Shown here one piece after another: positions 1 to 64,000 of a stretch of 64,000 bases of DNA. The stretch comes from an uncultured Acidobacteriota bacterium. Its GTDB lineage: Bacteria; Acidobacteriota; Blastocatellia; RBC074. The stretch's first letter is position 1. Every line of letters begins with the position of its first letter. Position numbers and translations under genes: made by a program. The stretch lies in assembly GCA_963796275.1 (NCBI GenBank), contig CAWCKY010000006.1, positions 1,920,001-1,984,000 of the forward strand. The letters run 5' to 3'. The notes below the pieces were generated by a model. The model saw nothing but the letters and a program-made list of their open reading frames with translations, did no database searches and had not been told where the DNA came from.

Positions 1-2234
1 ACGGCCTGTGTGGGATCGAGCGCCGCAACTTCACGGCGCACGGCTGCCAGCATGGCGGAAGGATCGGTTGTCGTACGAACCGCGAAATGATTGACGAAAG
101 CGCTCGGCCATTGCGCGAAGGGCAAGTATAGATCGAAACGAATATCCTGCAATTCGCGGTAACGAACATCGCCCGCTATCCCGACGATCGTCAGCCAGGG
201 ATGTCTTTCCGCTCCTGTGCCGAGCATGAGGGCGAGCCGGAGACGCTTGCCTAGCGGATCGACGCCGGAGCCGAAAAGCGTCCTGGCCATCGTTTCGCTG
301 ATGATGATCGCTGGCGGCGTCCGGTCATTATCCTGGTCGGTAAATTCGCGTCCGGCTTTGATGGGGATTCCGAAAGTGCGGAAGTAATGGGGGGTGACGG
401 CTTCGAAGTTCGGCACGCGATTTTTTCGCGCTTCCGACTCCGATTGTCCTTCCACCATAAACGGCGTATCCCAGCCTACGGCGCCTTCCATCGGGCGGAT
501 CAACACCGCGCTCGCCGCCGCAACGCCCGGTTGCGCTTCGAGCCGTTCGATCAGTTGCCGATAAAACTCTCTGCGAGCCTCGGGCCTGCCATATCGGCTG
601 CCCTGAGCGCGCAGGTGCATGGTCAGTACGTTATGCGGATCGAAGCCAAGATTGACATTGCTGAGATTCACGAAGCTGCGCAGGATGAGAGTCGCACCAA
701 TGAGCAAGATGACGGTCACGGCGACTTCGGCTATCACCAGTGCGCTGCGCGTGCGCAAGCCGGAACGCTCGCTCGATATTTTGCTCGCGCCTTCGTTGAG
801 TGTTTGATTCAAATTGAGCCGTGAAACCGTCAGCGCGGGAACCAGCCCGAAGAGAATCCCAGTCAGAAGTGTGACTACGAGGCTGAAAAGCAACACGATC
901 ACATTCAAGCCTGCCCCTTCGATGCGAGGGACGTCCGCGGGCGCGGCTTGCGCGAGCAATTTGATCAGCCAGTATGCGAGCGGCACCCCGCCTGCGCCGC
1001 CACAGAACGCGAGGATTAAACTTTCGCTCAACAATTGGCGAACCAGCCTGAGACGACCGGCTCCGAGCGCCGCCCGGACCGCAAATTCCCGTCGCCGAGC
1101 CGACGCTCGCGCCAGCATCAGGTTGGCGATATTGGCCGTGGCGATGAGCAGTAGCAAACCCGTCGCAGCCAGCAACAGCCAAAGCGCCGGGCGAGCGTCG
1201 CCCAACAGATGCGTGGCGAGCGACGTGATAACCACGCGATGCCCGGAGGCTTCGGTCTGAGGATACTGCGCGGCGAGACGCGAGATGATGGTATTCAACT
1301 CGACTTCGGCCTGCGTGATCGTTACTCCAGGGCTGAGCCTGCCGACAACTTGTAGAAAGGAGGCGCCGCGACTTTCAGCAATGCGAGGCGCGGTCGTTGT
1401 TCTGATGGGCAGCCACAAATCCACGCCTTGGGGATATTCGAATATCGCGGGCATCACGCCTATGACCGTAAACGCCTCTTCGGTCAGCGTGATGCTTTGT
1501 CCGATGATGTTCGGGTCAGAGCTGAATCGTTCGCGCCAGATGCGGTCACTGAGGATGACGACCTTCGGACCATTCACCTGGTCGTCGCTCTCGTTAAAGA
1601 TGCGCCCATAGGCGGGTTGCACGCCGAGCAGGGAAAAGAAACTCCCGGTCACCTTCGCGCTTTCAAGCTGCACTGGCTCGCCCCTGCCTGTCAGGACATA
1701 ACCATAGCCATACACTGTGGTCGGCATGGCTGCCAAACCGGTAAAACTCCTGGATTGTCCTTGCCAGTCCCTGACCTCAGCCAGCGCCAGTTCCACAAAA
1801 GGGTTGTTGGATGTCGTGTCCTTTTTCCACAGCACTACCAGTTGCTCTTGCTGCGCGAAAGGTAAAGGGCGCAGCAGCACGGTATGTACGATGCTGAAGA
1901 TCGCAGTGCAGGCGCCAATGCCCAGCGCCAGCGCCAGCACTGCGATAAATGTGAAGCCTGGTTTTTTCCACAACATTCGCGCGCCGTAACGCAGATCCTG
2001 GCGCGATTCATCGACCCAGCGTAAGCCTCGCGCGTCCCGGCTTCGCTCCTTCGACTGCTCCATTCCGCCAAAAGCCTTACGTGCGGCGTCGTGCGCCTCC
2101 TCCGGCCTCATTCCCAGCCGGATGTTCTGATCGGTTTGTTGCTCGACGTGGTAGCGCAATTCCTCGTCCAGCTCACGCTCGGCTCGCGACCTGTGCGCCA
2201 GGGCTCGCAGCGCTGACTTCAATCTGTTCAGCAT
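1..2234 (-). CDS. ABC-type permease, acidobacterial duplicated orphan permease (MacB/FtsX-like); 3' end lies outside the window
   Basis: Manual minus-strand translation from ATG 2234 (RBS AGGAG at 2241-2245): MLNRLKSALRAL..ERELDEELRYH..QDLRYGARMLWKKPGFTFIAVLALALGIGACTAIFS, the typical ADOP N-terminus. Absent from the ORF track, presumably because it runs off the window; not every codon was checked. Confidence 0.9.
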   Translation of the reverse strand, partial: MLNRLKSALRALAHRSRAERELDEELRYHVEQQTDQNIRLGMRPEEAHDAARKAFGGMEQSKERSRDARGLRWVDESRQDLRYGARMLWKKPGFTFIAVLALALGIGACTAIFSIVHTVLLRPLPFAQQEQLVVLWKKDTTSNNPFVELALAEVRDWQGQSRSFTGLAAMPTTVYGYGYVLTGRGEPVQLESAKVTGSFFSLLGVQPAYGRIFNESDDQVNGPKVVILSDRIWRERFSSDPNIIGQSITLTEEAFTVIGVMPAIFEYPQGVDLWLPIRTTTAPRIAESRGASFLQVVGRLSPGVTITQAEVELNTIISRLAAQYPQTEASGHRVVITSLATHLLGDARPALWLLLAATGLLLLIATANIANLMLARASARRREFAVRAALGAGRLRLVRQLLSESLILAFCGGAGGVPLAYWLIKLLAQAAPADVPRIEGAGLNVIVLLFSLVVTLLTGILFGLVPALTVSRLNLNQTLNEGASKISSERSGLRTRSALVIAEVAVTVILLIGATLILRSFVNLSNVNLGFDPHNVLTMHLRAQGSRYGRPEARREFYRQLIERLEAQPGVAAASAVLIRPMEGAVGWDTPFMVEGQSESEARKNRVPNFEAVTPHYFRTFGIPIKAGREFTDQDNDRTPPAIIISETMARTLFGSGVDPLGKRLRLALMLGTGAERHPWLTIVGIAGDVRYRELQDIRFDLYLPFAQWPSAFVNHFAVRTTTDPSAMLAAVRREVAALDPTQA

Positions 2235-2250
2235 TCATGTCTCCTCAGAA

Positions 2251-2406
2251 AATCGCTTGGAGTTCCGCGTTTACGCGGTCTTCTCTTTTCGCATGCAATT
2301 TTCTGACCGCCTGAAGGCGGAACTCCAAACCAATCGCTTGGAGTTCCGCGTTTACGCGGTCGTTTCTTTCGGATGGTTTCCAACCGCCTGAAGGCGGAAC
2401 TCCAAC
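2251..2406. repeat. Tandem REP/REPIN-like doublet
   Basis: Two ~80-bp units AATCGCTTGGAGTTCCGCGTTTACGCGG..CCGCCTGAAGGCGGAACTCCAA; each unit is an imperfect inverted repeat with internally palindromic arms. Confidence 0.8.
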
Positions 2407-2762
2407 GAGTAAAACTCCCAACACACCTTCATCCAGCCAAATGAACGACTCCTCTCGCTTCTCGATAGGCCGGAGAGTATAGGCTTACCAATCGGGTGTC
2501 AATAGGTGTACGGGGTGGAAACCTGAAACTCGCTCTTTTCCGGGCTCATACTTGAGACAAGCATCGCGCCACCTCTTTAATGATGCTCAAACGGCATCTC
2601 TTTTCGAGCACCCAGAGAAAAAAAGCAGCAATCATCGGAAAGACCGTTCTGTCGCATCTTGATTATCATTCCAAAAGCTAAGCGCGTGATCGCACAGAAA
2701 CGAAAAGAGGTGGCGGTCCGAGAGCGGAGAAGCGATCGAAGCAGAGAATGAAGAGGTACGAG

Positions 2763-3374
2763 ATGAAGCTCACTGATTTTGGATGGCAACAGCAGGAGAT
2801 GATCTTTCTGCGTGACGGTACGCCCATCCGGCTCCGGCCCATTCTCTCCCGAGACAAGCCGGAGGTCCTCCGGGCATTTGAGCGTCTCTCGATGCAGTCA
2901 CGATATCAACGCTTCTTCAGCTATTTGAGGGAGTTGAGCCCGTCACTGCTCGACTATCTGACCGATCTCAATTACGTCGATCATTTTGCGTATGGAGCAT
3001 TCGATATCGCTCAACCGGAACCGAAGCTGATCGGCGTCGCGCGTTATATCCGCCTGAAAGCTGAACCGCACTCTGCCGAGGCCGCCATCGCTGTCATAGA
3101 TGATTACCAACGTCGCGGTCTTGGCAAACAACTCTTATGCGCGCTGGCTGGCGCCGCGATCGGCAATGGCATCAGTCGCTTTCTGGGAAATGCGCTATGG
3201 GAGAATCGCCCGATGCTGGGTCTACTGCACCAGGCGAAAGCGCAGATAATTCCCGAAGGGTCGGGCGTATTGCGCTTCGTGGTCGACCTTTCCGTGATAT
3301 CGGAGAGAATTAATGCGCCAGACGGCTTCTTTGAATCCCTGCTTGAAACAATACCTGCCATTGCAGGAGAGTGA
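2763..3374 (+). CDS. GNAT family N-acetyltransferase (Pat-like standalone GNAT domain)
   Basis: LRDGTPIRLRPI, RLS.QSRYQRFF, IGVARY, AVIDDYQRRGLG acetyl-CoA motif. Confidence 0.85.
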   Translation: MKLTDFGWQQQEMIFLRDGTPIRLRPILSRDKPEVLRAFERLSMQSRYQRFFSYLRELSPSLLDYLTDLNYVDHFAYGAFDIAQPEPKLIGVARYIRLKAEPHSAEAAIAVIDDYQRRGLGKQLLCALAGAAIGNGISRFLGNALWENRPMLGLLHQAKAQIIPEGSGVLRFVVDLSVISERINAPDGFFESLLETIPAIAGE

Positions 3375-3383
3375 ACGCCATAT

Positions 3384-3437
3384 GTCCGACCAGTGAAGCA
3401 AAATCTCTGTTACTTCGGGGGAAAATCCGAGTGCCAT
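3384..3437 (-). pseudogene. Possible N-terminal remnant of an ECF sigma factor
   Basis: MALGFSPEVTEILLHWSD resembles the 'EVT.LL..WS.GD' start of Planctomycete/Acidobacteria ECF sigma factors; similarity ends abruptly. Confidence 0.3.
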
Positions 3438-3890
3438 ACGAACTCTCGCAATTATAGATCCCCTCATTTTCCCATCAATTGTGAATTCGTGGCGCAAGCC
3501 AACTGTTCTACCGCGGAACGTTGACGACTGAGTCATTCCTTGCTTTGTAGTAGATTCTTTCGTGTAGGATCAGATCATGCTACATTGTATATACACTAAG
3601 CCGCAGATGAATTATTGAACTCGGATTTTTCAACGGTTCTTAACTAGGGGCCTATTCCAACGAAAAATCATAGAGCATGCGATTGTACAGCCGCTTTCGC
3701 ACATCAGGCAGCGACGCTGGGGAATAAAAGTCCTTCGATATTTTTTAGATGCTGATGGGGCAAGAGATGCTGATGGGGAAGCCCGTGGCGTCTTTTCGAT
3801 TCATTCCGCAATGGAGTGTTGCTCAGATTCAGATAGCTAAATGACGAATAGAAAATAGAAATACGATACGGAGATATTACGGAGGTAATT

Positions 3891-6800
3891 ATGAAGAGAT
3901 GCAATCTCACTCTAGCCACTGTCCTTTTTTCGCTTATGCTGTTGGGCATCGCGATCATTTTCACTGCGCAGTCGATCTCGGCACAGGCCGTGAGCGGGAC
4001 GATCCTGGGGACGGTGAAAGACCCGAGCGGCGATGCGGTGGCCGGCGCAAAAGTCACGCTTAATCACACCGCGACAGGGTTCGTGCGAACGGTCGTCAGC
4101 GATGCCACCGGCGAATACATAGCTCCTTCGCTGCCGTCGGGCGCTTATACTATCTCAGCCGAGGCGAACGGCTTCAGAAAGCTCATCATGTCGAACGTGC
4201 GGCTCGATGTGGATCAGAAAGCGCGCGTAGATTTGAATTTGCAGCTTGGTGCAACCAGCGAGGAGGTCACGGTTGCGGGCGGGGCGGCGCTTGTCCAGGC
4301 CGAATCCTCGGACCTCAGCGGCACTGTCAGTGAGGCACAGATCAGGAACCTGCCGCTCAACGGCCGCGACTTCGTGCAGCTGACCCGCATCATTCCGGGC
4401 GTCCTGCGCGGCATTCCCGGCGCCAACATCGACGGCGCGGGCAGTCTGGCCTGGCGCGCGTCGGCGTCGTTTTCGGCTAACGGCATGCGGACACGCGATA
4501 ACAACTTCCTGCTCGACGGCGTAGACAACAACGAGACCTGGCTTAACTCTGTGGTTATTTTTCCCAGCGTCGATGCGCTCGAAGAGTTCAAGGTCCAGAC
4601 CAGCACCTACTCCGCCGAGTTCGGCCGGTCGAGCGGCGGCGTGGTCAATATCCAGATCAAATCCGGCGCCAACGATTTCCACGGCAACGCCTTCGAATTT
4701 CTGCGCAACGATAAGCTGGATGCCAACGACTTCTTCAATAACGCAAAAGGGGCCTCCAGGCCGCCCTTCAAACAGAACCAATTCGGCGCCACGTTCGGCG
4801 GGCGCATCATCCGAGACAAGACATTCTTCTTCATGGACTATCAGGGAGGCCGCATCCGCGACTCCAAGACCTATCTCTCGACTGTGCCGACCCAGAAGAT
4901 GCGGAACGGAGATTTTTCGGAACTATTGCGGGATATCAACGGAGATGGAGAACTGGACGGAAATATCTACGATCCGCTCACCGGCCTGCCTTTCGACGGC
5001 AACGTCATTCCGGCAGGCAGTATCGATCCGGCGGCACGGAACATCATCGACCAACTCTATCCCGAACCGAATGTCGCTGGACAACTATCCCCGACGGGGA
5101 GCGGGCAGATCATTAACAACTTCCTTTACAACCCCGTCCTCAAACGCCAGGACGATCAGTTCGACGTCAAGCTCGATCATTATCTCTCGCAGAAAAATCA
5201 CCTCTTCGGGCGTTACAGCTTTCAGCGAACCGACCGCTTTCTGCCCGCGACACTGCCGCATGGAGACTCGGGAACGACGTTCGGGGCAGGGAACGGGCTC
5301 ATCCGCGGTCAGAGCTTCGCCTTCAATGACATTCATACCTTCAGTCCGAAGTGGCTTAACGAGTTTCGCTTGGGCATCAGCCGCATCTCCTTCAAGGTGA
5401 CTTCGATCGATGCCGACACCAATCTGGCGGAACAGGTTGGCATCCCCGGAGTAAATATCAACGATACGGCGACGGCCATGTCTCAAATTCAGTTTTCGAG
5501 AAACGATTTGAACAGTGATATTCGGAACCTGGGCGCCAATTCGAATCAACCGCTGCTGACGTTTCTCGATACCTTCCAGCTCTTCGATAACGTGACCAAC
5601 ACGAGCGGGCGCCATACACTGAAGATGGGATTCAACTACACACGCCGCCGCCGCAATGTGCTCAATGTCGACAACATCGTCGGCAATTTCACTTTCAGGC
5701 CGGAGATGACCTCCGACTGCGCCGGCGGATTTAATCCCCTGTGCGACGGCGTTGGTGGGTTCTCCGTCGCCTCCTTCATGCTTGGTTATGCGAGCACCGT
5801 CAATCGCCAGTTGATGCAGGGCACCTTCGGCGAACGCCGGCCAGAATATGGAGCTTACATTCAGGATGATTTTCGCGTCTCGGACAAACTGACGCTCAAC
5901 CTCGGATTGCGTTACGACCTCTTCGTACCGTTTGTCGAGGTCTACGACCGGCAATCGAACTTCGATATCAGCACCGGCAGGTTCGTCGTAGCTTCAGAAG
6001 ACGCAGTCATCGACGGGCAGGAGGTCGGGCGGTACCTGCAGGTTGTCCCCAAAAAGGATTTCGCTCCGCGCTTCGGCTTCGCGTATGACGTCTTCGGGAA
6101 GGGGCGGACGATTTTGCGCGGCGGCTACGGCATCTTCTGGAACAATCCGCTGACCGGCACCTCGTCCGCCAAGCCGATCAATCCACCCTTCCTGCTTGCG
6201 CAATCGTTTGCCGAGAATCTTAAGCCTTTGTTCCGTTTAAGCAACGGTCTGCCGCCTCCGCCGGCACTCGATATCAATCGCCCGCCCTCGGGTGCGACGC
6301 GGTCTATCTTCGATCCCGATTTCCGGGACGGTTATGCGCAGCAGTGGAACCTGAACATCCAACAACAACTGAAGAGCGACTACGTGCTGGAGGTTTCTTA
6401 TGTCGGATCGAAGGGGACACACCTGGTCGTCAAACGCGACATCAACCAGGCGCCGCCCGTGGTTGGTGTGAGGGATCAAAACATCAATCGTCCATTCCCG
6501 GCGCTGCTCAGCCTGTCGCGTGTAGAGAGCAGCGGTAGTTCGAGCCACCACGCCCTGCTGACGAAATTCTCCAAGCGCTTCGGAAACGGCCTGCAGTTCG
6601 TCAATGCATATACCTTCGGCAAGACGATCGATACCGTCTCAGATACCGAGGGAACAGTGCAGAACGCCTATAATTTCGCGCGCGACCGCGCGGTCTCGGA
6701 CTTCGATGTCACGCACACCCTTACTACCAGCTGGAGCTATGACCTGCCTTTCGGCAAGGGCCGCGCGTTCGCCAGTAATCTGGGGAACGTGGCCGACAAA

Positions 6801-7253
6801 TTTATCGGCGGATGGCAACTGAGCGGGATTCTGCTCGTGCGCAGCGGATTGCCATTCACCGTCAATCAGCAGCAGAACGTGCTATCGACCGGCACTGCGA
6901 ATCGCCCGAATCGGATCGGATCTGGCGAACTGGATAATCCGTCGATCGAGCGATGGTTCGATATTTCTGCCTTCGATCAGACGCCGGATACTACGGGCAC
7001 CTATGGGAACTCCGGACGCAATATTCTGCGTGCGCCCGGGCAGACCAACCTCGACCTCTCGCTCGTCAAGGTGACGAGATTCCGCGAGCGCTTCGAGTAC
7101 CAGTTCAAGGTCGAGTTCTTCAACGCTCTCAATCAACCGCAATTCGCCGCGCCAGGCAACAATATTCGTTCGTCGAATGCGGGCGTGATCTCTTCCTTGC
7201 TCTTCAACAACCCGATGCGACAGATTCAATTGGCGATGAAGCTGAGCTTTTGA
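3891..7253 (+). CDS. TonB-dependent receptor, Oar type, with carboxypeptidase regulatory-like N-domain
   Basis: Signal peptide, GTILGTVKDPSG, LPLNGRDFVQL, NNFLLDGVDNNE, C-terminal RQIQLAMKLSF. Confidence 0.95.
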   Translation: MKRCNLTLATVLFSLMLLGIAIIFTAQSISAQAVSGTILGTVKDPSGDAVAGAKVTLNHTATGFVRTVVSDATGEYIAPSLPSGAYTISAEANGFRKLIMSNVRLDVDQKARVDLNLQLGATSEEVTVAGGAALVQAESSDLSGTVSEAQIRNLPLNGRDFVQLTRIIPGVLRGIPGANIDGAGSLAWRASASFSANGMRTRDNNFLLDGVDNNETWLNSVVIFPSVDALEEFKVQTSTYSAEFGRSSGGVVNIQIKSGANDFHGNAFEFLRNDKLDANDFFNNAKGASRPPFKQNQFGATFGGRIIRDKTFFFMDYQGGRIRDSKTYLSTVPTQKMRNGDFSELLRDINGDGELDGNIYDPLTGLPFDGNVIPAGSIDPAARNIIDQLYPEPNVAGQLSPTGSGQIINNFLYNPVLKRQDDQFDVKLDHYLSQKNHLFGRYSFQRTDRFLPATLPHGDSGTTFGAGNGLIRGQSFAFNDIHTFSPKWLNEFRLGISRISFKVTSIDADTNLAEQVGIPGVNINDTATAMSQIQFSRNDLNSDIRNLGANSNQPLLTFLDTFQLFDNVTNTSGRHTLKMGFNYTRRRRNVLNVDNIVGNFTFRPEMTSDCAGGFNPLCDGVGGFSVASFMLGYASTVNRQLMQGTFGERRPEYGAYIQDDFRVSDKLTLNLGLRYDLFVPFVEVYDRQSNFDISTGRFVVASEDAVIDGQEVGRYLQVVPKKDFAPRFGFAYDVFGKGRTILRGGYGIFWNNPLTGTSSAKPINPPFLLAQSFAENLKPLFRLSNGLPPPPALDINRPPSGATRSIFDPDFRDGYAQQWNLNIQQQLKSDYVLEVSYVGSKGTHLVVKRDINQAPPVVGVRDQNINRPFPALLSLSRVESSGSSSHHALLTKFSKRFGNGLQFVNAYTFGKTIDTVSDTEGTVQNAYNFARDRAVSDFDVTHTLTTSWSYDLPFGKGRAFASNLGNVADKFIGGWQLSGILLVRSGLPFTVNQQQNVLSTGTANRPNRIGSGELDNPSIERWFDISAFDQTPDTTGTYGNSGRNILRAPGQTNLDLSLVKVTRFRERFEYQFKVEFFNALNQPQFAAPGNNIRSSNAGVISSLLFNNPMRQIQLAMKLSF

Positions 7254-7304
7254 TTGATAACTCATATCCGTTATTCCGAAACGCCTGACATTGGACATCG
7301 GAAT

Positions 7305-7382
7305 TCACCACGGAACGGCACGTATGCGACGGATCACTACAGGTGGTAAATATCCGTCGCATCCGTGTCGATTCGTGATGGA
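7305..7382. repeat. Extragenic inverted repeat (REP-like hairpin or terminator)
   Basis: CACGTATGCGACGGAT..ATCCGTCGCATCCGTG arms downstream of the receptor gene. Confidence 0.55.
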
Positions 7383-7516
7383 TATCTATCTGAAAATCAC
7401 TTTTCCAGACGGCTTCTTTGAATCTCCGCCCGCAACGATACCCGCCATCTGCCGTCGAAAATCCTTTTGACAAGCCACCTTCCGTCTATTATTCTGTGAC
7501 ACGGAGAAAATAACGA

Positions 7517-8005
7517 ATGATCGACGGTATTGATACTCGAATTCTGAATATCATGCAGAAAGATGCCAGAATAACGAATGCCGAGATTGCAAGGCAGGTC
7601 GGTCTCGCTCCGTCCGCTGTATTGGAGCGTGTGCGAAAGCTTGAGGAGAGCGGAGTCATACGCGGGTACGCGACGGAGGTAGATGCGGCGCAGGTTGGGT
7701 ATGGTTTAACGGCGTTTGTGTTTGTGCGAACAATCAGTTGCGGGACGATCGATGGCGTTCTGGCGGCGATTCCCGAAGTTTTGGAAGTTCACGATGTGGC
7801 CGGGGAAGACTGCTATTTGCTTAAAGTCCGCGCGAAAGATACGGAAGAACTCGGGAAACTGCTCCGCGATAAATTGAAGCCGATACCGGAGATTATATCG
7901 ACACGAACGACCGTGGTGTTACAGACGATCAAGGAGACGATCGCTCTGCCGATCGCGGAGATCGAAAAAACGGAAATAGCAAAACACGTCCGCAAAAATA
8001 AATAA
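7517..8005 (+). CDS. Lrp/AsnC family transcriptional regulator
   Basis: IL..MQKDARITNAEIARQVGLAPSAVLERVRKLEE HTH; EVHDVAGEDCYLLKV RAM domain. Confidence 0.95.
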   Translation: MIDGIDTRILNIMQKDARITNAEIARQVGLAPSAVLERVRKLEESGVIRGYATEVDAAQVGYGLTAFVFVRTISCGTIDGVLAAIPEVLEVHDVAGEDCYLLKVRAKDTEELGKLLRDKLKPIPEIISTRTTVVLQTIKETIALPIAEIEKTEIAKHVRKNK

Positions 8006-8127
8006 ATGAAGGCTGTGCAATAACAACCGAGGTTGATTGGCACATCCTCTCAATAAATATGACTCGCAGATCGATTCAAGATATTTAAAGCTATTGAATG
8101 ATCGATGAGTCGAGCAGGAGAAGAGAG

Positions 8128-9126
8128 ATGAAGAATAATGGGATCGAAAAAATCGATCCGAAGCGGAGTATTGTTCTATTTATTGCGGCCTTTGCAGCTG
8201 TATACATCCTCTGGGGATCGACCTATCTTGCCATCAAATACGTAATTGAAACCTTGCCGGCATTTATCAGCACAGGGACGCGTTTTTTAACCGCGGGCAC
8301 TGTGCTTTTCTTGACGGGGCGATTAGCCAAGAACTATGAAAGACCTACCCTCACGCATTGGCGGGCGAGTTTCGTAGTCGGAACGCTCTTGTTTTTATGT
8401 GGTACCGGCGGAGTTGTCGTGGCTGAGCATTACATCACGTCGAGTCTGGCGGCTTTACTTGTCGCAACGGAGCCGTTTTGGATTGTGATCTTGAGCTGGC
8501 TCTGGCTCAAAGGGCCGCGTCCGAACCTGAAGGTCGCACTGGGTCTTTTCATCGGTTTCGTCGGCGTTTATTTATTGATCGGCGGCACCGGTGCCGGCCA
8601 TACCGGGCATGGTACTAATCAGCTTTTCGGCACTGTTCTGATTATCGCGGCAGCATTCTGTTGGGCAGCCGGTTCTATTTACGGCGTGCGCGCTCCTGTA
8701 CCGAAATCACCGATTCTGGCGGCGGGTATGCAAATGATTGCTGGCGGTTCCATGTTACTGATATTCGGAACGGTGAGAGGTGAGTGGACCGATTTTGATA
8801 TTGCCGCCGTCTCACGCTCTTCCTGGCTCGGGCTCGCATATTTACTGATATTCGGTTCGCTTATCGCCTTTACGGCATACAGCTGGCTGCTCAAAAATAC
8901 GCACCCGGCGCTGGTCGCCACCTATGCTTATGTCAATCCGGTAGTTGCGGTGATATTGGGTTGGGCGGTAGCCGGCGAATCATTCTCCGCACAGATGTCA
9001 CTCGGCGCGGGAGTGATTGTCGGTTCGGTTGTGCTGATCACATCGCAGTCCTCGCAAGCGATTGTAGACGAGAAGATCGACCGAATTGATAGCCCTGCTG
9101 AAAACTGCCCCTCATACACGGCATAA
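8128..9126 (+). CDS. EamA/DMT family transporter (YedA-like)
   Basis: VYILWGSTYLAI, about 10 TM helices, TYAYVNPVVAVILG. Confidence 0.93.
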   Translation: MKNNGIEKIDPKRSIVLFIAAFAAVYILWGSTYLAIKYVIETLPAFISTGTRFLTAGTVLFLTGRLAKNYERPTLTHWRASFVVGTLLFLCGTGGVVVAEHYITSSLAALLVATEPFWIVILSWLWLKGPRPNLKVALGLFIGFVGVYLLIGGTGAGHTGHGTNQLFGTVLIIAAAFCWAAGSIYGVRAPVPKSPILAAGMQMIAGGSMLLIFGTVRGEWTDFDIAAVSRSSWLGLAYLLIFGSLIAFTAYSWLLKNTHPALVATYAYVNPVVAVILGWAVAGESFSAQMSLGAGVIVGSVVLITSQSSQAIVDEKIDRIDSPAENCPSYTA

Positions 9127-9165
9127 TCTAATTAGTTTGTAAGGCCGAACATTGCTTGCGCGCAC

Positions 9166-9570
9166 CTAATTTCGCAACGGAAGGATGGCGCGCAAGCGAT
9201 TGTCGCGCAGGTAATACCCTCCCCAGAGCAACACGCCGATAATGACGGGAAAGATGATTGAGAACAACGGGCTGCCGGTGCGCACGTGGGTCGCGACTGC
9301 GCCCCCGAGATAACCCGTCAGCAGGATCGCGCCGATAAAGGCCGTCCGGGGGATCGCGTAAATTACCGTGCTGGCGAGCAGGACGATCCCAAGGCCGACA
9401 ATGACGCTCTCTGGATATCCGAGTTGTACAGTGGTGGTCACAACCACGGGTGGTTTTATTAATTTTAGGATGCCGTCCATGAGCAGAAACAGTACAGGAA
9501 GCGCGCTGATGATGCGTCCTGTCCAAAGTCTCGCCGGCGAGACCCCTGAATGCTGAATGCCTGATTGCAT
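9166..9570 (-). CDS. DoxX family membrane protein
   Basis: YAIPRTAFIGAILLTGYLGGAVATHVR motif. Confidence 0.9.
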   Translation of the reverse strand: MQSGIQHSGVSPARLWTGRIISALPVLFLLMDGILKLIKPPVVVTTTVQLGYPESVIVGLGIVLLASTVIYAIPRTAFIGAILLTGYLGGAVATHVRTGSPLFSIIFPVIIGVLLWGGYYLRDNRLRAILPLRN

Positions 9571-9662
9571 GTTTTCCTTCCCTTAAAAAGTATATATGCT
9601 CCGCTAGACTTCGGAGTCAAATTCGGATACCGATTTACCGGAGACAGTGAAATATGCCTGAA

Positions 9663-9869
9663 CTATTTCCGGTTTGTGTTTATGCTTCTTCCGGAGGCGC
9701 CCTTGAGAGCCATCTCGCGCAACAGGCGGCGGTGAATCTTGCCTGTGGGACCGAGCGGGAGCTCCTGCTTGAAGTAGATCGAATCGGGTATCTTCCAATC
9801 GGCCAGCCGTTCGAGAAGAATTCCCGTAGATCGTCGACAGTTGCGGCTGCGCCTGCCTTGAGAAGGCAA
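9663..9869 (-). pseudogene. C-terminal remnant of an acyl-CoA synthetase (AMP-binding_C)
   Basis: LKAGAAATVDDLREF / LERLADWKIPDSIYFKQELPLGPTGKIHRRLLRE in two frames; contains the LP.GPTGK motif; no upstream body. Confidence 0.7.
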
Positions 9870-9872
9870 ATC

Positions 9873-11279
9873 TTACCAGAAATGGGCAGCGAGCACCTTT
9901 GGTGGTCCGTTTGCCCCGGAAATCACCTTGGTGGAAAGTACTACCTGCATATTTTTGCGATACCAGTCGCGCGGCGCATGACTCAACGCCTCAGAAAAAT
10001 ATGCCTGATTCGTAAGGAACTCTCCTGCCGCGTGCGTGCCGTAATGCGTGATTCCGGCGGCGATCACGACCGTCTTTTCGGTCGTCGGATTGATGACTCG
10101 CGTAACGATGGCGTAATCAGACGGGATTTTCCAATGGGGCCACGAATTCACAACTTTCCAGTCGGTTTTTCCCGGATTCTGCCGGTCGTTGACGAATTCG
10201 GCACTGTTCCGGTAATCGATATCGAAGTAAAAACGCAGCTCGCCGGCCAAACTCATCGTCCACTCGTTATTGAATGCGCCGATCAGGACGCACGGTTTCG
10301 ATCTCAGGTCATCCAGCGAAATAGACCGAACGCCGCGTAACTGAGCATTATTGCCCCTTCTCGAAAACAGATTGGCAATCTCCGAGAACGCCTGCGCATC
10401 TCCCAGCCCGACATAACGATCCCACATTGGCACGACATCTAGCAGTGATAGAGTCGCAAGCTCCGGCGGCGGTTTTTGTCTTCCTGACCCGGCCGCTCCG
10501 CTCGCCCCGATCGCCTCACCTGTTTCGTTTGCCCCATTCTCCCCACTCGCCCCATTTGCTCTATTTGCTTCGGTTGTCCTGATTGCATCGTTTGCCCGGT
10601 TTGCCCTGTTTGCCGCGGTTGCCCCGTCTGTCCCGTCAGGCCCTGTTGTAAACCATTTCTCCAATTCGAGCTGTGCCTTCGAGTTGAAATTGTATGTCTT
10701 GGGCTGGCCTATGCATACGAGCACGTTTTCCTGCGGATCGAGCACCGGAGCCCAGAAGCGGTCCAAATCTGTTTTCCGTAAGCTCAGTGACAGAAACACA
10801 GCTGCCGCAATAGCGATTCCGGCAAATGCGACAAAGACCCATCTCAAATTGACGATCGAACGGCGTGCGACAACGGTCTCGATCTTTACCGCCGGCAGGT
10901 GAATCTCAGGAAGGTATGAACCGGCCGGTAGACTAATTCGGGGCTCATCCTCATGTCCCGGTTCAAGGTAATACTGCGCCAGCCGCTTGCGGACTTCTCC
11001 CGCCGTTGTGCGAACTACCGGATCCTGATTTGTATCGTAATGCGGATCCCGCTCGAATACCTCGATTCCCAACGCACGTTCCTTCAACCCTTCAAAGTGA
11101 TTCTCGCTGGCGCGTTCCACCACATATCGTAAAAATTGCGAACACCTCTTGCTTGACCGAAATTGTGGGCTTTCTAAGATTCTAGTTAGCTGCGCGAGGG
11201 CGGGCTGCCTGACCACTTCAGACCAGACTGAGGGAACTCCCTGGCTATCTCTACCTGAGTGTTTGTCGGATGGGCCCAT
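9873..11279 (-). CDS. Membrane-anchored one-component regulator-like protein (N-terminal DNA-binding-like domain, one TM helix, extracytoplasmic domain)
   Basis: LTRILESPQFRSSKRCSQFLRYVV..LKERALGIEVFER..DPVVRTTAGEVRKRLAQYY, then a hydrophobic helix; family common in Acidobacteria. Confidence 0.75.
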   Translation of the reverse strand: MGPSDKHSGRDSQGVPSVWSEVVRQPALAQLTRILESPQFRSSKRCSQFLRYVVERASENHFEGLKERALGIEVFERDPHYDTNQDPVVRTTAGEVRKRLAQYYLEPGHEDEPRISLPAGSYLPEIHLPAVKIETVVARRSIVNLRWVFVAFAGIAIAAAVFLSLSLRKTDLDRFWAPVLDPQENVLVCIGQPKTYNFNSKAQLELEKWFTTGPDGTDGATAANRANRANDAIRTTEANRANGASGENGANETGEAIGASGAAGSGRQKPPPELATLSLLDVVPMWDRYVGLGDAQAFSEIANLFSRRGNNAQLRGVRSISLDDLRSKPCVLIGAFNNEWTMSLAGELRFYFDIDYRNSAEFVNDRQNPGKTDWKVVNSWPHWKIPSDYAIVTRVINPTTEKTVVIAAGITHYGTHAAGEFLTNQAYFSEALSHAPRDWYRKNMQVVLSTKVISGANGPPKVLAAHFW

Positions 11280-11644
11280 GATAAAAATCCTATCATGCGG
11301 TTTCGTAGCATACTAAGTCAGAGGTACAGTACGTTCATGTTGAGCCACGATGGACCGTATGATTTAAAAGGACTTGCTTGTTGTATCACGTACAGTACCG
11401 TAAAACACTTGATATTTTCTTACCTTAAATGTAATGCCTCGATTGATTGTATATATCAACCCAGGCGTACAAACAATTAGAATCGGAAATTTACGACAAA
11501 AATCATAAAGGGACAAAAACACAAATTCGGTCAGAGTAAAAAACTACTCTTCCGTTCATTAGAACATTCCCTTTGGCGTCTTGCGTATTTGTTCCTTTTG
11601 CGATTTTTTATCTGAGGTTCAACAAAGCAAAGGAGAATGTATAT

Positions 11645-12920
11645 ATGTGTAACGCGGACCTATACAAAAATCGACGCAGGTCGCGAATTATGAAGACCTT
11701 GTTATTAGCGTTTTTCACATTGGCGATGGCTGTGACGGCAGCGGCGGCGCCGGTAGGACAGACGATCTGGATCAGGGGAATGGCAACTGGCAGGTATGTA
11801 TCGGCGGACCAAAACCGAGGCGCGTTTGCCCCGCTTGTAGCCGACCGTACGGCGCCCGGTGGGTGGGAACAGTTTCAGGTGATTGACGTTGGAGGAGGTT
11901 TTGTAGCGTTAAGGTCAGTCGGAAACGGCCGGTACGTTTCGGCAGAATCTTGACCGCGGCGCGTTTGCTCCGCTCGTTGCCGACCGTACTGCTGCGAGCA
12001 CTTGGGAGCACTTTGCATGGGCCGATCTTTCAAACGGCGCATTCACGATGAGAGGAAGGGTGACCGGGCGGTTTGTGTCTGCGGATATGAGCCGCGGTGC
12101 TTTTGCGCCGCTTGTCTCGGACCGTACGGCTGCCAGCAACTGGGAGACGTTTACCTGGGGTACGGTCTCCAGCACACCTCCGCCTCCGACTCCGGGAGCG
12201 CCTCCGGGATTCCCCACATTGGTCTGGTCTGATGAGTTCAATGGGTCGACGATCAATACGGCTAATTGGACTTACGACCTCGGGAACAGCGGTTTCGGTA
12301 ACAACGAGCTGCAGAATTATACAAATCGCGCGGAAAACGCACGCATTGAGAACGGAATGTTGGTGATCGAGGCTCGCCGGGAGAACCTCGGAGGGAGCGC
12401 CTATACATCGGCTCGACTGAAGACGCAAGACCGTCGATCCTTTGGTGTCAACACATGGGTCGAAGCGCGCATACAGTCACCTCAGGGGCAAGGCATATGG
12501 CCGGCCTTCTGGATGCTGGGCAACTCGATCAGCACGATCGGTTGGCCTTTTTGCGGAGAGATCGACATTATGGAGATACGAGGCCAGAACCCATTCCAGA
12601 ATGTCGGCACGATGCATTGGGAAGCCAACGGCTCGCACGCCTCATTTGGGACCACCATTAACTCACCTGTCTCTCTGGCTGCCGGGTTCCACACATTCGC
12701 TATTTCTCGCACCCCAACAGTCATGAGATGGTACCTGGACGGACAGCAATATCACGAAGCTAACATCGCGAACGGAATCAACAGCACCGGAGAGTTTCAG
12801 GACCAATTCTTTATCATCCTCAACGTTGCGGTGGGAGGCAATTTCGTCGGAAGCCCGAATGCCGGCACCCCCTTCCCGCAGCGGCTGCAGGTGGATTACG
12901 TCAGGGTCTGGGGGCAGTGA
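11645..12920 (+). CDS. Secreted GH16 beta-glucanase with N-terminal three-repeat fascin-like beta-trefoil; +1 frameshift near 11946
   Basis: GH16 motifs WSDEFNG and GEIDIME; three repeats GRYVSAD..RGAFAPLVADRTA..WE. Removing one A from GCAGAATCTT joins ORFs 11573-11953 and 12048-12920. Confidence 0.85.
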
Positions 12921-13213
12921 AACATAATATCAGGCGATAATGCAGTACAGGGGAAGCGACCTGAGCTATGGCGTGCTGCCATTTTATCAAAGTTCAGGTC
13001 GCTCTCGTAATGCCCCGTGCACTGAGGCCTTCATTACCCATACCGAATCGTCGATTGCAACATGGCGCGCCTCAACCACCTGCGCTTTGGCAGTGAACCG
13101 GCAACCTTTATAAAGCATATATCAACCTCATGGTTTGGCTTTTGCCGCGCCGCCTTATATCATTCCTCAACAAACCAGCCTAAGATACATTAGAAATCAA
13201 TCCGGAGGGATAA

Positions 13214-14779
13214 ATGAGAACCAGAATCGGAGTTTTTGGTTGGGGTATCGTTGCGCCGAAAGCCCCCAATATCGAGGCATTTGCTGAAAACCTGCAGTCA
13301 TCTGAGAGCTGGCTTGCTCCATTCAACGGCTTTGGGCCGGATAATTTCCTTGTCGGTAAACCTGAATTCAGTTTTGCGGATTATCGCGATTGGATCGATG
13401 CGCGGTTCCCTCCGAGACGGTTCATGCAGCTAGAGGAAAAGATGGATTTGCCGTCGCTCTATGCCATCGGCGCTTTCATACAAGCGCTCGGGCAGAATCG
13501 GGAGATGGAATCTGTCCTGCAACGGCTTGGAAGCCAGGCTCACATTTATATAGGCATGGGCTTGGGTAACATTGGAACCGTTCACAATGCCAGCATCGCG
13601 TTGGACCGGGCGCAGGGCACTTGGGATCGTTTCTGGGCCGATCCGTCTCGCAACATGGAATTGCGCAGATACCTGAGCGGCGAATCACCGCAGGATGTAA
13701 ATGCCCCGGCGGATCCCGCTGTGGTCGCCGAAAATGAAAGGGATGCAGCAGAACGTGAGTGGCGCCATTATTGGACCGGGCGTTCGAAGGAATTGGCGAT
13801 CTACCTGGAAGAACTGGCCGAAATCGAGAACCTGAGCATAGAGGGTGAGATCGAGAGCGGAAAACTCGGCGTGATCAGAGAGAAGAATAGGCTTCGCGCC
13901 AAATTGCAGAAAAAGTGGGACGCTCCGGATCCGCCGTGGCTGGTTTCCGCAGACGTTGTATGGAACATTCCCAACACTCCGGCAGCGCAGGTCTCCATGT
14001 TAGGGCAGATCACGGGATTTACATTCGCGCCGTCGGCGGCGTGTTCGACTTTCGGAGTCGCCCTCAAGCTCGCTTTGAAAGCGATAGAATCCGGAGACGC
14101 GAAGGCTGTTGTCGTAGGCGCGACCGATCCGCCACCGCATCCGTTAGTGGTCGGCGCTTTCTACAATGCCAGAGTCATATCTGCCGATCGGCGGGTCTCT
14201 GTGCCATTGACTCGCTTACAAGGAACGCACATATCGGGAGGATCCGTCGTTTGGATTGTCGCGGATTACGATTATATGACAGCTCTCGGGTTAAAACCTG
14301 TCGGCATGCAACCGCTTGCCGTCGGCGTCAGTTCCGACGCGCACCATATTATCACTCCGACTATTGACGGCCCCACTGCGGCAATCAACCAGGCCTTAAC
14401 TGATGCGAAAGTGCAAGCCGGCGATATACATACGTGGGACCTTCACGCGACCGCGACGCCGGGAGATCATAGCGAGATCAAGACAATGTCCGCTCTGTTT
14501 TCGCGGACAGTGCTGGTTACAGCGCGCAAAGGAACCTTCGGCCATGGAATGAGCGCCGGCGGCGGTTGGGAGCTTACGGCACAGTATCTCGGGTATGAGA
14601 GAGGTCGATTGTTCCCGACTCCGATCCGCCGAAGTGAGATCAATCCTTCCATTGCAGAGCTTCACGACTCGTTTGTACTCGAATCGGATTGCAAAGCGCC
14701 GGGCGGGCTGGCAGGGAAGCTGTCAATGGGGATCGGCGGCGTCAACGCGTGCATCATCTCCCGGCCCTGGAGGCGTTGA
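13214..14779 (+). CDS. Beta-ketoacyl synthase (FabF/FabB-like) with a large helical insertion
   Basis: Catalytic Cys-His-His: SAACSTF, DLHATAT, FGHGMSA; KLSMGIGGVNA. Confidence 0.85.
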   Translation: MRTRIGVFGWGIVAPKAPNIEAFAENLQSSESWLAPFNGFGPDNFLVGKPEFSFADYRDWIDARFPPRRFMQLEEKMDLPSLYAIGAFIQALGQNREMESVLQRLGSQAHIYIGMGLGNIGTVHNASIALDRAQGTWDRFWADPSRNMELRRYLSGESPQDVNAPADPAVVAENERDAAEREWRHYWTGRSKELAIYLEELAEIENLSIEGEIESGKLGVIREKNRLRAKLQKKWDAPDPPWLVSADVVWNIPNTPAAQVSMLGQITGFTFAPSAACSTFGVALKLALKAIESGDAKAVVVGATDPPPHPLVVGAFYNARVISADRRVSVPLTRLQGTHISGGSVVWIVADYDYMTALGLKPVGMQPLAVGVSSDAHHIITPTIDGPTAAINQALTDAKVQAGDIHTWDLHATATPGDHSEIKTMSALFSRTVLVTARKGTFGHGMSAGGGWELTAQYLGYERGRLFPTPIRRSEINPSIAELHDSFVLESDCKAPGGLAGKLSMGIGGVNACIISRPWRR

Positions 14780-15059
14780 CCGTGCCATCGATTCGTATTT
14801 GCGCCTGAGGCGCAGCGGAATGTAGCCGTGGTGAAGCGTAGCGTAAGACCAACCATAGTTATTGCTTTTGTAAGAGAAGTTTCCGCAGTTCAGAACATAA
14901 TTACTGGCGCAATGATCGTCAATTGCCCAAGATTTGATGGTAATGACAGCATCGGGCTTTCTTGGCTTTTATGCAAAACAGAAATATCCTCTCTTATTTT
15001 CTTGCCGGTGCTGCACGGGATGCGTAAGCGACCTGTACTCCACCATTCGTTGTTTCGAA

Positions 15060-15776
15060 TTAGTCTCTGAATCGATATTCATAATATCGACAAGCAGCGA
15101 CAGGGAGAATCGCCAGTAAAGGAATCAGTAAAACGAAGAGCGCGTGCTCCCAGAAATCATTTCCCTGGCGCCACGCGCCATTTACCAGCGGAACTCCCAA
15201 CATCATTGCGTAATACGCGAAGAGTGGGAATAACGATCGCCGGAACAGCCCTGCAGCCTTTTCCGAACTCATTTTTTCGCTGATCACGAACAGCAGCAGG
15301 AGAAATCCGAAGTAGACGAGGATGCCTTCGAGGCGATGGAGTTGTTCGGGGGGCAGCCAGCCGGCCCCCGCGGGAATCTTTTGCAGCCGCATCGCGATGG
15401 TTATCCGGGCCGTGTTCGCTACAATTGTGACGAGATAGGCGATCATAAACAGTGTCGGGATCAATACCCATGATGTGCCCGTCGACCGATCTCTCAATAG
15501 GTGTCCGATCGAAAGCACCAAGAATGCGGTGATCAAGAAATTGACGCCCGCGCAGGAGCCGGCGATCAGGAAACTGCGGTCACTGCTCAGATAACCTGCA
15601 TGTGATTCAAACTCGAACGAAACGCCGCTGGTGAATTCGACAAGCGCGGTGGTGGGAGCCAGTATCCAGCGCAGCTGGTTTGCGCTCGCCGCCGAGTAGT
15701 GCAGCTTGAGCATGAAAGCGCAAACCAGAATGACTACGCACTGTGCTATGCGGTTCCGGGTGCATCTCAGCTTCAT
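15060..15776 (-). CDS. xrtK: Exosortase, XrtK-like
   Basis: Multi-TM; LRWILAPT; catalytic C (GSCAGVNF), R (VANTARI), H (QLHRLEG); start overlaps the upstream stop (ATGA). Confidence 0.8.
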   Translation of the reverse strand: MKLRCTRNRIAQCVVILVCAFMLKLHYSAASANQLRWILAPTTALVEFTSGVSFEFESHAGYLSSDRSFLIAGSCAGVNFLITAFLVLSIGHLLRDRSTGTSWVLIPTLFMIAYLVTIVANTARITIAMRLQKIPAGAGWLPPEQLHRLEGILVYFGFLLLLFVISEKMSSEKAAGLFRRSLFPLFAYYAMMLGVPLVNGAWRQGNDFWEHALFVLLIPLLAILPVAACRYYEYRFRD

Positions 15777-17771
15777 ACAAATCGCCGCCTCCAGCGGAGA
15801 ATTATGATCGTTGCGAGCAGTATCGATGCAGCCATCAGCCAGAGCAGTTCGGGTTCACTTCCCTCCATTGTGCCACCGCCGACTGCCAGATCGCTCACTC
15901 CCAGTGGAAGCGGCAGCGGTTGGTTCACATCCTGAGCCGCCCCCTGGGTATTTCTCACCACTTCGTGAACCGCTATGAATGAGGTGTACCTGAGTCAATA
16001 GGTTATATTTCAAACCGAGGGAAGTGATCTCCTTGATCCGATCGTCGTCCAGATAGCTTGAGCCATAATCGGATAGTTCAGCGATACGTGAACGAGCCCA
16101 CAGATAACGCAATGCCCGATTGCCTTCATTTGCCTGTGCTCGGGCCACGTCAAAACGAGTCAGGTAATCTCCCTGTCCGGTTTTTCCCTGCAATTCGAAA
16201 GTCCCGATTGCCGGACCACGCCATTTGCCGAAGAGGATCACGGGACGCCGGGCGAAAAGATCGGGAAGTTGAGTCGGGTGCACGTCATATATCTCAAACC
16301 CGATGGAGCGTACCTTGATGTCGGTCAACACGGGAGTCTGAATATATTCACGGAATTTAGCCGCTATCGCGGAAGCTTCTTCCTCCTTTGTCACGATGAA
16401 CGGCTCGCCCATACCGGCCTTCGCCAACCCTTCGATGAGATAACGGTTGACTGATGAGCCGATGCCGAAGGAGAAGACGTTGCATTGATCGAGATTATCT
16501 CGAATATAATCGAAGACTCCCTTCTCGCCTGAAATATATCCGTCAGTTACCAGCACGATGCTGCGCGATATGTTGGGCTCGCGTGGCAGGCTCATTGCCT
16601 GTTTGACAGCCGCAAGTAGCTCGGTTCCTCCACCGCCCCGCTGTCCTTCGATCAGACGAATCGCATTGGCGATGTTTGGTTGATCGGCACGCAGAGAATT
16701 GGCGGATAGCACGCTGGAGTCTCCGGCGAACAGAACGACGTTGAACATATCCGATGGTCGCAATTTCCCGATCATATCTTGCAGAAGACGTTTGGCTGTA
16801 TTCAGCGGAAATCCATCCATCGAGCCGGAAATATCCACCACGAAAATGTACTCGCGGGCTGGTATGTCAGCGTTCGTTATCCGCTCCGGTGGTTGAGCCA
16901 TATAAAGAAAGAAGTTCTCGTCTTGACCCTGATAGAGAAGGAGGCCCGAAGCGATCTGGTCTCCCGATAAACGATAGCGGAGGATGAAGTCGCGTTCTCC
17001 ATGCGCTTGATCCGCATCGTCCAGGACGAGCTGGGCGATTGCCGGACTCTGCCATTGTTGAATGACCTGATGCGAAGTGCAGCTCAAGTCTCGGATGGGG
17101 ACGCCGGCTGCTATCCTGGCTGATATGCGAAGGTTGCTCGTGGGTTTTTCACCCTGATGAAGATAAGGAATCTTTAGCGAGCTATCCGCCTGCGGGGCCG
17201 AGGAATCAGGCTGAGGAGAATAGCGTGGCCCCACAACGGTAGGAAAAACCACTTCATAAATGCCGTCCGTCGGCGCCAACAGCTCGGTATAACGAAGCTC
17301 GATCTCGACCTGATCCCCGGGCATGATGTTGGCGAGGCTCATCGAAAAAACATTCGGTCTCTGTTGTTCCAGCAGCGATGCGCTCTTACCCTCCTGCTTG
17401 GCCTTGTCGAATTCCTGTTTTGCCTGTTCCCGCTCTTTGATTTTCGCGACGATAACTTGATCGCCGATGCGCATCCGCATCGAATAAACGGCAGCGCGCG
17501 TCGAAGCCGGAAAGACGTAACGCGCATTGATCGGCCGCGAACCTTCGTTTCGATATGTTTGCATCACCTTCACATCGGCGATGACGCCTGAGACGTCTAT
17601 TTGTACGCGGGTATCCTTGAGAGGCAGGAGGTCCAGACTCGGGTCTCCCTGAACGAAAAAATATGGCGAAAGAGTTTTTTCATTCTCAGTCTGCGCAGCA
17701 GCGGAGAAGGGAGAAAAAGCGATCGCGATCAGAACCAGACAGACAATTCGCACATTGTTTTGCATTATCAC
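15773..17771 (-). CDS. VIT + vWA domain protein with C-terminal SEP-CTERM-type sorting signal; frameshift near 15990
   Basis: VIT (ARYVFPASTRAAV, SLLEQQRPNVF) and MIDAS DISGS. Removing one base at CAGGTACAC gives LLTQYTSFIAVHEVVRN..MEGSEPELLWLMAASILLATIIILRWRRRFV. Confidence 0.88.
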
Positions 17772-18112
17772 CTCGGTTTAAGGAACTCAGATTATCAAGC
17801 TTATTAATGGGCACGCTTATTTCTAGTACCGGGTGATCCTAGGACAATTTGGGAATATGAATAATGCCAACCGCCACGGAATTGGGCCGTAATAACCACA
17901 GTCACTGGCTGGTGATTATCGGGTTTGAGGTGAGGGTATCTTCAGTGTCACCTTTTTTGCATGTCGATTGTTTCTCAGCTTAGAAATCCTTGCAGATTGA
18001 CACCTGTGATCCGACCGTGCTATTTACACGCGTATCTAAGTAATAGCTAATCCCTTCCAAGTAATACGGGAAGAGCCAGATAGATAGATCGGCCGAATCA
18101 ATCAAGGAGCAC

Positions 18113-19552
18113 ATGTCGATGAAAAACGGACCTATTCTATGGTTTTCGGGTTTGGGCATAGTACTCTTCGCCCCATTATTCCTGTCGCTGCGGAAAGGCA
18201 AATCGGGGAATATATCCTGGATATTTCTCGGAGTTCTCCTCTGCCTGGTAAATGCCGAATCGTACGCATTGCAGGGCAATATCAACTCGCATGATCCCTC
18301 AACGCTGGTTAAAGAAGGGAGATACTACTATCAATTCACCACCGGCAATGGGATATACTCCGCCTATTCCACCGATCTGATATTTTGGACAGCCTCTCCC
18401 AACACTGTTTTTCCCATCGGATCATGGCCTTCGTGGATCGACTCCGCGGTTCCCGGATTTAACGGCAATTTTTGGGCGCCGGATGTCATTGAGATGAACG
18501 GGAGATGGTACATCTATTATTCCTGCTCAACCTTTGGTTCGCCACGTTCAGCGATTGGTGTAGCGACCAGCAATAGTCTGGAAGGGCCGTGGGAAGATTT
18601 GGGAATGGTGGTTTCATCCAGCTCCGCGGCTGACATCAACGCTATCGATCCGGGCCTCTTCCGTGACACCGACGGCCGCGTCTACATGACCTATGGCTCT
18701 TTTTCTGGCGGCATCGGTGTGGTTGAAATTAACTCTCACACGGCCAAGAGAAAAAACGGCCATCAGGTTGTGAGAGTGGCGGGCGGCGGCGGAGCCGATT
18801 ATGAGGCGCCTTACCTGATCAAAGAGGGCAAGTACTATTACCTGTTCGTCAACCGTGGTTTTTGTTGCCGGGGCTCGAACAGCTCTTACTACATTCAGGT
18901 CGGACGCTCGTTGTGTCCAACCGGTCCTTATACGGGGTGGAGAACCGTACTCAGTTCATCCGGCAGGTATATCGGGCCCGGCCATTTCGGCCTCTTGCGT
19001 GACAACCGCGTCGACTATGTCTCTCTCCATTACTATGATGGCGATGATTTCGGAAGGCCGAAACTCGATATCCTGACGCTGAAGTTTGCCGGCGGCTGGC
19101 CCGTCTTAACTCGAGACTGGTTTGCTCACGGGCAATACCGAATAACCAATAAAAATAGTGATCTGGTGTGGGATGCCTGGGGCTGTACCGGTGTTGCCGG
19201 ACAAGCGATCGCGCAAGGCCCATGGGGCGATTTTATATGCCAGAAATGGTTTCTCTCGCCGCAGGGTGATGGCATCTACCGGATCGCCTCCGCCTTGGAA
19301 GGGCGCAGCGCGGATGTAATCAACTGCAATCCCGATAGCGGCGCGCCGGTTCATCTGTGGGACGGATTGAATAATAATTGCCAGAAATTCAAAATCGAAC
19401 GCGTTGCCGACGGCAGTTATGTTTTCACCTCGCTGACCGGCGCCAGAATCATAGAGACGCCGGATGCATCTACGGAACCAGGCGTCCAATTGAGACTGGG
19501 AGACTACAACGGTCACGATGCTCAAAAATGGGTCATCAATGCCTCGCCATAG
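18113..19552 (+). CDS. GH43 endo-arabinanase-like hydrolase with C-terminal ricin-B (CBM13) domain
   Basis: HDPS, WAPDV, NAIDP, EAPY, GPGH motifs; QKW/QKF trefoil repeats. Confidence 0.92.
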   Translation: MSMKNGPILWFSGLGIVLFAPLFLSLRKGKSGNISWIFLGVLLCLVNAESYALQGNINSHDPSTLVKEGRYYYQFTTGNGIYSAYSTDLIFWTASPNTVFPIGSWPSWIDSAVPGFNGNFWAPDVIEMNGRWYIYYSCSTFGSPRSAIGVATSNSLEGPWEDLGMVVSSSSAADINAIDPGLFRDTDGRVYMTYGSFSGGIGVVEINSHTAKRKNGHQVVRVAGGGGADYEAPYLIKEGKYYYLFVNRGFCCRGSNSSYYIQVGRSLCPTGPYTGWRTVLSSSGRYIGPGHFGLLRDNRVDYVSLHYYDGDDFGRPKLDILTLKFAGGWPVLTRDWFAHGQYRITNKNSDLVWDAWGCTGVAGQAIAQGPWGDFICQKWFLSPQGDGIYRIASALEGRSADVINCNPDSGAPVHLWDGLNNNCQKFKIERVADGSYVFTSLTGARIIETPDASTEPGVQLRLGDYNGHDAQKWVINASP

Positions 19553-19740
19553 ATTTGCGGAGAAAAGAGGCTGGCGCTCGAACCTGAGGCATAATCCAAA
19601 AGCGGCGCAGCGCGGGATTTCATTCGCGTCCACTACTGTATGTCGAATCAAGTGCAAGTGTGTCGTCAGTCCAGATATTCTTGTTAATCAGACCGAACCT
19701 GATATATTCTCCATCAAACCCAACATAAACAGGAGGGCCG

Positions 19741-22503
19741 GTGGACATAAGACGCGATGTTAACCGAACACCGAAATTTTTATCCATTCTGGCATTCGTG
19801 TTATTCGGGGTCGGTCTTCTACCGATTGCCCATACGAATGCCCTGGAAATCAGGCCTTCAGACAAGCAGACAGACAAGCAATTAGAGGTACAAGTCTTCT
19901 CGATTCTGAAGCAGAAGTGCTTACAGTGCCACGGTGAAGCGGTCCAGATGTCCAATCTGGACCTGCGCACGCGCGAGTCTATGCTGAAGGGTGGTGAGAA
20001 TGGGCCGGCGATCGTTCCGGGAGATGCCGAAGCGAGCCGGCTCTATCGGCGTGTAGCGGGGTTGGAGAAACCCGTTATGCCCATGGCTCCAATGCCACCT
20101 CTGACCTCCCAAGAGCTCGCCGCATTGAAGTCCTGGATCGCTCAGGGGGCAAAATATTCCGATACACATACCGTCGCAACAGCGGCGAAAGGGAATGAAA
20201 AACGAGACCGGGAGATCGTTTTCACAAAAGAGGATCGTCAATGGTGGGCATTTCAAAAGCCGGTTCGCCATCCGATCCCGATGGTGACGAAGACCCGGCG
20301 GGGAGCAAAGCCGGCCAATCCGATAGACGCTTTTATCAGGAGCTCGGTTGACGGGAAGAGCCTCGCGCCCGCGCCTCAAGCGGATCGATATACTTTGGTT
20401 CGGCGGGCTTATCTCGACCTAACTGGACTTTTGCCCACTCCGGCAGAGGTCGATGGTTTTATCAAAGACGCATCGCCGAAGGCATATGAGAATCTGATCG
20501 AGCGTTTGTTATCATCCCCGCATTACGGAGAGAGGTGGGGACGGTTCTGGCTCGACGTGGCGCGGTATGCCGACAGCTCCGGATATGAGCACGATTACGA
20601 TATCGCCAATGCATGGCGCTACCGTGATTACGTCATCAAATCCTTCAATCAGGACAAGCCATACAACAGTTTCATCATAGAGCAGCTGGCCGGCGATGAG
20701 CTCGATGATCGGGACTACGATAGCCTGATCGCCACAACCTACTATCGAATCGGACCCAGAGTTCGTTATCGCGAGAAAGACAATCCTTACTACCGATATG
20801 AATATCTGGACGATATGATCCGAACCACGTTTCAGGGCTTCATGGGGCTTTCAGTCAACTGTGCGCGTTGTCACGACCACAAGTTCGATCCCATTTCGCG
20901 AATGGACTACTATCGGTCGATGGCGATGATCTTCGGGAATGTTGACTATAACCATCCGCTCGCGCCTCCGGAGAAGATCGCCGAGTATGAAAAGACGAGA
21001 AGGGAAGTGGACGAGCAGGTCAGGCCGTTATGGCGAAAGATAGTCGAGATGGAAGCGCCTTACCGGAGAGCGCAATTCGAAAAAAGACTTACAAAATTTC
21101 CCGAAGAGATTCAGATCGCCGTCAAGACGCCAGATGAGAAGCGGACTCCCGGCCAGAAGCTCCTGGCCGCGCAGGTCGCCTCGTATGACGTCGACCCGGA
21201 CGCCGCTGCCAACCAGGCTGCCTCCGGTTATCGCGGGATAAAGTTGAGCGAGGCGGAGGATGAAGTTCGGCGAAAGCTTCTTGATCAGATTGATGGATTT
21301 CAAAAGCGAATACCGCCTCCGCTGCCCGTCGCCGAAGGGGTTCGAGATGGCGATTATCGGCTTACTCCGGATGGGAGGGGTGATGAGCCGTTGCCCGGCA
21401 AAGGGAACCGCTTCGATTATGGGATCAAGTGCTGCTTCCTGTCGCAACCCGGCCAGCAATATCAGGTGCCTCCGGTCTATTACGGTTCGAACGGAGTTGA
21501 CGTCTCGGAAGATCAGAAGTCGGTAATCATCGAACCGGGTTATCTGCAGGTCCTGGTCAATGTCGACGCGCCGCCTCCGATTGCCTACCCGCCAGTCAGC
21601 GGCGGCAGCAGCGGGCGCCGTCGCGCGCTGGCCGAATGGATCGGCTCGCCCGACAACCCGCTGACGGCGCGCGTGATGGTGAATAGGATCTGGGGCTGGC
21701 ATTTCGGCCGCGGAATCGTCCCGACGCCGAGCAATTTTGGGAAGATGGGCGGGTCGCCGTCGCACCCGGAACTTCTCGATTGGCTGGCCACCGAATTCAT
21801 ACGACAGGGTTGGAGCGTCAAGCAAATGCATCGCCTGATTATGAATTCTCAGACTTACAAGATGGCTTCCAGCTTTGCTCATTCGGAAAACTTGGAGAAG
21901 GATCCAAATAACATATATCTGTGGCGCTTTCCGTTGCGGCGTTTGGAGGCAGAGGCCATCCGTGACGTGATCTTATCGGCCAGCGGAAACATCAACCTGG
22001 AGGTTGGTGGGGAACCGTTCTTTCCCGCAATCCCAGGTTCGGTGCGGGAGAGTTACCAGCAGGGCAAATGGGTGATGACCAAAGAGGATGTTTCGACATG
22101 GCGGCGCAGCATCTACGCTTATTGGAAGAGGGGGCTGAAATATCCGATGTTCGAAGTTCACGACCAGCCCGACCCGAATGTGACCTGCGAGAAGCGAAAT
22201 ATCACGACAGTGCCGACGCAGGCGCTAACCATGCTCAACAACGAGTTCGTGCTCATTCAGGCGCGCAGCCTGGCCGAGCGCGTCCTGCGTGATGCGGGCG
22301 GCGACCCGGTGAAGCAAGTTCGGCTTCTATATCGAATCGCGCTGAGCCGCGTTCCTGTGCAGCAGGAGCTGGAGAAGAACCTGGCCTTCATTATGAGACA
22401 GCGTGATTATCATAGTGGCCGGGGATCCGGCGCCGAACTGAATGCCCTCACCGATCTGGCGCACGTGATGCTGAATACAAACGAGTTCGTCTATATAAAT
22501 TAG
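19741..22503 (+). CDS. Planctomycete-type cytochrome c + DUF1549 (PSCyt2) + DUF1553 (PSD1) protein
   Basis: CLQCH and [11 protein letters not shown] haem motifs; [18 protein letters not shown]; [13 protein letters not shown]; HPELLDWLA. Confidence 0.93.
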
Positions 22504-22524
22504 GCAAATCACCCCAATACCAAA

Positions 22525-24000
22525 ATGAACAAACGCCGATCTATATCTCGCCGGGACTTTCTATTCGAGGCCGGAACAGGAATCAGCGGTCTGGCCTTGA
22601 TCGATCTGCTTAATCGCGATGGGAATCTAGCCGCAGATCATTCCGATACTCCCTCGGTCTGCCGCAGCAAGGACGCGTTCCCCGGTTCGCCCAATTTGCC
22701 GAAACCGCCTCATTTCAAACCCCGCGCCAAATCGATGATCTCGCTCTTCATGAGCGGAGGGGTGAGCCACGTCGATACCTTCGATTACAAACCCGCGCTG
22801 TGGAAGTACCACGGAATGCCGCTCGAGGGGAAAGGCGAGATACGCGTCCGGCAGGGGTTCCCCGGACCCCTCATGAAAAGCCCATACAATTTCAAGCAGC
22901 ACGGCCAGTCGGGCATCTGGGTCTCGGACCTCTTCCCGAATATCGCGAACATTGTGGACGATCTGGCATTTATCTATTCGTGCAAGGGCAAGTCCAGCGA
23001 CCACGTACTATCCCACTACGAGTGGAACACCGGATCGATTCTCATGGGATATCCGAGCGTCGGCTCGTGGATGACTTATGGGTTGGGCAGCGAAAATCAG
23101 AATCTTCCGGCCTTTGTGGTGATCTATGATGCGCGCGGCGGTCCGTTCTCCGGGCCTGCCAATTGGAGCGCCGGATTTTTGCCTGCGGCATATCAGGGTA
23201 CGGTATTCCGATCTGCCGGCGATCCGATCCTCGATCTGTCTCCGCCGGCCAAATATGTCACGCGGGAACAGGAGAGAGCGCGGCTCGACCAGTTGAGCTG
23301 GCTGAACCAGAAACACGCCGATAAGCACCCCGGAAGCACGGAACTGGCGGCTCGAATCGCTTCTTACGAGATGGCATATCGCATGCAAATGTGTGCGCCT
23401 GACGCAGTGGACATTTCCGGCGAGAGCGAGGAGACGAAACGCCTTTACGGGCTGGACCACCCGGTCACCGAACCCTTCGGCAAGCAGTGCTTGCTGGCGC
23501 GGCGGCTGATAGAAAGAGGGGTCCGTGCAGTCCAGCTCTATCACGGCTCCCTGGTCAATCAAAACGTGGACACTTGGGACGCACACGCCAGTATAATTGA
23601 CGACCATGGAATGCACGCCCCTGAGATCGATAAGCCGATTGCCGGCCTGATCACGGATCTCAAACGCCGCGGTTTGCTCGATGAGACTCTCGTGATGTGG
23701 CATTCCGAGTTCGGACGCATGCCTATTTCACAGCGCGGTCTCGGCCGCGACCATAACCCTGATGCCATGACAATTTTTATGGCAGGAGCCGGAGTCGCCG
23801 GTGGACAGAAGATCGGATCGACAGACGAGGTCGGTTATAGAGCCGAGCAACAGATCGTGACCTGTCATGACCTGCACGCAACTCTCCTTCATTTGCTGGG
23901 ACTGGATCATAAACGGGTGACATATTTCTTCAACGGCCGCCATATGCGGCTTACTGATGTGCACGGCGAAGTCATCCCGCAAATCGCTGGTAAGCAATAA
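22525..24000 (+). CDS. DUF1501 family (sulfatase-like) protein with Tat signal
   Basis: SRRDFL; LFMSGGVSHVDTFDYKP; CLLARRLIERGVR; SEFGRMP; GRDHNP. Confidence 0.93.
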   Translation: MNKRRSISRRDFLFEAGTGISGLALIDLLNRDGNLAADHSDTPSVCRSKDAFPGSPNLPKPPHFKPRAKSMISLFMSGGVSHVDTFDYKPALWKYHGMPLEGKGEIRVRQGFPGPLMKSPYNFKQHGQSGIWVSDLFPNIANIVDDLAFIYSCKGKSSDHVLSHYEWNTGSILMGYPSVGSWMTYGLGSENQNLPAFVVIYDARGGPFSGPANWSAGFLPAAYQGTVFRSAGDPILDLSPPAKYVTREQERARLDQLSWLNQKHADKHPGSTELAARIASYEMAYRMQMCAPDAVDISGESEETKRLYGLDHPVTEPFGKQCLLARRLIERGVRAVQLYHGSLVNQNVDTWDAHASIIDDHGMHAPEIDKPIAGLITDLKRRGLLDETLVMWHSEFGRMPISQRGLGRDHNPDAMTIFMAGAGVAGGQKIGSTDEVGYRAEQQIVTCHDLHATLLHLLGLDHKRVTYFFNGRHMRLTDVHGEVIPQIAGKQ

Positions 24001-24055
24001 CCCGCTAACCAGTATTCACATCTAAACTCATTACGACATGTTGTGGAGGTAGATT

Positions 24056-27000
24056 ATGTACCAGCTTGCCAGTACCACTTTCATTATTATCCTTATCTTC
24101 TTCATCCCACTGAGTGCACAGGCGCCATCCGGTGAAATCAGCGGTGTGGTTTACGATCCGAGCGGATCGGTTGTCGCGGGTGTGAAGGTCACGCTCACAA
24201 ACCCGGCGACTAATGCCGTCCGGGAAGTCGCCACCAACGAATCGGGACTCTATGCCATTCCGGCCATACCCCCCGGAGTCTATATACTAAAGGTCGAAAA
24301 GACCGGTTTCCGCGCGGTCGAGCGCAGGAACATCGAGGTGCAGGTCGGAAGTTCGAACCGCATAGATCTGAATCTAGAGATCGGAGAGTTGACGAATGTC
24401 GTCGAAATCGCAGGTGGAGCTCCGGTGCTGCAGAGTGAGAACGCCTCGATCGGGACGGTGATCGAAAACCGAAGCGTGGTCGAGCTGCCGCTCAACGGAC
24501 GCAACTACCTGCAGCTAACCTCTCTTATTCCGGGAGCCACGACCAACGGGCCGTCCTCTAGCCAGGGTAAGCAGCGGATGGGAGGCCAGCGCAATAGCTT
24601 CGCGCTCAACGTCTCGGGTCAGCGCATCCATTACAACCATTACTCGCTCGACGGGATCGAGAACACCGACTTGAACTTCAACAGTTATATGTTGCTGCCG
24701 TCGGTCGATTCGATCAGGGAGTTCAAGGTCGAGTCCGGACTTTTCGATGCCGAATATGGCCGAGCGATAGCGCAGATTAACGTCTCGACCAAATCGGGTA
24801 CGAACCAGTATCACGGGACATTTTTCGAATTCCTGCGCAATTCGGCGCTCGACGCCAAGAACTATTTTGACCGTCCGAGCGAGCCGATCCCGCCTTTCAA
24901 GCGCAACCAGTACGGCCTGACTGTAGACGGGCCGGTTAAGCTGCCGCGTTTCGGCGAGGGAGGTCCGGCCTTTTACGACGGCAAGGACAGATTGTTCTTT
25001 CTCTTCAACTGGGAGGGGCTGCGCGAGCGCAAGGCGCTCACTCAAAACGTTTCGGCGCCTCTGACGCCGTGGCGCAGCGGTGATTTCTCCGGGATCTCGA
25101 ACGTTATCTATGATCCGGCAACGCGAGTTTTCGATGAGGATGGAAATGTGATCGGCGCGCCGACGCCGTTTCCCGGCAATATAATCCCCGATGATCGAAT
25201 TCATCCGGTCGCGAAGAAACTTCTCGGCTTCTTCCCGCTTCCGCAGCAGGAGCGAACCGGCGCCAATTTCATTAATAACGAAGCGCGGCGTATCAACGCG
25301 GACCAGTTCACCTACAGGATTGATTTTACCGAGAGCTCTAAATCGAACTGGTTCTTCCGCCACAGCATCTCGAACGAGCTCGGCTATGACCCCTTTGCGG
25401 TTCCGAATATGGGGATCAACACTGACACTGATGTACAACAGGGAGTGGTGGCCAATACGAGAACGTTCGGGGCGAACAAGGTCAACGACATACGTTTCGG
25501 CCTGAGCCGTCTGGTCAACGCTCACATCTCTCCGCGGGCAAACAATGTCAATGTGGTCAAAGATCTTGGCATCAACCTGCCGACCGATAATCCGCTTTAT
25601 TGGGGTGTGCCCAACATAACCATCACCGATATATCGGGCCCCGGTGAGGAGAGCGATGCTCCTTTCATCAATTACGACACCACCATTCAGTTGGTAGATA
25701 ATTTTTCCTGGACGGTCGGTACCCACTCCTTCAAATTTGGGGGCGAGATACGCCGCGTTCGGTATAACCAGATCGGCGGAGTCGTCACTCGCGGTCGTTT
25801 CAATTTCGACGGGCGGTACACGCAGAACCCTCGCCTGCCAACTGCTCAACTCGGCGGTTCGCCATTTGCCGACTTCCTGCTCGGCCACTTTAACCGATCC
25901 GAGGCGCAGGTCGGCGCCCCTGTCGCCAACTTCCGCTCGAACTATTTCGCGCTCTACTATCAGGACAATTGGAAAATCACGCCGAAGCTCACTCTCAACT
26001 ACGGGCTTCGCTGGGAGAACGATCAGCCATTCCTAGATAAGCACGACGCCATCGTCAACATCGATTTTCGCTGGGACAATTCGATGGAGCCGGTCTACGT
26101 CCGGGCCGGCACGGGAGATCCTTATGAGGGCAACCCCGCTTTTCCTTTGGCCTCCAATATCCAGTACGTACGTGATGGACGCTTCGGCAACCGGGCCTAT
26201 TTAAATGACCTGAACGATTTCGCTCCGCGTTTAGGTATCGCATACCAGATTACGCCGAAGACTGTATTGCGAACCGGCGCGGGCATCTATTACGTCCGTG
26301 ACATCGGTAACGCCATTTTCGATGTCGTCCGGAACGCGCCCTTCACGATTCGCCGCGACGAGCCGGCAGAGAGTTTCCGTCCCAACCTGAGTTACGAGCA
26401 GCCGTTCGCGCGCACCGGCGCACCGACCTTTATCCTGATCAATCAGTTCAATGAACGATCGTCCTACGTTGCTCAGTGGTCATTAGGACTGCAGCGCCAG
26501 GTGACCAACGACATGACGGTGGAGGCGACCTACTTCGGATCGGCCGGGATCAAGCTGCGACGGCTGATGAGTTACAACAATCCTGAGCCGAGCGAAATGC
26601 CCAACTCGAACATGGCGCGTCCGTTCCCGAAGTTCGGCAGCTTCCAGACTATGGCTGCGCCGAGCCACTCCAACTACAACGCGCTCTATCTCAAGGTTCA
26701 ACAGCGCTTTTCGCGCGGCCTGACTTTCCTCAGTTCTTTCGCATGGGGTAAGTCGATCGATAACGGCAGCGGCATCCGCACAACCGACGGCGACTCATTG
26801 ACTCCGTCGAACAACTATAACCTGGATCTCGAGCGCGGACTGTCGGCCTTCGATTTTCGCCGCCGCCTGACGACATCGTGGCTCTGGGAATTGCCGGTCG
26901 GGAAAGGGAAGCGGTTCCTGACCAGCGGAGGCATCGCTGATCTCGTATTGGGCGGATGGCAACTCGGAGGAATTCTGACATTTCAGGACGGGTTCCCTTT

Positions 27001-27409
27001 CACGGTGCTCTGCGGCACCGGTAATATCCAGAACGGCGGTGGAGTGTGTTACCCCGATTCCACGGGGGCGGACCCGAATCTGCCGAGCGATGAGCAGACC
27101 CGCACGCGCTTCTTCAACACAGCCGCTTTCGTCAATCGAACTGGCGATATCAGGCCTTTCCGTTACGGCACAACCGGGCGAAACTCGGTGACCGGTCCGG
27201 GTATCATCAGTTTCGACGCCTCGCTCAATAAGAAGTTCAACCTGACCGAGTCGAAGTTTCTGGAATTCAGAACCGAGATATTCAACCTACCGAACCATCC
27301 GATATGGAATCCGCCGGGTAATCAGATCGGGAATCCGACTTATGGTGTGATAACCAGCACCAGGATCGACTCGCGCCAACTCCAGTTCGCGTTGAAGCTG
27401 GTTATGTAA
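24056..27409 (+). CDS. TonB-dependent receptor, Oar type
   Basis: Signal peptide, LPLNGRNYLQL, FAPRLGIAY, C-terminal RQLQFALKLVM. Confidence 0.95.
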   Translation: MYQLASTTFIIILIFFIPLSAQAPSGEISGVVYDPSGSVVAGVKVTLTNPATNAVREVATNESGLYAIPAIPPGVYILKVEKTGFRAVERRNIEVQVGSSNRIDLNLEIGELTNVVEIAGGAPVLQSENASIGTVIENRSVVELPLNGRNYLQLTSLIPGATTNGPSSSQGKQRMGGQRNSFALNVSGQRIHYNHYSLDGIENTDLNFNSYMLLPSVDSIREFKVESGLFDAEYGRAIAQINVSTKSGTNQYHGTFFEFLRNSALDAKNYFDRPSEPIPPFKRNQYGLTVDGPVKLPRFGEGGPAFYDGKDRLFFLFNWEGLRERKALTQNVSAPLTPWRSGDFSGISNVIYDPATRVFDEDGNVIGAPTPFPGNIIPDDRIHPVAKKLLGFFPLPQQERTGANFINNEARRINADQFTYRIDFTESSKSNWFFRHSISNELGYDPFAVPNMGINTDTDVQQGVVANTRTFGANKVNDIRFGLSRLVNAHISPRANNVNVVKDLGINLPTDNPLYWGVPNITITDISGPGEESDAPFINYDTTIQLVDNFSWTVGTHSFKFGGEIRRVRYNQIGGVVTRGRFNFDGRYTQNPRLPTAQLGGSPFADFLLGHFNRSEAQVGAPVANFRSNYFALYYQDNWKITPKLTLNYGLRWENDQPFLDKHDAIVNIDFRWDNSMEPVYVRAGTGDPYEGNPAFPLASNIQYVRDGRFGNRAYLNDLNDFAPRLGIAYQITPKTVLRTGAGIYYVRDIGNAIFDVVRNAPFTIRRDEPAESFRPNLSYEQPFARTGAPTFILINQFNERSSYVAQWSLGLQRQVTNDMTVEATYFGSAGIKLRRLMSYNNPEPSEMPNSNMARPFPKFGSFQTMAAPSHSNYNALYLKVQQRFSRGLTFLSSFAWGKSIDNGSGIRTTDGDSLTPSNNYNLDLERGLSAFDFRRRLTTSWLWELPVGKGKRFLTSGGIADLVLGGWQLGGILTFQDGFPFTVLCGTGNIQNGGGVCYPDSTGADPNLPSDEQTRTRFFNTAAFVNRTGDIRPFRYGTTGRNSVTGPGIISFDASLNKKFNLTESKFLEFRTEIFNLPNHPIWNPPGNQIGNPTYGVITSTRIDSRQLQFALKLVM

Positions 27410-27426
27410 AAGGAGGGCTTACATCC

Positions 27427-28461
27427 ATGAAGAATCTGTTTGTATGTGTAATTCTGATGTTTGCGGTTTTCAGCTTTGCACAACAACCGAAATCGAAGGC
27501 GCCGGAGCAGGGCTATGTGCCCGCAGGTTGGTACCCGCACGAAGGCGGGTTGCTCAAATACCGCGTCGCCATTCGTTTCGGGGAAGAGCCCGATACCATG
27601 CCTGATGGCTGGAAGTTCGGTCGCGTTTCCGCCGTCACGACCGATTCAAAAGGCGAGGTCTATGTTTTTCACCGAGGAAAGAAAGCAGATCCGCTCGTCG
27701 TCTTTGATGCCAAGGGAAATTATCTACGCTCGTGGGGGAGGGACTTTTTCGGGAACCCACACGGTCTGAGAGCGGATAAGGACGACAACATCTGGGCGGT
27801 CGATAACCGGAACCATCAGGTCTACAAGTTCACGAGGGACGGCAAGCTGCTTCAGTCGTGGGGCTCCAAAGGTGTGCCCGGAACTGATGACAAGACGTTC
27901 AACAGTCCGACGGACATAGCTTTTGCAGCGAACGGCGATTTCTATATCTCAGACGGTTACGTCAATTCACGTGTAGTGAAGTTCAACAGGGACGGTAAGT
28001 ATCTGCTCTCCTGGGGCAAGAGGGGAAGCGCGCCGGGCGAATTCCATACCGTCCATTCCGTCGGTGTAGACTCCAAAGGCCGGGTTTACGTGAGCGATAG
28101 GGAGAACAATAGGATCCAGATATTCAATTCGAACGGAGAATTTATAAAGCAATGGACTCATCTTGGCGCCACCCAGGGTCTGTTCATTACTCCGAACGAT
28201 GAGTTGTGGATCATCACTCACCGCAACAATGTTGAGAACATCACCTACGACACTCTGGCGGGCCGGATAATGAAGATCGATCTTGAATCGGGCAGAGTTC
28301 TCGGAGCAATGGAGAGCCCCGGTCATATGATTACTTTAGCAAAGAGCGGAGAGCTGTTTGTCGCGAGTCTTACAGGCAATCTCTTTCGCTGGTATCCGGA
28401 TTGGCTCACAAACGATGCCGCTGCCAGGGCCGAGGAGAAAGGACCACCGCAACAGCAATAA
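27427..28461 (+). CDS. Secreted NHL-repeat beta-propeller (peptidyl-alpha-hydroxyglycine lyase-like)
   Basis: Signal peptide; PHGL, FNSPTDIA, ISDGYVNSRVVKF, VSDRENNRIQIF. Confidence 0.88.
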   Translation: MKNLFVCVILMFAVFSFAQQPKSKAPEQGYVPAGWYPHEGGLLKYRVAIRFGEEPDTMPDGWKFGRVSAVTTDSKGEVYVFHRGKKADPLVVFDAKGNYLRSWGRDFFGNPHGLRADKDDNIWAVDNRNHQVYKFTRDGKLLQSWGSKGVPGTDDKTFNSPTDIAFAANGDFYISDGYVNSRVVKFNRDGKYLLSWGKRGSAPGEFHTVHSVGVDSKGRVYVSDRENNRIQIFNSNGEFIKQWTHLGATQGLFITPNDELWIITHRNNVENITYDTLAGRIMKIDLESGRVLGAMESPGHMITLAKSGELFVASLTGNLFRWYPDWLTNDAAARAEEKGPPQQQ

Positions 28462-28511
28462 ATAACAACAATAAATATTTGATGCAGCACGCAAAGCTGC
28501 CCAAGAATGTC

Positions 28512-28573
28512 GAAGAGAAAGTAAGAAGAATAGGAGGAAACTCTGTGACCGACTATTCTTCTTTTTTCTCTTC
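28512..28573. terminator. Long hairpin between convergent genes, probable bidirectional terminator
   Basis: GAAGAGAAAGTAAGAAGAATAG .. CTATTCTTCTTTTTTCTCTTC near-perfect inverted repeat. Confidence 0.55.
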
Positions 28574-28611
28574 TTTGTCTTAACGGCTCTGCGTTAGATA
28601 TCTGACAATTT

Positions 28612-30696
28612 TTACTTGTGATGATGTTTAGACGGCGTGGCGGCTAACGGCGGATTGCTGTTTGTACCTTCAGCTGCGGATGTCACGTTCGAATCGTTAA
28701 CCGATGAGACGACGTAATAATAGGTCTTTCCGTTCTCCAGCCGCACGTCGTTGAATCTGGGCGACCGCAGGTTCCGGCCGACTACGGTAAATGGTCCCCA
28801 CGGCGAACTGCCGCGGCGCACGTTGTACCCGCACGCGCCGCTAACCGGCTCCCAGCTCAACTTCACATGCTTGTTGCTCGCCCGCGCCCTCAGCCCCACC
28901 GGGGCTTCGAGCGGCATCGTCCCCGACAGCCCGGCTACGGCGCCGTACTTGGAGTTGCGGTTGACGTCGGTAATATCATCGGTCAGGCCCCAGCTTCCGA
29001 AGCGGTTGTAGGCAGAGACAAGCGCAAACTGCATAAACAAATCCCCGCCACCATTCGAAAGATTGAACCAGTGGTCGGCCAGATTGCTTCGCGATAGCTC
29101 GCCGTTTCGCTGCGAACGCTCGGCGCGTATGCGATTGGCGATATTGTTCTCAAAGATGAACTGCGAGTTGACATCGCCCGTCGCGGAGCCGCTCTCATAG
29201 GTCATCGCTTTGATGTTGAATGCCCGCGCCACGTCGATGAAACGTTGTCTATCGTTATCGCTGCCATTGAGATCGGCTTCCATGGCGGCCAGTATCTCAT
29301 CGACCGTCGCCACCGGGTTCTGGAAGATCGACCCTCCCACGCCGAAGTAGGCCGTCGTGGCAATTCCGTAGATGTATTGGCTCGGATCGCCATATTGTGC
29401 GTGCAACCATTGCAGCATCTCGTCGTATTCCTGCGGCTGGATTGCCCACCACGACAATACTGGCCGAATGCGCGTCGTCGCGCGATGGCCGAAGGCATCA
29501 CAGAAGACCGCGCGGAACTTGTCGCCGATCTCTTTGGTGCGGCGCGCGTGTCGCCGGCGGGCCCATACCTCTTCGCGATTGGGTCGGCCTCCGCCCGTGT
29601 TGGCCGATACGTCCGGGATGTTCAAATTCGAATTCGGAGAAATTTGTGTGCAGGCGGGTTCGGCGGCGAACGGCGCGGCGTAATTGTCGCAGACCTCATC
29701 GCGCGCCGCGGCCTTGTTCCAGACGTATTGCCCGAAGCCGAAATTCCAGACTTCGTTGCTGTATTCCAGATAGAGATTGAGATCCGGATTTACTCGGTCG
29801 CGCATCAAGCGCGCCAGCTCTTCAATGTATTCGTCACTCGCTTCGGCCGGGATATTGATCCACAGGTCGCGGTTGCTCAGATTGCCGATCAGCGCGACAT
29901 ACTCCCAGGCATAACCGAAAGATTGTCCCGATGACTCTTGTGTCGCATCTGTTACTTTGCGCCGATCATCCCAATCGATCCAGTCGCCCGTTCCATAAAA
30001 GATCCTGTGATTGGTCTCAAGAAAATCCATATAGCGAACGACGCTGAATGGGCGCAGGGCCGAGAGAATAGGCGATGTCAAAATCTGCTGTGAATCGCGC
30101 GGTACGCCGGGCCGCGATAAGCGCAGGTTGGATATCCCCGTATTCTGCAGGCTATCGGGTGTGCGGCGTGTGTTCTGGAAATTGAGGACGATCAAGCCTG
30201 ATGCGTTGTTCGCGGCAGTGATCTCGGCGCGCAGGACATTCACCTCAGCCGTAGTCGTGTTTGAAACCGGGTCGTAGACGATGTTGCTCACTTCGGCCAG
30301 GCCGCCGGCAGTCAAGTCGGCTGAGCCGTTGAATGAGACGAGATATGTGCCGAAAACATCGACTTGATACCGCTCTGGGTCGTCAATAAACTGCGCCGGA
30401 AAGTTCCAGGCATTGGTCGGGCGATAATCGAAGATCACGGTCCACGCATCGGAAACCGGCCATCCCTGTACGTCCAGGGGCGCTGCTTCATTGACGTCGA
30501 ACCTGCGCCACTCGCGGAAGGTCTTGGCCGCGTCGGTTAAAAACAGGCCGCGGCCGTCGCCGATGCCGATGCCGATCTTGCCAGGATAGGTCTGTCCGTG
30601 CACAGCACTGCGTTCGGCGATAATGGGCAGCACCGCGAGAACGATGAGTAAAGCCGTACGGATGGGGGTTTTGTTGGCGAGGATCGCTTTCTTCAT
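28612..30696 (-). CDS. Secreted glycoside-hydrolase-like protein with C-terminal fibronectin type III domain
   Basis: Signal peptide; VRYMD, WINIP, YLEYSNEVWN, TYESG; Fn3 LSWEPV..YNVRR..YYYVVSSVN. Confidence 0.75.
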   Translation of the reverse strand: MKKAILANKTPIRTALLIVLAVLPIIAERSAVHGQTYPGKIGIGIGDGRGLFLTDAAKTFREWRRFDVNEAAPLDVQGWPVSDAWTVIFDYRPTNAWNFPAQFIDDPERYQVDVFGTYLVSFNGSADLTAGGLAEVSNIVYDPVSNTTTAEVNVLRAEITAANNASGLIVLNFQNTRRTPDSLQNTGISNLRLSRPGVPRDSQQILTSPILSALRPFSVVRYMDFLETNHRIFYGTGDWIDWDDRRKVTDATQESSGQSFGYAWEYVALIGNLSNRDLWINIPAEASDEYIEELARLMRDRVNPDLNLYLEYSNEVWNFGFGQYVWNKAAARDEVCDNYAAPFAAEPACTQISPNSNLNIPDVSANTGGGRPNREEVWARRRHARRTKEIGDKFRAVFCDAFGHRATTRIRPVLSWWAIQPQEYDEMLQWLHAQYGDPSQYIYGIATTAYFGVGGSIFQNPVATVDEILAAMEADLNGSDNDRQRFIDVARAFNIKAMTYESGSATGDVNSQFIFENNIANRIRAERSQRNGELSRSNLADHWFNLSNGGGDLFMQFALVSAYNRFGSWGLTDDITDVNRNSKYGAVAGLSGTMPLEAPVGLRARASNKHVKLSWEPVSGACGYNVRRGSSPWGPFTVVGRNLRSPRFNDVRLENGKTYYYVVSSVNDSNVTSAAEGTNSNPPLAATPSKHHHK

Positions 30697-31119
30697 ACTG
30701 ATGCCTCCTTGATGGTTGTTTGAGCTAAGCTTTCTGACATTAATGATCGGCTTTGTGATAACCGGATGACCCGTGGCCAGGTTAGATAAACGTTGCAGGT
30801 TTATTTACTACCCGACACCTTTCGATCGCTGTCAAGAGATGGGCGGCTGGTCACGCCCTGTTAATACAATTGAAGTTATTGATGAAGCTTGGAAGTAATA
30901 CGGTTAATAGTTAGTCATGGATGGCGATTTACCGTCAAGGCTAAAACTCATTCAATCGATTTTTCATTTTCATAGCTCCTTTTTCTTCAGAACCAGGGTT
31001 GCTCTTAATAACCCGGCCGTTTGAAAATGGAGTATGCCGACGCACAGCGCCGATTGAACTAAGCCTGGCCTTTCAATCTTCGCATACTGGCGATTGATGA
31101 AGTTCGATTGTCCAGTATC

Positions 31120-31938
31120 TCAATGGGAATCAAGAGGACTGCGTACGCCTAGGCCGCCGCGATTTAGCACGTGTGTGTAATCATCATCGTCGTCCGCACA
31201 TCCTGGTGACCGAGTAATACCTGAACTTACGAATGTCATAACTTGATTCCAGCAAATGTGTGGCAAAGCTGTGGCGGAATGTATGGCAGCCCGCATGTTT
31301 GCTGATTCCAGCATCGCGAATCGCACGTTTGACCGCCTTCTGCAGTGCTGATGGTTGAGATGATGGCGTCTTTCTATTCCTGAACGCGGGTCAATGGAGC
31401 GTTTCGAGGCTGGGAAAATATACTGCCATTTCCGTCACTTTTCGGCGTTCGGGTATTTTCGCGATAGCGCGTATGGCAGGTCAACCGTTCCGAATCCTTC
31501 ACGAACATCTTCTTCGTGCAAAGGGTGATTTCCACCAGATGGTCTTTTAAACGATCATGCAACGAGCGCGGCAACATCGTCACACGATCCATATCGCCTT
31601 TAGCCTCACGCACGGTGATCTGGTGTCGCTCGAAATCAAAATCCTTTACACGCAGGCGAAGGCATTCCAGCAATCTGAGTCCCGAGCCATAGAGCAAACT
31701 GGCCATAAGACGATTAGTTCCGTTTAGCTGAGCGATGACCGATCGAGCTTCTTCAGGCGTAAAGACTTCATGTAACCGCGTCGTTTTCTTGGCTCGCTCA
31801 AACTGAGTAACCGGACCAATATCCTTGTGCAATACCTGTCCGTAGAGATATAAGAGCGTAGAGCGCCTGATTTTGTGTTGATGAAGTGACTGCAAGCTTG
31901 ACGGCGAGATGTGTGAGAAATTCGCGAATTTCTTCCAA
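31120..31938 (-). pseudogene. intI: Integron integrase pseudogene, 5'-truncated, about five or more frameshift/stop lesions
   Basis: Segments [67 protein letters not shown] (IntI-specific insert), [38 protein letters not shown] spread over several frames. Confidence 0.93.
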
Positions 31939-31975
31939 CCCTGGCTCGGCGGCTTCGGTGCAACAGTTGTTAGGC
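31939..31975 (-). repeat. Inverted left half of an attC fused to the intI remnant
   Basis: Reverse complement GCCTAACAACTGTTGCACCGAAGCCGCCGAGCCAGGG matches the left arm of the array attC consensus. Confidence 0.85.
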
Positions 31976-32023
31976 GCAGATATACAAGAAGCTAATGATG
32001 TAGTCTAAATTCAGGTAATTTAA

Positions 32024-32509
32024 ATGAAACACACTATTTATGTTTTGTTTATGTTGAGTATCGTGTTGACAGGATTATCAATGTCCTGTTCCAGGATAAT
32101 CTCACCCAGTAATTTCCTGGAAAGATTCTCTTTCGATGATACGATTAAGGAGTTGAACGGTTCAGGACTCCGACTGTCTATATCCGGCTCAGGTACAACG
32201 CAAGCAAGTGCAGGTGACCCAAGCCCACATCGACGAGAGGTTATAAGCGAGTATGAAATAAATGAGACAGTTGGTGAGAGCTTTGACGAGAGGACATTTT
32301 TGGATAGGTTAAGTGAAGCGATCCAGCAGCAAGCTAGAAATTCAGGGGCAAAGGTAAATGGAAGCGGCAAAATTGGAGGGGAAACCTTCTATATCAATTA
32401 TAAAAATGGATCGCATGTTGGTGGAGTTGACGTGATAGGCATCCGGACAGGGAAGAATAAATACAAAATGTGGTGTGTAATCAGAGAGCTTGCAAGTGAA
32501 CCAAAGTGA
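32024..32509 (+). CDS. Cassette: hypothetical lipoprotein
   Basis: Hydrophobic leader with LSMSC lipobox-like Cys; AT-rich; follows GTTAGGC 31969. Confidence 0.7.
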   Translation: MKHTIYVLFMLSIVLTGLSMSCSRIISPSNFLERFSFDDTIKELNGSGLRLSISGSGTTQASAGDPSPHRREVISEYEINETVGESFDERTFLDRLSEAIQQQARNSGAKVNGSGKIGGETFYINYKNGSHVGGVDVIGIRTGKNKYKMWCVIRELASEPK

Positions 32510-32774
32510 GCTCGATGTTAGGCTGTCGGTAGCGAAAGTAACGAGCGACGAAAGAGAAAGACCATTAAAGCGACTCGTTGAGATGAAACAATAGCCGAAG
32601 TGTGTGGGTGAGATCGAAAAGAACTACAAAGGAAATGAGTCCCAGTTAGGGACGCGCTTACAGAAATATCTACTGATACCTGGCTTTACCACAAAGTTTT
32701 CCTTCTCCGATGCCTTCACGACGGCCGACAGTGACGATCTCACTCAGGTCCTCGTTAGGCAGATTTGATGAAAC

Positions 32775-33227
32775 ATGAAGCTGGATAATGACAAAATCGA
32801 CAACGCAGTTTTGGCGCTCCTTTTATTGGGGGTGCACGATGGCGCACGTGCCTGGAAGGGATTCGACTGGGTCTCAATGAATCGGCTTCATGCGAAGGGC
32901 TTCATTTCGGACCCACGTGGAAAGGCGAAATCCATCGTCTTCACGGAAGAGGGGCTTCGGCAAGCTGAGCGTCTGCTTGAAGAGTTGTTTTTTGAGCACG
33001 ACAGCGCTGCCGGTCAACCAAGTGAACGTGAACACGTTTACGCGATTGTTCGGTACGACCGGTTTCAAGAACCGTCAGAGGATTCGTTTACGGTCAAAGA
33101 GATAGTAAGGACGCAAGCTATAGCCGAAGCGGAAGTCAATCGACTTAATGAACTCAGCGCTGACAAGAACTGCACATACTCCTGGCAAGTGACGCGCTTA
33201 TTTACTGAAGGGAAAAGCCGCGGCTAA
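32775..33227 (+). CDS. Cassette: DUF6429-like winged-helix domain fused to an unknown domain
   Basis: RAWKGFDW..MNRLH.KGFISDPRGKAKSIVFTEEG; stop lies within GGCTAAC. Confidence 0.75.
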   Translation: MKLDNDKIDNAVLALLLLGVHDGARAWKGFDWVSMNRLHAKGFISDPRGKAKSIVFTEEGLRQAERLLEELFFEHDSAAGQPSEREHVYAIVRYDRFQEPSEDSFTVKEIVRTQAIAEAEVNRLNELSADKNCTYSWQVTRLFTEGKSRG

Positions 33228-33379
33228 CCGAGGCGTCGAGAATCCTTAATCACCGACTAGATATTGAAGAGAGTGACAGTGGCTATATGAGTCTATCGGA
33301 GGCAGGATCAATTATACTCAAGAAGGTAAATCGAAGCGAAAAGGCGCCAAAATAAGGCGCTTGGTTTTTTTGAAAACAC

Positions 33380-33469
33380 GCCTAACAATTGTTGCACCGG
33401 AGCCGCTGAGCGCGGGGTTTTATTGAGAACCGAGGTCAGACGGCGGCCCGGTGAACACTGCCGTTAGCC
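33380..33469 (+). repeat. attC site (type A)
   Basis: GCCTAAC..TTGCACCGGAGCCGCTG..CGGCGGCCCGGTGAAC..GTTAGCC. Confidence 0.9.
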
Positions 33470-33486
33470 CGCTTCAGGAGAATGTA

Positions 33487-34046
<560 letters not shown>

Positions 34047-34052
<6 letters not shown>

Positions 34053-34104
34053 CAAATCGGTCCAGCCGACCGCCTCCGGTGGCGGCTGACCTCCACCGTT
34101 AAAC
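34047..34104 (+). repeat. Short 58-bp attC (foreign type)
   Basis: GGCTAAC AAATCG GTCCAGCCGACCGCC TCC GGTGGCGGCTGACC TCCACC GTTAAAC. Confidence 0.85.
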
Positions 34105-34118
34105 GCCAAGGAGACATC

Positions 34119-34559
34119 ATGACGGTCAAGCGTATGGACAACGTCGGCATCGTGGTAGAAGACATCGATGCCGCTATTGAATTCTTCACCGAACTTGGCC
34201 TCGAGCTCGAGGGGCGCGCCCCAATCGAAGGAGATTGGGCAGATGGCGTCACTGGATTGCGCGACATGCGCGTCGAGATTGCCATGATGCGTACGCCGGA
34301 CGGTCACGGCCGGCTCGAGATCTCCCGATTCCTCGCGCCACCTGTGGTCGCCGATCACCGCAGCGCCCCGGTGAACGCTCTCGGTTACCTACGCGTCATG
34401 TTCACCGTGGAGGACATTGACGATACGCTCGCCCGGCTCGGCAAACGCGGCGCGGAGCTCGTCGGCGAAGTGGTCCAGTACGAAGATACGTATCGGCTTT
34501 GCTACATCCGGGGCCCCGAAGGGATTCTCATCGGGCTCGCCCAAGAGCTAGGGCAGTAG
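34119..34559 (+). CDS. Cassette: VOC/glyoxalase family protein
   Basis: RMDNVGIVVEDIDAAIEFF..YRLCYIRGPEGI. Confidence 0.92.
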   Translation: MTVKRMDNVGIVVEDIDAAIEFFTELGLELEGRAPIEGDWADGVTGLRDMRVEIAMMRTPDGHGRLEISRFLAPPVVADHRSAPVNALGYLRVMFTVEDIDDTLARLGKRGAELVGEVVQYEDTYRLCYIRGPEGILIGLAQELGQ

Positions 34560-34656
34560 ACTTCCCGATGAGCACATGTAAAGACGCTCATCGAAATATG
34601 CGAGTCTATTTGAGCCGTTACCACAAATCGCTGCCGCAAAACCGCGATTTGCATCG

Positions 34657-34748
34657 TCTCCAACAGCTCCGCCGCGCATGCGGCGGACTCGCCATGAGCG
34701 GCCTTTATCCGTAGTCGCGTGTGCGAGCCGCCGAAGCACAGCGTTAGA
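34657..34748 (+). repeat. Degenerate attC
   Basis: CTCCAAC..CGGCGGACTCGC..GCGAGCCGCCGAAG..GTTAGAC. Confidence 0.55.
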
Positions 34749-35084
34749 CTGTCCCTGATGAGTAGAGATGATGATTAAAGTAGCCTCTGCACGGATGAGG
34801 ATATATTGCGAGCAATCGAATCTTGGGCTGAGCTATTGGCCATGATGCGATTTGATGAGGCATTTTCGCAAATCCTTTGCCGCAGCGACGTTGGGTGGAC
34901 TCCAGAGTTAATTCGATAGTGATTTCGATTTACGGCTCGCCTGAACCTCGGCAGGATGGAAAAAGGTTTTCCGCGTGACGTCTATCTTGTGTGAGCAGCC
35001 GCGAAGGGATAGATATTCTACCGTGTAGAGCAGTATGGAGACGATCTGAACAGGCCCCGGTAGTACGTCGACGCTGTCGTATAT

Positions 35085-35126
35085 AACCGAGGCCACACGG
35101 CGGCCTGGTGAACACAGTCGTTAGGC
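35085..35126 (+). repeat. Right half of attC (type A)
   Basis: AACCGAGGCCACACGGCGGCCTGGTGAACACAGTCGTTAGGC. Confidence 0.8.
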
Positions 35127-35149
35127 CGCCGCGACTGGCTGTGAGTTCT

Positions 35150-35650
35150 ATGACAATGGATTTGATAAGAAAAAGAGCGCAACTCGCCTTCATGCCTCTT
35201 ACCGAGTGTCCTGATGCCATTCCTCAAGTGGCGCGTTGGTGGTGTGACGAGTGGGGACTACCTAAACGTCATCAATCAATGGAATCTTATTTGAGCGAGC
35301 TAGCGAGCCTAGAACCATGTAAGCTACCCATTCATTTGCTGGCCCTCAGCGAGAGAAACATCGTCGGAGTTGCAACTCTCAAGGACCAGAGCGAGTTTCG
35401 CAAACTGTTCCCTGACTTTCAATATTGGCTGAGCGGCGTATACGTCCCGCTAGCGCTCCGTAGGGGAGGTATAGCAACATCTCTCTGCCTCAAGATGGTC
35501 GAGATCGCAAAAAGTAGAGGGGTCACTAGGCTACATCTTATGACAGAAGTCCTCGACGGAGGGCTCTATGCCAAGATTGGGTGGGACCCCATCGAGCAAG
35601 CTCGTGTAAACGACCTGGACTTATTGGTAATGGCAAGAGACACTTGTTAG
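35150..35650 (+). CDS. Cassette: GNAT N-acetyltransferase
   Basis: WLSGVYVPLALRRGGIA; LYAKIGW. Confidence 0.85.
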   Translation: MTMDLIRKRAQLAFMPLTECPDAIPQVARWWCDEWGLPKRHQSMESYLSELASLEPCKLPIHLLALSERNIVGVATLKDQSEFRKLFPDFQYWLSGVYVPLALRRGGIATSLCLKMVEIAKSRGVTRLHLMTEVLDGGLYAKIGWDPIEQARVNDLDLLVMARDTC

Positions 35651-35661
35651 CAAGGAATGCA

Positions 35662-35751
35662 GCCTAACACGCGTTCAACCAGAGCCGCTCGAGGGAAGCT
35701 TTGGCTGCCACCAACATCTCAGGCGCGACCCAGTTAACATCGTCATTAGGC
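35662..35751 (+). repeat. Degenerate attC
   Basis: GCCTAAC..GTTCAACCAGAGCCGC..CAGTTAAC..ATTAGGC. Confidence 0.7.
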
Positions 35752-35976
35752 GTCGATCGACACGTAGAAAGTGAACAAGGTAGCGACCAATCAAGCAATG
35801 AACAACATGCCAGAATCGAAAGATACTTGGTTTAATTGAAAATAGAGAGCTCCGCGAAACCGAGACCATAATTTTGAGCGAAAGAAAATAGCGACGAACG
35901 AACGAAAGACGTAAAAGGATATATCCTTCCGAGCAAGAGCGCTCCGCGAAGCCGAGGCCATATGGATTGAAAATGT

Positions 35977-36066
35977 GCCTAACAATCGTTGCGGCGGAGC
36001 GCGCGAGCCGGGTTCTCGCTTTCCATCGAAGGGACGTCGTGCGCCGGGTGAACACGGTCGTTAGGT
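35977..36066 (+). repeat. attC (type B)
   Basis: GCCTAAC..GGAGCGCGCGA..CGTCGTGCGCCGGGTGAAC..GTTAGGT. Confidence 0.85.
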
Positions 36067-36145
36067 CCCCGTAACGAGTTAGCGAAGGCGTCGAGTTACG
36101 GCCACGTGTGTAATCGGGTTAATTGAAGGGAACAGGGTTGAAATA

Positions 36146-36544
36146 ATGAACAACTTCTTTGCAAGGAGCGTGTTCTTCGTGAAAGACGCTGAGGGCTCCT
36201 TAAGGTACTACACGGAAACGCTCGGATTCTCACTGGAGTGGAACTATCAAGAACAAGGCAGGGCTTTTGTATTTGAAGTGAGCCTGCTTGGGTTTCAACT
36301 GATCCTGAATCAGACTGAGCCTGGGACGGAGGATCGGGCGGGTCACGGCCGCTTGTTCATTGGCCTCGATGAAGACCAGGTAAATGCATTTCGCAAACAC
36401 ATCGAGGAAAAGGGCATCAAGATAACCGTCATCCAGTGGGGGGCTCCAACACTTGTAATACGCGACCTGGATGAGAACGAATTGTTCTTTGGATTGCCGG
36501 AGAGCGAACGAGAGAGCCTGCAAGCGCAACTCGCAGACGCCTAA
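36146..36544 (+). CDS. Cassette: VOC/glyoxalase family protein
   Basis: VFFVKDAEGSLRYYTETLGF..IRDLDENELFF; stop lies inside GCCTAAC. Confidence 0.88.
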   Translation: MNNFFARSVFFVKDAEGSLRYYTETLGFSLEWNYQEQGRAFVFEVSLLGFQLILNQTEPGTEDRAGHGRLFIGLDEDQVNAFRKHIEEKGIKITVIQWGAPTLVIRDLDENELFFGLPESERESLQAQLADA

Positions 36545-36628
36545 CAATTGTTGCACCGGAGCGCGCGAAGATGGTTTGACGATCTTCGGCCGAGGCGCAT
36601 CAAGCGCCCGGTGTACATGGCGTTAGGC
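36539..36628 (+). repeat. attC (type B)
   Basis: GCCTAACAATTGTTGCACCGGAGCGCGCGA..GCGCCCGGTGTAC..GTTAGGC. Confidence 0.88.
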
Positions 36629-36810
36629 GCTCTGAATGAAGGGGCGCGTTTGCTGAAAGATAGTTAGGCGACAGGGCTGCAACTCTACTTTTTTATTGGG
36701 GCCAACGCCATTTTGCCGAAGGGGCTCTGTGCTTCTAAAATTATGAACTTACAAACCTTAGAATTCGTAGGTCAACAGGATTAAGTCAATCAATAACAAG
36801 GAGGAGCGTT

Positions 36811-37368
36811 ATGTTCTGTCCGACTTGTGGTAGAGAAGACTCCCAGGGGCGGAGATTCTGCCCAACGTGCGGGGCTAACCTGGAGAGAGTGACAAGGGCG
36901 TTGTCGCCGGGAGGTGACAGTCTACTCGCAAGAGCTGACAAGGCCTTTGACAGGTTGGTTGCGCGCTACGCCGGACTTTTCTTCGGCGGGGCTCGGGACA
37001 GAGCCCTGGACTGGCGAGTGAGTCATTCGTGGACGCTTTGGGCGCAGGCTTTTTTGGCGTTGCCCGCCAACTTTATTCTATTCTGGATCGTTCTCTTCGG
37101 CATTCTCCCACTCAGGCTGTTTACCTTGTTGCTTAGCAGCCCTTTCCGCTTGCTGTCTGAACGCAGCGCCCAACAAGACGCCGCGCCGTTGCAAGATCAC
37201 GTGGATGGATACGGGCTTTTACTGGGAGCGGCTGCGAAAGAGGAAAATAAGCGAGCGCAGTTGCAAGCGCCGCACCCCGGACAATGGTCGCTGAGTTCCG
37301 GTCCCAGCGCAGTCGAGCACACCACAAAGAATTTGCAGGATACGGCTGCGACAGAGCGTAAAAGCTGA
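36811..37368 (+). CDS. Zinc-ribbon membrane protein
   Basis: MFCPTCG..FCPTCGANL, TM segment, C-terminal SAVEHTTKNL; strong RBS. Confidence 0.8.
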   Translation: MFCPTCGREDSQGRRFCPTCGANLERVTRALSPGGDSLLARADKAFDRLVARYAGLFFGGARDRALDWRVSHSWTLWAQAFLALPANFILFWIVLFGILPLRLFTLLLSSPFRLLSERSAQQDAAPLQDHVDGYGLLLGAAAKEENKRAQLQAPHPGQWSLSSGPSAVEHTTKNLQDTAATERKS

Positions 37369-37582
37369 GGAGATGAGTTATCTCGGCCGTTGATTGAAAC
37401 CGCATATAGTCTAGGCGCTCGGTTGCGCGAGAGAATGCTTCAACTTCTGCCGATGAACGAACGAGAGCGGCTACAAAGTCTGGACAGATAGGGCCGAAAC
37501 AATTACACATTTCGTGTCCTTGCGGTGACACCGTATAGGTAAGAAGCCAGATGCGCCGCCGCGCTGCCGCAAGGACTACGCT

Positions 37583-37969
37583 TTGTCGACAGGAGCAGTT
37601 CATTTGTTACGAACCATAGACGGTAGCCATACCCCCGAAAAGCCGATTGCAGAGCATTTGATACCACATTGTGGACATTTCATGTACATCAACGAAATCA
37701 GCGGACGCCTCGAGGCCATCGGATGCCCCAGCGGGCTAAATTGGTGGGTACGTTATGATAAGGAGGAAGTAAAACTTGAATTCTCTCCCGAGCAGAAAGT
37801 GGTAGTACCAATCGAAGTGTGGTGCCAAGCAGTGATAAAGTTCTCGGATGATATAGCATCTTTCTATTTTCAAGATTGGCCAAAGACACTGACCGATGAT
37901 TTTGATCAGGAATGGTTATCATTATTTATTGAAGAGTGGCGGCGCCGTCGCACGCAATGCGGAGCCTAA
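37583..37969 (+). CDS. Cassette: hypothetical protein, probably 5'-truncated
   Basis: LIPHCGH..IGCPSGLNW; stop lies in GCCTAAC 37963. Confidence 0.6.
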   Translation: MSTGAVHLLRTIDGSHTPEKPIAEHLIPHCGHFMYINEISGRLEAIGCPSGLNWWVRYDKEEVKLEFSPEQKVVVPIEVWCQAVIKFSDDIASFYFQDWPKTLTDDFDQEWLSLFIEEWRRRRTQCGA

Positions 37970-38167
37970 CAAACATTGCACGAAACACTCAAATGCCGGT
38001 GACTTCCAGATGCAAGAAAACCGACGGTTCAATAGCGACAAGAACTATTTGAGCTTTCGGCAACGAGCAAGATAGCGCGCTTTGACAAAGAATCAATATA
38101 TGACGGAGCGTGCAGGTCGGACGGCGGGCCAAAGGATAGGAAATAAACCCCAGCTCCGATCGAACAC

Positions 38168-38255
38168 CTCTATTAAATGTTGCACCGGAGCTGCTGGCCA
38201 GGGTTTTATTGAAATCCGAGGTCACACGGCAGCCCGGTGAACACAGCCGTTAGGC
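38168..38255 (+). repeat. attC (type A, damaged R'' box)
   Basis: AAATGTTGCACCGGAGCTGCTG..CGGCAGCCCGGTGAAC..GTTAGGC. Confidence 0.85.
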
Positions 38256-38285
38256 GCACTTCCTACCTGAGTTGAGGATAAACTT

Positions 38286-38601
38286 ATGGAATCAGCAATC
38301 CAAAAACTCGCTATTATCTGCTTCTTTTGTCATCGGTATGTCACACATCATTCAACCGCGCTTCTGGGCACAATTCTTCGTCGACATACGCAGCAAGGGT
38401 GAGATAGGTGGCTTTATCAACGCGTTCATACATTTCCCGCTAGGTGCTCTGGTCATTGCCTTCCACAATGTCTGGCAAGGTGTCCCGGTGGTGGATAGAG
38501 TGAGTAATTTTATGGAGGGAGTTGCCAGAGTAGAATTCAAAGACGAAAAAGTCGGCTACCTTGATAAATTGGGCAGGTATATTTGGGAGCCCACAAAATA
38601 G
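38286..38601 (+). pseudogene. Chimeric cassette remnant: membrane protein N-terminus joined to a WG-repeat C-terminus
   Basis: MESAIQKLAIICF/VIGMSHIIQPRFW..FHNVWQG then SNFMEGVARVEFKDEKVGYLDKLGRYIWEP; frameshift near 38320. Confidence 0.65.
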
Positions 38602-38625
38602 TTGGTAAAAATTGCTCGAAAATGC

Positions 38626-38713
38626 GCCTGACAAACGTTGCACCGGAGCCGCCGAACCGGGGTTTTCTTGGAAGCCGAGGCCGCACGGCGCCCGGGGAAC
38701 TCTGGCGTTAGGC
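38626..38713 (+). repeat. attC (type A)
   Basis: GCCTGAC..GTTGCACCGGAGCCGCCG..CGGCGCCCGGGGAAC..GTTAGGC. Confidence 0.9.
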
Positions 38714-38720
38714 GCATTCA

Positions 38721-39332
38721 ATGATTCCGCACCTGACAAATATGAATATGAGAGACCAAGAATACTTAAACCAGCCAGCGGTCTTAAAACAAATTTTGCA
38801 GGAGTCTGAGGCGTTAAATTTCCAAATGGCATCTGATCTACTGACCGGATCTTTTTTGCGTACTCTTGCAGCCAGCAAAGCTGGCGGTAAGCTCCTTGAA
38901 ATTGGCACCGGCACAGGTATCGCCACCTCATGGCTCCTCGATGGCATGGATCAGGAGTCGCAGTTAATCACTATTGACCAAAATGCGGATACTGTCTCTA
39001 TAGCGAAAAGGTACTTGGGACATGACAATCGAGTCTCCTTTTACACAGAAGATGCAGGCCCATGGCTGGAGAGATTCTCTGATCACTCATACGATCTGAT
39101 TTTCGCAGATGCATGGCCGGGGAAGTATAGTCACTTGGACGCAGCGTTGCGGTTGCTCAAGGTAGGCGGGTTGTACGTGATCGATGACATGCTACCGCAG
39201 CCAAATTGGCCTGAAGGGCATTGTGATCAAGTCGACCGACTTATTGCGATGTTGGAGAAGAGAAGCGATTTATTACTTACGAAGATGGTCTGGTCAACGG
39301 GGTTAATTGTTGCAGTCAAGGTTGGGGTATAG
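38721..39332 (+). CDS. Cassette: class I SAM-dependent O-methyltransferase
   Basis: LEIGTGTG, YDLIFADAWPGKY, LKVGGLYVIDD. Confidence 0.92.
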   Translation: MIPHLTNMNMRDQEYLNQPAVLKQILQESEALNFQMASDLLTGSFLRTLAASKAGGKLLEIGTGTGIATSWLLDGMDQESQLITIDQNADTVSIAKRYLGHDNRVSFYTEDAGPWLERFSDHSYDLIFADAWPGKYSHLDAALRLLKVGGLYVIDDMLPQPNWPEGHCDQVDRLIAMLEKRSDLLLTKMVWSTGLIVAVKVGV

Positions 39333-39392
39333 AGGAACGGGAACGCCCAACATGCGATCATCCGGACCCGTAATTATGTAGCGCTAAGCCTT

Positions 39393-39479
39393 GCCTAACA
39401 AATGTTGCACCGGAGCCGCCGAACCGGTGTTCTTGTAAGTCCAGGCAACGCGGCGGCCCGGTGAACTCATCCGTTATTC
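39393..39479 (+). repeat. attC (type A)
   Basis: GCCTAACAAATGTTGCACCGGAGCCGCCG..CGGCGGCCCGGTGAAC..GTTATTC. Confidence 0.88.
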
Positions 39480-39514
39480 GGCTAGAGGGGGAGCCGGGAG
39501 TATAGGACGCTGAG

Positions 39515-40456
39515 ATGACGATTCCAAGCATACTTGCAGCCACCTGGAACGACGGGGTGTTCGTCTTCACCGGCGAAACGCGACACCAGGAACTTGCCGG
39601 CAAAGTGGTGAGAGCCCTTGCTCCAGATCAGAATGGAGGCGCTCTCGCCATCGTCGATGGACACTCGCTTTGCCGTCGTACCGGCGAGGGCGTGTGGAGT
39701 ACGATCGCCACCAGTCAAGTGGACCTCGCATGCCTGGTGGTAGTCGGCCATGTGATCTATCTCGGGACGGACGATGCGCGTGTCCTCCGTGTCAGCGAAA
39801 ATGGCGAGATTGAACCTCTAGGCGGCTTCGAGGCTATTCCGGGACGAGACAAATGGTACGCAGGTTCGGCGCTGATAAACGGTCAACTCGTTGGACCACC
39901 GCTTGGGGTTCGTTCGATGACCGCAACCTCAGACGATGCTGTGCTCTTAGCCAATGTCCATGTCGGAGGCATTCCGCGCTCCACTGATGACGGTATGACC
40001 TGGCAAGCCACCATTGACATCGACAGTGACGTTCACGAAGTTTGCGCTCACCCGGTTCATCCCGGCATTGTGATCGCGGCGGCTGCGATTGGGCTCTGTA
40101 TCAGCCGGGACGGCGGCGCTACTTGGACCGTTGAACAGCAGGGCTTGCATGCATCATATTGCTCTGCGGTAGCCTTTTCGGAAAACGATATTCTCGTGGC
40201 TGCATCTACAGACCACTTCGCTAGCCAGGGAGCCGTCTACCGACGGCCGATAGACGGGAAATATCCGCTGGAACCAATCGGTGGTCTCCCCAAATGGCTC
40301 GAAGGCATCGCCGATACGGGCTGCATCGCGACACGCGGATCGGCGCTTGCGGTCGCCGACAAGGCCGGCAACCTGTACGTATCAGCAGACGCCGGGGACT
40401 CTTGGCTGCGTCGCGACAGCGGCCTTCCAACGATGAGCAGCGTTCTCCTTTTTTGA
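39515..40456 (+). CDS. Cassette: BNR/Asp-box beta-propeller protein
   Basis: STDDGMTW, SRDGGATW, SADAGDSW Asp-boxes. Confidence 0.85.
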   Translation: MTIPSILAATWNDGVFVFTGETRHQELAGKVVRALAPDQNGGALAIVDGHSLCRRTGEGVWSTIATSQVDLACLVVVGHVIYLGTDDARVLRVSENGEIEPLGGFEAIPGRDKWYAGSALINGQLVGPPLGVRSMTATSDDAVLLANVHVGGIPRSTDDGMTWQATIDIDSDVHEVCAHPVHPGIVIAAAAIGLCISRDGGATWTVEQQGLHASYCSAVAFSENDILVAASTDHFASQGAVYRRPIDGKYPLEPIGGLPKWLEGIADTGCIATRGSALAVADKAGNLYVSADAGDSWLRRDSGLPTMSSVLLF

Positions 40457-40499
40457 TGGCTCATCGACGACGGCAATCAGAAGCTCGTGGCCTTAAGCC

Positions 40500-40586
40500 G
40501 CCTGACAAATGTTGCACTGGAGCTGCCGAATCTGGTTTTATTGGAAGCCGAGACACACGGCGGCCCGGTGAACGTGGCCGTTGGGC
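40500..40586 (+). repeat. attC (type A)
   Basis: GCCTGAC..GTTGCACTGGAGCTGCCG..CGGCGGCCCGGTGAAC..GTTGGGC. Confidence 0.9.
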
Positions 40587-40611
40587 AGATTCCTGAAACA
40601 CCGCAATATCT

Positions 40612-41352
40612 ATGATTATTCACCTAGGATGTGTTCAAGAACTCGTGCGGTATCCTGTCAAATCTATGGCTGGTATCGCAATGGGCTCTGCCTTTCTTGG
40701 CTGGCACGGTTTGCAGGGGGATCGGCGCTTTGCATTTCGCCGCCTCAACGACAATAGTGGCTTTCCTTGGCTTTCTGCAAGTCGGCTTCCTGAACTTCTT
40801 TTGTACGAGCCGCTGGGTCTTGATGAGAATGCGGAAGAGCCTTTGCCTACACATGTCCGTACACCGGATGGGACGAACCTCGCGCTCGGAAGCGCGGAGT
40901 TGCAACACCTTATCGCAGGAAAGTTCGGAAGTGCGGTCGAATTGATGAAACTCAAGCATGGAATTTTTGATGAAGCGAGCGTGTCGGTGATCAATTTATC
41001 GACAATTTCTGCAATTGGCCGGGAAGCAGGACAGAGCTTGGATACCAGGCGATTCCGGGCAAATATTATAATTGCGACAGATACGACAGAACCATTTCTG
41101 GAGGATGGATGGATAGGCGGCAGGTTGGTGTTTGGCAACAACGAAGTGGGGCCAATGATTAGTATGACGATGTGCGATCCGCGATGTATGATGATTAACC
41201 TGGACCCGGATACGGCTCAACAAGACCCACGCGTATTGAAGGCGGTCGTGCGTCTGAACAAGAATAATGCGGGAGCTTATGGAACGGTTGCGCGCACAGG
41301 CCAGATCAGCGTGGGTCAGTTAGTAAGTTTGATTATTGAAACACAAACCTGA
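40612..41352 (+). CDS. Cassette: MOSC domain protein
   Basis: RYPVKSM, GDRRFA, RRFRANI, PRC.MI. Confidence 0.92.
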   Translation: MIIHLGCVQELVRYPVKSMAGIAMGSAFLGWHGLQGDRRFAFRRLNDNSGFPWLSASRLPELLLYEPLGLDENAEEPLPTHVRTPDGTNLALGSAELQHLIAGKFGSAVELMKLKHGIFDEASVSVINLSTISAIGREAGQSLDTRRFRANIIIATDTTEPFLEDGWIGGRLVFGNNEVGPMISMTMCDPRCMMINLDPDTAQQDPRVLKAVVRLNKNNAGAYGTVARTGQISVGQLVSLIIETQT

Positions 41353-41374
41353 ATCCCGTGAGCCTACCGATACT

Positions 41375-41464
41375 GCCCAACATCTGTTACAGCGAAGTGC
41401 GCGAAGCTGGTTTGTTGCGTGTCACCGAGGGGCGTCGCGCGCCCCGTGAACATAGTCGTTAGAC
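41375..41464 (+). repeat. attC (type B)
   Basis: GCCCAAC..GTGCGCGAA..CGTCGCGCGCCCCGTGAAC..GTTAGAC. Confidence 0.8.
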
Positions 41465-41542
41465 CGCTTTGTCAGCACACCAGAGATAGTATTATTGGAA
41501 TTCAAATGTTTTGCTACCGAAACTAAGAATTGAGGTTCCTGA

Positions 41543-41950
41543 ATGAGCGTAGAAGAAAACAAGAATCTGGCACACCAACTCATTGACCGTTTCACCGCTA
41601 ACGATATTGCAGGCGCATTAGACCTGATGGCCGACGATGCCACTTGGTGGATCGCTGGCAAACCCGACCAGCTACCGGCAGCGGGCGTATACAATAAAGA
41701 TCAGATTGCCCGGCTCTTGTACAATATGGTCGGCCAGTTACCGAACGGGCTGAAGATGACAGTGAAAAATCTTGTCGCTGAGAATGACAAGGTAGCTATG
41801 GAAGCTGAGAGTTATGGCGAGCTTCGAAATGGGCGAGTTTACAACCAACAATATCACTTTTTGTTAACGGTTCGGGAAGGAAGGATAACCGCGATCAAGG
41901 AGTACCTCGACACGCAGCATGTCTACGCGACATGGTTCCAGACGATGTAG
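41543..41950 (+). CDS. Cassette: SnoaL/NTF2-like protein
   Basis: LMADDATWW, VAENDKVAME, YNQQYHF..GRITAIKEYLDT. Confidence 0.9.
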   Translation: MSVEENKNLAHQLIDRFTANDIAGALDLMADDATWWIAGKPDQLPAAGVYNKDQIARLLYNMVGQLPNGLKMTVKNLVAENDKVAMEAESYGELRNGRVYNQQYHFLLTVREGRITAIKEYLDTQHVYATWFQTM

Positions 41951-42028
41951 GCAGGACCGGAGCCGCCGATCCGGGGTTTTATTTTGAAATCCGAGGCTAT
42001 ACGGCAGCTCTGTGAACTCTGAATAGGC
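41951..42028 (+). repeat. Truncated attC (type A)
   Basis: ACCGGAGCCGCCGATCCGGGGTTTT..CGGCAGCTCTGTGAAC..ATAGGC; R'' missing. Confidence 0.75.
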
Positions 42029-42041
42029 GTATTCACGACCT

Positions 42042-42395
42042 ATGAAATACGAAAATATTCAAGTATTGACCAAAAACGAGATTGAGTCTGCGATTTCGCG
42101 AAATTATCCAGAAGAATTATTGTGCGCGGTTCTTTCGGCGGCGCTTTATTCCGATGACCCATTGTGGGCAGAAGATGTTTGCTTGCGTCTTTCAAATCAT
42201 GAGCATTCCAGTGTCAGAGGAAATGCTATTCTAGGATTTGGACATATAGCACGTATTCATATGGAACTTACAGAGAGCAAGGTCAAGCCACTAATTGAAA
42301 CTGCTTTAAAAGACAATAGTGATTTCGTGAGAGGCCATGCTAATGATGCAGCAGATGATGTAGAGTCCTTCTTGAAATGGAAGATCAAACGTTAG
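42042..42395 (+). CDS. Cassette: HEAT-repeat-like protein
   Basis: VRGNAILGFGHIAR; ALKDNSDFVRGHA. Confidence 0.8.
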   Translation: MKYENIQVLTKNEIESAISRNYPEELLCAVLSAALYSDDPLWAEDVCLRLSNHEHSSVRGNAILGFGHIARIHMELTESKVKPLIETALKDNSDFVRGHANDAADDVESFLKWKIKR

Positions 42396-42421
42396 GGTTA
42401 AGGTTTCTGTTATCACTGCGC

Positions 42422-42585
42422 GCCCAGCAATTGTTGTACCGGGAGCGCGCGAAACCAGGTTGTCGCTTGCCGCGTAAGGACGTCGCTCGGCGCCCGATGA
42501 ACACAACCGTTAAGCACTGGAGTCGCCGAGCCGGGATATTCTTGGAAGCCGAAGACAGACGGCGGCCCGGTGTACTCTGACTTTA
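42422..42585 (+). repeat. Two fused attC sites (type B, then headless type A)
   Basis: GCCCAGC..GTTAAGC (42422-42515) directly followed by ACTGGAGTCGCCGAGCCGGG..CGGCGGCCCGGTGTAC. Confidence 0.8.
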
Positions 42586-43121
42586 TGCCGAGTATCTGTA
42601 ATAGAAAGCGCATCTTAGTCATTGGATCCGGAGGGGCCGGCAAGTCGACGTTCTCACGCGCTCTCTCCGTCCGAGGCGGATTGCCAGTGATCCATTTGGA
42701 CCGCTACTACTGGAGATCAGGGTGGCAGGAGACGCCAACCGAAGAGTGGAACGCGCTCGTTACACAACTCGCTGAGCGGGATAGATGGATAATGGACGGC
42801 AACTATGGAGGGTCGCTGTCGATTCGATTGGAACGGTGCGATGCGGTTGTGTTCTTTGATTTTCCGAGGCTCAAATGTCTTCATGGTGTGATCAAACGGA
42901 GGCTCTCCACAAGAAATCGCACGAGGCCTGATATGGCAGCGGGCTGTCCGGAACGCCTGACATTGGAGTTCATCCGTTGGATATGGAACTATCCGAGTGC
43001 ATCACGGCCGCGAATCACAGCCGCTTTGCAGACCGCGAGTGAGAATATCGAGGTTGTAACCGTATCCAGCAGGAAGGACGTCGAGAATGTCTTGCTTGCT
43101 TGCGACCCACCGCAGGCATAA
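42585..43121 (+). CDS. Cassette: P-loop kinase, FlaR/DNA topology modulation family
   Basis: IGSGGAGKST, HLDRYYW, WIMDGNY, RPDMAAGCPE; stop lies in GCATAAC. Confidence 0.9.
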   Translation: MPSICNRKRILVIGSGGAGKSTFSRALSVRGGLPVIHLDRYYWRSGWQETPTEEWNALVTQLAERDRWIMDGNYGGSLSIRLERCDAVVFFDFPRLKCLHGVIKRRLSTRNRTRPDMAAGCPERLTLEFIRWIWNYPSASRPRITAALQTASENIEVVTVSSRKDVENVLLACDPPQA

Positions 43122-43409
43122 CACTCATTGCACCGCCGTCGCCCACCCAGGGAGGACAAGGAAGGGATGGCATCAGGGGGATCGCTTAGATAATTCAAGC
43201 AACTTATAAGTCTCCAGCGTAACTCAATCTACCGATTTTCCGCTGAAACCCGCTTTAAAATAAGCTGAGCGTCAGATGTGTTAAGCTTCCCAAATCTCAA
43301 TGACACGTTTCATTAATTTCAAGCACCTGAAAGCGGGAAGGGAATTTGATTGAGTCAGGGTTGCCCTCCTAAAGTGCCTCCACCAACAAAATAGAGAAGG
43401 GGAAATAAA

Positions 43410-43892
43410 ATGTTTCAGAGCATGAATACAGTCGGGCGCAAACAGCACTATTCAGCGGCTTCAATGATCGATCAACTTTGGGTCATGGTGGAAATGCCCG
43501 TGAGGTTTGAGGGCAGGCCAGTCTCATCGCGCGCTGTGATGATATCACTCTTTTGGCAGCAATACGGCCTCGATCTGCTCCATCCCAAATTCAGTCGATG
43601 GCTGGAACAGAATGCGCCTGATGTGAAATATGCAGTGGCACAAAACAGTGTCAGAAACGGCGTGAATGCAGGTATGAGAGTGGGATCAGACGGAAAGGTA
43701 AAAGTGCAACTCCCGCTGGAGCTCGACCAAAGACTGAGAGAGGTCTCATCGCAATATATGATGTGGCAAATTGAACCGGAGATGGAGCAAATGAAACCGG
43801 AGATGGAGCAAGAGGATCAGATTGCGACAATCGTGTATTTGAATAAACCCGCGGTGAGCCAAAAAATGGACTGTTACAAACTCGCGTCTTAA
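43410..43892 (+). CDS. Hypothetical protein
   Basis: 160-aa ORF with RBS; short internal duplication PEMEQ. Confidence 0.55.
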   Translation: MFQSMNTVGRKQHYSAASMIDQLWVMVEMPVRFEGRPVSSRAVMISLFWQQYGLDLLHPKFSRWLEQNAPDVKYAVAQNSVRNGVNAGMRVGSDGKVKVQLPLELDQRLREVSSQYMMWQIEPEMEQMKPEMEQEDQIATIVYLNKPAVSQKMDCYKLAS

Positions 43893-44174
43893 ACTCACCA
43901 CTCTGTCCAAGAATAATTGATCTCTCTGACTTTTAAGCATCGCAGGCAAATAAAAAGAATATTTCTGCTAACTACGCCAGCGGCATTATCCAACAATATT
44001 CATCAGAACGTGTGGGAATGTTCGATTGCAGAATCTCATATTAAGGGAAATGTTCCGGACGAGATTGATCTAGAAAATTTCCTCGTTATAGACTTAGACT
44101 TGCAAACATATTTCAACAACTCGACAAGAGAGAGGGCTAAGTGACAGGCGTGTTGAAGGGAAAACGAGGAGTTG

Positions 44175-44906
44175 ATGAGTAGCCTTTCCGGAAAGGTCGC
44201 ACTGGTCACTGGAGCTTCGCGTGGAATTGGTGCGAGCGTTGCACGAATGCTAGCCGACCGAGGAGCAGACGTAGCAATTAACTACCACAGTAAGGCCTCA
44301 CGTGCGGAAAGTATAGCTGACGATGTGCGTGCGAGGGGCCAGCGTGCCCTGTTGGTGCAAGCAGATATGACAAAGGCGTTTGAGGTTACTGCAATGGTAG
44401 AGGCCGTGCGACACGAGTACAGTCGATTGGACGTATTGGTATTGAATGCAAGCGGTGGTCTGGAGAAAGATAAACCTGCAGATTACGCGATGCAGCTCAA
44501 CTTGACAGCGCAAGTACAGCTGGTAGACGCGTCATTACCGCTGATGCCAAGAGGCGGGCGCATCGTTTTTGTCACGAGCCACATGGCGCATTTCTATGGT
44601 GAAAGGCCTATTGTCGGTCCCTATGAACCGGTAGCGGCGAGCAAGTATGCAGGCGAACAAGCGCTGCGCGCACGCTCTAAGGAATTCGCGAATTGTGGAA
44701 TCGGATTTGTCGTAGTCAGCGGCGATATGATCGAAGGAACAATCACCCCAAAGTTATTGGAGAGAATGAATAAGGGGACAATTGAGTTACGTCGGAGTCA
44801 GGTCGGTGCCCTTCCTACCGTGGAAGAGTTTGCACACGCCATTGCCGAGGCCGCATCATCCACCGAGATCGGCAGTCCGACAATATTTATTGGAAGTACA
44901 GAATGA
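44175..44906 (+). CDS. SDR oxidoreductase
   Basis: TGASRGIG, LVLNASGG; followed by GCCTAAC 44913. Confidence 0.92.
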   Translation: MSSLSGKVALVTGASRGIGASVARMLADRGADVAINYHSKASRAESIADDVRARGQRALLVQADMTKAFEVTAMVEAVRHEYSRLDVLVLNASGGLEKDKPADYAMQLNLTAQVQLVDASLPLMPRGGRIVFVTSHMAHFYGERPIVGPYEPVAASKYAGEQALRARSKEFANCGIGFVVVSGDMIEGTITPKLLERMNKGTIELRRSQVGALPTVEEFAHAIAEAASSTEIGSPTIFIGSTE

Positions 44907-45063
44907 AGTTTAGCCTAACCCCGCGCCGCACGCGGCCACGTGCGAACACTGTCCGTACTATCGGCAGGCGCATGCTCATTGGCCGACATGGCCTTTGAAA
45001 TTACTTTCCGCTATCTTGAAATTGCTGAACCTTCCGCAGTTCAGGGCCAGGAGTGCCGCTTCC

Positions 45064-45798
45064 TCAACCGCGCGTCGCTTGGACCCTAGTCCCGTACTCG
45101 AGCGATGCCACCCAATCCCTTCGTCCCTGCGGCGTCAGGTCCAGTATGTTCCAAATAGGGTTAGACTCATCAATGCCGCGCTCTTTGATGTCTTCGGCCA
45201 GCTGAGGATGAACACTGTAAAAATGGCGCACCGTGCCATCACCGTCTCGTGTGAAAACCGAAATCGTCGAGTCCTGATTTCCCTCGCGATCCTCGCTGCC
45301 GAGATCGTACTTAAAAGTGCTCTCGCCAGCGCTCAACAAACGCACTTTATCCCAACCTCTTTTTCGCGCGTGAGCGCGCAGGGTAGACGGATCAGCCGCA
45401 GCGACGATCGCCAGGTCAATATTTTGCACCAGGTGAGGAGCAACACCGTTGATGCTATCGATCCAGGCGGTACACATTGGGCACGGACTGGTTTGTTTCT
45501 TTCCGTACATAAACTGATAGATCAGGAGCGAACGATCCGGCGCAGTGAACAGTTCGCTCAACCGTACCTTTCGTACCGGCTCATCGCCTTTATCGAGAGA
45601 AGCCGGGCCTTCAAGAAATTCGTAATCACGAATCGTCGCACCTTTTGGCAAGCCCCGCCGCAGCTCCGCGCATAGTTCGCGTTGTTTCAAGAATTCAATT
45701 TCTGCCAGCCGCAGCTCCTCGCGCTTTGCCAGATATTCCGGCGACTCATTCGCCAGATTAGTTTGACGATACGTTCCATCAATCATTTCATGAACCAT
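45064..45798 (-). CDS. DUF899 (thioredoxin-like) protein
   Basis: LAKREELRLAE, LSELF, YQFMYG..CPMCT, NILDLTPQGR; RBS GGAGG before ATG 45798. Confidence 0.88.
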   Translation of the reverse strand: MVHEMIDGTYRQTNLANESPEYLAKREELRLAEIEFLKQRELCAELRRGLPKGATIRDYEFLEGPASLDKGDEPVRKVRLSELFTAPDRSLLIYQFMYGKKQTSPCPMCTAWIDSINGVAPHLVQNIDLAIVAAADPSTLRAHARKRGWDKVRLLSAGESTFKYDLGSEDREGNQDSTISVFTRDGDGTVRHFYSVHPQLAEDIKERGIDESNPIWNILDLTPQGRRDWVASLEYGTRVQATRG

Positions 45799-46288
45799 TA
45801 GTATCACCTCCAGTAAAGAATAGCTCTCCCTCTTTCCAATCGATCGAGAACATCGAAGGAAACCAGGTCGGAAATCTCTTTGTGGGAATGAAAGAAATAT
45901 ACCACGAACTCCATTCGTGGACATAGAGAAGGCTGCTCGATAGAGTCGTCGTAAAATGAGCCGCCACTTGCCGCCACATGATTGCCTGGACAATTTCACT
46001 CTAACCATAACTAGTTAGGCGTCATGGATCGCGCGCAGTGGCGACGTGTCGTGGAACAGCTTCGAGACGTCCCTGATGTTGATTAATCGTCTGTCGCTTG
46101 AGCGCCGTCGTCGGCCAGGATATTCGCCTGCGTTCAGAAAGCCATAAAACATCGTAATGAAGCTCAGCGTAAAGTAACAGAACCAAGCGGTAACTTGTCC
46201 AGCCAAACTCTGGCTTGAAGGAAACATCCGTCTGTCGTAGAGTCTTGTGGAAGCGCTCGCAGCGATCAGCTTATCGCACGCGCGCGCA

Positions 46289-46357
46289 GCCTAACCAGCG
46301 GTTTCAGCCGATCTACTCCGCTGACGCTCGGCGAACGCCTGAACCGCAGCGTTAGGC
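46289..46357 (+). repeat. attC (classical short type)
   Basis: GCCTAAC CAGCGG TTTCAGCCGA..CGCCTGAAC CGCAGC GTTAGGC. Confidence 0.85.
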
Positions 46358-46420
46358 AGTCCAAGATAATGCTTATTATGCATAAATAACCAATAACCGA
46401 TTTTACAGGAGAAATAAACT

Positions 46421-46879
46421 ATGGCCGATTCTAGTAATACCGTCCGCCTTCACCGCGTCCTTCGCGCGACGCCCGACCGAGTCTATCGGGCATTCCTCGA
46501 TCCCGACGCGATGGAAAAGTGGCTTCCGCCTCATGGATTCACGGGCAAAATCCATGAAATGGACGCACGTGTCGGTGGCGGCTATCGAATGTCGTTTACG
46601 AACTTCGGGACAGGCAAGAGTCATTCTTTCGGGGCGAAATACATCGAGCTTACCAAGAATGTGCGGATCAAACATACCGACAAATTTGATGATCCCAACC
46701 TGCCGGGAGAGATGCAGGTCACGATCTCACTACAAAAGGTCGCTTGTGGAACTGAGTTGACGATAGTTCAAGAAGGGATTCCGCCGGTGATTCCGGTCGA
46801 GTTCTGCTATCTTGGATGGCAGGAGTCGTTGGCATTGCTGGCGTATCTTGTTGAACCGGAGATTCCGGATGGCGCATAG
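46421..46879 (+). CDS. Cassette: SRPBCC/AHSA1 family protein
   Basis: VRLHRVLRATPDRVYRAFLDPDA..WLPP..GWQESL. Confidence 0.92.
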   Translation: MADSSNTVRLHRVLRATPDRVYRAFLDPDAMEKWLPPHGFTGKIHEMDARVGGGYRMSFTNFGTGKSHSFGAKYIELTKNVRIKHTDKFDDPNLPGEMQVTISLQKVACGTELTIVQEGIPPVIPVEFCYLGWQESLALLAYLVEPEIPDGA

Positions 46880-46974
46880 CTATTTCATTAATTACCGCGA
46901 TACCGAATTCAGAGTTAAAAGAAGAACGATGATAACTTAAAAAGTGATTTGGTATCGATTGAGTTTTGCAATGG

Positions 46975-47060
46975 TCAGTCCGTTCGACCGGAGGCGCCGC
47001 TGCTTTCAGATTAAACCTTTGAGAAATGGCGGCGCCATTATGAACTTTTATCCGTTAGGC
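46975..47060 (+). repeat. Degenerate attC
   Basis: GTTCGACCGGAGGCGCCGC..GGCGGCGCC..TGAAC..GTTAGGC. Confidence 0.6.
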
Positions 47061-47173
47061 TGTTATCAATATCAATGAAGGAAAGGGGAACTGCTGGGCA
47101 CGAATCTGCTGACCTTCAATGGTTTCGCTCGTAGCGCTTCGGGACCGAACGGTACTGGTGAACATGTAAATGC

Positions 47174-47261
47174 GCCTAACCATCGTTCCGGCAGAGCCGC
47201 CGATCCGGGAATTTATGGGAAGCCGAAGCAACATGCGGCCCGATGAACTCTGACGTTAGAC
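47174..47261 (+). repeat. attC (type A)
   Basis: GCCTAAC..AGAGCCGCCGATCCGGG..GCGGCCCGATGAAC..GTTAGAC. Confidence 0.85.
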
Positions 47262-47285
47262 TGCAGATACTGGAAAGGAGGACTG

Positions 47286-48539
47286 ATGAATCCCGCGGAA
47301 TCTTTCGATGCCAACCGCCTGGGAACTCTCTTTGATCCCTTCCATGATCCCTACCTGGCCGATCCCTATCCCTTCTTTTCAGAGGCTCAAGCAGCGACTC
47401 CCGTCTTCTATAGCCCGCTGCTTGATTACTGGGTTGTCACTCGCTATCACGACATTCGGCAAGTGTTCCAGAAGCCCCAGCTCTTCTCTGCTGTCAATGC
47501 CTTGGCGCCGATCCAGCCGATTTGCCCTGCCGCAAACCACATCCTGACGGAAGGCAACTTCCGCCCGGTGCAAACGCTGACCAATAACGATCCCCCGGCT
47601 CATACCCGGGTCCGGCGGCTGGCGAACGTAGCCTTCACGCCACGCCGTGTCGCCGCCATGGAATCGTTTATCCGCGAGCTGACCGTGAGTTTTGTCACCG
47701 AGCGTCTGTCGCGTGGCCGGGCCGATCTCGTGCGCGACCTCGCGTGGGAGCTGCCAGCCTTCGTTATCTTCCGGGTCTTGGGCATCCCGGACGATGATGT
47801 CGCGCGGGTCAAAGCGGGATCAGAGAGCCGTCTCTTGTTCATGTGGGGCCGTCCAACGGAAGCCGAGCAGATCCATTTGGCGCACGGCATGGCGGCATTC
47901 TGGCAGTATGCAGAGGCACTGGTGGCGGACCGCGCACGGGAACCCCGTGACGACCTCACAAGTGATCTCCTCCTCGCCCGCGATGGGGACGAGCCTGCAT
48001 TGACTCCGCCGGAAGTCACGACGATAGTCTACGGCCTGCTGCTGGCTGGTCATGAGACAACCACCAGCTTGCTCGGCAATGCTTTCCGCCAGTTACTAAC
48101 TGAGCGCCTCACCTGGGAAGCGATTTGCCAGGACCCCGGGCTGATTCCGAACGCGATTGAGGAAGTGCTACGGTTGGACTCGTCTGTCATTACGTGGCGC
48201 CGGAAGACCACCCAGGCAGTGGACATCGGGGGCGTGTCGATCCCGGCCAACGCGAACGTGCTTTTGCTCTTGGGCGCAGCCAATCGTGATCCGACGGTCT
48301 TCGACAATCCCAACCGATTCGACATTCATCGGGCGAATGCCAAGGACCATCTCTCCTTCGGGCACGGATCGCACTTCTGCCTGGGGGCACCTCTGGGTCG
48401 GTTGGAAGCGCGCGTGGTACTGGAGGAGTTGAGCGCACGGCTACCACAACTGCGTCTCGTGCCAGGGCAGACGCTGCACTTCCAATCCAACACGTCGTTC
48501 CGTGGTCCGCTTTCATTGCTGGTCGAGTGGGATGTTTGA
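47286..48539 (+). CDS. Cassette: cytochrome P450
   Basis: AGHETT, EEVLR, FGHGSHFCLG haem motif. Confidence 0.96.
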   Translation: MNPAESFDANRLGTLFDPFHDPYLADPYPFFSEAQAATPVFYSPLLDYWVVTRYHDIRQVFQKPQLFSAVNALAPIQPICPAANHILTEGNFRPVQTLTNNDPPAHTRVRRLANVAFTPRRVAAMESFIRELTVSFVTERLSRGRADLVRDLAWELPAFVIFRVLGIPDDDVARVKAGSESRLLFMWGRPTEAEQIHLAHGMAAFWQYAEALVADRAREPRDDLTSDLLLARDGDEPALTPPEVTTIVYGLLLAGHETTTSLLGNAFRQLLTERLTWEAICQDPGLIPNAIEEVLRLDSSVITWRRKTTQAVDIGGVSIPANANVLLLLGAANRDPTVFDNPNRFDIHRANAKDHLSFGHGSHFCLGAPLGRLEARVVLEELSARLPQLRLVPGQTLHFQSNTSFRGPLSLLVEWDV

Positions 48540-48572
48540 CCGGTGGCGCGAGGAGACCGTTCACGAGCAACA

Positions 48573-48651
48573 GTCTAACAAACCCCTGCATCCGGCCTAT
48601 AGCGTCAACTCCGCTCCCGTTTTGGGCAGCGTCTGAGTCGCGGCCTTAGGC
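48573..48651 (+). repeat. Degenerate attC
   Basis: GTCTAACAAACCCCTGCATCCG..CTTAGGC. Confidence 0.55.
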
Positions 48652-48758
48652 GCGCTGAATGATTGTTACGCTGGCAATAAGAACGATCTACGGGGGACTG
48701 GTTTCATCACAATAGCCCGCGTCGAGTGCCGCGACAACACCGGATAATGCGACGCCGG

Positions 48759-50342
48759 CTACTGCAAGTCGGTGTTGCTCACAAACGCAATTTTCTTACC
48801 GTCCGGCGACCACGACGGCACGTTGATCGTACCCTGGCCGCCATAAAGATAGGCAATTACTTTGGGAGCGCCGCCGCCAATCGGCATCAGACGCAGGTAA
48901 ACGTGTTTGTAAAAAGGGTGATCGCCTGGAGCGATGTCTTTGGGGAACGAGATGAAAACGATCCATTTGCCATCGGGCGAGATGTGTGGGAACCAGTTGT
49001 TCAATTCGTCGTTGGTGATCTGAATCTGCTCACTGCCATCGGGTTTCATCCGCCAGATTTGCATTGTACCTGTGCGGAATGAATTGAAGTAGATATATTG
49101 GCCATCTGGCGTGTATTCCGGCCCGTCATCCACTCCTTTCGTGGTCGTCAGTTGAATCTCTTCGCCGCCCTGCGCCGGGATTTTGTATATGTCGAATTCA
49201 TTGTTGCGTCCGCCCGTAAACACGAGAAACTTTTTGTCAGGCGACCAGCCGTGCAAATACGATGGGCCTTTGCGCGTTACTTTCACAGGCTTGCCGCCCC
49301 CACCGGGAACCGTAAATATCATCGAGACGTTGCCGTCTTCCGCGCTCGAACTGCTAATGCCCAGCATCTTACCATCGAAGGAAAACACGTGATCGTTGTT
49401 ATTGCGCTTCACATCGCCCGTATCGAAGACCTCTGGCGTGTTGGTGTTCAGAGCGAAGCGGTAAAGCAAGCCGTTGTGGTTATAGAGGAGATACTTGCCA
49501 TCAGTCGTCCAATTGGGCGCTTGCAGCGAATCTTTGACCCGGTACAAAACCTTACGCTGATGTGTGGCCAAATCCAACACTTCCAGTTTGCTGCCGATGT
49601 ATTCACGGTACGGCACAAAACCATCTCTGGCAGGCACAGTGATTTCGACATCGCGAAAAACCGCTGTCTCGGAAACATCTTTGTTGTGTGAACAGACGTA
49701 AAGGCCCAGATAAACTTCATCACCCAAAGCTACCTCGGATACTTCCGGTGCTGTGAACGTTTCTCCAAAATTGGCGACGGACATTGTGTATGTATTGCCC
49801 TTTCGTTCAAGCTGAATGACATCCGGGCTTTTCGCCGCAAAATTCACACGCCCGGTTTCCGCGCCTTTCGCTCGCCGGATTTGCAATGAAGCATGGCCAT
49901 CTCCGTGAACAGTGGCGTTGACGTGGGGCGAGTCCGCATCGAGGCTCGAGCGAACGATCCAGCCGATTTTGCGATGAGGATCAACGCCTTTGCCGAGAAA
50001 TTCCACCCGAGCGCGCAGAATGAAATTGCCTTTCATCCGCTTCCACACGAAATGAAACTCATCTCTTCCCGCCCACATATTCGCGCCCGATCCGGTGATG
50101 GTGTAGCTCTGCTTCCCGGCGTCGTAAACAACAGAACCTGGCTTGGCTGGATTGCCCACGTCTTCGTGACTATCAAATTGCCCCACGGACTTTTGTTGAG
50201 CATAGGCAACGGAGCACAGAGGCAATGCCAGTATGGCCGCCAGCAGAATTGACGTCGCAAACGATTTCGAAAACAACGGCGAACTCCAGTTAGTACGGAG
50301 ACCTACTATTGGTAGGATGAGCAAAACGAATATGTCTGACAT
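48759..50342 (-). CDS. Secreted TolB-like (PD40) beta-propeller with N-terminal lectin-like domain
   Basis: APNWTTDG, HGWSPD, DGPEYTPDG, FPHISPDG, PSWSPDG repeats. Confidence 0.88.
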   Translation of the reverse strand: MSDIFVLLILPIVGLRTNWSSPLFSKSFATSILLAAILALPLCSVAYAQQKSVGQFDSHEDVGNPAKPGSVVYDAGKQSYTITGSGANMWAGRDEFHFVWKRMKGNFILRARVEFLGKGVDPHRKIGWIVRSSLDADSPHVNATVHGDGHASLQIRRAKGAETGRVNFAAKSPDVIQLERKGNTYTMSVANFGETFTAPEVSEVALGDEVYLGLYVCSHNKDVSETAVFRDVEITVPARDGFVPYREYIGSKLEVLDLATHQRKVLYRVKDSLQAPNWTTDGKYLLYNHNGLLYRFALNTNTPEVFDTGDVKRNNNDHVFSFDGKMLGISSSSAEDGNVSMIFTVPGGGGKPVKVTRKGPSYLHGWSPDKKFLVFTGGRNNEFDIYKIPAQGGEEIQLTTTKGVDDGPEYTPDGQYIYFNSFRTGTMQIWRMKPDGSEQIQITNDELNNWFPHISPDGKWIVFISFPKDIAPGDHPFYKHVYLRLMPIGGGAPKVIAYLYGGQGTINVPSWSPDGKKIAFVSNTDLQ

Positions 50343-50762
50343 TCGTGTGACTCCAGTTAGAATTTATGAGGTATTACAGTTTCAGTTAGTGGATAAAGGT
50401 ATCGCTCATCTATTACACCATGTTTCGATCTATTGTCAAAATTCGTCAAAATTAAACAAGTTCTTCGACCTGAGCAAATCCGATAGCCCGTAATTCCATC
50501 GGTCAGGTCATCGCGGCGTTGGCTGCGGCCACAAACGTGTCGAGTCGAAACGGCTCCATTTGGTCGGGTTGTCGCCGAGAAGTATGGGGCACCGACATAG
50601 ATGGCCGTCGGTCTCGGCCACTGATGCTCGCGGACGTATAACCCAAAGCTGTCTAACAGAGGTATCAAGCCGCCTAAGGAGCCTAAGGAGCCTAAGGATA
50701 AGACGCGCCGCGGATGAGAGGCCTTGTCTAGCAATCGCGAACTCTTGTAATCTTCATCGGCG

Positions 50763-50820
50763 GCCCAACAAAGGTTGCACTTGAGCCACCGGACCGATGT
50801 TTTATTGAAAGCCGAGGCGG
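50763..50820 (+). repeat. Left part of attC (type A)
   Basis: GCCCAACAAAGGTTGCACTTGAGCCACCG..TTTTATTGAAAGCCGAGG. Confidence 0.7.
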
Positions 50821-50886
50821 AAGACTGACCGATATCGCCCTTATCGATCGGCGCAAAAGGACTCGGTCAATGGGTGGAGTTTAAGA

Positions 50887-51726
50887 TTGACGCTACCGAT
50901 GAGGCGGAAGCGCACGGGAGGGAACGTGCCAAACTTTCAATCGAAGCCGTTGAAGAGCGGTCATGCCCCGATCAACGGGATCAAGGTATATTACGAGGTG
51001 CATGGGCACAGAGACGGGCTTCCGCTCGTTCTGCTTCACGGTGGTGGGTCCACCATTGAGGTCACGTTCAGCAGAGTTCTGCCGGTTTTCGCCCGCAACC
51101 GCAGGGTCATCGCGGTCGAAGAGCAGGGGCATGGCCGGACGACCGATCGCGATGCGCCAGTCACATTCGAATCCTCTGCGGATGACATCGCGGCTCTCCT
51201 CGGCTACCTGACGATCGAGAAGGCGGACGTCTTTGGATTCAGTAACGGCGCCAGCGTCGCTCTCCACGTCGCTATGCGACATCCACAGCTCGTTCGAAAG
51301 TTGGTCTACGCTTCATCGATGACAAAGAGGGACGGCGCTCATCCGCAGCTCTGGGAATTCATGAAGCAGGCGGACTTCTCCAACATGCCGCAACCGCTCA
51401 AGGACGCATTCCTTAAGGTGAACCCGGACGTGAATCGGCTCAAAACCATGCATGACAAGGATGCCGCGCGGATGCAGAATTTCAAGGACATCCCGGAGGC
51501 ATTGCTAAGGTCGGTGAGTGCACAGACGCTGATTGTTATTGGTGATCAAGACATCGTGAAAGTTGAGCATGCGGTAGAGCTGACTCGCCTGATTTCAGGC
51601 GCACGCCTGCTTATCTTGCCCGGTGGGCACGGTGACTATCTTGGCGAAGCCGTGATGACGCAGAGAGATACCCGCTACCCCGAGCTAACCGCGCAGCTGA
51701 TCGAAGAGTTCCTCGACTCTAACTGA
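50887..51726 (+). CDS. Alpha/beta hydrolase
   Basis: LLHGG, EEQGHGRT, GFSNGA nucleophile motif; start uncertain. Confidence 0.9.
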   Translation: MTLPMRRKRTGGNVPNFQSKPLKSGHAPINGIKVYYEVHGHRDGLPLVLLHGGGSTIEVTFSRVLPVFARNRRVIAVEEQGHGRTTDRDAPVTFESSADDIAALLGYLTIEKADVFGFSNGASVALHVAMRHPQLVRKLVYASSMTKRDGAHPQLWEFMKQADFSNMPQPLKDAFLKVNPDVNRLKTMHDKDAARMQNFKDIPEALLRSVSAQTLIVIGDQDIVKVEHAVELTRLISGARLLILPGGHGDYLGEAVMTQRDTRYPELTAQLIEEFLDSN

Positions 51727-52431
51727 TAACTGCGCACGTGGGTCCCAAGCCGCTTTACTTTATGGGTTCGCCTGAATAGCCTACTGTGCCCAACAAATCG
51801 CTCCAGCCAAAATGATATTGTAGGAGGTCTGACGAGGTAAGAAAAAACGCTCACCCAGTGGCCTGCTATACTAACCGAGGATTGAGGATTGCGCAGTTGT
51901 TCATGAGACAGCCAATAAAGCAATGGACTACCAACGGTACCAGGCCAGGCTACCGCACTCCAAAAGCTCCGCCATCCTCTTGATATCAGTTTAATATCCA
52001 TGGGGCTTGTCTCGATTTCCTAAGAAAATCGAGGAGTTTTATGACATGCAATCTCTCCGATTATCAACCCTGATTCTATTCGCTCTCGGAAAGATTTCCG
52101 AATTCTGACCGCTCACCGATGTTTGGCTTCATTCGACAAGGAAACGAAACCGTGTTGGAACAAGTCGACCGCGAATTCGATTTGATTGGCAAAAAATGGA
52201 GCGCAGAAAGACATTTGAACCTTTGCGAGATAAAAACGTAATCAATTCAGCCGAGTTTTCGCAATACAACTGAGAAAAATATGTTCTGCCCTACATGCGG
52301 ACACGCCGACCAAAAGCCTGAAACCTTCTACCGTCGATGCGGAAAAGGCGCGCTTACGGACCGTCTCGCCACTTGTAGTTGTGATTAACTACCGTTTGAA
52401 CTTTTTAGAACCTGGACTGGAGAGTATTCCA

Positions 52432-52809
52432 ATGAAAATGAATCAGATCATACCAATGCTGCCTGTGATGAGCATGATCGCGAGCATCGAGTTCTATCAG
52501 AAGTTGGGATTCAACGTCGAGCGAAAGAATGATGAATGGGGTTGGGCGATGCTCTGCTTTGACGAGTGTCGTTTGATGTTGGATCAATCGATCAATCTTC
52601 ATCCAGATGCGCCTCGCCAATCCGTTCTATACCTATATCCCGAGAACATAGTGGAGTATCACCAGCAGGTGAGAAGGAACGGGGTAGATGTTCCCGACTT
52701 GGATGTCACCTTTTATGGGATGGCAGAGTTTCGCCTCGATGATCCAGACAGCAACCGATTGTGGATCGGACAAAACACACCTCCCGGAGCCGGTAACACC
52801 AGGAATTGA
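52432..52809 (+). CDS. VOC/glyoxalase family protein
   Basis: IPMLPV..SIEFYQKLGF..FYGMAEFRLDDPDSNRLWIGQ. Confidence 0.88.
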   Translation: MKMNQIIPMLPVMSMIASIEFYQKLGFNVERKNDEWGWAMLCFDECRLMLDQSINLHPDAPRQSVLYLYPENIVEYHQQVRRNGVDVPDLDVTFYGMAEFRLDDPDSNRLWIGQNTPPGAGNTRN

Positions 52810-52861
52810 GGTGTGAAGAGAAGAACGAAAAATTCTGCATCACCTCTATCAGGTGCACGAG

Positions 52862-53347
52862 ATGAACACCAAGTCGATTTATAAATCGCCTGCGGGCGAA
52901 AGAGCGATAATGGCCTGGTATGATGCTCTGTTGGCTCGTTGGCCAGTACCTTGCACAACGCTAGACGTAGCCTCACGCTTTGGCGCCACCTTTGTCATCG
53001 CCAGCGGAAACGAATCGGCCCAACCGCTGGTACTCATTCATGGCGCAGGCTCGAACTCCGCCATGTGGGCAGGCGATGTTGGCGAATACAGTTGTAACTA
53101 CCGGGTGTATGCCGTTGACCTTCTCGGGGAACCCGGCAAAAGTGCGTCGATACGCCCGGACTGGAATAGTCCCGCCTATGCCGAATGGCTTGGCGATGTA
53201 CTCGACGCCTTGAAAGTAGAAAGGGCCACCCTCATCGGCCTGTCGCAAGGTGGCTGGACAGCGCTCAAGTTCGCTACTTCCCAACCGGAGCGGGTAGACA
53301 AGCTTGTGCTTTTGAGTCCTGGCGGTAGGTCTCTAGAACATGCCTAA
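52862..53347 (+). pseudogene. Alpha/beta hydrolase, C-terminally truncated
   Basis: LIHGAG, GLSQGG; ends just after LVLLSPGG at an attC R'' box, lacking the catalytic Asp/His half. Confidence 0.75.
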
Positions 53348-53729
53348 CAAACGTTGCGCCGCAGACGCCGCCAGCCTCAGCAGCAACAGCGACGGCGCAC
53401 AAGATCGCACGGTTGTATTACAGCCTGGTGAAAAACGGAAGAGAGTATCAGGAGCAAGGAACGCGTGCGTACGAAGAGCGAGAGCGGATCGTGGCTAATC
53501 TGGAGAAACGCGCGAAGACGCTCGGGTATGAGCTCGTCGCGAAAGCAGCATAAGAAACGCGGCGGCAGGAAATCGGAGGAAAGGTAGTGAGAAGGAAAGG
53601 GTCGTGGGAAAATTGCAGGAGGACGTGTACCTTGATCTGTAGAATCCAAAGGGCTGTTTCTTAAGAGCCGCCGGGCCTGAGTATATTGAAAACCGAGGAT
53701 AAAACGGCGGCACTTCATACGCATTAACC
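53342..53729 (+). repeat. attC interrupted by an IS110 remnant
   Basis: Left arm GCCTAACAAACGTTGCG at 53342; remainder GAGCCGCCGGGCC..TTGAAAACCGAGG..CGGCGGC resumes at 53665. Confidence 0.7.
53371..53667 (+). mobile_element. IS110-family remnant: transposase C-terminus plus right end
   Basis: Unlisted frame ATATAHKIARLYYSLVKNGREYQEQGTRAYEERERIVANLEKRAKTLGYELV, stop 53553; ends GTTTCTTAAGAG. Confidence 0.8.
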
Positions 53730-53749
53730 ACTAACGCAAGAAAGGCAGC

Positions 53750-54379
53750 ATGGCAAAACTGGTTCACATTCAAACCTCACCACGAGGTAGTCGCTCGGCG
53801 TCGCAAGCGGTGGCGGCGCACTTCATCAAGTGCTACTGTGCGGCGCATCCCGGCGACGTCGTGGATACGCTCGATATCTGGCAGACCGATCTTCCTGAGA
53901 TCAACGGCGCCACGCTTGACGCTGCATATGCCGTCAAGCACGACCAGCCGCATTCGCCGGAACAACTCCACGTCTGGCAGGCCATCGTGCGCATCGCCGA
54001 CCACTTTAAGTCAGCCGACAAATATCTAGTCTCGCTGCCGATGTGGAATTTCAGCATCCCGTATAAACTGAAGCACTATATTGATCTGCTCGTGCACCGG
54101 GGGCTGACCTACAGCTTCACGCTGGAAGAAGGTTACAAGGGGCTCGTCACGGGCAAGCCGCTTACAATGGTCTGTGCACGCGGCGGCGCGTATGGCCCCG
54201 GTTCCGGTGCAGAAAGTTACGATCAGCAGAGCGTGTATTTGAAGAATATCTTTGGGTTCATCGGTTTCACCGACATCCGGGAGATTTTCGTCGAGGCGAC
54301 GGAGGCGAGTCTCACCTCCAAGGATGAGGTCGTGGCAACTGCTAAACGTAAGGCGGCGGAGATGGCCTCGCATTTTTGA
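53750..54379 (+). CDS. azoR: FMN-dependent NADH-azoreductase
   Basis: SPRGSRSAS, PMWNFSIPYKLKHYID, ARGGAY, FGFIGFTD. Confidence 0.9.
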   Translation: MAKLVHIQTSPRGSRSASQAVAAHFIKCYCAAHPGDVVDTLDIWQTDLPEINGATLDAAYAVKHDQPHSPEQLHVWQAIVRIADHFKSADKYLVSLPMWNFSIPYKLKHYIDLLVHRGLTYSFTLEEGYKGLVTGKPLTMVCARGGAYGPGSGAESYDQQSVYLKNIFGFIGFTDIREIFVEATEASLTSKDEVVATAKRKAAEMASHF

Positions 54380-54436
54380 TCCGACTTTCATGCGCTGCCG
54401 AAGCAAGGTAGAAATGACTCGAGAGAATGATTGAAG

Positions 54437-54512
54437 GGACAAATGTGGCACGGAGCGGGGGAGTTGCTTTAAAGTCGATGCCAAACGGCGGCCCGGTGAA
54501 CTCCTGCGTAGA
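54437..54512 (+). repeat. Degenerate attC (type A)
   Basis: ACAAATGTGGCACGGAGC..CGGCGGCCCGGTGAACTCCTGCGTAGAT. Confidence 0.65.
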
Positions 54513-54567
54513 TGACCATTCACAAATATCGAAAAAGACCGCGGCCCACACGCCATGAGGTGCATAG

Positions 54568-54996
54568 ATGAGTGATACCGATTATCGAACTGAGCAGGAG
54601 ATTAAAAAGTTAGCACACGAATGGCTCGACGCGGCTCGGCGGCGGGATCGGGCGACACTGGACCGCATTCTTGCCGACGACTTCACGATTTCAGGTTGGC
54701 AACCCGAGGGGCAGTTGGCTGACAAACTCTACTATATCGAGGACTGCCTAAAACCCGTGGATATTCAGGATGGGTCTTATCAATATGATCGGTGGCGGGT
54801 ACGCCAGTACGGCGAGACTGCCGTGGTCAACTGCACTTTGGAGATACAAGCAATCGTTGAGGGCACGAAGTGGGGAGGAGAGGTGCTCATCACGGATGTA
54901 TGGGTTCGCGAGAGGGGCCAGTGGCGGGTAGTGACGCGCCACACGAGTCCGATTGTGAGAGAGGAAAAGGGAGAAGACGAAGCCGCGCCCATCTGA
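54568..54996 (+). CDS. DUF4440/NTF2-like protein
   Basis: LDRILADDF, VRQYGETAVV, TDVWVRERGQWRVV..H.S. Confidence 0.88.
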   Translation: MSDTDYRTEQEIKKLAHEWLDAARRRDRATLDRILADDFTISGWQPEGQLADKLYYIEDCLKPVDIQDGSYQYDRWRVRQYGETAVVNCTLEIQAIVEGTKWGGEVLITDVWVRERGQWRVVTRHTSPIVREEKGEDEAAPI

Positions 54997-55148
54997 CGAC
55001 CGCAGGCGTAGTAGTCGCCGCTACTCAATCCTAACCCGTCGTTGGACCGCAGCGCGCGATGAATGATTCGGGCAGCACCTCGTGGTAGCACGAGGTGCTC
55101 CCTGATGCTTGACGTCCTGATTGTCAGCTGGCGAAAGGAGCAAAGGGC

Positions 55149-55595
55149 ATGATTAAACACTTCGACCACGTAACCATTGTGGTAAGAGATGTCGAGGCGG
55201 CCAAGCAGTTTTTCGGCCTGCTAGGGTTCAACGAAGACAAGTCTGTCGTTATCGCGGGCCCACAGTTCTCGGCCTACATGGGCGTGGACGGCATCGAAGC
55301 CGAACATGTCACGCTTGTCCTCGCCAACTGCTCGCCGCGAACGGAGGTGCAGTTACTGAAGTACCGTCACCCGGATACTCTCCCCGACCCGGCAATTCGC
55401 AACCTCACGAAACTGGGGTTCAACCATGTCTGCTTCGCCGTGGATGACCTGGAGGCCGAAGTGGCAAGGCTGAAAGCCATGGGCGTCCAACTCCGGAACG
55501 AGATCATGGTATTCCATAACCGAAAGCTAGTCTTTTTATCCGGACCGGAGGGTATCACCGTGGAACTGGCTGAATGGGATCGAAGCCGCGGGTAG
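55149..55595 (+). CDS. VOC/glyoxalase family protein
   Basis: FDHVTIVVRD, GFNHVCFAVDD, GPEGITVELAE. Confidence 0.9.
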   Translation: MIKHFDHVTIVVRDVEAAKQFFGLLGFNEDKSVVIAGPQFSAYMGVDGIEAEHVTLVLANCSPRTEVQLLKYRHPDTLPDPAIRNLTKLGFNHVCFAVDDLEAEVARLKAMGVQLRNEIMVFHNRKLVFLSGPEGITVELAEWDRSRG

Positions 55596-55732
55596 CGCCG
55601 AACCAACTGCTTACCAGGCACATTACGAAACGGCGGGGAAAAAGGATAGCCATAATAATTGATCGCGATCCTTTGCGTCACCCGGAAATAACAGTTCAGT
55701 TCCGAGCTAGCATCCACGACGGAGGATAATCC

Positions 55733-56137
55733 ATGGAAGCGAACCAAGTGCGTGAAATTATCGAGAAGTGGGCTGAGGGAGTTAGGGCGCGAGACATCGA
55801 TGCTGTCCTGAGTCACCACTCATCGGACCTACTCATGTATGATGTTGTGGGACCCACCCGCTTGCAGGGACTGGACGCGTATCGCCGAACCTGGCTCGAG
55901 CAGTTCTTCCCTTGGCATGGTGGGATAGGCCGTTTTGAGGTAGTCGATCTAAAGGTGTCGGCAGGGGCTGATGTTGCCTTTGCCACGGCGATACTTGAAT
56001 GCGCGGGAACTGAGAACGGAAAGCAGGTCGCATTCACGTTGAGACTGACGATCGGTATGGAGAAGCGCGATGGGGAGTGGATGGTCGTTCACGAGCACCA
56101 CTCGCAGCCCTTGGACTTCGACGCTGCCCGCATCTGA
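55733..56137 (+). CDS. SnoaL/YybH-like NTF2 protein
   Basis: RARDIDAV, LRLTIG..DGEWMVVHEHHS. Confidence 0.9.
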   Translation: MEANQVREIIEKWAEGVRARDIDAVLSHHSSDLLMYDVVGPTRLQGLDAYRRTWLEQFFPWHGGIGRFEVVDLKVSAGADVAFATAILECAGTENGKQVAFTLRLTIGMEKRDGEWMVVHEHHSQPLDFDAARI

Positions 56138-56143
56138 GCGGGG

Positions 56144-56324
56144 TCTGAGAGCGCTGGCCGTAAGGTGAGCAAGGTGAATCCGTCCTATACGTCGCAAGAT
56201 TGCTCGAAATGTGGGGCCAGGGGGGGGCACTCGCTTCGGGGGATGGTTCCCGATGGGGAATCGTGAGAACCAAGAATCCGCCACTATAACGCCCAAAGCG
56301 GCGTTATAGTGGAGGGAGTGTCAA
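56144..56324 (+). mobile_element. IS200/IS605 TnpB remnant with right-end hairpin (omega-RNA-type 3' end)
   Basis: ESAGRKVSKVNPSYTSQDCSKCG zinc-ribbon fragment; hairpin CCACTATAACGCC/GGCGTTATAGTGG at 56281-56312; terminal GTGTCAA. Confidence 0.8.
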
Positions 56325-56390
56325 ACAATCCAATATTTTCACCGGGCTGCCGGTAGGCCAACAGCGTTCTGCAGACAAGGAGTGCGCTCG

Positions 56391-56765
56391 ATGTTCGATT
56401 ACGATGGCCGGATTTTTCGCTCGATATCGAATTCAGATGGAGGCGATGTCAGCGGAGAGACGAATTTCCACTATCATCAGCGAGGCGATCTCGTCTGGGC
56501 GATCTACAATGGCGGATATGTATTATTCGGCACGCTCTTAGCCAGGGTCGACGCCTTCGGAAACCTGGACATGCGCTACCAGCACATATCGGTTGACGGC
56601 ACTTTCAAGTCGGGTCTTTGTCAATCCCGACCGGAGAGGTTACCCGATGGTCGTCTTCGGCTTCATGAGCGCTGGCAGTGGAGCGACGGCGCCGAAGGCG
56701 AAGGTACCTCCATTATCGAAGAGATACCAAAGGATGACTTACATAATGAATATTTTGACGTATAG
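56391..56765 (+). CDS. Small beta-barrel conserved hypothetical protein (often annotated N-acetylglutamate synthase-like)
   Basis: YDGRIFRS..F.YHQ..VWA.Y.GG..GRLRLHERWQW; RBS AAGGAG. Confidence 0.8.
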   Translation: MFDYDGRIFRSISNSDGGDVSGETNFHYHQRGDLVWAIYNGGYVLFGTLLARVDAFGNLDMRYQHISVDGTFKSGLCQSRPERLPDGRLRLHERWQWSDGAEGEGTSIIEEIPKDDLHNEYFDV

Positions 56766-57169
56766 CTATTATTCCTTCAACCTTCCTGACATCCGTTTCA
56801 TCTGAACGCGCCCAACATATGGTTTGTTTACCAGGAATTCACATGGCAAACCCCAGCCAAAAAGCTGCGTCTAACACTTATTTCGCGGAGTGCGGGTGCG
56901 CCATATCGGCGGACAAGTGTAGACCTTGTTTTTATAGCCGAGATCACGCGAGGGCCTGTGGGACTCTGACGTGCCGGGCGAAATCAATTTGCAGACAGGA
57001 GTCGTATCATGGTTCAAGATTCAGGATGTGAACCATCCATTCTGAATTTCTGTTATTGATGTTTGCCAATGAAGTCGTGCATGAAAATACGATAAGCATA
57101 AGGACGAAGTAGGAATTCCGCGCTATGCAAATGTATAAAGCGACCGGAGAAGGCCGAGGAAAACCCGTT

Positions 57170-57610
57170 ATGAAAGAAAAATCATTGATGATACTGATTG
57201 CCGGGCCATACCGATCAGGTACTGATGATGATCCGGCAAAGATGGCTGCAAACGTGAGGGCAATGGAATCATTCGCATTACCTATTTATCGGGCAGGACA
57301 TCTCCCTGTCTTGGGTGAGTGGTTTGCTCTGCCATTGGTCGAGATGGCTGGCTCAAAGGAGGTGGGAGACGCACCATTCAACGAAATCTTTCACCCTATT
57401 TCTGAGCGACTCCTTGATAAGTGTGACGCTGTACTGCGAATCGGCGGGGCGTCAAATGGAGCCGACGTCATGGTTGAAGTCGCACAAAAGAGAGGGTTGC
57501 TGGTGTTTTACTCAATTGAAGATATAGTGTCATATAAATCATCCAAGAAGACGGGGAAGACGAGTAGAAGCATCAGTCCGGGGCAAGACAAAAAGCGTCG
57601 CATAATATAA
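57170..57610 (+). CDS. DUF4406-like (nucleoside deoxyribosyltransferase-fold) protein
   Basis: ILIAGPYRSG, CDAVLRIGGAS.GAD. Confidence 0.8.
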   Translation: MKEKSLMILIAGPYRSGTDDDPAKMAANVRAMESFALPIYRAGHLPVLGEWFALPLVEMAGSKEVGDAPFNEIFHPISERLLDKCDAVLRIGGASNGADVMVEVAQKRGLLVFYSIEDIVSYKSSKKTGKTSRSISPGQDKKRRII

Positions 57611-57659
57611 GCGACCTTGCTTCTGCATTTTTAAACTGCCAGCGTATTAGTAGTAAATT

Positions 57660-58118
57660 ATGGCCAGAGCACCGTTTCAGATCCTTGTCTATCCATATCG
57701 TCAAATCAGCAACGGTGAATACAGGTATGTTTTGTTGAAACGGTCGGATGTGGGTTGGTGGCAAGGCATCGCTGGCGGCGGTGAAGATGGAGAGATTCCA
57801 CTCGATGCTGCCAGGAGAGAGGTGAGGGAAGAAGCGGGGATAGCGAGTGAGTCACATTTCTTAACATTGGATACCATAGTTTGGGTTCGTGTGACAGAAT
57901 TCAGAGACAGCTATCTCTGGGGCGAGGACGTCTATGTAATCCCGCAGTATTGCTTTGGGGTGTTAGTGAGTGATGAGAAAATAACACTGTCTGGAGAGCA
58001 CAGTGATTATAGATGGCTCAATTATGATGAGGCAGACAAGCTCACGAGATACGATGAGAACAAAACAGCGTTGTGGGAGTTAAATCAAAGATTGAAGGGC
58101 AAAGGCCCAAGAGTCTGA
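57660..58118 (+). CDS. NUDIX hydrolase (NudB-like)
   Basis: GGGEDGEIPLDAARREVREEAG Nudix box; SGEHSDYRW. Confidence 0.92.
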   Translation: MARAPFQILVYPYRQISNGEYRYVLLKRSDVGWWQGIAGGGEDGEIPLDAARREVREEAGIASESHFLTLDTIVWVRVTEFRDSYLWGEDVYVIPQYCFGVLVSDEKITLSGEHSDYRWLNYDEADKLTRYDENKTALWELNQRLKGKGPRV

Positions 58119-58276
58119 TGAGTAATTGGCAGCCTATGCGCAAAGCCGCCGATGGAACAATGGATAAGTCGGATGAGCATCTGTTGCTCAAGGGTTGAGT
58201 ATAAGGATAAATATAGAAATATAAATCTTGCATAATGAACATGGATTGTTAAGCACCAGTTTGTCGGGAGGTACGT

Positions 58277-58786
58277 TTGAATATAATTGAGACAGAAAGG
58301 TTAATACTACGAGAACTCACGACAGAGGATGCATCATTCATATTTGAACTTTTGAATGATCCTTCATTCATACGATACATAGGGGATAAAGGTGTGAAAT
58401 GTGTTGAGGATGCGCATCAGTACATATTGACTGGGCCGGTCGAGAGTTATCATCAGAATGGGTATGGCTTGTATTTAGTGATATTGAAATCTATAGAAAA
58501 ATCGATCGGATTATGCGGGTTAGTTAAAAGACCCACTCTACCGGATGCGGATATTGGATTTGCCTTTCTTCCGACATATCGGTCAAAGGGTTATGCATAC
58601 GAGGCGGCGGCTGCCGTCCTGTCTTATGGGCAAGGGGTTTTAGGATTGAAGCGAGTGCTTGGAATTACGTTACCGGAAAATAACAGTTCGATAAAGGTGC
58701 TAAGAAAAATTGGGCTGAGATATGACCGGATGGTGAGATTGAAAGATGAAGAGAAAGATCTAATGCTATTTACGACTGAAGCCTAA
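58277..58786 (+). CDS. GNAT (RimJ/RimL-like) acetyltransferase
   Basis: IETERLILRE, DIGFAF..YRSKGYAYEAA, EN.SSIKVL.KIG. Confidence 0.9.
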   Translation: MNIIETERLILRELTTEDASFIFELLNDPSFIRYIGDKGVKCVEDAHQYILTGPVESYHQNGYGLYLVILKSIEKSIGLCGLVKRPTLPDADIGFAFLPTYRSKGYAYEAAAAVLSYGQGVLGLKRVLGITLPENNSSIKVLRKIGLRYDRMVRLKDEEKDLMLFTTEA

Positions 58787-58933
58787 GAGGTATGGGTACT
58801 TTAATTTGAGCGAGTCTGTGACGATTCATCAGATCATCCATACATCAATCTTTGGACGTACGATCGGATCCGCCATCTCAGTATCTGTATATTCATCTCA
58901 TCACAGCTAAAGCTCCGACGGAGCTTTGAACCT

Positions 58934-59314
58934 ATGAAGAAGTCAGCACCTATATCAAGTCCTGATGCTTACGTCGCCACTCTTTCCGGGTGGCAACGTG
59001 TTATGGTGGAAAAACTGCGCGCGGCTGTTCTTGCCACCGCCGATCTCGACGAAGTCATCAAGTGGGGTAATTTGGTCTACCTCTCAAACGGCCCCGTACT
59101 ACTCATCCGAGCTGAAGAGAATCGGGTCCTGTTCGGCTTTTGGCGAGGAAAACTCCTGCGCGAGATCGAACAGCGCCTGAAGCCCGGAGGGAAATACGAG
59201 ATGGCCACAATCGAATTGCGCGAGAACCAAGAAATCACGCGAACGGTGGTGCGTCGCCTCGTCAAAGCGGCAGTCGAGCTGAATAGGACCCTCGGCGATC
59301 CCACGAAAATCTAA
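58934..59314 (+). CDS. DUF1801 (YdhG-like) protein
   Basis: DAYV..LRAAVL..EVIKWG..Y; LVKAAVELN. Confidence 0.85.
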   Translation: MKKSAPISSPDAYVATLSGWQRVMVEKLRAAVLATADLDEVIKWGNLVYLSNGPVLLIRAEENRVLFGFWRGKLLREIEQRLKPGGKYEMATIELRENQEITRTVVRRLVKAAVELNRTLGDPTKI

Positions 59315-59334
59315 CGAACATAAGGAGGGCAATA

Positions 59335-59799
59335 GTGGCGTTGTCGGTGATCATCATCCTTTATATATCCATCGGGGTGGTGTCTGCGATCGGATCGATC
59401 GCCATCTCCAAGAAGATGTTTTCTGCAAAGGCTGAGCAGATGTTCTTCGGTATATTCCTCGTTCTGATCGCTGTTATTTATCTGGCGTTCACCGCTTATT
59501 TTGGTTCTGGCAATGCCTGGCGGATTGAAGGGGTGGCCGTGATAATTTTCGCGGTACTTGGCATTCTCGGTATGCGGATACCTGTTATTCTCCTGCTCGG
59601 CTATGCATTGCACGGCGTTTGGGACCTGCTCCACGAACTGCAGGTACACGCAGGAGTTGAGATCGATGCCACCGGAACATTATCGGATATCCCACTGGCT
59701 TATGGATTCTTCTGCGCCACCTACGACTGGTGCATGGCAGCGTACTTTTATACCCGGCGTGATTCGTGGAATGCCGCTTGGAGAGCACCGGCAAGATGA
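59335..59799 (+). CDS. Membrane protein (DUF6010-like)
   Basis: Four to five TM helices; GYALHGVWDLLH, YGFFCATYDW. Confidence 0.7.
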   Translation: MALSVIIILYISIGVVSAIGSIAISKKMFSAKAEQMFFGIFLVLIAVIYLAFTAYFGSGNAWRIEGVAVIIFAVLGILGMRIPVILLLGYALHGVWDLLHELQVHAGVEIDATGTLSDIPLAYGFFCATYDWCMAAYFYTRRDSWNAAWRAPAR

Positions 59800-59904
59800 G
59801 CGGCGCTCCCGTCTGTTTCACGCTGCCGAACAACTTTGTAAGTAAACTGGGAGTGTGCGGCGAAGATGTGGTGATGCTAGCGGGTACCGGGAAAGGAAGG
59901 TTAG

Positions 59905-60864
59905 ATGACAGGCGACGTAAATAGTCGGAGTGTCGATCCGATCGCTTTGCGTGGTCGTATCGCGGTTGTTGCCGGGGCGACTCGAGGAGCCGGTCGTGGT
60001 ATCGCAGCCGCCCTGGGAGAGGCTGGCGCCACGGTCATCTGTTGTGGTCGCAGCAGCCGCAATCGCTCTCTGCCATCCGACTATGACCGTTCCGAGACAA
60101 TAGAAGAAACAGCTGAACTCGTTTCATTATTGGGCGGTCATGGCATTCCGGAGGTTGTCGACCATCTCGATGCCGACCAGGTCAAGCGTCTGGCGGAGCA
60201 AATCGGAGATTCGTATGGTCACATCGATATTTTGGTGAACGACATTTGGGGCGCAGAGAAGCTCAAAGGTGGACCGCCCGACTGGAACAAGCCAATCTGG
60301 CAGATCGATCTCCAGAAAGGGCTCCGGATTCTTCGCCTCGCGGTCGATACACACTTGATAACCTCCCACTATCTCTTGCCTCTTCTGATAGCACGCCCTG
60401 GAGGCCTCCTGATCGAGGTAACCGACGGAACATCTGACTACAACGCGTCGCGATACCGGATCTCGGCGTTCTACGACCTGGCTAAGGTTGCCGTGAATCG
60501 GCTGGCGTTCTCTCAAGGGCACGAACTCGCGCCTTACCATGCGACGGCGGTGGCAATAACCCCGGGATGGCTTCGGTCGGAGATGATGCTCGAGGCCTAC
60601 AAAGTCACCGAGGAAAACTGGCGCTCCGCCACAGCTCCGCCCGGGTTCGCGGTATCCGAATCGCCTCGTTACGTGGGACGCGCCGTTGTGGCGCTCGCAA
60701 TGGACCCTGGTCGAGAACGATGGAATCAGCGGTCCGTGACATCGGCGGAACTCGCGTCCGAGTACGGCTTCACAGACGTTGATGGTTCTCGCCCTGACGT
60801 GTGGCGATACATGCAAACCGTCGAGAATGGCGATCAAAACGCCAACCCGAACGACTATCGCTAG
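59905..60864 (+). CDS. SDR oxidoreductase
   Basis: AGATRGAGRGIA, DILVNDIWG, YDLAK, TPGWLRSE. Confidence 0.93.
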   Translation: MTGDVNSRSVDPIALRGRIAVVAGATRGAGRGIAAALGEAGATVICCGRSSRNRSLPSDYDRSETIEETAELVSLLGGHGIPEVVDHLDADQVKRLAEQIGDSYGHIDILVNDIWGAEKLKGGPPDWNKPIWQIDLQKGLRILRLAVDTHLITSHYLLPLLIARPGGLLIEVTDGTSDYNASRYRISAFYDLAKVAVNRLAFSQGHELAPYHATAVAITPGWLRSEMMLEAYKVTEENWRSATAPPGFAVSESPRYVGRAVVALAMDPGRERWNQRSVTSAELASEYGFTDVDGSRPDVWRYMQTVENGDQNANPNDYR

Positions 60865-61314
60865 CACCGAATCGGTCATTGCGATCCGGCGTGCAACAGT
60901 GTTTGCGCGGCAATTCGCTTTTTGGCCAATCTGGTGCCCCTCTCAGTGCGAACATGAATTTTGTGACATGAACTTTGTCATAGGATTAGTGAAGGGGGGT
61001 ATGGAATGATCATTGTATCGGGTCGCATCTACGTTTCGAGGCCTCGGCCCGGGACCGGAACTGACTGGATTCATCGAGCGAGCAGAGGGAAGCCGGCATC
61101 AAATCTCTTCGACCGGGCCGCCGTGAAGAGAGAGCCCAGGCATGCTGTCCAAGGGCCAAATGACAGCATCTGCCGCTGAAACGAGACGTTGGGCGACTAT
61201 TTTAATCCGGTGACGATAGACCGGCTTTACCGGCTTTCTAAATGAAACAAATTGAGCTAAATAAGTTGAGGACCGTGCAAATTAAAGTTGATTGTTATCA
61301 GTAGTTTCTGGTTG

Positions 61315-61462
61315 GCTCCGGAGGAGCCCGATGTTTATAGCTTAGATGATAATGTTCATCGCAAGCTCCAGAGGAGCGACACTGAACGCCTATATACCGC
61401 TCCTCCGGAGCTTGCGAGGTTTGGATGATCGAGTGCTATAAATATTCCGCGCCGCTGGCGCT
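61315..61462. repeat. REP/BIME-like nested inverted repeat
   Basis: Outer GCTCCGGAGGAGCCCGATGTTTATAGC..GCTATAAATAT; inner CGCAAGCTCCAGAGGAGCG..CGCTCCTCCGGAGCTTGCG. Confidence 0.75.
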
Positions 61463-61682
61463 CGGGACCAAAAACATTGATTCCAATGATCTTTTATTTG
61501 CACAGTCCTCAAATAAGTTGCTGATCGCGGGCTGAGGAAATCTACCAAATGTATAAATGAAATTTTCCGGGTTTGTCTTCGGTGGTGGAATATCCGGGCG
61601 GTGACGTAGGATAACCTTGCGGCGTCGCACGTTCCGGTCGTTGCACCAAATCCTCTTTTTTCCCGGTCAACTAAGGGAGTGA

Positions 61683-62522
61683 ATGATGGAAGAATTCAGA
61701 GATAAGGTTGCTGTTATCACAGGCGCTGCTAGCGGCATTGGTCGTGGATTGGCAGAGCGATGTGCTCAAGAAGGGATGAAAGTCGTTCTCGCCGACATCG
61801 ACGAAACGGGTTTGGCCCAAACAGAGCGGGAGTTGAGAGAGGCGAAGGCCGATGTTTTAGCCGTGCGGACAGATGTTTCCAAATTCAATGACGTTGATGC
61901 ATTAGCGCAAAGAACGCTCGATACTTTTGGTGCCGTGCATCTGTTATTCAATAACGCGGGTGTCGGCGCCGGGGCGACTGTCTGGGAAAGCACTCTGGCG
62001 GATTGGCAATGGGTGATGGGCGTCAATTTATGGGGCGTGATTCATGGCATACGGACGTTTGTGCCACTGATGCTGAAGCAAGCGGACGAATGCCACATCG
62101 TCAACACCGCTTCGATAGTGGGATTGGTTTCTGGACCTGGTCTCGGAGTATATAAAGTTACCAAGCAGGGAGTAGTTTCGCTGTCGGAAACGCTCTACTG
62201 CGAGTTGGCAGCGATCGGTGCGAAAATCAGAGTTTCCGTTTTATGCCCAGCGGGTGTGAACACCCGAATTATGGATTCCGAACGTAATCGTCCCGTAGAA
62301 CTACAAAACGCTGCGGCGGAAGTGTTGCTTAATCCAATATTCGTGCAGAACGAAGCGATGCTTCGTCATCTCGTCGAAACCGGTTTGTCCCCGCTGCAAG
62401 TCGCCGACGCCGTATTCGATGCTATTCGGGAAGAGCGGTTTTACATCTTGACGCACGAGGATTGGAAGCCGATGGTGCAGAAACGTATGAATGATATTCT
62501 ACAAGAAAAAAACCCTTTCTAG
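61683..62522 (+). CDS. SDR oxidoreductase
   Basis: TGAASGIG, NNAGV, YKVTK. Confidence 0.95.
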   Translation: MMEEFRDKVAVITGAASGIGRGLAERCAQEGMKVVLADIDETGLAQTERELREAKADVLAVRTDVSKFNDVDALAQRTLDTFGAVHLLFNNAGVGAGATVWESTLADWQWVMGVNLWGVIHGIRTFVPLMLKQADECHIVNTASIVGLVSGPGLGVYKVTKQGVVSLSETLYCELAAIGAKIRVSVLCPAGVNTRIMDSERNRPVELQNAAAEVLLNPIFVQNEAMLRHLVETGLSPLQVADAVFDAIREERFYILTHEDWKPMVQKRMNDILQEKNPF

Positions 62523-62559
62523 TCCAATGTAATCTAATACTATTTAAACTTGGAGGCAT

Positions 62560-63732
62560 ATGTCATTAACGATCATATACGACGATCGTTCGTTGTCAGT
62601 CGCAAGCGCTAAATCAGAGGGTAACAACCTATGGCTCTCACTCGATGATTTACGAGCTACGACGGGTTGGGAACTCAAACCTCAGGGAATATGCAAAGGT
62701 GAGGTCTGCGTGCCGATACCAGCCGGACGCGAAAAAGATTTTGTCAGGGCAGATGGCAAACAGTTCAATCTTTCCGCGCTCGCCCGGCAGCTCAATCAAC
62801 CCTCTGTCCACGATGACGTCCACGCAGTGTGGTATTTCGGCGAGGCGGTAAATTCAAAAGATAATTCCTGGCAGTCCCTGCAAGCGCCTGATTTTACGCT
62901 CCCCGATCTCGATGGCCGATTGCATTCACTCTCAGAATATCGCGGCAAGAAGATTCTTCTGGTTTCGTGGGCTTCCTGGTGAGGTTGTCGTTTCGACCTG
63001 CCAGTGTGGCAGGGACTCTATGAAGAATTAAAAGACAGAAATTTTCTCATCATCTCCGTAGCCTTCGATACTGGCGGCGTTGCCGCTGTAAAAAACTGGA
63101 TCCGCCCGTCGACGCCAGCCATGATTCCTAAGGAACTGATCGATATTATGGGCTGGGAAGAAACGCTGAGCAGCAGATCGGCAATTCCTGCATATCCTTG
63201 CCTGATCGATGAGAAACACATAGTTGCTGAACGATTCAACATGTTGAATGTGCCAACCGCGGTGTGGATCGACGAATCCGGTCGGATCGTCCGCCCCGCG
63301 GAACCAGCCGGTGCGACTGATGGATTCCGTTCGATGGACCGGACTACGTACAAGATGCCAAAGGAGATAGCAGTCGCCGGCAAACAAATGCGCAGACGAT
63401 ATATCGATGCGATTCGTAATTGGGTCGAGAAAGGCGATGCCAGCATATACGCTCTCCCGCCCGACGAAGTCCAACGACGTATGCGCGGCAAGACGGAGAA
63501 CGAATCCCTGGCGGCAGCCAATTTCCGTCTGGGCCAATACCTGTATGAGCATGGCCAGCACCAAGATGCGCAAAAATACTTTGCTGAAGCAAAACGATTA
63601 CATCCGGAAAATTGGAGTTACAAACGGCAGAGCTGGGAGTTAGAAGCGCTGGGGAAAGCCTCCGGCCCAGAATTCTGGGCGGAGGTGGATGCGTTGGGAG
63701 AAAAACCGTACTACCCGCCGGTTAATTTGTAA
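62560..63732 (+). CDS. Probable selenoprotein: ResA/TlpA-like redoxin with WASW-U-GC motif and C-terminal TPR-like helix
   Basis: ORFs 62560-62982 and 63004-63732 are in frame across one TGA (62980-62982) at the redox position: APDFTLPDLDG..LVSWASW*GCRFDLPVWQ. Confidence 0.85.
62997..63013 (+). promoter_or_regulatory. Putative bacterial SECIS hairpin
   Basis: CCTGCCA-GTG-TGGCAGG perfect stem with a G-containing loop, starting 14 nt after the UGA. Confidence 0.7.
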
Positions 63733-64000
63733 CCGCTCGAAAATTGTTCGCGTGTGTCGCCGCGAAAGGGATGAACGCACCTCATTGTTGCCATCATCCC
63801 ATTCTGCGGCAATCATCTGGATAATCGCGAGACCTCAAAACGAGCACTCTTATGCGATTAAACGTGATCAAGATTTATTATGCATAATTTATTATGCGTA
63901 AATTATTATGCGTTATATTGCTGAACAAAGGCCGTAATCGAGCTAATGAAAGCAATCAAATCATGCCCGCAGTTTTTCGTCCAAAACAGCAGGTTACAGC

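Follow-up and report, generated by a model that had tools for sequence, protein, structure and literature searches.

A probable decayed chromosomal integron in the genome of a soil acidobacterium

Overview

The locus described here is very probably a decayed chromosomal integron, in which a cassette array lies beside a dead intI gene. It was identified in a window of 64,000 nucleotides, which is the whole stretch of DNA that was analysed, and its features are compiled in Table 1. IntI is a tyrosine recombinase that recombines the folded bottom strand of an attC site with the attI site beside its own gene, and integron cassettes are promoterless and stacked downstream of a common promoter. In its former state, the element would have worked in this manner, IntI joining the bottom strands of attC hairpins to the adjacent attI and building the array under the common promoter. 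At present, the integrase gene is destroyed, its first 44 codons and the place of attI and the Pc promoter being gone, and point mutation, deletion to half sites, frameshifts and insertion-sequence debris are wearing down what remains of the attC sites and cassettes.

Table 1. Features of the integron locus, including predicted attC sites, in window coordinates. R1 and R2 are the two covariance models described in the text.
Feature	Position	Strand	Evidence or remark
intI pseudogene, codons ~45-320 of an integron integrase	31120..31947	-	six-frame translation, tblastn, TIGR02249 profile
Inverted left half (L''-R'') of a type A attC	31937..31977	+	nhmmer E 5.1e-6, model positions 56-95
Cassette array with recognisable attC sites	31976..55060	+	~30 cassettes, mostly one short plus-strand gene each
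attC, complete, type A	33380..33469	-	R2 77.9 bits, E 5.3e-16
attC, complete, short (58 nt), canonical G and T bulges	34047..34104	-	R2 31.4 bits, E 3.5e-5
attC, right half (L'-R'), type A	35075..35128	-	nhmmer E 1.4e-7
attC, complete, divergent; R' triplet ATT where GTT is expected	35662..35752	-	R2 47.0 bits
attC, complete, type B	35977..36066	-	R2 60.7 bits
attC, complete, type B; expected hairpin fold, z -3.9	36539..36628	-	R2 55.2 bits
attC, type A, R'' box degenerate	38168..38255	-	R2 51.7 bits
attC, type A, R'' triplet mutated (GAC)	38626..38713	-	R2 60.9 bits
attC, complete, type A	39393..39480	-	R2 72.4 bits
attC, type A, R'' triplet mutated (GAC)	40500..40586	-	R2 60.0 bits
attC, complete, type B	41375..41464	-	R2 51.7 bits
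attC, partial, type A, without R''/L''	41956..42021	-	nhmmer E 3e-7
attC, type B, R'' triplet mutated (AGC)	42424..42515	-	R2 36.7 bits
attC, partial, type A, without left end; abuts the preceding site	42515..42589	-	nhmmer E 3.1e-10
attC, complete, short (69 nt); hairpin fold z -3.3	46289..46357	-	R2 26.7 bits, E 4.2e-4
attC, complete, type A	47174..47261	-	R2 65.5 bits
attC, left part, type A	50763..50821	-	nhmmer E 5.5e-7
attC, left end, weak evidence	53340..53369	-	nhmmer E 0.67
Possible IS110-family transposase C-terminal remnant, weak	53398..53550	+	NF033542 E 0.011, 14.9 bits
attC, partial, type A; last with statistical support	54439..54509	-	R1 E 1.5e-5, R2 E 0.0076
attC, type B left half (R''-spacer-L''), GCGCGCGA arm	55024..55058	-	by eye; no match from R1, nhmmer or R2
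Cassette-like tail, short co-oriented genes	55061..60864	+	patchy GC 0.43-0.57
TnpB (IS200/IS605-type) C-terminal remnant	56153..56263	+	PF07282 33 bits, E 7e-8

The integrase pseudogene

The intI remnant is frameshifted and 5'-truncated and points away from the cassette array, and both the TIGR02249 pieces and the tblastn frameshifts bear out the divergent pseudogene that the first-pass annotation had reported. The closest full-length IntI (P0001, 320 aa) was used as the tblastn query. Its residues 45-79 align with 31947-31843 (frame -2), residues 76-187 with 31856-31521 (frame -3, 84% identity over 112 aa) and residues 188-244 with 31521-31351 (frame -2, with an in-frame TGA inside), while the remainder runs to residue 320 at 31123 through at least two further frame changes; codons 1-44 found no counterpart at the locus in this search. 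Within ~830 bp, the reading frame shifts at least 4-5 times and is further broken by one TGA stop, a TGG to TGA substitution. The integrase is considered dead because of these frame changes, the stop codon and the 5' truncation.

The identity of the remnant is indicated by several observations. Metagenomic proteins annotated as integron integrase are 84% identical to it over 112 aa. The TIGR02249 profile matches the locus in four pieces (117.5, 73.5, 61.5 and 20.9 bits) and ranks first among the NCBIfam profiles for the longest fragment (117 bits). The IntI-specific insert is present, with profile positions 181-251 covered by the 73.5-bit piece; this additional domain (ALSRKYPNA...W.WQ..FP) lies between the conserved patches. 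In the alignment to P0001, the fragments also retain the tyrosine-recombinase core with its catalytic motifs (RLxECLRLR, a GKGD-like motif and YTHV). No intact intI frame at the locus exceeds the TIGR02249 curated cut-off of 265 bits, the best single piece reaching 117.5 bits. Judged from its sequence, the remnant is a non-working relic of a member of the IntI family.

At codon ~45 the remnant is joined to an inverted half of a type A attC, which replaces codons 1-44 and the upstream region; the junction falls within the attC loop, away from the R-box crossover point. No attI or Pc promoter was found beside the intI 5' end, where this half site occupies 31937-31977. The absence of attI is deduced indirectly, from the missing 5' end of intI, and a displaced attI may exist elsewhere. 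The same junction bears on the question of whether the pseudogene is a sequencing or assembly artefact and the integron really complete and active. The genome is a 7-contig assembly and positions 31000-31839 have no covering independent read, which leaves room for such an error; however, the many frame changes, the stop codon and the lost 5' end are concentrated in 830 bp while three long ORFs nearby (1117, 1120 and 920 aa) are uninterrupted, so that an assembly error is an unlikely cause of the lesions, and indel errors cannot place attC sequence where the 5' end of intI should be. We therefore regard an artefact as highly improbable and the gene as truly decayed.

Detection of the attC sites

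We searched for attC sites with two covariance models. R1 was trained on 11 sites of the window and run with filters off. At E<0.01 it returned 18 distinct sites within 33376-54509, every one of them on the minus strand, and seven of these lay outside its training set. R2 was built only from sites outside the window (107 from 12 relatives and 4 from another locus of the same genome), and it recovered 13 complete sites in a single orientation between 33376 and 47265 (E<=4.2e-4), plus one partial site (E 0.0076); elsewhere in the window, outside 33-55 kb, it gave no match at E<1. The complete sites score far above their plus-strand mirror images (77.9 versus 24.1 bits, for example). Nhmmer brings in the half sites, six in number, and gives 18 matches at the integron locus.

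Altogether 19 sites are supported at E<=1e-3, or 21 if two weak ones are included, and ~10 further fragments were recognised by eye only. Six to eight partial sites carry the array on to ~55.06 kb, and partial sites of all kinds number roughly 8-18. The motif GCCTAAC/GTTAGGC occurs 21 times in the window against 4.64 expected, a count reached in none of 100 shuffles, and all copies are confined to 31969-53348. The first-pass annotation had described a one-gene-per-palindrome array with more than 20 complete or partial sites, which agrees with the 13 complete sites given by R2 and the 19-21 obtained with partial ones; its descriptions of the type A consensus, of the GAGCGCGCGA arms in type B and of two short sites (34047 and 46289) are correct. 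The covariance-model scan that it had suggested recovers the sites in the window, in the genome and in relatives.

Structure of the attC sites

The geometry of the sites is canonical: the R boxes pair, an L box is present and the R''/L'' arm carries two bulged bases. The R boxes, RYYYAAC (R'') and GTTRRRY (R'), stand at the site ends, and the R helix is 90.5% paired across 111 related sites. Of the 13 complete sites in the window, 12 keep the GTT triplet of R', 9 keep the AAC triplet of R'' and 8 keep both; in the relatives the triplets are nearly invariant, five of the six positions being conserved in 111/111 sites and the sixth in 110/111. On the bottom strand, the bulged bases read T-N6-C, on the same arm and separated by a 6-bp stem. 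The unpaired T column holds T in 109/110 related sites, while the unpaired L-box column is C (62), G (46) or A (3) in the 111 sites, and C in 8 of the 13 window sites. The extra G and A that had been noticed on the left (top-strand) arm are real and at the positions of the attC extrahelical bases, but the L-box base of the recombined strand is C, where G is usual.

Pairing across the 111 related sites holds in 94.5% of cells, a value from an alignment that is biased in having been fitted to the model, whereas slid controls for covariation give at most 50%. In the same model-fitted alignment, compensatory cells number 196 against 42.7 +/- 5.3 in shuffled data, and none of 500 shuffles reaches 196. 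Covariation in this set supports the predicted helix pairing of the attC sites. DNA folding was less decisive: among six bottom strands, three have z <= -3 and the other three do not surpass their shuffles (z +0.4 to +1.0), the minimum-energy fold pairs the R boxes in 6/13 sites, the bottom strand is more stable than the top strand in 6/13, and only about half of the sites adopt the expected hairpin when folding is unconstrained. The bottom strand of the sites corresponds to the coding strand of intI, upstream of its 5' end, and the same relative orientation was found in all three relatives fetched with intact integrons, as well as in 17 of the 21 metagenomic intI loci that gave attC matches.

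Some of the palindromes fold no better than shuffles, and they are GC-rich, imperfect and intergenic, all of which would also suit ordinary repeats (REP/BIME-like elements or terminators) with no link to an integron. The first-pass annotation had itself pointed to genome-wide plain REPs as the reading that would count against it, and this is not borne out. In the whole genome of 9.46 Mb there are just 27 nhmmer matches, 18 of them at the integron locus, so the repeats are clustered and not dispersed, and 23 fall in two clusters. They share one orientation and RYYYAAC/GTTRRRY ends, carry asymmetric bulges at the canonical spacing, occur once per short gene beside an intI relic, and are found next to intact intI in relatives. 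An origin as ordinary repeats is scarcely credible on these grounds; the palindromes are attC sites as far as sequence can tell, and predicted recombination substrates.

Cassettes and extent of the array

The evidence for attC sites spans ~23 kb (31.94-55.06 kb), which is shorter than the 25-29 kb, with a right boundary at 60.9 kb, that had been proposed. The array genes include five of the glyoxalase family, three SnoaL/DUF4440-like genes, GNAT, O-methyltransferase, MOSC, SDR, P450, alpha/beta hydrolases, AHSA1 and flavodoxin-like genes, and the GC content of the cassettes varies from 0.42 to 0.61. Glyoxalase, GNAT and SnoaL-like genes are typical of integron cassettes. Most genes are on the plus strand, as had been claimed, with two exceptions on the minus strand (45064-46008 and 48759-50342). 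The short site at 34047..34104 sits behind a frameshifted RibD_C cassette.

Beyond the last recognised site, the tail encodes glyoxalase, SnoaL_3, NUDIX, GNAT, DUF1801, DUF6010 and SDR proteins; the R2 scan of the window detected no attC there, and we treat it as a candidate array segment. The attC left end at 53340..53369 cuts off a truncated alpha/beta-hydrolase gene (52853-53347). The possible transposase remnant matches positions 317-342 of the 343 of NF033542, and a 16-nt inverted repeat (56278-56315) lies just after the TnpB remnant. The decay of the array is read from the half sites, the mutated core triplets, the frameshifted RibD_C gene, the truncated hydrolase, the TnpB remnant and the possible IS110-family remnant.

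Host, genome and related organisms

The protein flanking the locus, with a DUF1501 domain, supports a Bryobacteraceae-like member of the Acidobacteriota, a soil acidobacterium, as the host. All four named organisms among the 120 homologues listed are Acidobacteriota, and the best named homologue among those listed is from Bryobacteraceae (80% identity), in agreement with the acidobacterial host suggested before.

The assembly comprises 9.46 Mb in 7 contigs (94.7% complete, 5.2% contaminated). Tblastn and TIGR02249 searches found no other intI in it; the best match outside the locus (contig C1, 68013-68819) is considered Xer-like because it lacks the IntI-specific profile positions 180-236. This finding and the decayed array uphold the earlier claim of integrase loss. 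The claim that the element has its own attC families does not hold. The same ~90-nt type forms a second cluster of 5-6 sites (C1:1002267-1006944) and 3-4 single sites in this genome, and 29 of the 36 family genomes searched also carry it (E<=1e-5), often beside an intact intI; it is therefore a family-level type. Integron integrases were found in 20 of the 36 family genomes, and two genomes of the same genus (87% and 73% complete) gave no intI at E<=1e-40.

These distributions also bear on whether the array is really frozen, or is instead shuffled and fed in trans by a working IntI encoded on an unassembled part of the genome, a plasmid or a transient element, a possibility raised for CALINs by Cury et al. 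2016 (PMC4889954). The completeness of the assembly leaves room for such an integrase, many genomes of the family have integrases with compatible attC types, the same type at other loci could reflect trans activity or insertion at secondary sites, and both conserved triplets persist in 8 of the 13 complete sites. Against this stand the lack of a second intI in tblastn and TIGR02249 searches of the 9.46 Mb and the persistence of numerous half sites and altered triplets, since ongoing recombination would tend to remove or circumvent them. We consider supply in trans unlikely and favour a decayed integron, in which internal shuffling has presumably ceased and expression is probably limited to cassettes with their own promoters. 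An integrase arriving from outside could still mobilise the eight sites that have both triplets.

Comparison with known systems

Integrons with an inactivated intI are known from Xanthomonas. In the terms of IntegronFinder, the locus would be classified from its predicted sites as a large CALIN adjoining an intI pseudogene, which is a known kind of relic, and its attC type is not unique to the element. A CALIN is defined as a cluster of attC sites lacking an integron integrase, and Cury et al. 2016 (PMC4889954) found an intI pseudogene within 10 kb for 15 out of 279 CALINs. The window resembles those described there in its co-oriented attC array, its cassettes, the lack of a working intI with a pseudogene within 10 kb, and cassettes unrelated to clinical resistance cassettes, and differs in that its array, with 13 complete sites and additional partial ones, is bigger than most (PMC4889954).

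Sedentary chromosomal integrons are delimited in the same source by more than 19 attC sites or by presence in all genomes of a species (PMC4889954). The window has 13 complete sites, below that number, or 19-21 with partial ones. It shares with the Vibrio cholerae superintegron and its VCR repeats a chromosomal location, many cassettes of accessory or unknown function, few attC sequence families and long hairpins of ~90 nt (PMC2727003, PMC5027507). It differs from sedentary chromosomal integrons in its dead integrase, its missing attI, a modest attC homogeneity (mean pairwise identity ~70% for type A and 63% for type B) and the lack of recognised toxin-antitoxin cassettes among those of the window. 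The number and identity of the complete sites make the earlier term "superintegron" overstated.

An attC covariance model specific to Acidobacteria is already in print (Ghaly et al. 2021, PMC8352920), and by its description those sites resemble ours in having taxon-conserved sequence and structure in chromosomal arrays. The geometry of the extrahelical bases on the R''/L'' arm, with 6-bp spacing, is likewise described (PMC5027507, PMC3053210). Cassettes with T-N6-G or T-N6-C sites are excised efficiently by IntI1 (Larouche and Roy 2011, PMC3053210), and the bottom-strand bulges of the window, T and C six bp apart, resemble the latter. The C variants described there are attCdfrA1 and engineered mutants, whereas here C is the natural majority state.

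Integrase relic and flanking genes

The locus is a real, sizeable and decayed chromosomal integron. Under the definitions of Cury et al. 2016 (PMC4889954) it is a cluster of attC sites lacking an integron integrase (CALIN) that has an intI pseudogene beside it. It lies in a genome of 9.46 Mb, assembled into 7 contigs with a GC content of ~0.54; the window is C6:1920001-1984000. The integrase relic was delimited by mapping its frames against P0001, the closest full-length IntI relative (320 aa), and against the NCBIfam profile TIGR02249. Beyond the segments compiled in the Table, the relic shifts frame at least twice more before it ends at residue 320, and residues 1-44 are absent from it. The nearest full-length sequences to it come from metagenomes, are 320 aa long and carry the annotation integron integrase; identity is 83% over the longest open fragment. 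TIGR02249 matches the relic in four pieces (117.5, 73.5, 61.5 and 20.9 bits), one of which spans profile positions 181-251, the insert that distinguishes IntI from Xer recombinases; exactly these positions are missing from the sole other comparable tyrosine recombinase of the genome (C1:68013-68819), and tblastn of the relic's own frames found no paralogue in the genome.

The neighbouring long ORFs of 1120, 1117 and 920 aa are intact, which indicates that the damage to the relic is not a general assembly problem. In a soil-metagenome DNA run, a fraction of 0.18 of the sampled words was present and short contigs covered 13 of 30 bins, with none over 31000-31839, so this run is silent on the intI frameshifts; the run may come from the source sample itself. 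No RNA run was among those listed as containing these words. The contig scan with a 173-aa IntI fragment gave a single match, to an irrelevant spirochaete, and the IntI relatives recovered by the metagenome scan did not exceed 68% identity, those of 83% not being among them. The 694-aa protein flanking intI had no homologue at E ≤ 1e-20 among 40 relatives. CarboxypepD_reg outer-membrane receptors are encoded on the left flank, together with a PSCyt/DUF1501 pair; among the 120 matches listed for the DUF1501 protein, the named homologues are from Acidobacteriota only (Bryobacteraceae, 80%; Acidobacteria and Acidobacteriia, 72-73%).

Table. Features of the integron locus and its surroundings. Bare coordinates are window positions, those with the prefix C6 are contig positions, and residues are numbered according to P0001.
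Feature	Position	Strand	Frame	Remarks
Integron integrase relic	31120-31947	minus		mapped against P0001 and TIGR02249
Relic, residues 45-79			-2
Relic, residues 76-187			-3	84% identity
Relic, residues 188-244			-2	TGA at the relative's W
Inverted half site	31937-31977			nhmmer
Half site	35075-35128			nhmmer
Half site	41956-42021			nhmmer
Half site	42515-42589			nhmmer
Half site	50763-50821			nhmmer
DUF899 gene	45064-46008	opposite to array		314 aa
PD40 beta-propeller gene	48759-50342	opposite to array		527 aa
TnpB C-terminal fragment	56153-56263			37 aa; Cas12f1-like TNB domain
Inverted repeat after TnpB fragment	56278-56293 / 56300-56315			16 nt
Intergenic inverted repeat	61359-61417			20 nt, 95% complementary, 19-nt loop
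Second intI relic	C6:1912196-1912340	same as main relic		residues ~12-62, itself frameshifted

Identification of the attC sites

To the right of the relic lies an array of short genes, mostly on the plus strand, separated by imperfect palindromes. The motif GCCTAAC and its complement occur 21 times where 4.64 are expected, a count reached in none of 100 shuffles, and all of these occurrences fall within 31969-53348. Rfam at gathering thresholds returned nothing in the window, and since no attC family answered, we built our own covariance models. A generic inverted-repeat finder returned six unrelated pairs and missed the attC sites because these are too imperfect.

The first model, R1, is based on an alignment of 11 full-length sites from the window and their RNAalifold structure, in which the R-box helix is followed by an unpaired spacer, then by an L-box helix containing one bulge, and then by another helix containing the other bulge. 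A search with R1, run with filters off, gives 18 distinct sites at E < 0.01; all of them are on the minus strand and between 33376 and 54509, and seven, among them the short sites at 34047 and 46289, had not been used for training. As the training sites of R1 came from the window itself, a second model, R2, was built from 107 sites of 12 relatives and 4 sites of another locus of the same genome. In the window, R2 detects 13 complete sites with E ≤ 4.2e-4 and a partial one (54439-54509) at E 0.0076, finds no window site outside 33-55 kb at E < 1, and scores the minus strand of each site far above its plus-strand mirror image. Sequence-only searches with nhmmer add four half sites and an inverted one.

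The genes past ~55.06 kb are still short, co-oriented and cassette-like, and no model finds an attC site there within the window. The right boundary placed at 60900 by the first-pass annotation is thus not supported by attC sites. An intergenic inverted repeat lies to the right of the cassette-like tail.

Structure and orientation of the sites

Across 111 related sites, in an alignment that was fitted to the model and is thereby biased toward the structure, 94.5% of the cells are paired, pairing falls to 28-50% when partners are slid by one to three columns, and changes on both sides affect 196 cells, compared with 42.7 ± 5.3 in shuffles, none of 500 of which reaches the observed value. The bottom strand is the one that is recombined; its 3' (R''/L'') arm has two unpaired columns with six base pairs between them, one holding T in 109 of 110 sites and the other C in 62, G in 46 and A in 3 of the 111. 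In attC sites as described by Nivina et al. 2016 (PMC5027507), G is the usual extrahelical base at the L box and a conserved T stands at the far position, and a 6-bp stem between the extrahelical bases is needed for efficient recombination by IntI1; Larouche and Roy 2011 (PMC3053210) describe efficient use of T-N6-G or T-N6-C sites by the same enzyme. It follows that the unpaired G and A that had been noticed on the top strand exist and were placed correctly; they correspond to C and T on the recombined strand, and, judged by analogy with these IntI1 reports, the T-N6-C pattern of the window sites is a known, workable variant.

Folding the sites one by one does not settle the matter: for three of six bottom strands the fold is no better than in shuffles, the R boxes are paired in the minimum-energy structure of 6 of the 13 sites, and in only 6 of 13 is the bottom strand more stable than the top strand. 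As to orientation, the attC bottom strand is the coding strand of intI, and the sites lie upstream of the intI 5' end. The same arrangement is found in the three relatives with an intact intI that were fetched (G036, G015 and G003) and in 17 of 21 metagenomic intI loci with a match, the other four having a single downstream match on the opposite strand.

Distribution in the genome and in the family

Repeats of the REP type, the plain genome-wide alternative to integron repeats, are excluded by copy number and clustering: a genome-wide nhmmer scan at E ≤ 1 gives 27 matches, 23 of them in two loci, namely 18 in the window locus and 5 in C1:1002267-1006944. Single matches lie at C6:60786-60880, C6:2815020-2815098 and C7:672384-672472, with a weak one at C6:1792311. 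The C1 cluster, in which short plus-strand genes separate 5-6 attC sites of this type, all in one orientation, has no intI in its vicinity and, by its sequence, is a CALIN.

The first-pass annotation regarded the attC families as the element's own; this does not hold, as the type also occurs at other loci of the genome and R1 at E ≤ 1e-5 matches 38 of the 61 genomes searched, including 29 of 36 from the same family and both from the same genus. TIGR02249 scores above its curated cut-off in 27 of the 61 relatives' genomes and matches at E ≤ 1e-40 in 20 of the 36 same-family genomes and in neither of the two same-genus genomes (87% and 73% complete); the R1 and TIGR02249 tallies include one genome flagged as unpublished, G004. 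Another genome of the family, G005 (92% complete), has 51 attC-model matches on contigs C26, C27, C18 and others and no intI match at E ≤ 1e-40, which suggests that the family includes very large arrays without an integrase. One attC type of ~90 nt with the T-N6-C/G bulge pattern is thus common to a whole integron-rich family. A taxon-specific attC model for Acidobacteria has already been built by Ghaly et al. 2021 (PMC8352920). For predicting where soil cassettes come from, R1 and R2 could be of use in assigning them to this family.

Decay and cassette content

In the 13 complete sites, the R' triplet GTT is kept in 12 and the R'' triplet AAC in 9, with both kept in 8; in the 111 relatives' sites, the six triplet positions are essentially invariant, one of them being conserved in 110 sites and the other five in all 111. 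Six sites are reduced to halves according to nhmmer, and the RibD_C cassette is broken by a frameshift. Mean pairwise identity is 70% within type A and 63% within type B, the two attC sequence families of the array, and 55% between them.

The cassette functions are the usual environmental mix, and cassette GC spans 0.42-0.61. The two cassettes with short attC sites, which had been taken as imported, fall inside this range (0.61 and 0.56) and differ only in their attC sequence. Two genes in the array, for a DUF899 protein and a PD40 beta-propeller protein, are on the opposite strand; the attC traces around the latter are an unusually long 2.2 kb apart, and it may have been inserted later instead of being a cassette.

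Traces of mobile elements were also considered. An alpha/beta-hydrolase gene in the 52853-53550 region ends after 164 residues exactly at the left end of an attC site, and the following 50-aa stretch has a weak likeness to the very C-terminal end of IS110-family transposases. Among IS110/IS1111 elements, some use attC sites as targets; an IS110 remnant was rejected here, given the weak match (E 0.011), no Pfam match and no second copy in the genome. Further right, the TnpB fragment and the inverted repeat that follows it are probably what is left of an IS200/IS605-type element within the array.

A second intI relic and the loss of the integrase 5' part

At its 5' end the window relic is fused with a type A left half in reverse complement (nhmmer E 5.1e-6, plus strand). 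The junction lies in the attC loop, where a few bases are common to both sequences, and away from the R-box crossover point, which speaks for illegitimate joining and against catalysis by IntI. A second intI relic, with N-terminal residues, lies leftward at a distance of 39.6 kb from the main one, 7.7 kb left of the window start, and no attC site is detectable around it in C6:1900001-1920000. A site-specific, IntI-catalysed truncation is not supported, as the left junction of this distant relic has no matching attC half and the right junction is in the attC loop, not the R box.

The two relics overlap directly by ~50 nt (codons 45-62), so that the order of the pieces is overlap, 5' part, 39.6 kb of ordinary genes, 3' part (codons 45-320) and overlap; read from the sequence, this is a circular permutation of an intact intI gene. 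Integration of a circle through intI, or resolution of a tandem duplication through it, would leave such an order. Even so, we consider it improbable that the integrase gene was dismantled by a large rearrangement through the integron's own sites, beyond mere mutation. The plainer reading is that there are two independent intI relics, the remains of two integrons, near each other by chance. If the rearrangement were true, it would document an integron that destroyed its own integrase while reshaping ~40 kb of chromosome. A short soil-metagenome contig (run X1) matches only a ~30-nt stretch common to both relics (31900-31932) and resembles the distant N-terminal relic locus on both flanks; a related organism in that sample may, on this likeness, carry the same N-terminal relic.

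Comparison with known integrons

Acidobacteriota integrons are known mainly through metagenomic cassette surveys. The locus adds a well-documented example of the death of a chromosomal integron in soil Acidobacteriota and leaves the understanding of integrons unchanged. In the survey of Cury et al. 2016 (PMC4889954), intI pseudogenes are reported near 15 of 279 CALINs, and only 6.6% of CALINs have more than 10 sites.

Follow-up and report, generated by a model that had tools for sequence, protein, structure and literature searches.

The 64,000-nucleotide stretch of DNA analysed here (the window) holds an array of attC sites adjoined by an intI-like gene, the latter lying at 31120-31963 on the minus strand and being broken into at least three ORFs. 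Using an nhmmer profile built from seven attCs we located 23 attC sites genome-wide, of which 15 lie on the + strand between window positions 33380 and 54509; a scan of the genome with a 12-mer and 2 mismatches returned 822 matches and, being too unspecific, was replaced by the profile. The consensus of the family in the window reads GCCTAACAAAyGTTGCACCGGAG followed by CCGCCGAACC...GTTAGGC. These are the features of integron attCs, that is, an imperfect palindrome from an R'' box (RYYYAAC) to an R' box (GTTRRRY), repeated as an array behind co-oriented ORFs lacking promoters and adjoined by an intI-like gene, and the site at 39393-39479 indeed folds as a classical imperfect hairpin (z -2.48). 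Towards the distal part of the array, an attC left arm and an attC right arm are separated by foreign sequence, and the following features are found from left to right:

52853..53347, + strand: cassette ORF for a truncated alpha/beta hydrolase, which terminates within the R'' box; Pfam Abhydrolase_1 covers profile positions 2-102 of 245
53342..53364, + strand: attC left arm, with the R'' box GCCTAAC at 53342-53348 followed by 16 nt ending in CAG (GAG in the family consensus)
53365..53370, + strand: six bases (ACGCCG) of ambiguous assignment at the junction left by the deletion, as placed by alignment with the recombinase family
53371..53553, + strand: 3' stump of an IS110-family recombinase gene, comprising the last 60 codons and the stop TAA (53551-53553)
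53554..53667, + strand: 114-nt non-coding segment forming the right end (RE) of the IS, with the terminus GTTTCTTAAGAG at 53656-53667
53668..53729, + strand: degenerate attC right arm; CCGCCG...CGGCGG is kept and the L'/R' boxes have decayed

Organization of the attC arms and the insertion

The left arm departs from the family consensus by two mismatches, and 10 of its last 12 bases are those of GTTGCACCGGAG. The frame at 53371-53553 translates as PASAATATAHKIARLYYSLVKNG...LEKRAKTLGYELVAKAA up to the stop (full reading, PASAATATAHKIARLYYSLVKNGREYQEQGTRAYEERERIVANLEKRAKTLGYELVAKAA), with a 2-codon gap relative to the recombinase family in the alignment. At the other side of the insertion, the GAG core at 53665-53667 is common to the IS right end and to the attC, and the DNA runs on directly into the attC right arm (CCGCCGGGCC...CGGCGG...), which extends to about 53729. 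This arm is degraded, as ATTAACC stands where the R' box GTTRRRY is expected and the L' region is not complementary to the left arm; the array sites further downstream are also degenerate. The R'' box lies 16 nt from the break, within the 14-17 nt seen in relatives of the element (see below), and the distance from the break to the R' position is 55 nt, as compared to 58-62 nt in the relatives; the orientation of the IS is that of the cassettes, again as in the relatives. The sequence-only reading had described an attC left arm at 53342, an IS110 transposase C-terminus in the frame 53371-53553, a non-coding tail of about 110 nt and an attC resuming exactly after a shared GAG, and all four parts hold, the tail being however 114 nt long and ending in a conserved terminus.

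The left junction of the stump can be placed only to within 53356-53371, as the bases CAGACGCCGCC admit two readings, either as diverged recombinase codons (Q-T-P-P, as opposed to Q-K-G-P in the family) or as the attC sequence that follows GAG. The two arms, which do not pair mutually, may come from different attCs. In such a case the segments 53342-53370 and 53668-53729 would derive from two sites, and a deletion reaching from just within an uninterrupted upstream attC, after ...CAGACGCCGCC, to about codon 403 of the IS in the downstream attC would have removed the intervening cassettes along with the left part of the element. The 6-8 nt after CAG do resemble the CCGCC(G) that normally follows GAG in an attC, complementarity between the arms is lacking, and the truncation of the adjoining hydrolase gene indicates that deletions are frequent here. 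However, the same bases are readable as diverged recombinase codons, and the HMMER alignments begin precisely at the Q encoded by the CAG codon; decay of a single split attC would equally destroy the complementarity between arms; and no sibling attC with the left-arm variant is found among the 19 attC starts from the 23 nhmmer sites. An origin from two attCs is possible on this evidence and we give it tentative credence, the preferred reading being that of one attC that was split by the insertion and subsequently decayed.

The recombinase is not the only gene affected. The hydrolase ORF breaks off at position 102 of the 245-position profile, which implies that at least two deletions shaped the locus; this truncation marks another deletion, whose scar lies about 15 nt 5' of the attC arm. 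A hydrolase paralogue of 279 aa is encoded at window positions 50887-51726.

The recombinase stump and its full-length relatives

An exhaustive phmmer search with the stump against 1.84 billion representatives recovered 765 proteins at E<=1e-3 (best, 1.6e-21), and a word-index search for longer proteins returned 31 matches, including proteins of 464-465 aa which carry both PF01548 (DEDD_Tnp_IS110) and PF02371 (Transposase_20). The stump aligns to the extreme C-terminus of the latter with identities up to 88%, the value observed for residues 412-464 of P0152. Both domains are present in P0037, P0072, P0109, P0133 and P0137, and the precomputed Pfam annotation lists them as well for P0152, P0156, P0157 and others. 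When 18 full-length homologues are aligned, the stump spans the final 61 columns and shows a gap of two residues. The peptide by itself matches no Pfam family, because what is left are only 60 residues C-terminal of PF02371, beyond the last domain. IS110 (Transposase_20) homologues, whose lack would have spoken against the initial assignment, do exist. In a maximum-likelihood tree the stump falls in a clade (99/90*) with L059, P0152, L061, P0157 and P0160, a placement that is indicative only as the stump fills just 13% of the columns. At the nucleotide level its identity to any sampled relative is at most 80%.

Clearly, the window copy is an IS110-family remnant and not a member in working order. 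It has kept 60 of approximately 465 codons, and the loss of the left end, of the guide RNA encoded there (see below) and of about 87% of the recombinase gene makes it a dead footprint. No other family match was obtained by tblastn or as a PF02371 domain in the 9.46-Mb, 7-contig, 94.7%-complete MAG, in which an unassembled intact copy is possible. Two further footprints were nevertheless recognized at the DNA level: at C7:~672450-672490 at least the final 16 bases of a right end precede a well-preserved attC right arm, and at C2:778061-777939 the first 124 nt of a left end stand after GCCTACC...GCGCCCGAG. Outside the host, a DNA search of the genomes of 60 relatives gave one weak match (G053, 73% over 110 nt), and the search revealed no full-length element sharing the right end of the window copy, the nearest tail having 80% nucleotide identity and the right ends 54-61%.

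Full-length relatives were collected from a scan of a genome collection (45 loci) and from a metagenome scan (the best 80 of 405). They are about 1.78 kb long and occur in Blastocatellia MAGs and on metagenome contigs. One Blastocatellia MAG contains eight near-identical copies (L014-L020 and L040), whose comparison defines an element of 1779 bp and around which both halves of the attC are directly visible. In seven of these eight copies an R''-type box precedes the left junction by 17 nt; at the right junction GTTRRRY is found about 61-62 nt downstream in five, and GTTATGC in that place in two more.

The same arrangement is evident in the close clade as a whole (L014-L020, L040, L041, L044 and L059-L071), which provides 20 left junctions, one of them common to L059 and L060. 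RYYYAAC lies 14-17 nt upstream in 12 of the 20 (11 of them independent) and a one-base variant of it in three more (L066, L067, L070), whereas the left flank is not attC-like in L017 and L061-L063; that of L064, with only 9 nt, could not be scored. Seventeen right junctions have 50 nt or more of flanking sequence; GTTRRRY stands at 58-62 nt in nine and as a one-base variant in four (L015, L018, L041b, L059), whereas L019, L061, L062, L069 and L071 have right flanks that are not attC-like. L017, with attC sequence only on the right, and L019, with attC sequence only on the left, look like products of recombination between copies. Most relatives are therefore inserted in an attC in a single orientation, with 14-17 nt between the R'' box and the insertion point at ...CCGGAG/CCGC... 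(the slash denoting the junction); the +1 base of the right flank varies among them and can be C, G, A or T. These results agree with the attC targeting proposed from the sequence alone, as attC halves border the majority of the full-length copies, in the same position and orientation. It had also been anticipated that full-length copies in unrelated non-attC targets would speak against it. A non-attC target is indeed used by one nested sub-lineage, L061-L063, but in this sub-lineage the guide segment described below is altered to match the new target, so that these copies support RNA-guided targeting instead of refuting it.

Considering the homology, the conserved terminus and the position in the attC, the segment from 53365 or 53371 to 53667 is very probably a 3' stump, now dead, of an element of the IS110-group type that targets attC sites.

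Structure of the element ends and guide segments

The two non-coding ends of the relatives are unequal, with 277-301 nt at the left versus 98-125 nt at the right. At the right end, the last 12 bases, GTTTCTTAAGAG, are identical in 10 of the 15 related loci compared; the remaining five comprise two one-base variants (L041, L069) and three ends cut by contig ends (L064, L067, L070). Conservation is limited to these terminal 12-16 nt and a GTGT motif, and RNAalifold finds no pair (0) shared by eight aligned right ends of the family. In agreement, the tail in the window folds like shuffled sequence (z = -0.19, 75 of 200 shuffles being as stable). A right end acting as guide RNA was considered and discarded in view of the absence of conserved pairs, of this shuffle-like folding and of the location of the guide segments, which lie in the left end.

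A distinct scenario results from the analysis of the left ends. Ten of them align at 74% mean column identity, and RNAalifold predicts 59 pairs. Seven pairs inside the guide region were removed before the structure test, and in the resulting 52-pair RNA 96.1% of the cells are paired and 16 pairs have compensatory changes. None of 500 shuffles reaches the observed value on four of five measures, while further pair types are reached by 19 of 500; in partner-sliding controls the pairing drops to 30-48%. The predicted fold consists of an outer stem around two domains, each of them formed by a hairpin and then a single-stranded stretch. Searches against Rfam gave no match at the gathering threshold in the window, and for L059, L014 and L066 only two chance miRNA matches at E<=1.

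The single strand of the first domain has the form AAGCCCG-[8-9 nt]-TTTGG, and its inner bases are those of the left flank read on the top strand, GAG included. In L041, L059, L064 and L065 this guide-like segment is GCACCGGAG, identical both to the flank of these copies and to the left flank of the host attC consensus, and the expectation that the element would be programmed against the attC family of this host is borne out in these four relatives. The correspondence is kept when the target differs: L061 and L063 have TCAAGAG, and L068 and L069 have AGCGGAG, with identical flanks in each case. The guide variants thus covary with the flank (ACCGGAG, TCAAGAG, AGCGGAG), with ACTGGAG standing also against AGTGGAG. 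Over 12 IS species, guide and left flank are identical at 97 of 108 positions, to be compared with a mean of 86.4 +/- 2.3 upon permutation of the flanks, where 3 of 20000 permutations reach 97; L062, whose left end reads GAGCT, stands outside this count.

In the second domain the motif is ATCCCG-[TTTAAGAG]-AGTAC, and the inner bases correspond to the right end of the IS plus GAG. This donor-like segment (TTAAGAG or TTGAGAG) tracks the end of the RE, so that L069, with a right end ...TTGAGAG, has the segment TTGAGAG; it is found at the same alignment column in three of four species, L059 having a one-base variant. By analogy, the first of these left-end segments would resemble a left target guide and the second a left donor guide. 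For the right target, a candidate guide at A2 columns 57-64 (CGGCTC, AAGCTC, GCTC, ACTC) fits L014, L061, L064 and L068 but not L059, L066, L069 and L070. Given that the right flanks are variable, the recognizable guide amounts to only 7-9 nt, by itself too short to explain the preference for attC; a 7-nt guide alone would not account for the choice of attCs over the many other ACCGGAG sites that a genome contains.

As the guide RNA belongs to the left end, deleted in the window copy, no bridge RNA is encoded by the 114 nt that survive. Except on this point, the sequence-only interpretation is supported. One may still ask if the tail could encode a functional guide or regulatory RNA directed against GCACCG-GAG-CCGCCG, considering that it contains, by eye, GCGGCGGC (the complement of the attC CCGCCG) and TCGGAG, and that elements of the IS1111 type place the guide downstream of tnp, as stated in passages of PMC11187229. 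Against this are the lack of structure common to the eight right ends, the stability of the tail at the level of its shuffles, a conservation confined to the terminus and the GTGT motif, the presence of the covarying guide segments in the other end and the lack of Rfam matches in the window, which together make an RNA encoded by the tail very improbable.

Insertion mode and comparison with known systems

Two groups of elements are relevant for comparison. According to passages of PMC11208160 and PMC11187229, members of the IS110 group have a long left end with the bridge RNA and a short right end, whereas in IS1111 elements the right end is the long one and encodes a seekRNA downstream of tnp, the left end is short, and sub-terminal inverted repeats of 7-17 bp are present; PMC11187229 counts the IS1111-attC elements among IS1111, their seekRNA likewise following tnp. 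The latter (ISPa21, ISPst6, ISKpn4, ISPa25) resemble the present clade, as far as these passages go, in being DEDD-recombinase IS with site- and orientation-specific insertion in attC and RNA guidance. Further citations for this group are Tetu & Holmes 2008, Post & Hall 2009 and Siddiquee et al. 2024.

Could the stump belong to this described IS1111-attC group, whose guide lies downstream of the transposase gene? The type of target is the same (attC, one end, one orientation), and the passages of the literature examined link attC targeting solely to the IS1111 group. However, specificity for site and orientation in attC reflects a mode of working and does not by itself prove membership of IS1111-attC, and the long right end with a seekRNA and the short left end of that group are not what the clade has. 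On the contrary, its left end of 277-301 nt is the structured and guide-bearing one, and its right end of 98-125 nt is unstructured, with 0 conserved pairs. Inverted repeats of at least 7 bp between the first and last 60 nt are absent from all six elements inspected, the longest exact inverted match being 5-6 bp. The recombinase of the clade, with 464-465 aa, shares only 26% identity over 121 aa (P0152, E 6e-5) with the Tnp of IS4321 from plasmid R751, an IS1111-group member used as stand-in, which has a very long branch in the maximum-likelihood tree. Finally, the element measures about 1.78 kb versus about 1.5 kb for ISPst6, a length deduced from coordinates quoted in a passage of PMC11187229. 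For these reasons of left-end RNA, unstructured right end, missing terminal repeats and low identity to IS4321, we do not file the clade under IS1111-attC, and membership of the stump in that group appears most unlikely. The comparison, in which ISPa21, ISKpn4 and ISPst6 enter by their published description and IS4321 by sequence, supports a position of the clade outside IS1111-attC, in line with the different IS110 subgroup suggested by the sequence-only reading. As a side observation, tblastn with the IS4321 Tnp as query gave more than 5000 near-identical IS4321/IS5075 matches in plasmid records.

The relatives rather have the organization of the IS110 group, with a left end longer than the right one, a predicted structured RNA in the left end, and matches to both a left target and a left donor guide. 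It appears, then, that the branch with a left-end guide RNA also does attC targeting, beyond the IS1111 branch. On balance we favour the view that an undescribed IS110-group lineage, with a left-end guide RNA and a 465-aa recombinase, evolved attC targeting independently of IS1111-attC, and that in Acidobacteriota-type soil bacteria it colonises and inactivates chromosomal integrons before dying out there, the guide tracking the local attC family (ACCGGAG, AGCGGAG, ACTGGAG) with at least one natural retargeting to the non-attC sequence TCAAGAG. No attC-targeting IS guided from its left end was found described in the literature searched, where the supplementary tables of Durrant 2024 may list such targets and where, as far as its passages go, PMC11208160 names attC only in the reference list; a search joining Acidobacteria, integron, IS110 and attC found nothing. 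Seemingly, the intact relatives form an undescribed branch of attC-seeking elements.

Should this view be correct, both branches of the bridge-recombinase family would have converged on attC as a landing pad, and the clade would constitute a ready-made natural series of reprogrammed bridge RNAs. Indeed, with attC targeting apparently present in the left-end-RNA branch too, attC looks like a convergent safe harbour for RNA-guided recombinases. Sites of this type are also targeted by group IIC-attC introns. The natural guide/target pairs of the clade, which include one retargeting event, are useful for studies of bridge RNA reprogramming. The window feature is without present function and the intact relatives are the interesting part. 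The three dead footprints, the fragmented intI and the decayed distal attCs in one genome are nonetheless a record of the contribution of IS elements to the decay of sedentary integrons, and stumps that split attC sites render cassette boundaries unreadable to automatic integron finders. In Pseudomonas, IS1111-attC elements reportedly leave degenerate footprints in chromosomal cassette arrays as well and go extinct in the host.

The nearest functional model is IS621, for which a passage of Durrant et al. 2024 (PMC11208160) describes a bridge RNA whose left target guide corresponds to the top strand of the left target plus the core, and whose left donor guide corresponds to the right end plus the core. 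Compared with what is described there, the clade is alike in the long left end with a structured RNA, in the two guide-bearing regions, in the short right end and in the presence of the core at both junctions. It differs in the target, which is an integron attC and not a REP-like or other site, in a core that is apparently (G)AG and not CT, and in its predicted fold, where both guide-like segments lie 3' of the hairpin inside their domain.

Building on what the relatives display, that is homology, a conserved terminus, a position in attC, an RNA structure and the covariation of guide and flank, we envisage the following transposition chemistry, RNA expression and order of events. By analogy with IS621, an excised circle would join the right and left ends at the core; the RNA presumably expressed from the left end would bridge the circle junction and the ACCGGAG of the attC, and strand exchange by the recombinase at the shared core would leave GAG at both junctions. 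The ancestor of the window copy would have been inserted by such an exchange into an attC of the distal array, after which one or more deletions would have taken the left end with its guide RNA, together with about 87% of the recombinase gene, and the split attC would have decayed.

Sister clades with 47-53% identity, found in Anaerolineae, Acidobacteriota and proteobacterial plasmids, have recombinases of the same length and use targets other than the attC site of the window clade. The sister clade L022/L073/L080 shares the CCCG-guide-TTTGG motif in the left end, with a guide TTTGCGAG that matches the flank ...TTGCGAG, and the targets of L022 and L080 look like a REP-type hairpin. Sister copies on Citrobacter and Pseudomonas plasmids adjoin IS66 or IS4 elements and not integrons.

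Decay of the array around the stump

Next to the dead 3' stump of the IS110-family element, which lies inside a split attC (window 53371-53667), the array of integron cassettes carries a truncated gene, and signs of degradation are evident at other positions along it:
52853-53347, + strand: alpha/beta-hydrolase cassette gene, truncated (Pfam profile positions 2-102 of 245)
31120-31963, - strand: integron integrase-like gene beside the array (TIGR02249 matches)
54439-54509, continuing to about 56330: degenerate distal attC sites and small ORFs

The hydrolase gene is cut 3' of its nucleophile motif, the junction being placed around 15 nt 5' of the attC left arm, and this truncation is a second deletion scar, adjoining the IS stump. 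The reading frame of the integrase-like gene is divided among three or more ORFs (of 68, 173 and 79 aa), and its TIGR02249 matches lie in different frames, with a TGA. The gene has probably become a pseudogene, and the cassette array may consequently have lost its mobility. At the distal attC sites GGGACAA is found in place of the R'' box and GCGTAGA in place of R', and further small, co-oriented ORFs run on beyond them, which indicates that this end of the array is decaying.

Other footprints and the occupancy of attC sites

Two more footprints of the same IS family are found in this genome, both outside the window:
G000:C7:672450-672490, - strand: right-end terminus in an attC
G000:C2:777939-778061, - strand: left end (nhmmer E 1.2e-14)

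In the first, on contig C7, the right-end terminal GGTTGTTTCTTAAGAG stands directly against CCGCCGAGCC... of the attC right arm, which is otherwise intact and ends in GTTAGGT. The second, on contig C2, comprises the initial 124 nt of the left end, stopping short of the guide segment, and is preceded on its 5' side by an attC-like left arm, GCCTACC...GCGCCCGAG.

Among relatives, the contig of locus L065 bears the right end of one copy (18-28) and the left end of another (755), both in attC sites and separated by about 730 bp; neighbouring attCs of one array can thus both be occupied. In the MAG of L014, one of the copies L017 and L019 has a non-attC left flank and an attC right flank, while the other has the reverse, the pattern expected if two IS copies had recombined with each other, by inversion or deletion.

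Complementarity between the ends

The left ends share an invariant motif, (G/A)ATGAAAC (columns 35-42 of their alignment, A2), which in 5 of 6 elements shows 5-nt complementarity (GAAAC/GTTTC) to the right terminus GTTTCTTAAGAG, itself conserved in the family. This match could represent a short sub-terminal repeat or an additional guide contact.

Targets of more distant clades and of a sub-lineage

At about 50% identity, relatives are common on enterobacterial plasmids (Citrobacter 61, Enterobacter 21 and Klebsiella 7 records). The Citrobacter plasmid copy L139 adjoins an IS66 element and the Pseudomonas plasmid copy L140 is flanked by an IS4 and an IS66 element, and neither copy lies within an integron. 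In the clade L083-L135 (about 47-49% identity; example junction L087:1486), ...GTTAGCG directly precedes TCCCTCCAACGC at every one of the 36 left junctions found, and about a dozen have in common an upstream repeat, GGCTGGAGGCAGTCAGGTGCAG, which may be an attC R' end or belong to another repeat family; RYYYAAC occurs 75-91 nt upstream in only 5. The Anaerolineae-type clade (L022, L073 and L080) shares the CCCG-guide-TTTGG motif with the attC-targeting clade, its guide being TTTGCGAG and its flank ...TTGCGAG. In L080, CTCGCAATGAC...GTCATTGCGAG is an inverted repeat of which the flank supplies one arm, and the target is accordingly REP-like.

Within the attC-targeting clade itself, one sub-lineage (L061:2216-4004, L062 and L063) carries the guide segment TTCAAGAG. 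Its three independent insertions show no attC features at their sites and each lies 3' of GATGCTCAAGAG, which looks like a natural retargeting away from attC.
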